Source: Eledone cirrhosa
Lineage: Eukaryota
Direction of reading: 5' to 3'
Length of the DNA: 64,000 nucleotides
Assembly: GCA_964016885.1 (NCBI GenBank)
Contig: OZ024741.1
Location: 411,060,001 to 411,124,000 of the forward strand
The notes under the pieces are model-generated. The model saw nothing but the letters and a program-made list of their open reading frames with translations, had not been told where the DNA came from and searched no databases. The position numbers were made by a program, and so were the translations under genes. Below are positions 1 to 64,000 of this stretch, piece by piece. The number at the start of each line of letters is the position of its first letter. Within the stretch, counting starts at the first letter, position 1.

Positions 1-3000
1 CTGTCTATGTTGTTTAACCCTTCCATTACCATATTTCTAATGTAAGACACTGTCTATGTTGTTTAACCCTTTCATTACCATATTTCTAACGTAAGACACT
101 GTCTATGTTGTTTAACCCTTTCATTACCATATTTCTAATGTAAGACACTGTCTATGTTGTTTAACCCTTCCATTAATATATTTCTAATGTAAGACACTGT
201 CTATGTTGTTTAACCCTTTCATTACCATATTTCTAATGTAAGACACTGTCTATGTTGTTTAACCCTTACATTACCATATTTCTAATGAAAGACACTGTCT
301 ATGTTGTTTAACCCTTTCATTACCATATTTCTAATGTAAGACACAGTCTATGTTGTTTAACCCTTTCATTACCATATTTCTAATGAAAGACACTGTCTAT
401 GTTGTTTAACCGTTTCATTAACATATTTCTAAAGTAAGACACTGTCTATGTTCTTTAACCCTTTCAATACCATATTTCTAATGTAAGACACTGTCTATGT
501 TGTTTAACCCTTCCATTACCATATTTCTAATGTAAGACACTGTCTATGTTGTTTAACCCTTTCATTACCATATTTCTAATGAAAGACACTGTCTATGTTG
601 TTTAACCCTTCCATTACCATATTTCTAATGTAAGACACTGTCTATGTTGTTTAACCCTTCCATTACCATATTTCTAATGTAAGACACTGTCTATGTTGTT
701 TAACCCTTTCACTACCATATTTCTAATGTAAGACACTGTCTATGTTGTTTAACCCTTTCATTACCATATTTCTAATGTAAGACACTGTCTATGTTGTTTA
801 ACCCTTTCATTACCATATTTCTAATGTAAGACACTGTCTATGTTCTTTAACCCTTTCAATACCATATTTCTAATGTAAGACACTGTCTATGTTGTTTAAC
901 CCTTTCGTTACCATATTTCTAATGTAAGACACTGTCTATGTTGTTTAACCCTTTCATTACCATATTTCTAATGTAAGACACTGTCTATGTTGTTTAACCC
1001 TTCCATTACCATATTTCTAATGTAAGACACTGTCTATGTTGTTTAACCCTTTCATTACCATATTTCTAATGAAAGACACTGTCTATGTTGTTTAACCCTT
1101 CCATTACCATATTTCTAATGTAAGACACTGTCTATGTTGTTTAACCCTTCCATTACCATATTTCTAATGTAAGACACTGTCTATGTTTTTTAACCCTTTC
1201 ACTACCATATTTCTAATGTAAGACACTGTCTATGTTGTTTAACCCTTTCATTACCATATTTCTAATGTAAGACACTGTCTATGTCGTTTAACCCTTTCAT
1301 TACCATATTTCTAATGAAAGACACTGTCTATGTTGTTTAACCCTTTCATTACCATATTTCTAATGAAAGACACTGTCTATGTTGTTTAACCCTTTCATTA
1401 CCATATTTCTAATGAAAGACACTGTCTATGTTGTTTAACCCTTACATTACCATATTTCTAATGAAAGACACTGTCTATGTTCTTTAACCCTTTCAATACC
1501 ATATTTCTAATGAAAGACACTGTCTATGTTGTTTAACCCTTTCATTACCATATTTCTAATGTAAGACACTGTCTATGTTGTTTAACCCTTTCATTACCAT
1601 ATTTCTAATGAAAGACACTGTCTATGTTGTTTAACCGTTTCATTAACATATTTCTAATGTAAGACACTGTCTATGTTGTTTAACCCTTTCATTACCATAT
1701 TTCTAATGAAAGACACTGTCTATGTTGTTTAACCCTTTCATTACCATATTTCTAACGTAAGACACTGTCTATGTTGTTTAACCCTTTCATTACCATATTT
1801 CTAATGTAAGACACTGTCTATGTTGTTTAACCCTTCCATTAATATATTTCTAATGTAAGACACTGTCTATGTTGTTTAACCCTTTCATTACCATATTTCT
1901 AATGTAAGACACTGTCTATGTTGTTTAACCCTTACATTACCATATTTCTAATGAAAGACACTGTCTATGTTGTTTAACCGTTTCATTAACATATTTCTAA
2001 TGTAAGACACTGTCTATGTTGTTTAACCCTTTCATTACCATATTTCTAATGAAAGACACTGTCTATGTTGTTTAACCCTTTCATTACCATATTTCTAACG
2101 TAAGACACTGTCTATGTTGTTTAACCCTTTCATTACCATATTTCTAATGTAAGACACTGTCTATGTTGTTTAACCCTTCCATTAATATATTTCTAATGTA
2201 AGACACTGTCTATGTTGTTTAACCCTTTCATTACCATATTTCTAATGTAAGACACTGTCTATGTTGTTTAATCCTTTCATTACCATATTTCTAATGAAAG
2301 ACACTGTCTATGTTGTTTAACCCTTTCATTACCATATTTCTAATGAAAGACACTGTCTATGTTGTTTAACCCTTTCAATACCATATTTCTAATGTAAGAC
2401 ACTGTCTATGTTGTTTAACCCTTTCATTACCATATTTCTAATGTAAGACACTGTCTATGTTGTTTAACCCTTTCATTACCATATTTCTAATGTAAGACAC
2501 TGTCTATGTTGTTTAACCCTTTCATTACTATATTTCTAATGTAAGACACTGTCTATGTTGTTTAATCCTTTCATTACCATATTTCTAATGAAAGACACTG
2601 TCTATGTTGTTTAACCCTTTCATTACCATATTTCTAATGTAAGACACTGTCTATGTTCTTTAACCCTTTCAATACCATATTTCTAATGTAAGACACTGTC
2701 TATGTTGTTTAACCCTTTCGTTACCATATTTCTAATGTAAGACACTGTCTATGTTGTTTAACCCTTTCATTACCATATTTCTAATGTAAGACACTGTCTA
2801 TGTTGTTTAACCCTTCCATTACCATATTTCTAATGTAAGACACTGTCTATGTTGTTAAACCCTTTCATTACCATATTTCTAATGAAAGACACTGTCTATG
2901 TTGTTTAACCCTTCCATTACCATATTTCTAATGTAAGACACTGTCTATGTTGTTTAACCCTTCCATTACCATATTTCTAATGTAAGACACTGTCTATGTT

Positions 3001-6000
3001 TTTTAACCCTTTCATTACCATATTTCTAATGTAAGACACTGTCTATGTTGTTTAACCCTTTCAATACCATATTTCTAATGAAAGACACTGTCTATGTTGT
3101 TTAACCCTTTCATTACCATATTTCTAATGTAAGACACTGTCTATGTTGTTTAACCCTTACATTACCATATTTCTAATGAAAGACACTTTCTATGTTCTTT
3201 AACCCTTTCAATACCATATTTCTAATGAAAGACACTGTCTGTCGTTTAACCCTTTCATTACCATATTTCTAATGAAAGACACTGTCAATGTTGTTTAACC
3301 CTTTCATTACTATATTTCTAATGTAAGACACTGTCTATGTTGTTTAACCCTTACATTACCATATTTCTAATGAAAGACACTTTCTATGTTCTTTAACCCT
3401 TTCAATACTATATTTCTAATGAAAGACACTGTCTATGTCGTTTAACCCTTTCATTACCATATTTCTAATGAAAGACACTGTCTATGTTGTTTAACCCTTT
3501 CATTACCATATTTCTAATGTAAGACACTGTCTATGTTGTTTAACCCTTTCATTACCATATTTCTAATGAAAGACACTGTCTATGTTGTTTAACCCTTCCA
3601 TTACCATATTTCTAATGTAAGACACTGTCTATGTTGTTTAACCCTTTCATTACCATATTTCTAACGTAAGACACTGTCTATGTTGTTTAACCCTTTCATT
3701 ACCATATTTCTAATGTAAGACACTGTCTATGTTGTTTAACCCTTCCATTAATATATTTCTAATGTAAGACACTGTCTATGTTGTTTAACCCTTTCATTAC
3801 CATATTTCTAATGTAAGACACTGTCTATGTTGTTTAACCCTTACATTACCATATTTCTAATGAAAGACACTGTCTATGTTGTTTAACCCTTTCATTACCA
3901 TATTTCTAATGTAAGACACAGTCTATGTTGTTTAACCCTTTCATTACCATATTTCTAATGAAAGACACTGTCTATGTTGTTTAACCGTTTCATTAACATA
4001 TTTCTAAAGTAAGACACTGTCTATGTTCTTTAACCCTTTCAATACCATATTTCTAATGTAAGACACTGTCTATGTTGTTTAACCCTTCCATTACCATATT
4101 TCTAATGTAAGACACTGTCTATGTTGTTTAACCCTTTCATTACCATATTTCTAATGAAAGACACTGTCTATGTTGTTTAACCCTTCCATTACCATATTTC
4201 TAATGTAAGACACTGTCTATGTTGTTTAACCCTTCCATTACCATATTTCTAATGTAAGACACTGTCTATGTTGTTTAACCCTTTCACTACCATATTTCTA
4301 ATGTAAGACACTGTCTATGTTGTTTAACCCTTTCATTACCATATTTCTAATGTAAGACACTGTCTATGTTGTTTAACCCTTTCATTACCATATTTCTAAT
4401 GTAAGACACTGTCTATGTTCTTTAACCCTTTCAATACCATATTTCTAATGTAAGACACTGTCTATGTTGTTTAACCCTTTCGTTACCATATTTCTAATGT
4501 AAGACACTGTCTATGTTGTTTAACCCTTTCATTACCATATTTCTAATGTAAGACACTGTCTATGTTGTTTAACCCTTCCATTACCATATTTCTAATGTAA
4601 GACACTGTCTATGTTGTTTAACCCTTTCATTACCATATTTCTAATGAAAGACACTGTCTATGTTGTTTAACCCTTCCATTACCATATTTCTAATGTAAGA
4701 CACTGTCTATGTTGTTTAACCCTTCCATTACCATATTTCTAATGTAAGACACTGTCTATGTTTTTTAACCCTTTCACTACCATATTTCTAATGTAAGACA
4801 CTGTCTATGTTGTTTAACCCTTTCATTACCATATTTCTAATGTAAGACACTGTCTATGTCGTTTAACCCTTTCATTACCATATTTCTAATGAAAGACACT
4901 GTCTATGTTGTTTAACCCTTTCATTACCATATTTCTAATGAAAGACACTGTCTATGTTGTTTAACCCTTTCATTACCATATTTCTAATGAAAGACACTGT
5001 CTATGTTGTTTAACCCTTACATTACCATATTTCTAATGAAAGACACTGTCTATGTTCTTTAACCCTTTCAATACCATATTTCTAATGAAAGACACTGTCT
5101 ATGTTGTTTAACCCTTTCATTACCATATTTCTAATGTAAGACACTGTCTATGTTGTTTAACCCTTTCATTACCATATTTCTAATGAAAGACACTGTCTAT
5201 GTTGTTTAACCGTTTCATTAACATATTTCTAATGTAAGACACTGTCTATGTTGTTTAACCCTTTCATTACCATATTTCTAATGAAAGACACTGTCTATGT
5301 TGTTTAACCCTTTCATTACCATATTTCTAACGTAAGACACTGTCTATGTTGTTTAACCCTTTCATTACCATATTTCTAATGTAAGACACTGTCTATGTTG
5401 TTTAACCCTTCCATTAATATATTTCTAATGTAAGACACTGTCTATGTTGTTTAACCCTTTCATTACCATATTTCTAATGTAAGACACTGTCTATGTTGTT
5501 TAACCCTTACATTACCATATTTCTAATGAAAGACACTGTCTATGTTGTTTAACCCGTTCAATACCATATTTCTAATGAAAGACACTGTCTATGTTGTTAA
5601 ACCCTTTCATTACTATATTTCTAATGTAAGACACTGTCTATGTTGTTTAACCCTTTCATTACCATATTTCTAATGAAAGACACTGTCTATGTTGTTTAAC
5701 CCTTTCAATACCATATTTCTAATGAAAGACACTGTCTATGTTGTTTAACCCTTTCAATACCATATTTCTAATGAAAGACACTGTCTATGTTGTTAAACCC
5801 TTTCATTACTATATTTCTAATGTAAGACACTGTCTATGTTGTTTAACCCTTTCATTACCATATTTCTAATGTAAGACACTGTCTATGTTGTTTAAGCCTT
5901 CCATTACTATATTTCTAATGTAAGACACTGTCTATGTTGTTTAACCCTTTCATTACCATATTTCTAATGTAAGACACTGTCTATGTTGTTTAACCCTTTC

Positions 6001-9000
6001 ATTACCATATTTCTAATGTAAGACACTGTCTATGTTGTTTAACCCTTACATTACCATATTTCTAATGAAAGACACTGTCTATGTTGTTTAACCCTTTCAT
6101 TACCATATTTCTAATGTAAGACACAGTCTATGTTGTTTAACCCTTTCATTACCATATTTCTAATGAAAGACACTGTCTATGTTGTTTAACCGTTTCATTA
6201 ACATATTTCTAAAGTAAGACACTGTCTATGTTCTTTAACCCTTTCAATACCATATTTCTAATGTAAGACACTGTCTATGTTGTTTAACCCTTCCATTACC
6301 ATATTTCTAATGTAAGACACTGTCTATGTTGTTTAACCCTTTCATTACCATATTTCTAATGAAAGACACTGTCTATGTTGTTTAACCCTTCCATTACCAT
6401 ATTTCTAATGTAAGACACTGTCTATGTTGTTTAACCCTTCCATTACCATATTTCTAATGTAAGACACTGTCTATGTTGTTTAACCCTTTCACTACCATAT
6501 TTCTAATGTAAGACACTGTCTATGTTGTTTAACCCTTTCATTACCATATTTCTAATGTAAGACACTGTCTATGTTGTTTAACCCTTTCATTACCATATTT
6601 CTAATGTAAGACACTGTCTATGTTCTTTAACCCTTTCAATACCATATTTCTAATGTAAGACACTGTCTATGTTGTTTAACCCTTTCGTTACCATATTTCT
6701 AATGTAAGACACTGTCTATGTTGTTTAACCCTTTCATTACCATATTTCTAATGTAAGACACTGTCTATGTTGTTTAACCCTTCCATTACCATATTTCTAA
6801 TGTAAGACACTGTCTATGTTGTTTAACCCTTTCATTACCATATTTCTAATGAAAGACACTGTCTATGTTGTTTAACCCTTCCATTACCATATTTCTAATG
6901 TAAGACACTGTCTATGTTGTTTAACCCTTCCATTACCATATTTCTAATGTAAGACACTGTCTATGTTTTTTAACCCTTTCACTACCATATTTCTAATGTA
7001 AGACACTGTCTATGTTGTTTAACCCTTTCATTACCATATTTCTAATGTAAGACACTGTCTATGTCGTTTAACCCTTTCATTACCATATTTCTAATGAAAG
7101 ACACTGTCTATGTTGTTTAACCCTTTCATTACCATATTTCTAATGAAAGACACTGTCTATGTTGTTTAACCCTTTCATTACCATATTTCTAATGAAAGAC
7201 ACTGTCTATGTTGTTTAACCCTTACATTACCATATTTCTAATGAAAGACACTGTCTATGTTCTTTAACCCTTTCAATACCATATTTCTAATGAAAGACAC
7301 TGTCTATGTTGTTTAACCCTTTCATTACCATATTTCTAATGTAAGACACTGTCTATGTTGTTTAACCCTTTCATTACCATATTTCTAATGAAAGACACTG
7401 TCTATGTTGTTTAACCGTTTCATTAACATATTTCTAATGTAAGACACTGTCTATGTTGTTTAACCCTTTCATTACCATATTTCTAATGAAAGACACTGTC
7501 TATGTTGTTTAACCCTTTCATTACCATATTTCTAACGTAAGACACTGTCTATGTTGTTTAACCCTTTCATTACCATATTTCTAATGTAAGACACTGTCTA
7601 TGTTGTTTAACCCTTCCATTAATATATTTCTAATGTAAGACACTGTCTATGTTGTTTAACCCTTTCATTACCATATTTCTAATGTAAGACACTGTCTATG
7701 TTGTTTAACCCTTACATTACCATATTTCTAATGAAAGACACTGTCTATGTTGTTTAACCCGTTCAATACCATATTTCTAATGAAAGACACTGTCTATGTT
7801 GTTAAACCCTTTCATTACTATATTTCTAATGTAAGACACTGTCTATGTTGTTTAACCCTTTCATTACCATATTTCTAATGAAAGACACTGTCTATGTTGT
7901 TTAACCCTTTCAATACCATATTTCTAATGAAAGACACTGTCTATGTTGTTTAACCCTTTCAATACCATATTTCTAATGAAAGACACTGTCTATGTTGTTA
8001 AACCCTTTCATTACTATATTTCTAATGTAAGACACTGTCTATGTTGTTTAACCCTTTCATTACCATATTTCTAATGTAAGACACTGTCTATGTTGTTTAA
8101 GCCTTCCATTACTATATTTCTAATGTAAGACACTGTCTATGTTGTTTAACCCTTTCATTACCATATTTCTAATGTAAGACACTGTCTATGTTGTTTAACC
8201 CTTACATTACCATATTTCTAATGAAAGACACTGTCTATGTTCTTTAACCCTTTCAATACCATATTTCTAATGAAAGACACTGTCTATGTTGTTTAACCCT
8301 TTCATTACCATATTTCTAATGTAAGACACTGTCTATGTTGTTTAACCCTTTCAATACCATATTTCTAATGAAAGACACTGTCTATGTTGTTTAACCCTTT
8401 CATTACTATATTTCTAATGTAAGACACTGTCTATGTTGTTTAACCCTTACATTACCATATTTCTAATGAAAGACACTTTATATGTTCTTTAACCCTTTCA
8501 ATACCATATTTCTAATGAAAGACACTGTCTATGTCGTTTAACCCTTTCATTACCATATTTCTAATGAAAGACACTGTCTATGTTGTTTAACCCTTTCATT
8601 ACCATATTTCTAATGAAAGACACTGTCTATGTTGTTTAACCCTTTCATTACCATATTTCTAATGAAAGACACTGTCTATGTTGTTTAACCCTTACATTAC
8701 CATATTTCTAATGAAAGACACTGTCTATGTTCTTTAACCCTTTCAATACCATATTTCTAATGAAAGACACTGTCTATGTTGTTTAACCCTTACATTACCA
8801 TATTTCTAATGAAAGACACTGTCTATGTTCTTTAACCCTTTCAATACCATATTTCTAATGAAAGACACTGTCTATGTTGTTTAACCCTTCCATTACCATA
8901 TTTCTAATGTAAGACACTGTCTATGTTTTTTAACCCTTTCACTACCATATTTCTAATGTAAGACACTGTCTATGTTGTTTAACCCTTTCATTACCATATT

Positions 9001-12000
9001 TCTAATGTAAGACACTGTCTATGTCGTTTAACCCTTTCATTACCATATTTCTAATGAAAGACACTGTCTATGTTGTTTAACCCTTTCATTACCATATTTC
9101 TAATGAAAGACACTGTCTATGTTGTTTAACCCTTTCATTACCATATTTCTAATGAAAGACACTGTCTATGTTGTTTAACCCTTACATTACCATATTTCTA
9201 ATGAAAGACACTGTCTATGTTCTTTAACCCTTTCAATACCATATTTCTAATGAAAGACACTGTCTATGTTGTTTAACCCTTTCATTACCATATTTCTAAT
9301 GTAAGACACTGTCTATGTTGTTTAACCCTTTCATTACCATATTTCTAATGAAAGACACTGTCTATGTTGTTTAACCGTTTCATTAACATATTTCTAATGT
9401 AAGACACTGTCTATGTTGTTTAACCCTTTCATTACCATATTTCTAATGAAAGACACTGTCTATGTTGTTTAACCCTTTCATTACCATATTTCTAACGTAA
9501 GACACTGTCTATGTTGTTTAACCCTTTCATTACCATATTTCTAATGTAAGACACTGTCTATGTTGTTTAACCCTTCCATTAATATATTTCTAATGTAAGA
9601 CACTGTCTATGTTGTTTAACCCTTTCATTACCATATTTCTAATGTAAGACACTGTCTATGTTGTTTAACCCTTACATTACCATATTTCTAATGAAAGACA
9701 CTGTCTATGTTGTTTAACCCGTTCAATACCATATTTCTAATGAAAGACACTGTCTATGTTGTTAAACCCTTTCATTACTATATTTCTAATGTAAGACACT
9801 GTCTATGTTGTTTAACCCTTTCATTACCATATTTCTAATGAAAGACACTGTCTATGTTGTTTAACCCTTTCAATACCATATTTCTAATGAAAGACACTGT
9901 CTATGTTGTTTAACCCTTTCAATACCATATTTCTAATGAAAGACACTGTCTATGTTGTTAAACCCTTTCATTACTATATTTCTAATGTAAGACACTGTCT
10001 ATGTTGTTTAACCCTTTCATTACCATATTTCTAATGTAAGACACTGTCTATGTTGTTTAAGCCTTCCATTACTATATTTCTAATGTAAGACACTGTCTAT
10101 GTTGTTTAACCCTTTCATTACCATATTTCTAATGTAAGACACTGTCTATGTTGTTTAACCCTTACATTACCATATTTCTAATGAAAGACACTGTCTATGT
10201 TCTTTAACCCTTTCAATACCATATTTCTAATGAAAGACACTGTCTATGTTGTTTAACCCTTTCATTACCATATTTCTAATGTAAGACACTGTCTATGTTG
10301 TTTAACCCTTTCAATACCATATTTCTAATGAAAGACACTGTCTATGTTGTTTAACCCTTTCATTACTATATTTCTAATGTAAGACACTGTCTATGTTGTT
10401 TAACCCTTACATTACCATATTTCTAATGAAAGACACTTTATATGTTCTTTAACCCTTTCAATACCATATTTCTAATGAAAGACACTGTCTATGTCGTTTA
10501 ACCCTTTCATTACCATATTTCTAATGAAAGACACTGTCTATGTTGTTTAACCCTTTCATTACCATATTTCTAATGAAAGACACTGTCTATGTTGTTTAAC
10601 CCTTTCATTACCATATTTCTAATGAAAGACACTGTCTATGTTGTTTAACCCTTACATTACCATATTTCTAATGAAAGACACTGTCTATGTTCTTTAACCC
10701 TTTCAATACCATATTTCTAATGAAAGACACTGTCTATGTTGTTTAACCCTTTCATTACTATATTTCTAATGTAAGACACTGTCTATGTTGTTTAACCCTT
10801 ACATTACCATATTTCTAATGAAAGACACTGTCTATGTTGTTAAACCCTTTCATTACTATATTTCTAATGTAAGACACTGTCTATGTTGTTTAACCCTTTC
10901 ATTACCATATTTCTAATGTAAGACACTGTCTATGTTGTTTAAGCCTTCCATTACTATATTTCTAATGTAAGACACTGTCTATGTTGTTTAACCCTTTCAT
11001 TACCATATTTCTAATGTAAGACACTGTCTATGTTGTTTAACCCTTACATTACCATATTTCTAATGAAAGACACTGTCTATGTTCTTTAACCCTTTCAATA
11101 CCATATTTCTAATGAAAGACACTGTCTATGTTGTTTAACCCTTTCATTACCATATTTCTAATGTAAGACACTGTCTATGTTGTTTAACCCTTTCAATACC
11201 ATATTTCTAATGAAAGACACTGTCTATGTTGTTTAACCCTTTCATTACTATATTTCTAATGTAAGACACTGTCTATGTTGTTTAACCCTTACATTACCAT
11301 ATTTCTAATGAAAGACACTTTATATGTTCTTTAACCCTTTCAATACCATATTTCTAATGAAAGACACTGTCTATGTCGTTTAACCCTTTCATTACCATAT
11401 TTCTAATGAAAGACACTGTCTATGTTGTTTAACCCTTTCATTACCATATTTCTAATGAAAGACACTGTCTATGTTGTTTAACCCTTTCATTACCATATTT
11501 CTAATGAAAGACACTGTCTATGTTGTTTAACCCTTACATTACCATATTTCTAATGAAAGACACTGTCTATGTTCTTTAACCCTTTCAATACCATATTTCT
11601 AATGAAAGACACTGTCTATGTTGTTTAACCCTTTCATTACTATATTTCTAATGTAAGACACTGTCTATGTTGTTTAACCCTTACATTACCATATTTCTAA
11701 TGAAAGACACTGTCTATGTTGTTTAACCCTTTCATTACCATATTTCTAATGTAAGACACTGTCTATGTTGTTTAACCCTTTCATTACCATATTTCTAATG
11801 AAAGACACTGTCTATGTTGTTTAACCGTTTCATTAACATATTTCTAATGTAAGACACTGTCTATGTTGTTTAACCCTTTCATTACCATATTTCTAATGAA
11901 AGACACTGTCTATGTTGTTTAACCCTTTCATTACCATATTTCTAATGTAAGACACTGTCTATGTTGTTTAACCCTTTCATTACCATATTTCTAATGAAAG

Positions 12001-15000
12001 ACACTGTCTATGTTGTTTAACCCTTTCATTACCATATTTCTAATGTAAGACACTGTCTATGTTGTTTAACCCTTTCATTACCATATTTCTAATGAAAGAC
12101 ACTGTCTATGTTGTTTAACACTTTCATTACCATATTTCTAATGAAAGACACTGTCTATGTTGTTTAACCCTTCCATTAACATATTTCTAATGTAAGACAC
12201 TGTCTATGTTGTTTAACCCTTCCATTACCATATTTCTAATGTAAGACACTGTCTATGTTGTTTAACCCTTTCATTACCATATTTCTAATGAAAGACACTG
12301 TCTATGTTGTTTAACCCTTCCATTACCATATTTCTAATGTAAGACACTGTCTATGTTGTTTAACCCTTTCATTACCATATTTCTAACGTAAGACACTGTC
12401 TATGTTGTTTAACCCTTTCATTACCATATTTCTAATGTAAGACACTGTCTATGTTGTTTAACCCTTTCATTAATATATTTCTAATGTAAGACACTGTCTA
12501 TGTTGTTTAACCCTTTCATTACCATATTTCTAATGTAAGACACTGTCTATGTTGTTTAACCCTTACATTACCATATTTCTAATGTAAGACACTGTCTATG
12601 TTGTTAAACCCTTTCATTACTATATTTCTAATGTAAGACACTGTCTATGTTGTTTAACCCTTTCATTACCATATTTCTAATGTAAGACACTGTCTATGTT
12701 GTTTAACCCTTTCATTACCATATTTCTAATGTAAGACACTGTCTATGTTGTTAAACCCTTTCATTACCATATTTCTAATGTAAGACACTGTCTATGTTGT
12801 TTAACCCTTACATTACCATATTTCTAATGTAAGACACTGTCTATGTTGTTAAACCCTTTCATTACTATATTTCTAATGTAAGACACTGTCTATGTTGTTT
12901 AACCCTTTCATTACCATATTTCTAATGTAAGACACTGTCTATGTTGTTTAACCCTTTCATTACCATATTTCTAATGTAAGACACTGTCTATGTTGTTAAA
13001 CCCTTTCATTACTATATTTCTAATGTAAGACACTGTCTATGTTGTTTAACCCTTTCATTACCATATTTCTAATGAAAGACACTGTCTATGTTGTTTAACC
13101 CTTTCAATACCATATTTCTAATGAAAGACACTGTCTATGTTGTTTAACCCTTTCAATACCATATTTCTAATGAAAGACACTGTTTATGTTGTTTAACCCT
13201 TTCATTACCATATTTCTCATGTAAGACACAGTCTATGTTGTTTAACCCTTTCATTACCATATTTCTAATGAAAGACACTGTCTATGTTGTTTAACCGTTT
13301 CATTAACATATTTCTAATGTAAGACACTGTCTATGTTCTTTAACCCTTTCAATACCATATTTCTAATGTAAGACACTGTCTATGTTGTTTAACCCTTTCA
13401 TTACCATATTTCTAATGTAAGACACTGTCTATGTTGTTTAACCCTTTCATTACCATATTTCTAATGTAAGACACTGTCTATGTTGTTTAACCCTTCCATT
13501 ACCATATTTCTAATGTAAGACACTGTCTATGTTGTTTAACCCTTCCATTACCATATTTCTAATGTAAGACACTGTCTATGTTGTTTAACCCTTTCATTAC
13601 CATATTTCTAATGAAAGACACTGTCTATGTTGTTTAACCCTTCCATTACCATATTTCTAATGTAAGACACTGTCTATGTTGTTTAACCCTTCCATTACCA
13701 TATTTCTAATGTAAGACACTGTCTATGTTGTTTAACCATTTCACTACCATATTTCTAATGTAAGACACTGTCTATGTTGTTTAACCCTTTCATTACCATA
13801 TTTCTAATGTAAGACACTGTCTATGTTGTTTAACCCTTTCATTACCATATTTCTAATGTAAGACACTGTCTATGTTGTTTAAGCCTTCCATTACTATATT
13901 TCTAATGTAAGACACTGTCTATGTTGTTTAACCCTTTCATTACCATATTTCTAATGTAAGACACTGTCTATGTTGTTTAACCCTTACATTACCATATTTC
14001 TAATGAAAGACACTGTCTATGTTCTTTAACCCTTTCAATACCATATTTCTAATGAAAGACACTGTCTATGTTGTTTAACCCTTTCATTACCATATTTCTA
14101 ATGTAAGACACTGTCTATGTTGTTTAACCCTTTCAATACCATATTTCTAATGAAAGACACTGTCTATGTTGTTTAACCCTTTCATTACTATATTTCTAAT
14201 GTAAGACACTGTCTATGTTGTTTAACCCTTACATTACCATATTTCTAATGAAAGACACTTTCTATGTTCTTTAACCCTTTCAATACCATATTTCTAATGA
14301 AAGACACTGTCTATGTCGTTTAACCCTTTCATTACCATATTTCTAATGAAAGACACTGTCTATGTTGTTTAACCCTTTCATTACCATATTTCTAATGAAA
14401 GACACTGTCTATGTTGTTTAACCCTTTCATTACCATATTTCTAATGAAAGACACTGTCTATGTTGTTTAACCCTTACATTACCATATTTCTAATGAAAGA
14501 CACTGTCTATGTTCTTTAACCCTTTCAATACCATATTTCTAATGAAAGACACTGTCTATGTTGTTTAACCCTTTCATTACCATATTTCTAATGAAAGACA
14601 CTGTCTATGTTGTTTAACCCTTATATTACCATATTTCTAATGAAAGACACTGTCTATGTTCTTTAACCCTTTCAATACCATATTTCTAATGAAAGACACT
14701 GTCTATGTTGTTTAACCCTTATATTACCATATTTCTAATGAAAGACACTGTCTATGTTCTTTAACCCTTTCAATACCATATTTCTAATGAAAGACACTGT
14801 CTATGTTTTTTAACCCTTTCATCACCATATTTCTAATGTAAGACACTGTCTATGTTGTTTAACCCTTACATTACCATATTTCTAATGTAAGACAGTCTAT
14901 GTTGTTTAACCCTTTCATTACCATATTACTTATGTAAGACACTGTCTATGTTGTTTAACCCTTTCATTACCATATTTCTAATGAAAGACACTGTCTATGT

Positions 15001-18000
15001 TGTTTAACCCTTCCATTACCATATTTCTAATGTAAGACACTGTCTATGTTGTTTAACCCTTCCATTACCATATTTCTAATGTAAGACACTGTCTATGTTT
15101 TTTAACCCTTTCACTACCATATTTCTAATGTAAGACACTGTCTATGTTGTTTAACCCTTTCATTACCATATTTCTAATGTAAGACACTGTCTATGTCGTT
15201 TAACCCTTTCATTACCATATTTCTAATGAAAGACACTGTCTATGTTGTTTAACCCTTTCATTACCATATTTCTAATGAAAGACACTGTCTATGTTGTTTA
15301 ACCCTTTCATTACCATATTTCTAATGAAAGACACTGTCTATGTTGTTTAACCCTTACATTACCATATTTCTAATGAAAGACACTGTCTATGTTCTTTAAC
15401 CCTTTCAATACCATATTTCTAATGAAAGACACTGTCTATGTTGTTTAACCCTTTCATTACCATATTTCTAATGTAAGACACTGTCTATGTTGTTTAACCC
15501 TTTCATTACCATATTTCTAATGAAAGACACTGTCTATGTTGTTTAACCGTTTCATTAACATATTTCTAATGTAAGACACTGTCTATGTTGTTTAACCCTT
15601 TCATTACCATATTTCTAATGAAAGACACTGTCTATGTTGTTTAACCCTTTCATTACCATATTTCTAACGTAAGACACTGTCTATGTTGTTTAACCCTTTC
15701 ATTACCATATTTCTAATGTAAGACACTGTCTATGTTGTTTAACCCTTCCATTAATATATTTCTAATGTAAGACACTGTCTATGTTGTTTAACCCTTTCAT
15801 TACCATATTTCTAATGTAAGACACTGTCTATGTTGTTTAACCCTTACATTACCATATTTCTAATGAAAGACACTGTCTATGTTGTTTAACCCGTTCAATA
15901 CCATATTTCTAATGAAAGACACTGTCTATGTTGTTAAACCCTTTCATTACTATATTTCTAATGTAAGACACTGTCTATGTTGTTTAACCCTTTCATTACC
16001 ATATTTCTAATGAAAGACACTGTCTATGTTGTTTAACCCTTTCAATACCATATTTCTAATGAAAGACACTGTCTATGTTGTTTAACCCTTTCAATACCAT
16101 ATTTCTAATGAAAGACACTGTCTATGTTGTTAAACCCTTTCATTACTATATTTCTAATGTAAGACACTGTCTATGTTGTTTAACCCTTTCATTACCATAT
16201 TTCTAATGTAAGACACTGTCTATGTTGTTTAAGCCTTCCATTACTATATTTCTAATGTAAGACACTGTCTATGTTGTTTAACCCTTTCATTACCATATTT
16301 CTAATGTAAGACACTGTCTATGTTGTTTAACCCTTACATTACCATATTTCTAATGAAAGACACTGTCTATGTTCTTTAACCCTTTCAATACCATATTTCT
16401 AATGAAAGACACTGTCTATGTTGTTTAACCCTTTCATTACCATATTTCTAATGTAAGACACTGTCTATGTTGTTTAACCCTTTCAATACCATATTTCTAA
16501 TGAAAGACACTGTCTATGTTGTTTAACCCTTTCATTACTATATTTCTAATGTAAGACACTGTCTATGTTGTTTAACCCTTACATTACCATATTTCTAATG
16601 AAAGACACTTTATATGTTCTTTAACCCTTTCAATACCATATTTCTAATGAAAGACACTGTCTATGTCGTTTAACCCTTTCATTACCATATTTCTAATGAA
16701 AGACACTGTCTATGTTGTTTAACCCTTTCATTACCATATTTCTAATGAAAGACACTGTCTATGTTGTTTAACCCTTTCATTACCATATTTCTAATGAAAG
16801 ACACTGTCTATGTTGTTTAACCCTTACATTACCATATTTCTAATGAAAGACACTGTCTATGTTCTTTAACCCTTTCAATACCATATTTCTAATGAAAGAC
16901 ACTGTCTATGTTGTTTAACCCTTTCATTACTATATTTCTAATGTAAGACACTGTCTATGTTGTTTAACCCTTACATTACCATATTTCTAATGAAAGACAC
17001 TGTCTATGTTGTTTAACCCTTTCATTACCATATTTCTAATGTAAGACACTGTCTATGTTGTTTAACCCTTTCATTACCATATTTCTAATGAAAGACACTG
17101 TCTATGTTGTTTAACCGTTTCATTAACATATTTCTAATGTAAGACACTGTCTATGTTGTTTAACCCTTTCATTACCATATTTCTAATGAAAGACACTGTC
17201 TATGTTGTTTAACCCTTTCATTACCATATTTCTAATGTAAGACACTGTCTATGTTGTTTAACCCTTTCATTACCATATTTCTAATGAAAGACACTGTCTA
17301 TGTTGTTTAACCCTTTCATTACCATATTTCTAATGTAAGACACTGTCTATGTTGTTTAACCCTTTCATTACCATATTTCTAATGAAAGACACTGTCTATG
17401 TTGTTTAACACTTTCATTACCATATTTCTAATGAAAGACACTGTCTATGTTGTTTAACCCTTCCATTAACATATTTCTAATGTAAGACACTGTCTATGTT
17501 GTTTAACCCTTCCATTACCATATTTCTAATGTAAGACACTGTCTATGTTGTTTAACCCTTTCATTACCATATTTCTAATGAAAGACACTGTCTATGTTGT
17601 TTAACCCTTCCATTACCATATTTCTAATGTAAGACACTGTCTATGTTGTTTAACCCTTTCATTACCATATTTCTAACGTAAGACACTGTCTATGTTGTTT
17701 AACCCTTTCATTACCATATTTCTAATGTAAGACACTGTCTATGTTGTTTAACCCTTTCATTAATATATTTCTAATGTAAGACACTGTCTATGTTGTTTAA
17801 CCCTTTCATTACCATATTTCTAATGTAAGACACTGTCTATGTTGTTTAACCCTTACATTACCATATTTCTAATGTAAGACACTGTCTATGTTGTTAAACC
17901 CTTTCATTACTATATTTCTAATGTAAGACACTGTCTATGTTGTTTAACCCTTTCATTACCATATTTCTAATGTAAGACACTGTCTATGTTGTTTAACCCT

Positions 18001-20694
18001 TTCATTACCATATTTCTAATGTAAGACACTGTCTATGTTGTTAAACCCTTTCATTACTATATTTCTAATGTAAGACACTGTCTATGTTGTTTAACCCTTT
18101 CATTACCATATTTCTAGTGAAAGACACTGTCTATGTTGTTTAACCCTTTCAATACCATATTTCTAATGAAAGACACTGTCTATGTTGTTTAACCCTTTCA
18201 ATACCATATTTCTAATGAAAGACACTGTTTATGTTGTTTAACCCTTTCATTACCATATTTCTCATGTAAGACACAGTCTATGTTGTTTAACCCTTTCATT
18301 ACCATATTTCTAATGAAAGACACTGTCTATGTTGTTTAACCGTTTCATTAACATATTTCTAATGTAAGACACTGTCTATGTTCTTTAACCCTTTCAATAC
18401 CATATTTCTAATGTAAGACACTGTCTATGTTGTTTAACCCTTTCATTACCATATTTCTAATGTAAGACACTGTCTATGTTGTTTAACCCTTTCATTACCA
18501 TATTTCTAATGTAAGACACTGTCTATGTTGTTTAACCCTTCCATTACCATATTTCTAATGTAAGACACTGTCTATGTTGTTTAACCCTTCCATTACCATA
18601 TTTCTAATGTAAGACACTGTCTATGTTGTTTAACCCTTTCATTACCATATTTCTAATGAAAGACACTGTCTATGTTGTTTAACCCTTCCATTACCATATT
18701 TCTAATGTAAGACACTGTCTATGTTGTTTAACCCTTCCATTACCATATTTCTAATGTAAGACACTGTCTATGTTGTTTAACCATTTCACTACCATATTTC
18801 TAATGTAAGACACTGTCTATGTTGTTTAACCCTTTCATTACCATATTTCTAATGTAAGACACTGTCTATGTTGTTTAACCCTTTCATTACCATATTTCTA
18901 ATGTAAGACACTGTCTATGTTGTTTAAGCCTTCCATTACTATATTTCTAATGTAAGACACTGTCTATGTTGTTTAACCCTTTCATTACCATATTTCTAAT
19001 GTAAGACACTGTCTATGTTGTTTAACCCTTACATTACCATATTTCTAATGAAAGACACTGTCTATGTTCTTTAACCCTTTCAATACCATATTTCTAATGA
19101 AAGACACTGTCTATGTTGTTTAACCCTTTCATTACCATATTTCTAATGTAAGACACTGTCTATGTTGTTTAACCCTTTCAATACCATATTTCTAATGAAA
19201 GACACTGTCTATGTTGTTTAACCCTTTCATTACTATATTTCTAATGTAAGACACTGTCTATGTTGTTTAACCCTTACATTACCATATTTCTAATGAAAGA
19301 CACTTTCTATGTTCTTTAACCCTTTCAATACCATATTTCTAATGAAAGACACTGTCTATGTCGTTTAACCCTTTCATTACCATATTTCTAATGAAAGACA
19401 CTGTCTATGTTGTTTAACCCTTTCATTACCATATTTCTAATGAAAGACACTGTCTATGTTGTTTAACCCTTTCATTACCATATTTCTAATGAAAGACACT
19501 GTCTATGTTGTTTAACCCTTACATTACCATATTTCTAATGAAAGACACTGTCTATGTTCTTTAACCCTTTCAATACCATATTTCTAATGAAAGACACTGT
19601 CTATGTTGTTTAACCCTTTCATTACCATATTTCTAATGAAAGACACTGTCTATGTTGTTTAACCCTTATATTACCATATTTCTAATGAAAGACACTGTCT
19701 ATGTTCTTTAACCCTTTCAATACCATATTTCTAATGAAAGACACTGTCTATGTTGTTTAACCCTTATATTACCATATTTCTAATGAAAGACACTGTCTAT
19801 GTTCTTTAACCCTTTCAATACCATATTTCTAATGAAAGACACTGTCTATGTTTTTTAACCCTTTCATCACCATATTTCTAATGTAAGACACTGTCTATGT
19901 TGTTTAACCCTTACATTACCATATTTCTAATGTAAGACAGTCTATGTTGTTTAACCCTTTCATTACCATATTACTTATGTAAGACACTGTCTATGTTGTT
20001 TAACCCTTTCATTACCATATTTCTAATGTAAGATACTGTCTATGTTGTTTAACCCTTTCATTACCATATTTCTAATGAAAGACACTGTCTATGTTGTTTA
20101 ACCCTTTCATTACCATATTTCTAATGTAAGACCCTCTCTATGTTGTTTAACTCTTTCATTACCATATTTCTAATGTAAGACACTGTCTATGTTGTTTAAC
20201 CCTTTCATTACCATATTTCTAATGAAAGACACTGTCTATGTTGTTTAACCCTTTCATTACCATATTTCTAATGAAAGACACTGTCTATGTTGTTTAACCC
20301 TTCCATTACCATATTTCTAATGAAAGACACTGTCTATGTTGTTTAACCCTTTCATTACCATATTTCTAATGAAAGACACTGTCTATGTTGTTTAACCCTT
20401 CCATTACCATATTTCTAATGAAAGACACTGTCTATGTTGTTTAACCCTTTCAATACCATATTTCTAATGAAAGACACTGTCTATGTTGTTTAACCCTTCC
20501 ATTACCATATTTCTAATGAAAGACACTGTCTATGTTGTTTAACCCTTTCATTACCATATTTCTAATGAAAGATACTGTCTATGTTGTTTAACCCTTCCAT
20601 TACCATATTTCTAATGAAAGACACTGTCTATGTTGTTTAACCCTTTCATTACCATATTTCTAATGAAAGACACTGTCTATGTTGTTTAACCCTT
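1..20694. repeat. 49-bp AT-rich satellite array (~420 copies, runs off the left edge) in the CDC23 intron downstream of exon 21014-20906
   Basis: Consensus ctgtctatgttgtttaaccctttcattaccatatttctaatg(t/a)aagaca repeats head-to-tail with period 49, with a few substitutions and rare 2-bp deletions (~3240, ~14893, ~19938). It ends at ...gtttaaccctt followed by unique sequence. Confidence 0.98.
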
Positions 20695-20905
20695 AAAGTA
20701 TCACAGTATCAAGCTTACCAAACTATAAAGAGGTTGCAACACAGGTTGTAGAGCTAGCCTAGGGCACTAAATACTCAGGTTCTGGCCCTTATTGTACCAG
20801 CTTTCCTAAAACTATTTGCCAATTCACCATTATCTCAAACAGTACAAACAGACAATTCTATTTATTCAAAGACTAAATAAATAAAGAAATAAGATTACAA
20901 CTGAC

Positions 20906-21014
20906 CGAAGTTGTTGTGCTTTCCAATAGTAATAGAGACTGTAATAATGCATCTTCATGATTTCGTATGTTTGACCAAGTCCATACCAAGCTCGGAAATC
21001 TCGACTATTTACTT
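20906..21014 (-). CDS. CDC23: CDC23/APC8 internal coding exon (109 bp): (E)[35 protein letters not shown](R)
   Basis: Translated by hand. Acceptor tttag, donor gtcagt. Phase 1 start matches the preceding exon. Matches recalled human CDC23 [37 protein letters not shown]. Confidence 0.95.
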
Positions 21015-21481
21015 CTAAACAATAGAAAATACACAAAAATATTAATATTTCTAAATAGTTTCAAATAAAATTATTACACACCAAAACTTTGGGATTAGGA
21101 CAATGAAATTTACAGCTGCCACTGTCGTTGGTTGAGCCGGCTTTCTGCAAGGTTGTATCTCATAGGAGGATTTATGGCTGTTTTCATGATAGAGGGTCCC
21201 AGTTCTATCATATTGTTGTTACACCTCAAACTTATATTGGTTTAGTGGACTCATATGAGGTTCTTATTATATAGGAGATTTCTCAGGTGTTTTAATGATA
21301 GGGACCCCAGTCCTATTATGTTGTTACAGCTCACACCTATGTAGGTTTAGCTAGCCACCAACAATTCAGTCCAACAACCTCATCCCTAGACCTATGTAAT
21401 AATATTTGTGTCAACTCATGTCAAGCAACTAAGGACAAGGACAGCGTGATAAGATGTTGCTTTGGTCAGATAGGGTCACAG

Positions 21482-21664
21482 GACTTGCTCAGCCACGTGT
21501 GAATGTGGAGAAGACTTGCTCAGCCACATGTGAATGTGGAGAAGCAAATCAGACTATGGAGCAGCATTGCTTTGTCTGTTCTCAGCAGCTAGGGCAGTCA
21601 AAACCTTCATTTGGTCAGATTGAAGGGTTACAGGACTTGCTGAGCCAGCTGTGAATGTAGAGAA
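21482..21664. repeat. Local 31-bp duplication gacttgctcagccac(g/a)tgtgaatgtggagaa (tandem at 21482 and 21513, diverged third copy at 21634)
   Basis: Read directly. The upstream tttggtcagat..ggg.tacag context is also duplicated. Confidence 0.8.
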
Positions 21665-21828
21665 ACCACCCAGAGACAAGATCTCTGCTACCCAAACCCC
21701 AAACCACATCACAGACTTCATAAGATATAAAAATCTGTGGACGATTGTTACATGACCATCATGCTTTCTTGGAAATAAGAATGTAAGAAATCATTTGGTG
21801 TCAGGAAGGGCATCAATCATGTTCCAGC

Positions 21829-22013
21829 AACTGGTACAGCAAGTCATTGGGGTGCCACTGGTGCAGTCAGTTGTTGGGGTGCCACTCTAGATGTGCCACT
21901 GGTACAGCCAGTCGTTGGGGTGCACACTAGATGTGGTGCCACTGGTACAGCCAGCTGTTGGGGTGCTACTCTAGATGTGTCACTGGTACAGCCAGTATTG
22001 GGGTGCCACTCTA
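21829..22013. repeat. Degenerate ~40-bp minisatellite (cactggtacagccagtcgttggggtgccactctagatgtg), about 4-5 units
   Basis: Recurring cactggtacagccag and ttggggtgccact motifs. Confidence 0.75.
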
Positions 22014-22039
22014 CAAGCTTTCGCAGTCAGTTGTCACCA

Positions 22040-22290
22040 CTGGTCTTTATTCACCGTCATGTGTAGAAGGGTTTCAGTGTTGTGACCAGTCCAGTCTTTT
22101 GATGGTGTCAGACCAGGATTTTCTTTGTCTCCCTCTTCTCCCTCCCCCGACTCTGCCCTGAAGGATGGTTTTGGAGAACGAGTTGTGCTGGGATATATGA
22201 CCATACCAGTCAAACTTCTGTCTTTTCCCCATTGCAAAGAGTCGTTCCTGTCTAGCAGAATATTTAACTTGTTGCCTGACAACGATATTT
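22040..22290 (-). mobile_element. Decayed 3' fragment of a non-LTR retrotransposon (RTE-like LINE, C-terminus of the RT ORF)
   Basis: Minus-strand translation KRQKFDWYGHISQHNSFSKTILQGRVGGGRRGRQRKSWSDTIK fits the W(F/Y)GH...K.IL.G.V.G.R.RGR.R..W.D.I motif found after the RT domain in RTE-type LINEs. Confidence 0.75.
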
Positions 22291-22314
22291 GTGTTCCATG
22301 TACAAGCCACTAGA

Positions 22315-22490
22315 TGGCATGACAGTCAAAAAGGGCATACAACTGAAATAAAACCACGCCAAAGTTCAAACGTAAGTGGGATATAGCTGGCTCCTGGAGG
22401 GTGTAGGAGGGCAGTAGCTCTAAGTACTGACTTGCTATGTTAACAACCCATCCAACCCAGCATACTGGTAGGGAACATTAACAATGTTGA
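22315..22490 (+). mobile_element. Degenerate copy of the SINE-like interspersed repeat (tail pointing right)
   Basis: aagggcatacaactg...aaaccacgccaaa...ccatccaacccagcatac...ggaacattaacaatg is colinear with the copy at 60630-60780 and the reverse complement of 22774-22935. Confidence 0.5.
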
Positions 22491-22495
22491 CTCAC

Positions 22496-22660
22496 CAATA
22501 GCCTGTCGATAGGCCTCAATAGCAGCAGTGATATTTTTCATCTCCATATATTCATGACCTATAAGGGTCCAGGCTGAGAGGTAATGTGGGTTCAGTTTGA
22601 GAGCCCTTTGGAAATATAACAGAGCCTTTTCATGCTGGGATCTGAGGGAATAATAATTGG
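22496..22660 (-). CDS. CDC23: CDC23/APC8 internal coding exon (165 bp): (A)[54 protein letters not shown]
   Basis: Acceptor ttttcag, donor gtgagt, phase 1/1. Closely matches recalled human [54 protein letters not shown] (TPR repeats). Confidence 0.97.
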
Positions 22661-22732
22661 CTGAAAATAGAACAAAAAAGATATTTAAATAACATATTTC
22701 ATGTGAAATTTATTTAACAAGAGATTTCCTGG

Positions 22733-22771
22733 TTAACCCTTTCAGTACTATATTTCTCATGAAAGACTGTC
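22733..22771 (+). repeat. Solitary diverged partial copy of the 49-bp satellite monomer (possible transposon terminus)
   Basis: ttaaccctttcagtactatatttctcatgaaagactgtc versus array ttaaccctttcattaccatatttctaatgaaagacactgtc. Confidence 0.8.
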
Positions 22772-22773
22772 GC

Positions 22774-22970
22774 CATCATCATCACCATTGAAAATCCATT
22801 TTCCATGCTAGCATGGGTTAAACGAGTTGTCCTGTTGTGAGAAATACTAGGTCAGGTGACCATATCTTTCTCATACAGAACTGTTTCTGGCTTAGTTTCT
22901 ACAGCTGGATGCCCTTCCTAGTGCCAACCATATTTAAAGTGTGGACTGGGTGTTTTTTGTCATGACACCT
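22774..22970 (-). mobile_element. SINE-like interspersed repeat copy ((CAT)n tail, ccatgctagcatgg palindrome, ttctacagctggatgcccttcct core) that runs directly into the 48-bp array
   Basis: Colinear with 61661-61920 and with the reverse complement of 60630-60780. SINE classification is inferred from the microsatellite tail and 3' stem-loop. Confidence 0.7.
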
Positions 22971-25900
22971 ACATAACCACTCTACAGTGTAGACTGGGTG
23001 TTTTTTGTCATAACATCTACATGACCACTCTACAGTGTAGACTGGGTGTTTTTTGTCATGACACCTACATGACCACTCTACAGTGTAGACTGGGTGTTTT
23101 TTGTCATGACATCTACATGACCACTCTACAGTGTAGACTGGGTGTTTTTTGTCATGACACCTACATGACCACTCTACAGTGTAGACTGGGTGTTTTTTGT
23201 CATGACATCTACATGACCACTCTACAGTGTAGACTGGGTGTTTTTTGTCATGACATCTACATGACCACTCTACAGTGTAGACTGGGTGTTTTTTGTCATG
23301 ACATCTACATGACCACTCTACAGTGTGGACTGGGTGTTTTTTGTCATGACATCTACATGACCACTCTACAGTGTGGACTGGGTGTTTTTTGTCATGACAT
23401 CTACATGACCACTCTACAGTGTGGACAGGGTGTTTTTTGTCATGACATCTACATGACCACTCTACAGTGTGGACTGGGTGTTTTTTGTCATGACATCTAC
23501 ATGACCACTCTACAGTGTGGACTGGGTGTTTTTTGTCATGACATCTACATGACCACTCTACAGTGTGGACTGGGTGTTTTTTGTCATGACATCTACATGA
23601 CCACTCTACAGTGTGGACTGAGTGTTTTTTGTCATGACATCTACATGACCACTCTACAGTGTGGACTGGGTGTTTTTTGTCATGACATCTACATGACCAC
23701 TCTACAGTGTGGTCAGGGTGTTTTTTGTCATGACATCTACATGACCACTCTACAGTGTGGACTGGGTGTTTTTTGTCATGACATCTACATGACCACTCTA
23801 CAGTGTGGACTGGGTGTTTTTTGTCATGACATCTGCATGACCACTCTACAGTGTGGACTGGGTGTTTTTTGTCATGACACCTACATGACCACTCTACAGT
23901 GTGGACTGGGTGTTTTTTGTCATGACATCTACATGACCACTCTACAGTGTGGACTGGGTGTTTTTTGTCATGACATCTACATGACCACTCTACAGTGTGG
24001 ACTGGGTGTTTCTTGTCATGACATCTACATGACCACTCTACAGTGTGGACTGGGTGTTTTTTGTCATGACATCTACATGACCATTCTACAGTGTGGACTG
24101 GGTGTTTTTTGTCATGACATCTACATGACCACTCTACAGTGTCTGGGTGTTTTTTGTCATGACACCTACATGACCACTCTACAGTGTGGACTGGGTGTTT
24201 TTTGTCATGACATCTACATGACCACTCTACAGTGTGGACTGGGTGTTTTTTGTCATGACATCTACATGACCACTCTACAGTGTGGACTGGGTGTTTTTTG
24301 TCATGACATCTACATGACCACTCTACAGTGTGGAGTGGGTGTTTTTTGTCATGACATCTACATGACCACTCTACAGTGTGGACTGGGTGTTTTTTGTCAT
24401 GACATCTACATGACCACTCTACAGTGTGGACTGGGTGTTTTTTGTCATGACATCTACATGACTACTCTACAGTGTGGACTGGGTGTTTTTTGTCATGACA
24501 TCTACATGACCACTCTACAGTGTGGACTGGGTGTTTTTTGTCATGACATCTACATGACCACTCTACAGTGTGGACTGGGTGTTTTTTGTCATGACATCTA
24601 CATGACCACTCTACAGTGTGGACTGGGTGTTTTTTGTCATGACATCTACATGACTACTCTACAGTGTGGACTGGGTGTTTTTTGTCATGACACCTACATG
24701 ACCACTCTACAGTGTGGACTGGGTGTTTTTTGTCATGACATCTACATGACCACTCTACAGTGTGGACTGGGTGTTTTTTGTCATGACATCTACATGACCA
24801 CTCTACAGTGTGGACTGGGTGTTTTTTGTCATGACATCTACATGACCACTCTACAGTGTGGACTGGGTGTTTTTTGTCATGACATCTACATGACCACTCT
24901 ACAGTGTGGACTGGGTGTTTTTTGTCCTGACATCTACATGACCACTCTACAGTGTGGACTGGGTGTTTTTTGTCATGACATCTACATGACCACTCTACAG
25001 TGTGGACTGGGTGTTTTTTGTCATGACATCTACATGACCACTCTACAGTGTGGACTGGGTGTTTTTTGTCCTGACATCTACATGACCACTCTACAGTGTG
25101 GACTGGGTGTTTTTTGTCCTGACATCTACATGACCACTCTACAGTGTGGACTGGGTGTTTTTTGTCATGACATCTACATGACCACTCTACAGTGTGGACT
25201 GGGTGTTTTTTGTCATGACATCTACATGACCACTCTACAGTGTGGACTGGGTGTTTTTTGTCATGACATCTACATGACCACTCTACAGTGTGGACTGGGT
25301 GTTTTTTGTCATGACATCTACATGACCACTCTACAGTGTGGACTGGGTGTTTTTTGTCATGACACCTACATGACCAATCTACAGTGTGGACTGGGTGTTT
25401 TTTGTCATGACATCTACATGACCACTCTACAGTGTGGACTGGGTGTTTTTTGTCATGACATCTACATGACCAGTCTACAGTGTGGACTGGGTGTTTTTTG
25501 TCATGACATCTACATGACCACTCTACAGTGTGGACTGGGTGTTTTTTGTCATGACATCTACATGACCACTCTACAGTGTGGACTGGGTGTTTTTTGTCAT
25601 GACATCTACATGACCACTCTACAGTGTGGACAGGGTGTTTTTTGTCATGACATCTACATGACCACTCTACAGTGTGGACTGGGTGTTTTCTGTCATGACA
25701 CCTACATGACCACTCTTGTGTGTGGACTGGGTGTTTTTTGTCATGACATCTACATGACCACTCTACAGTGTGGACTGGGTGTTTTTTGTCATGACATCTA
25801 CATGACCACTCTACAGTGTGGACTGGGTGTTTTTTGTCATGACATCTACATGACCACTCTACAGTGTGGACTGGGTTGTTTTTTGTCATAACATCTACAT

Positions 25901-28900
25901 GACCACTCTACAGTGTGGACTGGGTGTTTTTTGTCATGACATCTACATGACCACTCTACAGTGTGGACTGGGTGTTTTTTGTCATGACACCTACATGACC
26001 ACTCTACAGTGTGGACTGGGTGTTTTTTGTCATGACATCTACATGACCACTCTACAGTGTGGACTGAGTGTTTTTTGTCATGACATCTACATGACCACTC
26101 TACAGTGTGGACTGGGTGTTTTTTGTCATGACACCTACATGACCACTCTACAGTGTGGACTGGGTGTTTTTAGTCATGACATCTACATGACCACTCTACA
26201 GTGTGGACTGGGTGTTTTTTGTCATGACATCTACAGGACCACTCTACAGTGTGGACTGGGTGTTTTTTGTCATGACATCTACATGACCACTCTACAGTGT
26301 GGACAGGGTGTTTTTTGTCATGACATCTACATGACCACTCTACAGTGTGGACTGGGTGTTTTTTGTCATGACACCTACATGACCACTCTACAGTGTGGAC
26401 TGGGTGTTTTTTGTCATGACATCTACATGACCACTCTACAGTGTGGACTGGGTGTTTTTTGTCATGACATCTACATGACCACTCTACAGTGTGGACTGGG
26501 TGTTTTTTGTCATGACATCTACATGACCACTCTACAGTGTGGACAGGGTGTTTTTTGTCATGACATCTACATGACCACTCTACAGTGTGGACTGGGTGTT
26601 TTTTGTCATGACATCTACATGACCACTCTACAGTGTGGACTGGGTGTTTTTTGTCATGACATCTACATGACCACTCTACAGTGTGGACTGGGTGTTTTTT
26701 GTCATGACATCTACATGACCACTCTACAGTGTGGACTGGGTGTTTTTTGTCATGACATCTACATGACCACTCTACAGTGTGGACTGAGTGTTTTTTGTCA
26801 TGACATCTACATGACCACTCTACAGTGTGGACTGGGTGTTTTTTGTCATGACACCTACATGACCAATCTACAGTGTGGACTGGGTGTTTTTTGTCATGAC
26901 ATCTACATGACCACTCTACAGTGTAGACTGGGTGTTTTTTGTCATGACATCTACATGACCACTCTACAGTGTGGACTGGCTGTTTTTTGTAATGACATCT
27001 ACATGACCACTCTACAGTGTGGACTGGGTGTTTTTTGTCATGACATCTACATGACCACTCTACAGTGTGGACTGGGTGTTTTTTGTCATGACATCTACAT
27101 GACCACTCTACAGTGTGGACAGGGTGTTTTTTGTCATGACATCTACATGACCACTCTACAGTGTGGACTGGGTGTTTTTTGTCATGACACCTACATGACC
27201 ACTCTTGTGTGTGGACTGGGTGTTTTTTGTCATGACATCTACATGACCACTCTACAGTGTGGACTGGGTGTTTTTTGTCATGACATCTACATGACCACTC
27301 TACAGTGTGGACTGGGTGTTTTTTGTCATGACATCTACATGACCACTCTACAGTGTGGACTGGGTTGTTTTTTGTCATAACATCTACATGACCACTCTAC
27401 AGTGTGGACTGGGTGTTTTTTGTCATGACATCTACATGACCACTCTACAGTGTGGACTGGGTGTTTTTTGTCATGACACCTACATGACCACTCTACAGTG
27501 TGGACTGGGTTGTTTTTTGTCATAACATCTACATGACCACTCTACAGTGTGGACTGGGTGTTTTTTGTCATGACATCTACATGACCACTCTACAGTGTGG
27601 ACTGAGTGTTTTTGGTCATGACATCTACATGACCACTCTACAGTGTGGACTGGGTGTTTTTTGTCATGACACCTACATGACCACTCTACAGTGTGGACTG
27701 GGTGTTTTTTGTCATGACATCTACATGACCACTCTACAGTGTGGACTGGGTGTTTTTTGTCATGACATCTACATGACCACTCTACAGTGTGGACTGGGTG
27801 TTTTTTGTCATGACATCGACATGACCACTCTACAGTGTGGACAGGGTGTTTTTTGTCATGACATCTACATGACCACTCTACAGTGTGGACTGGGTGTTTT
27901 TTGTCATGACACCTACATGACCACTCTACAGTGTGGACTGGGTGTTTTTTGTCATGACATCTACATGACCACTCTACAGTGTGGACTGGGTGTTTTTTGT
28001 CATGACATCTACATGACCACTCTACAGTGTGGACTGGGTGTTTTTTGTCATGACATCTACATGACCACTCTACAGTGTGGACAGGGTGTTTTTTGTCATG
28101 ACATCTACATGACCACTCTACAGTGTGGACTGGGTGTTTTTTGTCATGACATCTACATGACCACTCTACAGTGTGGACTGGGTGTTTTTTGTCATGACAT
28201 CTACATGACCACTCTACAGTGTGGACTGGGTGTTTTTTGTCATGACATCTACATGACCACTCTACAGTGTGGACTGGGTGTTTTTTGTCATGACATCTAC
28301 ATGACCACTCTACAGTGTGGACTGAGTGTTTTTTGTCATGACATCTACATGACCACTCTACAGTGTGGACTGGGTGTTTTTTGTCATGACACCTACATGA
28401 CCAATCTACAGTGTGGACTGGGTGTTTTTTGTCATGACATCTACATGACCACTCTATAGTGTGGACTGGGTGTTTTTTGTCATGACATCTACATGACCAC
28501 TCTACAGTGTGGACTGGGTGTTTTTTGTCATGACACCTACATGACCAATCTACAGTGTGGACTGGGTGTTTTTTGTCATGACATCTACATGACCACTCTA
28601 CAGTGTGGACTGGGTGTTTTTTGTCATGACATCTACATGACCACTCTACAGTGTGGACTGGGTGTTTTTTGTCATGACATCTACATGACCACTCTACAGT
28701 GTGGACTGGGTGTTTTTTGTCATGACATCTACATGACCACTCTACAGTGTGGACAGGGTGTTTTTTGTCATGACATCTACATGACCACTCTACAGTGTGG
28801 ACTGGGTGTTTTTTGTCATGACACCTACATGACCACTCTACAGTGTGGACTGGGTGTTTTTTGTCATGACATCTACATGACCACTCTACAGTGTAGACTG

Positions 28901-31900
28901 GGTGTTTTTTGTCATGACATCTACATGACCACTCTACAGTGTGGACTGGGTGTTTTTTGTCATGACATCTACATGACCACTCTACAGTGTGGACTGGGTG
29001 TTTTTTGTCATGACATCTACATGACCACTCTACAGTGTGGACTGGGTGTTTTTTGTCATGACATCTACATGACCACTCTACAGTGTGGACAGGGTGTTTT
29101 TTGTCATGACATCTACATGACCACTCTACAGTGTGGACTGGGTGTTTTTTGTCATGACACCTACATGACCACTCTTGTGTGTGGACTGGGTGTTTTTTGT
29201 CATGACATCTACATGACCACTCTACAGTGTGGACTGGGTGTTTTTTGTCATGACATCTACATGACCACTCTACAGTGTGGACTGGGTGTTTTTTGTCATG
29301 ACATCTACATGACCACTCTACAGTGTGGACTGGGTTGTTTTTTGTCATAACATCTACATGACCACTCTACAGTGTGGACTGGGTGTTTTTTGTCATGACA
29401 TCTACATGACCACTCTACAGTGTGGACTGAGTGTTTTTTGTCATGACATCTACATGACCACTCTACAGTGTGGACTGGGTGTTTTTTGTCATGACACCTA
29501 CATGACCACTCTACAGTGTGGACTGGGTTGTTTTTTGTCATAACATCTACATGACCACTCTACAGTGTGGACTGGGTGTTTTTTGTCATGACATCTACAT
29601 GACCACTCTACAGTGTGGACTGAGTGTTTTTTGTCATGACATCTACATGACCACTCTACAGTGTGGACTGGGTGTTTTTTGTCATGACACCTACATGACC
29701 ACTCTACAGTGTGGACTGGGTGTTTTTTGTCATGACATCTACATGACCACTCTACAGTGTGGACTGGGTGTTTTTTGTCATGACATCTACATGACCACTC
29801 TACAGTGTGGACTGGGTGTTTTTTGTCATGACATCTACATGACCACTCTACAGTGTGGACAGGGTGTTTTTTGTCATGACATCTACATGACCACTCTACA
29901 GTGTGGACTGGGTGTTTTTTGTCATGACACCTACATGACCACTCTACAGTGTGGACTGGGTGTTTTTTGTCATGACATCTACATGACCACTCTACAGTGT
30001 GGACTGGGTGTTTTTTGTCATGACATCTACATGACCACTCTACAGTGTGGACTGGGTGTTTTTTGTCATGACATCTACATGACCACTCTACAGTGTGGAC
30101 AGGGTGTTTTTTGTCATGACATCTACATGACCACTCTACAGTGTGGACTGGGTGTTTTTTGTCATGACATCTACATGACCACTCTACAGTGTGGACTGGG
30201 TGTTTTTTGTCATGACATCTACATGACCACTCTACAGTGTGGACTGGGTGTTTTTTGTCATGACATCTACATGACCACTCTACAGTGTGGACTGGGTGTT
30301 TTTTGTCATGAAATCTACATGACCACTCTACAGTGTGGACTGAGTGTTTTTTGTCATGACATCTACATGACCACTCTACAGTGTGGACTGGGTGTTTTTT
30401 GTCATGACACCTACATGACCACTCTACAGTGTGGACTGGGTGTTTTTTGTCATGACATCTACATGCCCACTCTACAGTGTGGACTGGGTGTTTTTTGTCA
30501 TGACATCTACATGACCACTCTACAGTGTGGACTGGGTGTTTTTTGTCATGACATCTACATGACCACTCTACAGTGTGGACTGGGTGTTTTTTGTCATGAC
30601 ATCTACATGACCACTCTACAGTGTGGACTGGGTGTTTTTTGTCATGACACCTACATGACCACTCTTGTGTGTGGACTGGGTGTTTTTTGTCATGACATCT
30701 ACATGACCACTCTACAGTGTGGACTGGGTGTTTTTTGTCATGACATCTACATGACCACTCTACAGTGTGGACTGGGTGTTTTTTGTCATGACATCTACAT
30801 GACCACTCTACAGTGTGGACAGGGTGTTTTTTGTCATGACATCTACACGACCACTCTACAGTGTGGACTGGGTGTTTTTTGTCATGACATCTACATGGCC
30901 ACTCTACAGTGTGGACTAGGTGTTTTTTGTCATGACATCTACATGACCACTCTACAGTGTGGACTGGGTGTTTTTTGTCATGACATCTACATGACCACTC
31001 TACAGTGTGGACTGGGTGTTTCTTGTCATGACATCTACATGACCACTCTACAGTGTGGACTGGGTGTTTTTTGTCATGACATCTACATGACCAGTCTACA
31101 GTGTGGACTGGGTGTTTTTTGTCATGACATCTACATGGCCACTCTACAGTGTGGACTAGGTGTTTTTTGTCATGACATCTACATGACCACTCTACAGTGT
31201 GGACTGGGTGTTTTTTGTCATGACATCTACATAACCACTCTACAATGTGGACTGGGTGTTTTTTGTCATGACATCTACATGACCACTCTACAGTGTGGAC
31301 TGGGTGTTTTTTGTCATGACATCTACATGACCACTCTACAGTGTGGACTGGGTGTTTTTTGTCATGACATCTACATAACCACTCTACAATGTGGACTGGG
31401 TGTTTTTTGTCATGACATCTACATGACCACTCTACAGTGTGGACTGGGTGTTTTTTGTCATGACATCTACAGGACCACTCTACAGTGTGGACTGGGTGTT
31501 TTTTGTCATAATACCTACATGACCACTCTACAGTGTGGACTGGGTGTTTTTTGTCATGACATCTACATGACCACTCTACAGTGTGGACTGGGTGTTTTTT
31601 GAAATGACATCTACATGACCACTCTACAGTGTGGACAGGGTGTTTTTTGTCATGACATCTACATGACCACTCTACAGTGTGGACTGGGTGTTTTTTGTCA
31701 TGACATCTACATGACCACTCTACAGTGTGGACTGGGTGTTTTTTGTCATGACATCTACATGACCACTCTACAGTGTGGACTGGGTGTTTTTTGTCATAAC
31801 ATCTACATGACCACTTTACAGTGTGGACTGGGTGATTTTGTCATGACATCTACGTGACCACTCTACAGTATGGACTGGGTGTTTTTTGTCATGACACCTA

Positions 31901-34900
31901 CGTGACCACTCTACAGTGTGGACAGGGTGTTTTTTGTCATGACATCTACATGACCACTCTACAGTGTGGACTGGGTGTTTTTTGTCATGACATCTACATG
32001 ACCACTCTACAGTGTGGACTGGGTGTTTTTTGTCATGACACCTACATGACCACTCTACAGTGTGGACGAGGTGTTTTTTGTCATGACATCTACATGACCA
32101 CTCTACAGTGTGGACTGGGTGTTTTTTGTCATGACATCTACATGACCACTCTACAGTGTGGACTGGGTGTTTTTTGTCATGACATCTACATGACCACTCT
32201 ACAGTGTGGACTGGGTGTTTTTTGTCATGACATCTACATGACCAGTCTACAGTGTGGACTGGGTGTTTTTTGTCATGACATCTACATGACCACTCTACAG
32301 TGTGGACTGGGTGTTATTTGTCATGACACCTACATGACCACTCTACAGTGTGGACTGGGTGTTTTTTGTCATGACATCTACATGACCACTCTACAGTGTG
32401 GACTGGGTGTTTTTTGTCATGACATCTACATGACCACTCTACAGTGTGGACTGGGTGTTTTTTGTCATGACATCTACATGACCACTCTACAGTGTGGAGT
32501 GGGTGTTTTTTGTCATGACATCTACATGACCACTCTACAGTGTGGACTGGGTGTTTTTTGTCATGACACCTACATGACCACTCTACAGTGTGGACTGGGT
32601 GTTTTTGTCATGACATCTACATGACCACTCTACAGTGTGGACTGGGTGTTTTTTGTCATGACATCTACATGACCACTCTACAGTGTGGACTGGGTGTTTT
32701 TTGTCATGACATCTACTACATGACCACTCTACAGTGTGGACTGGGTGTTTTTTGTCATGACATCTACATGACCACTCTACAGTGTGGACTGGGTGTTTTT
32801 TGTCATGACATCTACATGACCACTCTACAGTGTGGACTGGGTGTTTTTTGTCATGACATCTACATGACCACTCTACAGTGTGGACTGGGTGTTTTTTGTC
32901 ATGACATCTACATGACCACTCTACAGTGTGGACTGGGTGTTTTTTGTCATGACATCTACATGACCACTCTACAGTGTGGACTGGGTGTTTTTTGTCATGA
33001 CATCTACATGACCACTCTACAGTGTGGACTGGGTGATTTTGTCATGACATCTACGTGACCACTCTACAGTATGGACTGGGTGTTTTTTGTCATGACACCT
33101 ACGTGACCACTCTACAGTGTGGACTGGGTGTTTTTTGTCATGACATCTACATGACCACTCTACAGTGTGGACTGGGTGTTTTTTGTCATGACATCTACAT
33201 GACCACTCTACAGTGTGGACTGGGTGTTTTTTGTCATGACATCTACGTGACCACTCTACAGTATGGACTGGGTGTTTTTTGTCATGACACCTACATGACC
33301 ACTCTACAGTGTGGACTGGGTGTTTTTTGTCATGACATCTACATGACCACTCTACAGTGTGGACTGGGTGTTTTTTGTCATGACATCTACATGACCACTC
33401 TACAGTGTGGACTGGGTGTTTTTTGTCATGACATCTACATGACCACTCTACAGTGTGGACTGGGTGTTTTTTGTCATGACATCTACATGACCACTCTACA
33501 GTGTGGACTGGGTGTTTTTTGTCATGACATCTACATGACCACTCTACAGTGTGGACAGGGTGTTTTTTGTCATGACATCTACATGACCACTCTACAGTGT
33601 GGACTGGGTGTTTTTTGTCATGACATCTACATGACCACTCTACAGTGTGGACAGGGTGTTTTTTGTCATGACATCTACATGACCACTCTACAGTGTGGAC
33701 TGGGTGTTTTTTGTCATGACATCTACATGACCACTCTACAGTGTGGACTGGGTGTTTTTTGTCATGACATCTACATGACCACTCTACAGTGTGGACTGGG
33801 TGTTTTTTGTCATGACACCTACATGACCACTCTACAGTGTGGACGAGGTGTTTTTTGTCATGACATCTACATGACCACTCTACAGTGTGGACTGGGTGTT
33901 TTTTGTCATGACATCTACATGACCACTCTACAGTGTGGACTGGGTGTTTTTTGTCATGACATCTACATGACCACTCTACAGTGTGGACTGGGTGTTATTT
34001 GTCATGACACCTACATGACCACTCTACAGTGTGGACTGGGTGTTTTTTGTCATGACATCTACATGACCACTCTACAGTGTGGACTGGGTGTTTTTTGTCA
34101 TGACATCTACTACATGACCACTCTACAGTGTGGACTGGGTGTTTTTTGTCATGACATCTACATGACCACTCTACAGTGTGGACTGGGTGTTTTTTTGTCA
34201 TGACATCTACATGACCACTCTACAGTGTGGACTGGGTGTTTTTTGTCATGACATCTACATGACCACTCTACAGTGTGGACTGGGTGTTTTTTGTCATGAC
34301 ATCTACATGACCACTCTACAGTGTGGACTGGGTGTTTTTTGTCATGACATCTACTACATGACCACTCTACAGTGTGGACTGGGTGTTTTTTGTCATGACA
34401 TCTACATGACCACTCTACAGTGTGGACTGGGTGTTTTTGTCATGACATCTACATGACCACTCTACAGTGTGGACTGGGTGTTTTTTGTCATGACATCTAC
34501 ATGACCACTCTACAGTGTGGACTGGGTGTTTTTTGTCATGACATCTACATGACCACTCTACAGTGTGGACTGGGTGTTTTTTGTCATGACATCTACATGA
34601 CCACTCTACAGTGTGGACAGGGTGTTTTTTGTCATGACATCTACACGACCACTCTACAGTGTGGACTGGGTGTTTTTTGTCATGACACCTACATGACCAC
34701 TCTGCAGTGTGGACTGGGTTGTTTATTGTCATAACATCTACATGACCACTCTACAGTGTGGACTGGGTGTTTTTTGTCATGACATCTACATGACCACTCT
34801 ACAGTGTGGACTGGGTGTTTTTTGTCATGACATCTACATGACCACTTTACAGTGTGGACTGGGTGTTTTTTGTCATGACATCTACATGACCACTCTACAG

Positions 34901-37900
34901 TGTGGACTGGGTGTTTTTTGTCATGACATCTACATGACCACTCTACAGTGTGGACAGGGTGTTTTTTGTCATGACATCTACATGACCACTCTACAGTGTG
35001 GACTGGGTGTTTTTTGTCATGACATCTACATAACCACTCTACAGTGTGGACTGGGTGTTTTTTGTCATGACATCTACTACATGACCACTCTACAGTGTGG
35101 ACTGGGTGTTTTTTGTCATGACATCTACATGACCACTCTACAGTGTGGACTGGGTGTTTTTTGTCATGACATCTACTACATGACCACTCTACAGTGTGGA
35201 CTGGGTGTTTTTTGTCATGACATCTACATGACCACTCTACAGTGTGGACAGGGTGTTTTTTGTCATGACATCTACATGACCACTCTACAGTGTGGACTGG
35301 GTGTTTTTTGTCATGACATCTACATGACCACTCTACAGTGTGGACTGGGTGTTTTTTGTCATGACATCTACTACATGACCACTCTACAGTGTGGACTGGG
35401 TGTTTTTTGTCATGACATCTACATGACCACTCTACAGTGTGGACTGGGTGTTTTTTGTCATGACATCTACATGACCACTCTACAGTGTGGACTGGGTGTT
35501 TTTTGTCATGACATCTACATGACCACTCTACAGTGTGGACTGGGTGTTTTTTGTCATGACATCTACATGACCACTCTACAGTGTGGACTGGGTGTTTTTT
35601 GTCATGACATCTACATGACCACTCTACAGTGTGGACAGGGTGTTTTTTGTCATGACATCTACACGACCACTCTACAGTGTGGACTGGGTGTTTTTTGTCA
35701 TGACACCTACATGACCACTCTGCAGTGTGGACTGGGTTGTTTATAGTCATAACATCTACATGACCACTCTACAGTGTGGACTGGGTGTTTTTTGTCATGA
35801 CATCTACATGACCACTCTACAGTGTCGACTGGGTGTTTTTTGTCATGACATCTACATGACCACTTTACAGTGTGGACTGGGTGTTTTTTGTCATGACATC
35901 TACATGACCACTCTACAGTGTGGACTGGGTGTTTTTTGTCATGACATCTACATGACCACTCTACAGTGTGGACAGGGTGTTTTTTGTCATGACATCTACA
36001 TGACCACTCTACAGTGTGGACTGGGTGTTTTTGTCATGACATCTACATGACCACTCTACAGTGTGGACTGGGTGTTTTTTGTCATGACATCTACATGACC
36101 ACTCTACAGTGTGGACTGGGTGTTTTTTGTCATGACACCTACATGACCACTCTACAGTGTGGACGAGGTGTTTTTTGTCATGACATCTACATGACCACTC
36201 TACAGTGTGGACTGGGTGTTTTTTGTCATGACATCTACATGACCACTCTACAGTGTGGACTGGGTGTTTTTTGTCATGACATCTACATGACCACTCTACA
36301 GTGTGGACTGGGTGTTTTTTGTCATGACATCTACATGACCACTCTACAGTGTGGACTGGGTGTTTTTTGTCATGACATCTACATGACCACTCTACAGTGT
36401 GGACTGGGTGTTTTTTGTCATGACATCTACTACATGACCACTCTACAGTGTGGACTGGGTGTTTTTTGTCATGACATCTACATGACCACTCTACAGTGTG
36501 GACTGGGTGTTTTTTGTCATGACATCTACATGACCACTCTACAGTGTGGACTGGGTGTTTTTTGTCATGACATCTACATGACCACTCTACAGTGTGGACA
36601 GGGTGTTTTTTGTCATGACATCTACACGACCACTCTACAGTGTGGACTGGGTGTTTTTTGTCATGACACCTACATGACCACTCTGCAGTGTGGACTGGGT
36701 TGTTTATAGTCATAACATCTACATGACCACTCTACAGTGTGGACTGGGTGTTTTTTGTCATGACATCTACATGACCACTCTACAGTGTCGACTGGGTGTT
36801 TTTTGTCATGACATCTACATGACCACTTTACAGTGTGGACTGGGTGTTTTTTGTCATGACATCTACATGACCACTCTACAGTGTGGACTGGGTGTTTTTT
36901 GTCATGACATCTACATGACCACTCTACAGTGTGGACAGGGTGTTTTTTGTCATGACATCTACATGACCACTCTACAGTGTGGACTGGGTGTTTTTTTGTC
37001 ATGACATCTACATGACCACTCTACAGTGTGGACTGGGTGTTTTTTGTCATGACATCTACATGACCACTCTACAGTGTGGACTGGGTGTTTTTTGTCATGA
37101 CACCTACATGACCACTCTACAGTGTGGACGAGGTGTTTTTTGTCATGACATCTACATGACCACTCTACAGTGTGGACTGGGTGTTTTTTGTCATGACATC
37201 TACATGACCACTCTACAGTGTGGACTGGGTGTTTTTTGTCATGACATCTACATGACCACTCTACAGTGTGGACTGGGTGTTTTTTGTCATGACATCTACA
37301 TGACCACTCTACAGTGTGGACTGGGTGTTTTTTGTCATGACATCTACATGACCACTCTACAGTGTGGACTGGGTGTTTTTTGTCATGACATCTACATGAC
37401 CACTCTACAGTGTGGACTGGGTGTTTTTTGTCATGACATCTACATGACCACTCTACAGTGTGGACTGGGTGTTTTTTGTCATGACATCTACATGACCACT
37501 CTACAGTGTGGACTGGGTGTTTTTTGTCATGACATCTACATGACCACTCTACAGTGTGGACTGGGTGTTTTTTGTCATGACACCTACATGACCACTCTAC
37601 AGTGTGGACTGGGTGTTTTTTGTCATGACATCTACATGACCACTCTACAGTGTGGACTGGGTGTTTTTCGTCATGACATCTACATGACCACTCTACAGTG
37701 TGGACTGGGTGTTTTTTGTCATGACATCTACATGACCACTCTACAGTGTGGACTGGGTGTTTTTTGTCATGACATCTACTACATGACCACTCTACAGTGT
37801 GGACTGGGTGTTTTTTGTCATGACATCTACATGACCACTCTACAGTGTGGACTGGGTGTTTTTTGTCATGACATCTACATGACCACTCTACAGTGTGGAG

Positions 37901-40900
37901 TGGGTGTTTTTTGTCATGACATCTACATGACCACTCTACAGTGTGGACTGGGTGTTTTTTTGTCATGACATCTACATGACCACTCTACAGTGTGGACTGG
38001 GTGTTTTTTGTCATGACATCTACATGACCACTCTACAGTGTGGACTGGGTGTTTTTTTGTCATGACATCTACTACATGACCACTCTACAGTGTGGACTGG
38101 GTGTTTTTTGTCATGACATCTACATGACCACTCTACAGTGTGGACTGGGTGTTTTTTGTCATGACATCTACATGACCACTCTACAGTGTGGACTGGGTGT
38201 TTTTGTCATGACATCTACATGACCACTCTACAGTGTGGACTGGGTGTTTTTTGTCATGACATCTACATGACCACTCTACAGTGTGGACTGGGTGTTTTTT
38301 GTCATGACATCTACTACATGACCACTCTACAGTGTGGACTGGGTGTTTTTTGTCATGACATCTACATGACCACTCTACAGTGTGGACTGGGTGTTTTTTG
38401 TCATGACATCTACATGACCACTCTACAGTGTGGACTGGGTGTTTTTTGTCATGACATCTACATGACCACTCTACAGTGTGGACTGGGTGTTTTTTGTCAT
38501 GACATCTACATGACCACTCTACAGTGTGGACAGGGTGTTTTTTGTCATGACATCTACACGACCACTCTACAGTGTGGACTGGGTGTTTTTTGTCATGACA
38601 CCTACATGACCACTCTGCAGTGTGGACTGGGTTGTTTATTGTCATAACATCTACATGACCACTCTACAGTGTGGACTGGGTGTTTTTTGTCATGACATCT
38701 ACATGACCACTTTACAGTGTGGACTGGGTGTTTTTTGTCATGACATCTACATGACCACTCTACAGTGTGGACTGGGTGTTTTTTGTCATGACATCTACAT
38801 GACCACTCTACAGTGTGGACAGGGTGTTTTTTGTCATGACATCTACATGACCACTCTACAGTGTGGACTGGGTGTTTTTTGTCATGACATCTACATGACC
38901 ACTCTACAGTGTGGACTGGGTGTTTTTTGTCATGACATCTACATGACCACTCTACAGTGTGGACTGGGTGTTTTTTGTCATGACACCTACATGACCACTC
39001 TACAGTGTGGACGAGGTGTTTTTTGTCATGACATCTACATGACCACTCTACAGTGTGGACTGGGTGTTTTTTGTCATGACATCTACATGACCACTCTACA
39101 GTGTGGACTGGGTGTTTTTTGTCATGACATCTACATGACCACTCTACAGTGTGGACTGGGTGTTTTTTGTCATGACATCTACATGACCACTCTACAGTGT
39201 GGACTGGGTGTTTTTTGTCATGACATCTACATGACCACTCTACAGTGTGGACTGGGTGTTTTTTGTCATGACATCTACATGACCACTCTACAGTGTGGAC
39301 TGGGTGTTTTTTGTCATGACATCTACATGACCACTCTACAGTGTGGACTGGGTGTTTTTTGTCATGACATCTACATGACCACTCTACAGTGTGGACTGGG
39401 TGTTTTTTGTCATGACATCTACATGACCACTCTACAGTGTGGACTGGGTGTTTTTTGTCATGACATCTACATGACCACTCTACAGTGTGGACTGGGTGTT
39501 TTTTGTCATGACACCTACATGACCACTCTACAGTGTGGACTGGGTGTTTTTGTCATGACATCTACATGACCACTCTACAGTGTGGACTGGGTGTTTTTTG
39601 TCATGACATCTACATGACCACTCTACAGTGTGGACTGGGTGTTTTTTGTCATGACATCTACTACATGACCACTCTACAGTGTGGACTGGGTGTTTTTTGT
39701 CATGACATCTACATGACCACTCTACAGTGTGGACTGGGTGTTTTTTGTCATGACACCTACATGACCACTCTTGTGTGTGGACTGGGTGTTTTTTGTCATG
39801 ACATCTACATGACCACTCTACAGTGTGGACTGGGTGTTTTTTGTCATGACATCTACATGACCACTCTACAGTGTGGACTGGGTGTTTTTTGTCATGACAC
39901 CTACATGACCACTCTGCAGTGTGGACTGGGTTGTTTATTGTCATAACATCTACATGACCACTCTACAGTGTGGACTGGGTGTTTTTTGTCATGACATCTA
40001 CATGACCACTCTACAGTGTGGACTGAGTGTTTTTTGTCATGACATCTACATGACCACTCTACAGTGTGGACTGGGTTGTTTTTTGTCATAACATCTACAT
40101 GACCACTCTACAGTGTGGACTGGGTGTTTTTTGTCATGACATCTACATGACCACTCTACAGTGTGGACTGGGTGTTTTTTGTCATGACATCTACATGACC
40201 ACTCTACAGTGTGGACTGGGTGTTTTTTGTCATGACATCTACATGACCACTCTACAGTGTGGACTGGGTGTTTTTTGTCATGATATCTACGTGACCACTC
40301 TACAGTGTGGACTGGGTGTCTTTTGTCATGACACCTACGTGACCACTCTACAGTGTGGACTGGGTGTTTTTTGTCATGACATCTACATGACCACTCTACA
40401 GTGTGGACTGGGTGTTTTTTGTCATGACATCTACATGACCACTCTACAGTGTGGACTGGGTGTTTTTTGTCATGACATCTACATGACCACTCTACAGTGT
40501 GGACTGGGTGTTTTTTGTCATGATATCTACGTGACCACTCTACAGTGTGGACTGGGTGTTTTTTGTCATGACACCTACGTGACCACTCTACAGTGTGGAC
40601 TGGGTGTTTTTTGTCATGACATCTACATGACCACTCTACAGTGTGGACTGGGTGTTTTTTGTCATGACATCTACATGACCACTCTACAGTGTGGACTGGG
40701 TGTTTTTTGTCATGACATCTACATGACCACTCTACAGTGTGGACTGGGTGTTTTTTGTCATGATATCTACATGACCACTCTACAGTGTGGACTGAGTGTT
40801 TTTTGTCATGACATCTACATGACCACTCTACAGTGTGGACAGGGTGTTTTTTGTCATGACATCTACATGACCACTCTACAGTGTGGACTGGGTGTTTTTT

Positions 40901-43900
40901 GTCATGACATCTACATGACCACTCTACAGTGTGGACTGGGTGTTTTTTGTCATGACATCTACATGACCACTCTACAGTGTGGACTGGGTGTTTTTTGTCA
41001 TGACATCTACATGACCACTCTACAGTGTGGACTGGGTGTTTTTTGTCATGACACCTACATGACCACTCTACAGTGTGGACTGGGTGTTTTTTGTCATGAC
41101 ATCTACATGACCACTCTACAGTGTAGACTGGGTGTTTTTTGTCATGACATCTACATGACCACTCTACAGTGTGGACTGGGTGTTTTTTGTCATGACATCT
41201 ACATGACCACTCTACAGTGTGGACTGGGTGTTTTTTGTCATGACATCTACATGACCACTCTACAGTGTGGACTGGGTGTTTTTTGTCATGACATCTACAT
41301 GACCACTCTACAGTGTGGACAGGGTGTTTTTTGTCATGACATCTACATGACCACTCTACAGTGTAGACTGGGTGTTTTTTGTCATGACATCTACATGACC
41401 ACTCTACAGTGTGGACTGGGTGTTTTTTGTCATGACATCTACATGACCACTCTACAGTGTGGACTGGGTGTTTTTTGTCATGACATCTACATGACCACTC
41501 TACAGTGTGGACAGGGTGTTTTTTGTCATGACATCTACATGACCACTCTACAGTGTGGACTGGGTGTTTTTTGTCATGACATCTACATGACCACTCTACA
41601 GTGTGGACAGGGTGTTTTTTGTCATGACATCTACATGACCACTCTACAGTGTGGACTGGGTGTTTTTTGTCATGACATCTACATGACCACTCTACAGTGT
41701 GGACAGGGTGTTTTTTGTCATGACATCTACATGACCACTCTACAGTGTGGACTGGGTGTTTTTTGTCATGACATCTACATGACCACTCTACAGTGTGGAC
41801 TGGGTGTTTTTTGTCATGACATCTACATGACCACTCTACAGTGTGGACAGGGTGTTTTTTGTCATGACATCTACATGACCACTCTACAGTGTGGACTGGG
41901 TGTTTTTTGTCATGACATCTACATGACCACTCTACAGTGTGGACAGGGTGTTTTTTGTCATGACATCTACATGACCACTCTACAGTGTGGACTGGGTGTT
42001 TTTTGTCATGACATCTACATGACCACTCTACAGTGTGGACTGGGTGTTTTTTGTCATGACATCTACATGACCACTCTACAGTGTGGACAGGGTGTTTTTT
42101 GTCATGACATCTACATGACCACTCTACAGTGTAGACTGGGTGTTTTTTGTCATGACATCTACATGACCACTCTACAGTGTGGACTGGGTGTTTTTTGTCA
42201 TGACATCTACATGACCACTCTACAGTGTGGACTGGGTGTTTTTTGTCATGACATCTACATGACCACTCTACAGTGTGGACTGGGTGTTTTTTGTCATGAC
42301 ATCTACATGACCACTCTACAGTGTGGACAGGGTGTTTTTTGTCATGACATCTACATGACCACTCTACAGTGTGGACTGGGTGTTTTTTGTCATGACATCT
42401 ACATGACCACTCTACAGTGTGGACAGGGTGTTTTTTGTCATGACATCTACATGACCACTCTACAGTGTGGACTGGGTGTTTTTTGTCATGACATCTACAT
42501 GACCACTCTACAGTGTGGACTGGGTTTTTTTGTCATGACATCTACATGACCACTCTACAGTGTGGACTGGGTGTTTTTTGTCATGACATCTACATGACCA
42601 CTCTACAGTGTGGACAGGGTGTTTTTTGTCATGACATCTACATGACCACTCTACAGTGTGGACTGGGTGTTTTTTGTCATGACATCTACATGACCACTGT
42701 ACAGTGTGGACAGGGTGTTTTTTGTCATGACATCTACATGACCACTCTACAGTGTGGACTGGGTGTTTTTTGTCATGACATCTACATGACCACTCTACAG
42801 TGTGGACTGGGTGTTTTTTGTCATGACATCTACATGACCACTCTACAGTGTGGACTGGGTGTTTTTTGTCATGACATCTACATGACCACTCTACAGTGTG
42901 GACTGGGTGTTTTTTGTCATGACATCTACATGACCACTCTACAGTGTGGACTGTGTGTTTTTTGTCATGACACCTACATGACCACTCTACAGTGTGGACT
43001 GGGTGTTTTTTGTCATGACATCTACATGACCACTCTACAGTGTGGACTGGGTGTTTTTTGTCATGACATCTACATGACCACTCTACAGTGTGGACTGGGT
43101 GTTTTTTGTCATGACATCTACATGACCACTCTACAGTGTGGACTGGGTGTTTTTTGTCATGACATCTACATGACCACTCTACAGTGTGGACTGGGTGTTT
43201 TTTGTCATGACATCTACATGACCACTCTACAGTGTGGACTGGGTGTTTTTTGTCATGACACCTACATGACCACTCTACAGTGTGGACTGGGTGTTTTTTG
43301 TCATGACACCTACATGACCACTCTACAGTGTGGACTGGGTGTTTTTTGTCATGACATCTACATGACCACTCTACAGTGTGGACTGGGTGTTTTTTGTCAT
43401 GACATCTACATGACCACTCTACAGTGTGGACTGGGTGTTTTTTGTCATGACATCTACATGACCACTCTACAGTGTGGACTGAGTGTTTTTTGTCATGACA
43501 TCTACATGACCACTCTACAGTGTGGACTGGGTGTTTTTTGTCATGACATCTACATGACCACTCTACAGTGTGGACTGGGTGTTTTTTGTCATGACATCTA
43601 CATGACCACTCTACAGTGTGGACTGGGTGTTTTTTGTCATGACATCTACATGACCACTCTACAGTGTGGACAGGGTGTTTTTTGTCATGACATCTACATG
43701 ACCACTCTACAGTGTAGACTGGGTGTTTTTTGTCATGACATCTACATGACCACTCTACAGTGTGGACTGGGTGTTTTTTGTCATGACATCTACATGACCA
43801 CTCTACAGTGTGGACTGGGTGTTTTTTGTCATGACATCTACATGACCACTCTACAGTGTGGACAGGGTGTTTTTTGTCATGACATCTACATGACCACTCT

Positions 43901-46900
43901 ACAGTGTGGACTGGGTGTTTTTTGTCATGACATCTACATGACCACTCTACAGTGTGGACAGGGTGTTTTTTGTCATGACATCTACATGACCACTCTACAG
44001 TGTGGACTGGGTGTTTTTTGTCATGACATCTACATGACCACTCTACAGTGTGGACTGGGTGTTTTTTGTCATGACATCTACATGACCACTCTACAGTGTG
44101 GACTGGGTGTTTTTTGTCATGACATCTACATGACCACTCTACAGTGTGGACTGGGTGTTTTTTGTCATGACATCTACATGACCACTCTACAGTGTGGACT
44201 GTGTGTTTTTTGTCATGACACCTACATGACCACTCTACAGTGTGGACTGGGTGTTTTTTGTCATGACATCTACATGACCACTCTACAGTGTGGACTGGGT
44301 GTTTTTTGTCATGACATCTACATGACCACTCTACAGTGTGGACTGGGTGTTTTTTGTCATGACATCTACATGACCACTCTACAGTGTGGACTGGGTGTTT
44401 TTTGTCATGACATCTACATGACCACTCTACAGTGTGGACTGGGTGTTTTTTGTCATGACATCTACATGACCACTCTACAGTGTGGACTGGGTGTTTTTTG
44501 TCATGACACCTACATGACCACTCTACAGTGTGGACTGGGTGTTTTTTGTCATGACACCTACATGACCACTCTACAGTGTGGACTGGGTGTTTTTTGTCAT
44601 GACATCTACATGACCACTCTACAGTGTGGACTGGGTGTTTTTTGTCATGACATCTACATGACCACTCTACAGTGTGGACTGGGTGTTTTTTGTCATGACA
44701 TCTACATGACCACTCTACAGTGTGGACTGAGTGTTTTTTGTCATGACATCTACATGACCACTCTACAGTGTGGACTGGGTGTTTTTTGTCATGACATCTA
44801 CATGACCACTCTACAGTGTGGACTGGGTGTTTTTTGTCATGACATCTACATGACCACTCTACAGTGTGGAGTGGGTGTTTTTTGTCATGACATCTACATG
44901 ACCACTCTACAGTGTGGACAGGGTGTTTTTTGTCATGACATCTACATGACCACTCTACAGTGTAGACTGGGTGTTTTTTGTCATGACATCTACATGACCA
45001 CTCTACAGTGTGGACTGGGTGTTTTTTGTCATGACATCTACATGACCACTCTACAGTGTGGACTGGGTGTTTTTTGTCATGACATCTACATGACCACTCT
45101 ACAGTGTGGACTGGGTGTTTTTTGTCATGACATCTACATGACCACTCTACAGTGTGGACTGGGTGTTTTTTGTCATGACATCTACATGACCACTCTACAG
45201 TGTGGACTGGGTGTTTTTTGTCATGACATCTACATGACCACTCTACAGTGTGGACTGTGTGTTTTTTGTCATGACACCTACATGACCACTCTACAGTGTG
45301 GACTGGGTGTTTTTTGTCATGACATCTACATGACCACTCTACAGTGTGGACTGGGTGTTTTTTGTCATGACATCTACATGACCACTCTACAGTGTGGACT
45401 GGGTGTTTTTTGTCATGACATCTACATGACCACTCTACAGTGTGGACTGGGTGTTTTTTGTCATGACATCTACATGACCACTCTACAGTGTAGACTGGGT
45501 GTTTTTTGTCATGACATCTACATGACCACTCTACAGTGTGGACTGGGTGTTTTTTGTCATGACACCTACATGACCACTCTACAGTGTGGACTGGGTGTTT
45601 TTTGTCATGACATCTACATGACCACTCTACAGTGTGGACAGGGTGTTTTTTGTCATGACATCTACATGACCACTCTACAGTGTGGACTGGGTGTTTTTTG
45701 TCATGACATCTACATGACCACTCTACAGTGTGGACTGGGTGTTTTTTGTCATGACATCTACATGACCACTCTACAGTGTGGACTGGGTGTTTTTTGTCAT
45801 GACATCTACATGACCACTCTACAGTGTGGACAGGGTGTTTTTTGTCATGACATCTACATGACCACTCTACAGTGTAGACTGGGTGTTTTTTGTCATGACA
45901 TCTACATGACCACTCTACAGTGTGGACTGGGTGTTTTTTGTCATGACATCTACATGACCACTCTACAGTGTGGACTGGGTGTTTTTTGTCATGACATCTA
46001 CATGACCACTCTACAGTGTGGACAGGGTGTTTTTTGTCATGACATCTACATGACCACTCTACAGTGTGGACTGGGTGTTTTTTGTCATGACATCTACATG
46101 ACCACTCTACAGTGTGGACAGGGTGTTTTTTGTCATGACATCTACATGACCACTCTACAGTGTGGACTGGGTGTTTTTTGTCATGACATCTACATGACCA
46201 CTCTACAGTGTGGACTGGGTTTTTTTGTCATGACATCTACATGACCACTCTACAGTGTGGACTGGGTGTTTTTTGTCATGACATCTACATGACCACTCTA
46301 CAGTGTGGACAGGGTGTTTTTTGTCATGACATCTACATGACCACTCTACAGTGTGGACTGGGTGTTTTTTGTCATGACATCTACATGACCACTCTACAGT
46401 GTGGACAGGGTGTTTTTTGTCATGACATCTACATGACCACTCTACAGTGTGGACTGGGTGTTTTTTGTCATGACATCTACATGACCACTCTACAGTGTGG
46501 ACTGGGTGTTTTTTGTCATGACATCTACATGACCACTCTACAGTGTGGACTGGGTGTTTTTTGTCATGACATCTACATGACCACTCTACAGTGTGGACTG
46601 GGTGTTTTTTGTCATGACATCTACATGACCACTCTACAGTGTGGACTGTGTGTTTTTTGTCATGACACCTACATGACCACTCTACAGTGTGGACTGGGTG
46701 TTTTTTGTCATGACATCTACATGACCACTCTACAGTGTGGACTGGGTGTTTTTTGTCATGACATCTACATGACCACTCTACAGTGTGGACTGGGTGTTTT
46801 TTGTCATGACATCTACATGACCACTCTACAGTGTGGACTGGGTGTTTTTTGTCATGACATCTACATGACCACTCTACAGTGTGGACTGGGTGTTTTTTGT

Positions 46901-49900
46901 CATGACATCTACATGACCACTCTACAGTGTGGACTGGGTGTTTTTTGTCATGACACCTACATGACCACTCTACAGTGTGGACTGGGTGTTTTTTGTCATG
47001 ACACCTACATGACCACTCTACAGTGTGGACTGGGTGTTTTTTGTCATGACATCTACATGACCACTCTACAGTGTGGACTGGGTGTTTTTTGTCATGACAT
47101 CTACATGACCACTCTACAGTGTGGACTGGGTGTTTTTTGTCATGACATCTACATGACCACTCTACAGTGTGGACTGAGTGTTTTTTGTCATGACATCTAC
47201 ATGACCACTCTACAGTGTGGACTGGGTTTTTTTGTCATGACATCTACATGACCACTCTACAGTGTGGACTGGGTGTTTTTTGTCATGACATCTACATGAC
47301 CACTCTACAGTGTGGACAGGGTGTTTTTTGTCATGACATCTACATGACCACTCTACAGTGTGGACTGGGTGTTTTTTGTCATGACACCCACATGACCACT
47401 CTACAGTGTGGACTGGGTGTTTTTTGTCATGACATCTACATGACCACTCTACAGTGTGGACTGAGTGTTTTTTGTCATGACATCTACATGACCACTCTAC
47501 AGTGTGGACTGGGTGTTTTTTGTCATGACATCTACATGACCACTCTACAGTGTGGACTGGGTGTTTTTTGTCATGACACCTACATGACCACTCTACAGTG
47601 TGGACTGGGTGTTTTTTGTCATGACACCTACATGACCACTCTTGTGTGTAGACTGGGTGTTTTTTGTCATGACATCTACATGACCACTCTACAGTGTGGA
47701 CTGAGTGTTTTTTGTCATGACATCTACATGACCACTCTACAGTGTGGACAGGGTGTTTTTTGTCATGACATCTACATGACCACTCTACAGTGTGGACTGG
47801 GTGTTTTTTGTCATAACATCTACATGACCACTCTACAGTGTGGACTGGGTGTTTTTTGTCATGACATCTACATGACCACTCTACAGTGTGGACTGAGTGT
47901 TTTTTGTCATGACATCTACATGACCACTCTACAGTGTGGACTGGGTGTTTTTTGTCATGACATCTACATGACCACTCTACAGTGTGGACTGAGTGTTTTT
48001 TGTCATGACATCTACATCACCACTCTACAGTGTGGACTGGGTGTTTTTTGTCATGACATCTACATGACCACTCTACAGTGTGGACTGGGTGTTTTTTGTC
48101 ATGACATCTACATGACCACTCTACAGTGTGGACTGGGTGTTTTTTGTCATGACATCTACATGACCACTCTACAGTGTGGACTGGGTGTTTTTTGTCATGA
48201 CATCTACATGACCACTCTACAGTGTGGACTGGGTGTTTTTTGTCATGACATCTACATGACCACTCTACAGTGTGGACTGGGTGTTTTTTGTCATGACATC
48301 TACATGACCACTCTACAGTGTGGACTGGGTGTTTTTTGTCATGACATCTACATGACCACTCTACAGTATGGACTGGGTGTTTTTTTGTCATGACATCTAC
48401 ATGACCACTCTACAGTGTGGACTGGGTGTTTTTTGTCATGACATCTACATGACCACTCTACAGTGTGGACAGGGTGTTTTTTGTCATGACATCTACATGA
48501 CCACTCTACAGTGTGGACAGGGTGTTTTTTGTCATGACATCTACATGACCACTCTACAGTGTGGACTGGGTGTTTTTTGTCATGACATCTACATGACCAC
48601 TCTACAGTGTGGACTGGGTGTTTTTTGTCATGACACCTACATGACCACTCTACAGTGTGGACTGGGTGTTTTTTGTCATGACATCTACATGACCACTCTA
48701 CAGTGTGGACTGGGTGTTTTTTGTCATGACATCTACATGACCACTCTACAGTGTGGACTGGGTTGTTTTTTGTCATAACATCTACATGACCACTCTACAG
48801 TGTGGACTGGGTGTTTTTTTGTCATGACATCTACATGACCACTCTACAGTGTGGACTGGGTGTTTTTTGTCATGACATCTACATGACCACTCTTGTGTGT
48901 GGACTGGGTGTTTTTTGTCATGACATCTACATGACCACTCTACAGTGTGGACTGGGTGTTTTTTGTCATGACATCTACATGACCACTCTACAGTGTGGAC
49001 TGGGTGTTTTTTGTCATGACATCTACATGACCACTCTACAGTGTGGACTGGGTGTTTTTTGTCATGACATCTACATGACCACTCTACAGTGTGGACTGGG
49101 TGTTTTTTGTCATGACACCTACATGACCACTCTACAGTGTGGACTGGGTTGTTTTTTGTCATAACATCTACATGACCACTCTACAGTGTGGACTGGGTGT
49201 TTTTTTGTCATGACATCTACATGACCACTCTACAGTGTGGACTGGGTGTTTTTTGTCATGACATCTACATGACCACTCTTGTGTGTGGACTGGGTGTTTT
49301 TTGTCATGACATCTACATGACCACTCTACAGTGTGGACTGGGTGTTTTTTGTCATGACATCTACATGACCACTCTACAGTGTGGACTGGGTGTTTTTTGT
49401 CATGACATCTACATGACCACTCTACAGTGTGGACTGGGTGTTTTTTGTCATGACACCTACATGACCACTCTACAGTGTGGACTGGGTTGTTTTTTGTCAT
49501 AACATCTACATGACCACTCTACAGTGTGGACTGGGTGTTTTTTGTCATGACATCTACATGACCACTCTACAGTGTGGACTGGGTGTTTTTTGTCATGACA
49601 TCTACATGACCACTCTACAGTGTGGACTGGGTGTTTTTTGTCATGACATCTACATGACCACTCTACAGTATGGACTGGGTGTTTTTTTGTCATGACATCT
49701 ACATGACCACTCTACAGTGTGGACTGGGTGTTTTTTGTCATGACATCTACATGACCACTCTACAGTGTGGACAGGGTGTTTTTTGTCATGACATCTACAT
49801 GACCACTCTACAGTGTGGACAGGGTGTTTTTTGTCATGACATCTACATGACCACTCTACAGTGTGGACTGGGTGTTTTTTCTCATGACATCTACATGACC

Positions 49901-52900
49901 ACTCTACAGTGTGGACTGGGTGTTTTTTGTCATGACATCTACATGACCACTCTACAGTGTGGACTGGGTGTTTTTTGTCATGACATCTACATGACCACTC
50001 TACAGTGTGGACTGGGTGTTTTTTGTCATGACACCTACATGACCACTCTACAGTGTGGACTGGGTTGTTTTTTGTCATAACATCTACATGACCACTCTAC
50101 AGTGTGGACTGGGTGTTTTTTGTCATGACATCTACATGACCACTCTACAGTGTGGACTGGGTGTTTTTTGTCATGACATCTACATGACCACTCTACAGTG
50201 TGGACTGGGTGTTTTTTGTCATGACACCTACATGACCACTCTACAGTGTAGACTGGGTGTTTTTTGTCATGACATCTACATGACCACTCTACAGTGTGGA
50301 CTGGGTGTTTTTTGTCATGACATCTACATGACCACTCTACAGTGTGGACTGGGTGTTTTTTGTCATGACGCCTACATGACCACTCTACAGTGTGGACTGG
50401 GTTGTTTTTTGTCATAACATCTACATGACCACTCTACAGTGTGGACTGGGTGTTTTTTGTCATGACATCTACATGACCACTCTACAGTGTGGACTGGGTG
50501 TTTTTTGTCATGACATCTACATGACCACTCTACAGTGTGGACTGGGTGTTTTTTGTCATGACACCCACATGACCACTCTACAGTGTGGACTGGGTGTTTT
50601 TTGTCATGACATCTACATGACCACTCTACAGTGTGGACTGAGTGTTTTTTGTCATGACATCTACATGACCACTCTACAGTGTGGACTGGGTTGTTTTTTG
50701 TCATAACATCTACATGACCACTCTACAGTGTGGACTGGGTGTTTTTTGTCATGACATCTACATGACCACTCTACAGTGTGGACTGGGTGTTTTTTGTCAT
50801 GACATCTACATGACCACTCTACAGTGTGGACTGGGTGTTTTTTGTCATGACATCTACATGACCACTCTACAGTGTGGACTGGGTGTTTTTTGTCATGACA
50901 TCTACATGACCACTCTACAGTGTGGACTGGGTGTTTTTTGTCATGACATCTACATGACCACTCTACAGTGTGGACTGGGTGTTTTTTGTCATGACACCTA
51001 CGTGACCACTCTACAGTGTGGACAGGGTGTTTTTTATCATGACATCTACATGACCACTCTACAGTGTGGACTGGGTGTTTTTTGTCATGACATCTACATG
51101 ACCACTCTACAGTGTGGACTGGGTGTTTTTTGTCATGACATCTACATGACCACTCTACAGTGTGGACTGGGTGTTTTTTGTCATGACATCTACATGACCA
51201 CTCTACAGTGTGGACTGTGTGTTTTTTGTCATGACACCTACATGACCACTCTACAGTGTGGACTGGGTGTTTTTTGTCATGACATCTACATGACCACTCT
51301 ACAGTGTGGACTGGGTGTTTTTTGTCATGACATCTACATGACCACTCTACAGTGTGGACTGGGTGTTTTTTGTCATGACACCTACATGACCACTCTACAG
51401 TGTGGACTGGGTGTTTTTTGTCATGACACCTACATGACCACTCTACAGTGTGGACTGGGTGTTTTTTGTCATGACATCTACATGACCACTCTACAGTGTA
51501 GACTGGGTGTTTTTTGTCATGACATCTACATGACCACTCTACAGTGTGGACTGGGTGTTTTTTGTCATGACATCTACATGACCACTCTACAGTGTGGACT
51601 GGGTGTTTTTTGTCATGACATCTACATGACCACTCTACAGTGTGGACAGGGTGTTTTTTGTCATGACATCTACATGACCACTCTACAGTGTGGACTGGGT
51701 GTTTTTTGTCATGACATCTACATGACCACTCTACAGTGTGGACAGGGTGTTTTTTGTCATGACATCTACATGACCACTCTACAGTGTGGACTGGGTGTTT
51801 TTTGTCATGACATCTACATGACCACTCTACAGTGTAGACTGGGTGTTTTTTGTCATGACATCTACATGACCACTCTACAGTGTGGACTGGGTGTTTTTTG
51901 TCATGACATCTACATGACCACTCTACAGTGTGGACTGGGTGTTTTTTGTCATGACATCTACATGACCACTCTACAGTGTGAACAGGGTGTTTTTTGTCAT
52001 GACATCTACATGACCACTCTACAGTGTGGACTGGGTGTTTTTTGTCATGACATCTACATGACCACTCTACAGTGTGGACAGGGTGTTTTTTGTCATGACA
52101 TCTACATGACCACTCTACAGTGTGGACTGGGTGTTTTTTGTCATGACATCTACATGACCACTCTACAGTGTGGACTGGGTTTTTTTGTCATGACATCTAC
52201 ATGACCACTCTACAGTGTGGACTGGGTGTTTTTTGTCATGACATCTACATGACCACTCTACAGTGTGGACAGGGTGTTTTTTGTCATGACATCTACATGA
52301 CCACTCTACAGTGTGGACTGGGTGTTTTTTGTCATGACATCTACATGACCACTCTACAGTGTGGACAGGGTGTTTTTTGTCATGACATCTACATGACCAC
52401 TCTACAGTGTGGACTGGGTGTTTTTTGTCATGACATCTACATGACCACTCTACAGTGTGGACTGGGTGTTTTTTGTCATGACATCTACATGACCACTCTA
52501 CAGTGTGGACTGGGTGTTTTTTGTCATGACATCTACATGACCACTCTACAGTGTGGACTGGGTGTTTTTTGTCATGACATCTACATGACCACTCTACAGT
52601 GTGGACTGTGTGTTTTTTGTCATGACACCTACATGACCACTCTACAGTGTGGACTGGGTGTTTTTTGTCATGACATCTACATGACCACTCTACAGTGTGG
52701 ACTGGGTGTTTTTTGTCATGACATCTACATGACCACTCTACAGTGTGGACTGGGTGTTTTTTGTCATGACATCTACATGACCACTCTACAGTGTGGACTG
52801 GGTGTTTTTTGTCATGACATCTACATGACCACTCTACAGTGTGGACTGGGTGTTTTTTGTCATGACATCTACATGACCACTCTACAGTGTGGACTGGGTG

Positions 52901-55900
52901 TTTTTTGTCATGACACCTACATGACCACTCTACAGTGTGGACTGGGTGTTTTTTGTCATGACACCTACATGACCACTCTACAGTGTGGACTGGGTGTTTT
53001 TTGTCATGACATCTACATGACCACTCTACAGTGTGGACTGGGTGTTTTTTGTCATGACATCTACATGACCACTCTACAGTGTGGACTGGGTGTTTTTTGT
53101 CATGACATCTACATGACCACTCTACAGTGTGGACTGAGTGTTTTTTGTCATGACATCTACATGACCACTCTACAGTGTGGACTGGGTTTTTTTGTCATGA
53201 CATCTACATGACCACTCTACAGTGTGGACTGGGTGTTTTTTGTCATGACATCTACATGACCACTCTACAGTGTGGACAGGGTGTTTTTTGTCATGACATC
53301 TACATGACCACTCTACAGTGTGGACTGGGTGTTTTTTGTCATGACACCCACATGACCACTCTACAGTGTGGACTGGGTGTTTTTTGTCATGACATCTACA
53401 TGACCACTCTACAGTGTGGACTGAGTGTTTTTTGTCATGACATCTACATGACCACTCTACAGTGTGGACTGGGTGTTTTTTGTCATGACATCTACATGAC
53501 CACTCTACAGTGTGGACTGGGTGTTTTTTGTCATGACACCTACATGACCACTCTACAGTGTGGACTGGGTGTTTTTTGTCATGACACCTACATGACCACT
53601 CTTGTGTGTAGACTGGGTGTTTTTTGTCATGACATCTACATGACCACTCTACAGTGTGGACTGAGTGTTTTTTGTCATGACATCTACATGACCACTCTAC
53701 AGTGTGGACTGGGTGTTTTTTGTCATAACATCTACATGACCACTCTACAGTGTGGACTGGGTGTTTTTTGTCATGACATCTACATGACCACTCTACAGTG
53801 TGGACTGAGTGTTTTTTGTCATGACATCTACATGACCACTCTACAGTGTGGACTGGGTGTTTTTTGTCATGACATCTACATGACCACTCTACAGTGTGGA
53901 CTGGGTGTTTTTTGTCATGACATCTACATCACCACTCTACAGTGTGGACTGGGTGTTTTTTGTCATGACATCTACATGACCACTCTACAGTGTGGACTGG
54001 GTGTTTTTTGTCATGACATCTACATGACCACTCTACAGTGTGGACTGGGTGTTTTTTGTCATGACATCTACATGACCACTCTACAGTGTGGACTGGGTGT
54101 TTTTTGTCATGACATCTACATGACCACTCTACAGTGTGGACTGGGTGTTTTTTGTCATGACATCTACATGACCACTCTACAGTGTGGACTGGGTGTTTTT
54201 TGTCATGACATCTACATGACCACTCTACAGTGTGGACTGGGTGTTTTTTGTCATGACATCTACATGACCACTCTACAGTATGGACTGGGTGTTTTTTTGT
54301 CATGACATCTACATGACCACTCTACAGTGTGGACTGGGTGTTTTTTGTCATGACATCTACATGACCACTCTACAGTGTGGACAGGGTGTTTTTTGTCATG
54401 ACATCTACATGACCACTCTACAGTGTGGACAGGGTGTTTTTTGTCATGACATCTACATGACCACTCTACAGTGTGGACTGGGTGTTTTTTGTCATGACAT
54501 CTACATGACCACTCTACAGTGTGGACTGGGTGTTTTTTGTCATGACACCTACATGACCACTCTACAGTGTGGACTGGGTGTTTTTTGTCATGACATCTAC
54601 ATGACCACTCTACAGTGTGGACTGGGTGTTTTTTGTCATGACATCTACATGACCACTCTACAGTGTGGACTGGGTTGTTTTTTGTCATAACATCTACATG
54701 ACCACTCTACAGTGTGGACTGGGTGTTTTTTTGTCATGACATCTACATGACCACTCTACAGTGTGGACTGGGTGTTTTTTGTCATGACATCTACATGACC
54801 ACTCTTGTGTGTGGACTGGGTGTTTTTTGTCATGACATCTACATGACCACTCTACAGTGTGGACTGGGTGTTTTTTGTCATGACATCTACATGACCACTC
54901 TACAGTGTGGACTGGGTGTTTTTTGTCATGACATCTACATGACCACTCTACAGTGTGGACTGGGTGTTTTTTGTCATGACATCTACATGACCACTCTACA
55001 GTGTGGACTGGGTGTTTTTTGTCATGACACCTACATGACCACTCTACAGTGTGGACTGGGTTGTTTTTTGTCATAACATCTACATGACCACTCTACAGTG
55101 TGGACTGGGTGTTTTTTTGTCATGACATCTACATGACCACTCTACAGTGTGGACTGGGTGTTTTTTGTCATGACATCTACATGACCACTCTTGTGTGTGG
55201 ACTGGGTGTTTTTTGTCATGACATCTACATGACCACTCTACAGTGTGGACTGGGTGTTTTTTGTCATGACATCTACATGACCACTCTACAGTGTGGACTG
55301 GGTGTTTTTTGTCATGACATCTACATGACCACTCTACAGTGTGGACTGGGTGTTTTTTGTCATGACACCTACATGACCACTCTACAGTGTGGACTGGGTT
55401 GTTTTTTGTCATAACATCTACATGACCACTCTACAGTGTGGACTGGGTGTTTTTTGTCATGACATCTACATGACCACTCTACAGTGTGGACTGGGTGTTT
55501 TTTGTCATGACATCTACATGACCACTCTACAGTGTGGACTGGGTGTTTTTTGTCATGACATCTACATGACCACTCTACAGTATGGACTGGGTGTTTTTTT
55601 GTCATGACATCTACATGACCACTCTACAGTGTGGACTGGGTGTTTTTTGTCATGACATCTACATGACCACTCTACAGTGTGGACAGGGTGTTTTTTGTCA
55701 TGACATCTACATGACCACTCTACAGTGTGGACAGGGTGTTTTTTGTCATGACATCTACATGACCACTCTACAGTGTGGACTGGGTGTTTTTTGTCATGAC
55801 ATCTACATGACCACTCTACAGTGTGGACTGGGTGTTTTTTGTCATGACATCTACATGACCACTCTACAGTGTGGACTGGGTGTTTTTTGTCATGACATCT

Positions 55901-57081
55901 ACATGACCACTCTACAGTGTGGACTGGGTGTTTTTTGTCATGACACCTACATGACCACTCTACAGTGTGGACTGGGTTGTTTTTTGTCATAACATCTACA
56001 TGACCACTCTACAGTGTGGACTGGGTGTTTTTTGTCATGACATCTACATGACCACTCTACAGTGTGGACTGGGTGTTTTTTGTCATGACATCTACATGAC
56101 CACTCTACAGTGTGGACTGGGTGTTTTTTGTCATGACACCTACATGACCACTCTACAGTGTAGACTGGGTGTTTTTTGTCATGACATCTACATGACCACT
56201 CTACAGTGTGGACTGGGTGTTTTTTGTCATGACATCTACATGACCACTCTACAGTGTGGACTGGGTGTTTTTTGTCATGACACCTACATGACCACTCTAC
56301 AGTGTGGACTGGGTTGTTTTTTGTCATAACATCTACATGACCACTCTACAGTGTGGACTGGGTGTTTTTTGTCATGACATCTACATGACCACTCTACAGT
56401 GTGGACTGGGTGTTTTTTGTCATGACATCTACATGACCACTCTACAGTGTGGACTGGGTGTTTTTTGTCATGACACCCACATGACCACTCTACAGTGTGG
56501 ACTGGGTGTTTTTTGTCATGACATCTACATGACCACTCTACAGTGTGGACTGAGAGTTTTTTGTCATGACATCTACATCACCACTCTACAGTGTGGACTG
56601 GGTGTTTTTTGTCATGACATCTACATGACCACTCTACAGTGTGGACTGGGTGTTTTTTGTCATGACATCTACATGACCACTCTACAGTGTGGACTGGGTG
56701 TTTTTTGTCATGACATCTACATGACCACTCTACAGTGTGGACTGGGTGTTTTTTGTCATGACATCTACATGACCACTCTACAGTGTGGACTGGGTGTTTT
56801 TTGTCATGACACCTACATGACCACTCTACAGTGTGGACTGGGTGTTTTTTGTCATGACACCTACATGACCACTCTACAGTGTAGACTGGGTGTTTTTTGT
56901 CATGACATCTACATGACCACTCTACAGTGTGGACTGGGTGTTTTTTGTCATGAAACCTACATGACCACTCTACAGTGTGGACTGGGTGTTTTTTGTCAAG
57001 ACACCTACATGACCACTCTACAGTGTGGACTGGGTGTTTTTTGTCAAGACACCTAGGCGACCACTTTATGGTGTGGGTTGG
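22927..57081. repeat. 48-bp satellite array (~710 copies, ~34.1 kb) filling a single CDC23 intron (22661-57347)
   Basis: Consensus atgaccactctacagtgtggactgggtgttttttgtcatgacatctac with period 48, highly homogeneous, with diverged units at both edges. Confidence 0.98.
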
Positions 57082-57119
57082 GGACAAGAAGTATGACATT
57101 ATACTGGAGAGTAGCTCTC

Positions 57120-57158
57120 TAACCCATGAATACATGGAACAGTAGACGATGATGATGA
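57120..57158 (+). mobile_element. 3' tail fragment of the same SINE-like element (taacccatgaatacatggaacagtagacgatgatgatg)
   Basis: Aligns with the reverse complement of 22774-22820 (taacccatgctagcatggaaaatgga...gatgatgatg). Confidence 0.6.
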
Positions 57159-57328
57159 CAATGATAATGATGATGGTGGTGATGATAACGATGGTGGTGG
57201 TGATAATGAAGATGATGGTGATGGTGGTGATAATGAAGATGATGGTGGTGGTGGTGGTGGTGGTGATAATGAAGATGGTGGTGGTGGTGGTGATAATGAA
57301 GATGGTGGTGGTGGTGATAATGAAGATG
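57148..57328. repeat. Compound (GAT/GGT)n microsatellite with a gataatgaagatggtggtg sub-unit
   Basis: Read directly. Confidence 0.9.
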
Positions 57329-57347
57329 TATATTTATATAAACTCAC

Positions 57348-57429
57348 CAATAACACAACAAGTTTCAACCCGATATTTATCAATTTCACAGACACTGTGG
57401 GCTAAATAAGCTAACTCCACACGGTTTTC
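57348..57429 (-). CDS. CDC23: CDC23/APC8 internal coding exon (82 bp): ENRVELAYLAHSVCEIDKYRVETCCVI
   Basis: Acceptor tttgcag, donor gtgagt, phase 0/1. Matches recalled human SMKSELSYLAHNLCEIDKYRVETCCVI. Not shown in the ORF track. Confidence 0.96.
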
Positions 57430-57482
57430 CTGCAAATAACCGCAACAACACATATTTAGCGAAAATTATGACACATTTGAAA

Positions 57483-58153
57483 AACAAAGAATTGTTAGAT
57501 TAGATTATAACAAAGGATTGTTAGGTTAGATTATAACAAAGAATTGTTAGGTTAGATTATAACAAAGGATTGTTAGATTAGATTATAACAAAGAATTGTT
57601 AGGTTAGATTATAACAAAGGATTGTTAGGTTAGATTATAACAAAGAATTGTTAGGTTAGATTATAACAAAGGATTGTTAGGTTAGATTATAACAAAGAAT
57701 TGTTAGGTTAGATTATAGCAAAGAATTGTTAGGTTAGATTATAACAAAGAATTGTTAGGTTAGATTATAACAAAGGATTGTTAGATTAGATTATAACAAA
57801 GAATTGTTAGGTTAGATTATAACAAAGAATTGTTAGGTTAGATTATAACAAAGGATTGTTAGATTAGATTATAACAAAGGATTGTTAGGTTAGATTATAA
57901 CAAAGAATTGTCAGGTTAGATTATAACAAAGGATTGTTAGATTAGATTATAACAAAGGATTGTTAGATTAGATTATAACAAAGGATTGTTAGGTTAGATT
58001 ATAACAAAGAATTGTTAGGTTAGATTATAACAAAGAATTGTTAGGTTAGATTATAACAAAGAATTGTTAGGTTAGATTATAACAAAGAATTGTTAGGTTA
58101 GATTATAACAAAGAATTGTTAGGTTAGATTATAACAAAGAATTGTTAGATTAT
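57483..58153. repeat. 26-bp minisatellite aacaaag(a/g)attgttag(g/a)ttagattat, ~26 copies
   Basis: Read directly, period 26. Confidence 0.95.
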
Positions 58154-58799
58154 ATGGAAGCTGTCAAGTTACACCAGTGACTCGGGGGTCAGGAATTTGG
58201 TGATTAATGCATTTTTCAAACAGTTTCAAAAACCAGTTTGTAAACTACTATATATACTTGAATATAAGCACCCACTGCCTCTTTTATGTCTGAGAAATGG
58301 GCAAAAATCCAAACCACATTTATAAGCCAAGGCAGCTAATCAACATATTGTTTAGATGGTGTATATAATTTGACCCCACCCCCCTCCACCTCATTTTACC
58401 ATCAATTTTTTGGGTTCACATATTCCTCAGCTTATAGTATATAATGTAAGCACAGAACTCCTGGTCTTCAAATCACCAATATAACGCTAATATCGCTGTT
58501 ATAATAAATTATATTCAGTTTAGTTTCTCCTGTTTGTACAACCAAACATAGATAATCAGAAGAAAATCTTAAACATATAAAGAAGTAATTCTTCATACAC
58601 ATTCTTTAGGCCTGTAATTATTTTAAAGTTTTAAAATATTGTCACAAAGCTTTCAAAAACTGTCTTGAAACTCTATTCAATGATCAGTGTTTACTTTTCT
58701 TAATTGTATCAAGCTCTAGCTTTTCTTTATGGTAAACTTTACAATGGAGGAAAGAAATGAGATTTTGGTCTTGTCAGCGATTTGATAAACCCTCGGATG

Positions 58800-58932
58800 T
58801 TGATGTCATGATAAAATACACCCAGTACACTCTGTAAAGTGGTAGTGTTGGTGTCATGATAAAATACACCCAGTACACTCTGTAAAGTGGTAGTGCTGGT
58901 GTCATGATATAATACACCTAGTACACTCTGTA
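58800..58932 (-). repeat. Mini-array (~2.7 units, period 48) homologous to the 48-bp satellite, in inverted orientation
   Basis: Units start at 58805, 58853 and 58901. gtcatgataaaatacacccagtacactctgtaaagtggtagtgttggt matches the reverse complement of the satellite consensus at 39/48 positions without gaps. Confidence 0.9.
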
Positions 58933-59586
58933 CTTATTGTAAACCAGATACACAGGGATACAGTGTACCTATTGTAAACCAGATATACACAGGGATACAG
59001 TGTAGCTATTGTAAACCTGATATACACAGGGATACAGTGTACCTATTGTAAACCAGATACACACTGGGATACAGTGTACCTATTGTAAACCAGATATACA
59101 CAGGGATACAGTGTACCTATTGTAAACCAGATATACACAGGGATACAGTGTACCTATTGTAAACCAGATATACACAGGGGTACAGTGTACCTATTGTAAA
59201 CCAGATATACACAGGGATACAGTGTACCTATTGTAAACCAGATATACACAGGGATACAGTGTACCTATTGTAAACCAGATATACACAGGGATACAGTGTA
59301 CCTATTGTAAACCAGATACACACTGGGATACAGTGTACCTATTGTAAACCAGATATACACAGGGATACAGTGTACCTATTGTAAACCAGATATACACAGG
59401 GATACAGTGTACCTATTGTAAACCAGATACACACTGGGATACAGTGTACCTATTGTAAACCTGATATACACAGGGATACAGTGTACCTATTGAAAACCAG
59501 ATATACACAGGGATACAGTGTATCTATTGTAAACCAGATATACACAGGGATACAGTGTACCTATTGTAAACCAGATACACACTGAG
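58929..59586. repeat. 37-bp minisatellite attgtaaaccagatatacacagggatacagtgtacct, ~18 copies
   Basis: Read directly, period 37 (for example 58971 to 59008). Confidence 0.95.
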
Positions 59587-59637
59587 ATATTTATAGTTAA
59601 GAAAAGACTAATAAATATATCAATATACAAGACTTAC

Positions 59638-59735
59638 TTTAACAAAAAGTATATTTGAGAAGATGTCCATATTTTCTAGACGGTATGGATCTTTCTCTCG
59701 CAGTTTCATAAAAACTTCAACAGCCTGGTCAAAAC
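59638..59735 (-). CDS. CDC23: CDC23/APC8 internal coding exon (98 bp): (S)FDQAVEVFMKLREKDPYRLENMDIFSNILFVK
   Basis: Acceptor ttctccag, donor gtaagt, phase 1/0. Matches recalled human DIDKALSIFNELRKQDPYRIENMDTFSNLLYVR. Confidence 0.96.
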
Positions 59736-59785
59736 CTGGAGAAAATAAAAAAATAAAATCTAAATTTAGACTAATCTTGATTTTA

Positions 59786-60210
59786 CATATATATATATAC
59801 AATGTCTACATATAACTATATATATACACAACACTCCATATATATATACAATGTCTACATATAACTATATATATACACAACACTCTACATATATATATAT
59901 ATACAATGTCTATATATAACTATATATATACACAACACTCTACATATATATATATATACAATGTCTACATATAACTATATATATACACAACACTCCATAT
60001 ATATATACAATGTCTACATATAACTATATATATACACAACACTCTACATATATATATATATATACAATGTCTATATATAACTATATATATACACAACACT
60101 CTACATATATATATATATATACAATGTCTACATATAACTATATATATACACAACACTCCATATATATATACAATGTCTACATATAACTATATATATACAC
60201 AACACTCTAC

Positions 60211-60242
<32 letters not shown>

Positions 60243-60460
60243 TCTATATATAACTATATATACACAACACTCCATACATACAATGTCTTTATACAACTAT
60301 ATATATACACAACACTCCATATATATATATATATATATATAATGTCTATATACAACTATATATATACACAACACTCCACATATATATATATAATGTCTAT
60401 ATATTACTATATACAACACTCCACATATACAATGTCTATATATATTATACATACATCAAT
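59786..60460. repeat. (TA)n-containing minisatellite with ~50-bp variable units (caatgtctacatataac(ta)ncacaacactc)
   Basis: Read directly. Unit length varies with the TA tract. Confidence 0.9.
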
Positions 60461-60629
60461 ATTTTCATAGATTTTTTAACAAATTTTCTATAAATAAAAA
60501 CATTTCATAGTGTGTGCATGTGTGTATATATGAGAGTGTGTTTGTATATACATATATATCAGTTTACTCAGCTGTAGAAATGAGATGATAGGGACTGGGG
60601 TCCCTCTCATTCCACTGCAAAGTGGTCGT

Positions 60630-60780
60630 GGAGGTGCCACGGAATAAAAGCACCCAGCACTCACTGTAAATGAGGTTAGTGTTAAGAAGGGCATCCAGCT
60701 GTAGAAATCAAGCCAGAATCAGTTCCCGTCCCACCCTTGCAAGCAGGGAAAAGCGGACGTAAATTGATGATGATGATGAT
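60630..60780 (+). mobile_element. SINE-like repeat copy with a single 48-mer-homologous module and a (GAT)n tail
   Basis: ggtgccacggaataaaagcacccagcac...ctgtaaatgaggttagtgttaagaagggcatccagctgtagaaa...gcaagcagggaaaagcggacgtaaattgatgatgatgatgat. Confidence 0.7.
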
Positions 60781-60842
60781 CAGTGTATTGAAAACATGAG
60801 AAAAAAGTACTTAATACTAAAGTAGAGTTTTAATATACAATA

Positions 60843-60908
60843 TTATTACGGCTAAGTAGTCAGTCTTGTTACTCTGGAGTAACAAGATTCACTATTTAGC
60901 CTTAATAA
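60843..60908. other. Long imperfect inverted repeat (32-bp arms, 2-nt spacer)
   Basis: Arms 60843-60874 and 60877-60908 pair at 28/32 Watson-Crick positions plus 2 G-T, counted by hand. Confidence 0.85.
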
Positions 60909-61660
60909 AATGAATATATATATATATATATATTTATTTAGATTTGTTGGTTCACCACTGGATAGAACTGGTCATTCCGTATGGTCAATCTCGATGTAAT
61001 ATTATGGAGAGCACTCAACGTAGTGCAGTTCACCCATCTTCGTTTGTGTAGTTGGTGGTGCGAGTACGGAGTTAATTATTATAAAATAACAGGAGGCTGT
61101 ACTGGTGTAAATCCTTGAAAGGTTTATTATACTATAATCATTTCAATGACCGGGTTCAGTATGAATCTGGTGACATCATCAGGTATTCAAAATATAACAA
61201 AGGAATATAACAGATAAAATCCATGGGGCTGAAAATTTGAGACAAGAGGACGACCGACTATTTAGCAGCTTCTACCTCAGTCAGCCGCCCTCGAGTGCTG
61301 ATTATCAAGTTGATTACACGTACATACATATATGTATACAGACGTACAGTAGTATGTATATATATATATACATACATGCACATACATTCCATTTATCGTT
61401 TTCGGTGCGCCCGGCCGATTAACTCACTCGATATGCAAATTAGGCTGCTCAGCCGTTAATATGCATAAGGAAAGTATATACTTTCAGACGTTCAATCATC
61501 TGGCAGGAAGGTATACAGTGCTGACGATAGCTAATAAGCTTGAAACTAGTACATCGTTCCTTTGTCAGTGTTGAACAAAAGAGCAATGATGGTTGCCGAA
61601 CACTGTACGGCTTAATTCGGGATGTTTGTTTACAAACAAACCGAGCATTATAATAATCCT

Positions 61661-61925
61661 CATCATCATCGTTTAACGTTCATCTTCCACGCTTGCATGG
61701 GTTTGGACGGGGGTTTTCCCACTTGAGGCAAGAGTGGTTGTCTTGCTCGCATAGGACTGTCTGGTGGGTTTTCTACAGTTGGATGCCCTTCCTAACACCA
61801 ACCACATTTACAGTGTGGGACTGGGAGGTTTTTACCGTGTTACCTACACGGCCACATTACAGCGTGGACTGTGTGTATTTTTGTTGTGACACCTACACGA
61901 CCTCATTTGTTTTGGACTAGATGTT
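61661..61925 (-). mobile_element. SINE-like repeat copy followed by ~2.5 diverged units of the 48-mer module
   Basis: catcatcatcgtttaacgttc...ttctacagttggatgcccttcctaacaccaaccacatttacagtgtgggactggg...cctacacggccacattacagcgtggactgtgtgtatttttgttgtgacacctacacgacc. The ORF-track translation also echoes the array (DCVYFCCDTYTT). Confidence 0.75.
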
Positions 61926-62334
61926 GTGGTACCAACATAACTTCACATTGAAGGGGGCGGTGTGGATGGGGTGGGGTAGTGGGACGGATGTTCGGTAAAC
62001 CCATACGTACATATATGTGTGCATGTATGTATATATATATACATACTACTGTACGTCTGTATACATATATGTATGTACGTATACATACTTATATATATCT
62101 GAAATTATATTTATATATATATACACACATAGACAATCATGCCTGCTGTTTAACCAACATTAGTACAACTCAAGTCTCAATCAAACGGAGTTTCACTTGT
62201 GCACTTGCAGGAAGAAGGGTTAAACAGGATATCCTTTAAAATGGGTGGTTTTGTCTCATAGAACCAGAGCTGGTTCTGGCCAGGCTGGTATTAAGAGGGG
62301 GTTAAAATGTGAAAGTTATAGTTGAAGAACCTAC

Positions 62335-62512
62335 TTCGGCTATTGTCATGAGCAATAGCCATTTGTGCCTGGATGTATGTACAGTCAGCGAAGCCATTGT
62401 CAATGAACGACTGGTAGATCTGTAAAGCTTCATCTGTGTGTTGTAGTTCAGAGTACATGTGTGCAAGGAATAAATGTTTTATCCAGTGGTTTGGTAACGT
62501 CAAAGACTGGAG
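62335..62512 (-). CDS. CDC23: CDC23/APC8 internal coding exon (178 bp): LQSLTLPNHWIKHLFLAHMYSELQHTDEALQIYQSFIDNGFADCTYIQAQMAIAHDNSR
   Basis: Acceptor tctctcag with a pyrimidine tract, donor gtaggt, phase 0/1. Matches recalled human LSLPDTWMKEFFLAHIYTELQLIEEALQKYQNLIDVGFSKSSYIVSQIAVAYHNIR. Confidence 0.95.
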
Positions 62513-62640
62513 CTGAGAGAGAAAGAGGGGAAACAGTTAAAAAAATAAGAAATTCAATAAAACATTTGTAATGAAAAAAAATTAAGGTCTTTTAAGGTTT
62601 TAGGAAAAAATATCTAAAATTGGGTTTGTTAATTCAAATA

Positions 62641-62818
62641 TAGCAGTAGTAGTAGTGGTGGTGGTGGTGGTAGTAGTAGTAGAAGTAGTAGTAGTGGTAG
62701 TAGTAGAAGTGGTGGTGGTAGTAGTACTAGAAGTAGTAATAGTAGTGGTGGTAGGTAGTAGTAGTGGTGGTGGTGGTAGTAGTAGTAGTAGTAGAAGTAG
62801 TAGTAGTGGTAGTAGTAC

Positions 62819-62858
<40 letters not shown>

Positions 62859-62939
62859 GGTGGTAGTAGTAGTAGAAGTAGTAGTAGGGGCAGTAGTAGT
62901 AGAAGTAGTAGTAGTGGTAGGTAGTAGTAGTGGTGGTAG

Positions 62940-62980
<41 letters not shown>

Positions 62981-62988
62981 GGTGGTAG

Positions 62989-63019
<31 letters not shown>

Positions 63020-63098
63020 GTAGTAGTAGTGGTAGAAGTGGCGGTGGTAGTAGTAGTAGTAGTGGTGGTGGTGGTAGTATTAGTAGTGGCGGTGGTAG

Positions 63099-63138
<40 letters not shown>

Positions 63139-63152
63139 AAGTGGTAGTAGTG

Positions 63153-63184
<32 letters not shown>

Positions 63185-63186
63185 AG

Positions 63187-63220
<34 letters not shown>

Positions 63221-63858
63221 AAGTGGTGGTAGGTAGTAGTAGTAGTAGTGGTGGTGGTAGGTAGTAGCAGTAGTGGTGGTAGTAGTAGTAGAAGTAGTAG
63301 TAGTGGTAGTAGTAGAAGTGGCGGTGGTAGTAGTAGTAGTAGTAGTGGTGGTGGTGGTGGTGGTAGTATTAGTAGTGGCGGTGGTAGGTAGTAGTAGTAG
63401 TAGTGGTGGTAGTAGTGGTGGTAGTAGTAGTAGTGGTGGTAGTAGTAGTAGTGGTGGTAGTAGTAGTGATGGTAGGTAGTAGTAGTAGTAGTGGTGGTAG
63501 TAGTGGTGGTAGTAGTAGTAGTGGTGGTAGTAGTGGTGGTAGTAGTAGTAGTGGTGGTAGTAGTAGTAGTGGTGGTAGTAGTAGTGGTGGTAGGTAGTAG
63601 TAGTAGTGGTGGTAGTAGTGGTGGTAGTAGTAGTAGTGGTGGTAGTAGTAGTAGTGGTGGTAATAGTAGTGATGGTAGGTAGTAGTAGTAGTAATAGTGG
63701 TGGTAGTAGTAGTGGTAGGTAGTAGTAGTAGTGGTGGTAGTAGTAGTAGAAGTAGTAGTAGTAGTGGTGATAGGTAGTAGTAGTAGTAGTGGTAGTAGTA
63801 GTAGTGGTGGTAGTGGCAGGTAGTAGTAGTAGTGGTGGTAGTAGTAGTAGTAATGGTG

Positions 63859-63896
<38 letters not shown>

Positions 63897-64000
63897 GGTG
63901 TGGTGGTAGGTAGTAGTAGTAGTAGTGGTAGTAGTAGTGGTGGTGGTGGTAGTAGTAGTGGTGGTAGTAGTAGTTTTAGTAATGGTGGTAGTAGTAGTGG
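62641..64000. repeat. Compound (TAG/TGG)n microsatellite, >1.3 kb, runs off the right edge
   Basis: Read directly. It explains the poly-V/S/G ORFs. Confidence 0.95.

Follow-up and report, generated by a model that had tools for sequence, protein, structure and literature searches.

A 34-kb intronic satellite array, probably grown in place from a LINE 3'-UTR module

The 34-kb satellite array that occupies an intron of CDC23 probably grew where it lies, by slippage and unequal exchange acting on a 48-bp module in the 3' untranslated region (UTR) of a LINE, and arrays of this module elsewhere have likely also moved to new sites as DNA. The question of whether satellites originate by in-place growth from repeats inside transposons or by movement of arrays that already exist has usually been debated on the strength of one or a few end products. 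In the present case the ancestral state is known and flanks are available at many module loci, which makes both routes measurable with many replicates.

Results

The window, i.e. the whole 64,000-nt stretch of Eledone cirrhosa DNA that was analysed, contains the following features.

1–20694, no strand: unrelated 49-bp array, 29.3 kb including 8.6 kb left of the window
20894–21009 (approximate ends), minus: CDC23 exon, TPR repeat
22496–22661, minus: CDC23 (APC8) exon on the downstream side of the array-bearing intron, matching human CDC23 at E=1.5e-26
22774–22937, minus: 3' end of a 5'-truncated copy of the old LINE family A (RTE-type by architecture), with TGA-repeat tail and distal 3' UTR
22938–57076, minus: ~710 tandem copies of the 48-bp 3'-UTR module, the majority unit private and divergence within the array 1%
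57056–57082, minus: terminal partial unit, ancestral states kept, element truncated at this point
57348–57429, minus: CDC23 exon on the upstream side of the array-bearing intron, contiguous with 22496–22661 in a contig
58797–58932, plus: 2.8-copy 48-periodic mini-array, fragment of dispersed satellite S2 (a different variant of the module), element flank on neither side
59638–59735, minus: CDC23 exon, next upstream, a loose end in the contig comparison
60560–60781, plus: 5'-truncated copy of SINE family C, one module at ~60625–60672
61660–61985, minus: 5'-truncated copy of the young LINE family B, 97–98% to other copies

The window array and its gene

The original prediction of a ~710-copy, 48-bp array starting seamlessly inside an interspersed repeat stands on both counts. 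TRF delimits the array at 22938–57076 (period 48, 710.1 copies, 97% matches, ~34 kb), and the 207-bp junction with the repeat has 40 other scored genomic matches at 86–90%. Of 463 exact matches in the genome to a 44-nt stretch of the window unit, 461 fall within the window, and the best match outside reaches 93%, as against 97–100% inside (the outside arrays in this last comparison, like those of satellites S1 and S2 below, were picked by similarity to a query). None of 652 window units, and none of 328 units of an array on chromosome C1, is identical to a unit of the other arrays compared. On account of these private units we reject a single pre-existing satellite as the source of the window and C1 arrays, an explanation that we accept for the mini-array at 58797–58932.

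The commonest unit makes up 383 of the 629 units of 48 bp, and mean divergence within the array is 1.0%, whereas the LINE flank, with 14 of 157 positions unlike the family majority, lies 9% from it. Two of the array's changes already appear in the unit next to the host junction, and the unit at the far end retains ancestral states. Because the array's junction sequence cannot be obtained simply by combining the two end units of the host, growth in place requires that this host had three modules or more. No LINE sequence was detected past the last partial unit, and by eye no target-site duplication was seen at the LINE copy, whose 5' side abuts another tail fragment.

The array also contains an internal block duplication of ~5.9 kb (46.0–49.8 kb, again at 52.0–55.8 kb), with stretches of 35 and 38 units that are identical at a lag of 123–124, where 36 variants are shared against at most 24 in 20 shuffles. 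A near-identical block occurring twice might mean that assembly error has inflated the array. We regard this as most improbable, because the 74 distinct unit types stand in ordered patterns and the exons on either side of the array follow one another, correctly ordered, in CDC23. Moreover, the suspect portion is at most one block, or 17% of the array.

The array lies within an intron, and chromosome C2 ends 5 Mb away. Exons 57348–57429 and 22496–22661 are directly adjacent in one 1852-nt contig from another sample, and on the basis of this exon-joining contig, from a run of unrecorded kind, the array-bearing intron is spliced out. Contigs from two other organisms were short and did not reach across this intron. 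Intronic satellites, which had been expected genome-wide, are thus demonstrated for CDC23, and module arrays also occur elsewhere in the genome. The next CDC23 intron is filled by the unrelated 49-bp array; with such an array alongside, giant size is not specific to the module. Our analysis indicated no function for the arrays, which are most likely functionless passengers removed by splicing.

Other module loci in the window

The smaller loci had been read, together with the large array, as successive stages (1, ~2.5 and ~710 copies) in the expansion of one element. Modules are indeed present at 60630–60780 and 61800–61920, but they belong to SINE family C and LINE family B, respectively, not to the same element. 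The family B 3' UTR is ~385 bp long, with RT and PHD domains directly beyond it (the RT as PF00078, in L019 and L011). The window copy carries two full modules, mutually diverged and fixed (~61804–61901), plus a short remnant, the whole spanning ~61804–61915. The two-module state recurs in 30 of 30 family B copies (9 of 11 in an unbiased sample), and being fixed it rules out the copy-number series. Likewise, one module is normal for SINE C (21 of 22 copies), and the mini-array is a flank-less piece of S2. This mini-array, noted earlier as separate, 48-periodic and 81% identical, is confirmed at 58797–58932, its majority unit differing from that of the big array at 9 of 48 positions. The window's module loci therefore comprise three related families, the old LINE A, the young LINE B and SINE C, and a satellite fragment.

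SINE C is ~340 bp long when complete, and the module of the window copy is oriented opposite to the window array. Of 53 copies, 47 possess the central domain, and in the majority line drawn from these, motifs resembling A and B boxes can be made out by eye; the apparent tRNA-like head is in copies other than the window's. A strict B-box pattern matched 1 of the 53 copies, none of the 53 has ORF matches, and ARAGORN found no tRNA in four SINE-C-bearing loci.

A further 37-bp array (58929–59589) was considered as a module derivative and rejected, its score of 19 comparing with 16.3 ± 5.0 for shuffled sequence and 128 of 500 shuffles scoring as high.

The host LINE and its module

The RT-ORF end is colinear in family A copies (e.g., L055, L056, L058, L062, L063, L072, L074, L075 and L080), and TGA-repeat tails with variable 5' ends are found across 59 family A and B loci. 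The closest database homologues are single endonuclease-RT-PHD proteins of ~1040–1100 aa, 47–55% identical; a single ORF of ~1100 aa with AP endonuclease and RT is seen in these homologues only, no full-length family A or B copy having been recovered. Judged by this architecture and by C-terminal ORF motifs that we take to be RTE-like, rather than by an RT tree with named references, the host is classed as an RTE-type LINE. Neither a pearl/DTC84-type host, the kind previously cited as a molluscan parallel, nor a Helitron-type carrier fits an RT-encoding non-LTR retrotransposon with a TGA tail.

Among 29 family A copies, one module is present in 5, two in 6, three in 6, four in 3 and five to eight in 7, with single copies holding ~35 and 339. 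A divergent 5'-most unit is fixed in position across copies. Arrays joined to tails have ~35, 339, 710 and 2,600+ units. In the C1 array (16.3 kb), the tail lies at one end, and at the other are UTR and the divergent 5' unit that is fixed in the family. With this range and arrays genome-wide, the module is, as anticipated, prone to repeated tandemization with the same period. What sets the period is not a short microhomology at the module ends, as had been suggested, but a ~25–30-bp direct repeat of the module's own end already present in the UTR.

The module may be an H-type RNA pseudoknot, a prediction assessed on 36 hand-picked related rows, in which 85.9% of cells are paired (30–59% in slid controls). 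Covariation in the same 36 hand-picked rows is weak: 5 of 11 pairs show two-sided changes, with a score of 0.230 against 0.191 shuffled (4 of 500). Stem 2 is broken in family B. Rfam covariance models, including HDV-like and hammerhead ribozymes, gave no match at the three module loci in 58700–62100 at E up to 5, and on this basis we reject a known structured RNA as the module's identity; 36 matches away from the module loci were all below gathering score.

An alternative is that all copy-number variation arises at the RNA level, with RT slipping at the pseudoknot or long-array masters retrotransposing. Short arrays of 5–8 units are about as diverged inside (0.08–0.21) as between loci (about 0.14–0.24), which places their origin at or before insertion rather than in subsequent growth. 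The position-fixed 5' unit points the same way, as does a family B subfamily with a common 112-bp UTR duplication (3 of 30 copies). However, this route cannot make arrays of 16, 34 and 128+ kb with internal 5.9-kb duplications and inversions, and it leaves the tail-less arrays, the variants shared across unlike hosts and the C25–C27 clustering described below unexplained. We therefore consider it very improbable as a general account, although it may well apply to the 2–8-copy class alone.

Dispersed satellites

Arrays outside the window include three satellite types, S1, S2 and S3. With an S1 query, 30 of 34 loci listed are on chromosomes C25–C27, which hold 2.5% of the genome (hand count, 150 of 154 rows), as against 1 of 40 family A junction matches. 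The S2 query has three other arrays within 0.85 Mb, and S3 is typified by an array of at least 128 kb on C28 that joins a tail via a short shared stretch; in all three cases the loci were chosen by similarity, and CpG decay of the family unit produces S1- and S3-like units convergently. The hosts of S1 arrays belong to different subfamilies and include a SINE C tail. Sixteen of 20 S1 arrays segregate for the same non-CpG variant, among them arrays with tails, arrays without, and arrays in unlike hosts. Junction microhomology was seen by eye at L208 (5 bp) and L251, with no control count alongside. That most monomers might lack the flanking element, or that multi-copy loci might be fragments of one older satellite, is true in part: among long arrays whose ends are visible, the tail is absent from 8 of 19 for S1 and from 13 of 19 for S2, and the mini-array is an S2 fragment. 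Tail-less arrays, private variants across unlike hosts and chromosome clustering together suggest that arrays likely also spread to new sites as DNA.

If so, the window array could itself be an immigrant, an S3-type piece that was copied into the LINE's module through ectopic gene conversion or the reinsertion of a circle and was afterwards homogenized and enlarged. Its majority unit differs from S3 at 3 of 48 positions, a minor window unit equals 12 of the ~940 units of the C28 array and 1 of 23 units of L252, and both the S1 arrays in unlike hosts and the short stretch at which the C28 array meets its tail offer precedents. Yet S3 is the family A unit with two CpG decays, a change open to any old copy. 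The array's ends, with its changes already in the first unit at the junction and ancestral states in the last, also speak against arrival from outside, as do the nearest outside arrays, which are on other chromosomes and no more than 93% identical while S1 and S2 cluster locally. We thus think immigration unlikely, and growth of the LINE's own module in place the probable origin of the window array.

Frequency in the genome

In place of a genome-wide histogram per insertion, 98 systematic 10-kb stretches (0.98 Mb) were sampled; they over-represent small chromosomes and come from outside C16, C27, C28 and the unplaced contigs. The sample contains 80 module loci, extrapolating to roughly 245,000, and 8 arrays of five or more units, extrapolating to roughly 10,000–50,000; the module profile gave no match on the reversed sample. 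Six of 43 complex minisatellites are module-derived, with dispersed modules taking up 0.66% of non-tandem DNA, whereas none of the 43 matches the adjacent tail, though the tail has 86 matches. The module is a real expansion hotspot, with the caveat that its ~20-fold enrichment counts non-independent arrays.

Discussion

In the course of events that we propose, the period was fixed at 48 within the element, as the UTR module with its direct repeat and the 1–8 modules of family A copies show. A few copies would then have expanded long after insertion by block duplication, a mechanism suggested by the pattern of private, homogeneous arrays such as the 34-kb window array and the 16-kb C1 array. 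Some arrays may subsequently have left the element and spread locally as the S1, S2 and S3 satellites, inserting into homologous modules within unrelated hosts or at sites with short homology. Final size follows a genome-wide tendency, seen in many other units, to form giant minisatellites.

A broader reading, quite possible but short of probable, is that an RNA pseudoknot module, kept in the tails of RTE LINEs and SINEs, works as a permanent satellite factory. Some quarter of a million dispersed copies would both seed in-place growth and serve as landing pads for escaped arrays, with at least three lineages clustered by chromosome and ~1% of the genome as the outcome. The factory would run in a genome that itself builds private 10–100-kb minisatellites in ordinary introns, and locus-by-locus runaway tandem growth would thereby account for much of the size of genome and introns.

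The birth of satellites from transposable elements is already known, and the system described here is a variant with thousands of replicate loci, not a new kind. A literature search that covered few subscription papers yielded no description of the module or of octopod satellites of this kind. In the account of Lathyrus sativus satellites (Vondrak et al., PMC7004042), short arrays within retrotransposons occasionally expand to long ones, much as 27 of 29 elements here have 1–8 modules and rare long arrays stay joined to the element. Those hosts are described as LTR elements, with expansion mainly at primary constrictions, unlike the non-LTR 3' UTR, the intron of a spliced gene and the tail-less arrays found here. 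The DTC84/pearl MITEs of bivalves (Satovic and Plohl, PMC3879986), described as non-coding with inverted repeats and up to five repeats, resemble our elements in being molluscan, with variable internal core repeats, position-fixed variants and a palindrome per unit; they differ from our host, which encodes RT and ends in a TGA tail, and from arrays whose units number hundreds to thousands. For Rsp-like and 1.688 satellites of Drosophila (Sproul et al., PMC7403614), intrachromosomal spread, insertion into related clusters and growth by unequal exchange are reported, all of which have proposed likenesses here, except that the landing sites here would be the LINE and SINE modules from which the satellite itself came.

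Monomers from the 3' part of a LINE are also known, the review PMC9659126 naming the common cetacean satellite (L1), chicken HinfI (CR1) and the HeT-A 3' region. These are presented as single established satellites, whereas here states from one copy to 2,600+ copies are found side by side across very many loci. In Octopus vulgaris, RTE-2_OV (Petrosino et al., PMC9115989) is, like our host as judged from its homologues, of the single-ORF RTE LINE type (1109 aa) with endonuclease, RT and zinc finger. Its 3' UTR is described as mostly microsatellite, with a tandem module unmentioned in that description, so it is probably another family. SINE family C resembles the bipartite RTE-derived SINEs and Ceph-SINEs of Kojima (PMC5786205) in having a central domain and, behind an apparent tRNA-like head, a body and tail of RTE type, an account that, in the parts concerned, does not treat octopus families. 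Kojima describes a conserved domain of the RTE 5' UTR, and the body that family C shares lies in the LINE's 3' UTR; going by these descriptions, the two may differ.

Finally, runaway growth is not confined to the module. CDC23, a conserved cell-cycle gene, tolerates private intronic arrays of 34 and 29 kb, and other minisatellites wholly fill 11 of the 98 sampled stretches, which again argues that giant size is not module-specific. Tandem growth is suggested to be a large part of genome size here, tandem repeats with a period of 10 or more making up 22% of the sampled bases.

Results

At 22938–57076 of the window, an array of 710 copies with a period of 48 bp begins within an interspersed repeat, as the original prediction had described. 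Its copies fall into 74 unit types, with a mean divergence of 1.0% from the commonest unit. The genome measures 3.0 Gb, with repeats of apparently octopod type. The hosting repeat represents the 3′ UTR of a LINE, whose 48-bp unit is here called the module and whose TGA-repeat 3′ end is called the tail. The features around the array are:

~20894–21009, minus strand: CDC23/APC8 exon
57483–58152, 58929–59589, 59787–60413, 21830–22013, 62641–63998: smaller arrays with units of 26, 37, ~49–59 and 41 bp and a 1.4-kb TAG/TGG run, in this order
22496–22661, minus strand: CDC23/APC8 exon (22497–22661 matches human CDC23, E=1.5e-26)
57348–57429, minus strand: CDC23/APC8 exon
58797–58932: 2.8-copy mini-array of related modules
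59638–59735, minus strand: CDC23/APC8 exon
~60625–60672: single related module
~61804–61901: two related modules and a remnant

The 34.7-kb CDC23 intron bearing the array is spliced out, since another sample of this organism has a contig of 1852 nt in which the exons on either side are joined without differences. A second CDC23 intron carries an unrelated array of 49-bp units, 29.3 kb long (window 1–20694 plus L087:1397–10000), which is likely another transposon-seeded giant array within this gene. A dispersed element present in high copy number has an end that matches the 49-bp unit; a copy of this element at 22733–22772 directly adjoins the LINE tail, and others lie at L208 and L182. The far end of the 48-bp array is abutted, at 57100–57328, by a LINE/SINE-like tail of ~60 bp in opposite orientation, whose TGA end has expanded to a GAT/GGT microsatellite of 180 bp; organism C has a GAT run at the equivalent position.

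Three element families are involved. The copy at 61660–61985 belongs to family B, a LINE with 39 other full-length matches at 97–98% among the matches listed, many of which extend into an ORF that encodes RT and PHD domains. Database relatives of this ORF are single endonuclease-RT-PHD proteins of 1040–1100 aa, an architecture that suggests an RTE label for this family and for family A. The latter, an older sister with matches at 86–90%, is the array's host, and several copies show a colinear ORF end as in family B. Family C, represented at 60560–60781, is a non-coding SINE of ~340 bp with a putative tRNA-like head. In the LINE ORF at L019:1889–3211 (minus strand), the RT domain is followed by a PHD finger, a feature common to many database relatives. 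In a family B subfamily (L002, L007, L011 and six more among the matches listed), ~112 bp of the 3′ UTR are tandemly duplicated, with identical breakpoints.

The three module loci near the array had been proposed as stages of satellite seeding, a reading that the family-wide counts contradict. Two modules are fixed in family B (30/30 loci matched by a query that itself held about 1.4 modules, and 9/11 copies in an unbiased sample), and one is the norm in family C (21/22, unbiased sample). Nor is the mini-array at 58797–58932 a stage of the same element: no element flank was detected there (scores of 15 and 17 versus 19 and 18 for controls), and it belongs to S2, a dispersed module-derived satellite type with arrays of ~1 kb or longer at many loci.

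The main rival to growth of the window array in place is invasion by an existing satellite; the window unit differs at 3/48 positions from that of another module-derived type, S3, on chromosome C28. The unit is nevertheless private to its locus: 461 of its 463 exact matches lie within the window, the best match outside the array reaches 93%, and 0/652 window units equal any unit of the other arrays compared. Growth in place would also suit the age contrast, in that homogenization is much younger than the LINE insertion, because the flank of the host diverges by 9% from the family (14/157 positions) whereas the array is 1% from itself. A 5.9-kb block is duplicated inside the array. A 16.3-kb array on chromosome C1 is likewise private (0/328 units common to the others compared), with LINE sequence in order on either side. 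Short arrays of 5–8 units date from the insertion or from source elements, since their internal divergence is mostly as high as that between loci.

The module is a tandem-expansion hotspot. Among 29 family A copies, found by a search that may favour multi-copy loci, module number was 1 (5 copies), 2 (6), 3 (6), 4 (3), 5–8 (7), ~35 (1) and 339 (1). Even a single module is followed by a ~25–30-bp repeat of its own start, which sets the period at 48 bp. A systematic sample of 98 stretches of 10 kb (0.98 Mb) contained 80 module loci, 67 with the tail, amounting to 9,290 module bases (0.95%); eight arrays had at least 4.5 units, four of them with the tail. There, the module makes up 0.66% of non-tandem DNA and gave rise to 6/43 complex minisatellites; 0/43 match the adjacent tail. 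An array on C28 (101.385–101.514 Mb, L239–L251) filled 13/13 sampled stretches across 128 kb and is thus at least that long, its far end lying beyond them; it is 9–11% diverged, with internal inversions and one end in a LINE tail. Further arrays of the same type occur at C28:95–100.5 Mb.

Some module satellites have probably also spread as DNA. A query from a C26 array had 34 loci among its listed matches, 30 of them on chromosomes C25–C27 (hand count); family A junction matches are scattered genome-wide, with 1/40 on these chromosomes. Among the arrays of this type, S1, in which the tail end was visible (n=19), 11 had a tail and eight had none. The 11 tails come from visibly different subfamilies, SINE C included, and outer flanks differ except in one local pair. 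A two-base non-CpG variant is present in 16/20 S1 arrays; of 157 other loci scanned, just two carried it, one of the S1 arrays and one 4-unit array. Tail traces were seen in 6/19 S2 arrays, a count from which older tails may be missing. Although selection of S1/S2 arrays by similarity and convergent CpG decay weaken the argument from identity, they leave the clustering and the shared variant unaffected. The pattern fits ectopic conversion or circle reinsertion, the routes proposed for Drosophila Rsp-like satellites (PMC7403614). A large inverted junction lies at L229 (C28:136.21 Mb), where two S2 arrays of opposite orientation adjoin.

Discussion

Satellites from LINE 3′ UTRs are already known (PMC9659126). 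In its mode of operation the module system resembles both the satellites that arose from retroelements in Lathyrus (PMC7004042) and the DTC84 core repeats (PMC3879986), yet it is not a DTC84 member. No mention of such a module was found in the main-text passages covered of the O. vulgaris repeat annotation (PMC13282606) and the RTE-2_OV paper (PMC9115989), nor a description in the literature searched; the supplements of these two papers and of PMC5786205 may be relevant here. The main value of the system is that it is highly replicated, and hence suited to testing satellite birth and spread.

The sense strand of the module can fold into two crossing stems, of 6 and 5 bp, with a linker rich in A. 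Predicted pairing holds in 85.9% of cells across 34 distinct dispersed copies, with two-sided changes in 5/11 pairs; the score was reached by 4/500 shuffles, but the rows were chosen by hand from related copies, and family B does not preserve stem 2. No Rfam family matched the module. We regard an RNA pseudoknot as a lead rather than a result; if true, it could explain module retention in LINE and SINE tails, as well as slippage of reverse transcriptase or replication at the module.

Growth to giant size is not confined to the module. Tandem repeats occupy 29% of bases in the 98 stretches (22% at periods of 10 or more), and in 11/98 a single array fills nearly the whole stretch, the units measuring 25–101 bp and none deriving from the module; among eight giant arrays compared, only two were related. 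Giant, largely locus-specific minisatellites may thus make up about a tenth of the genome. Within 80 kb on either side of the window (L098–L090, L093–L100), we observed a 61-bp-unit array of over 40 kb, an interrupted 22-bp-unit array of about 45 kb, and short arrays, met repeatedly, with a 72-bp unit. The introns near the window array are crowded with smaller arrays, with units of 26, 37, ~49–59 (AT-rich) and 41 bp; the 37-bp unit has no detectable relation to the module.
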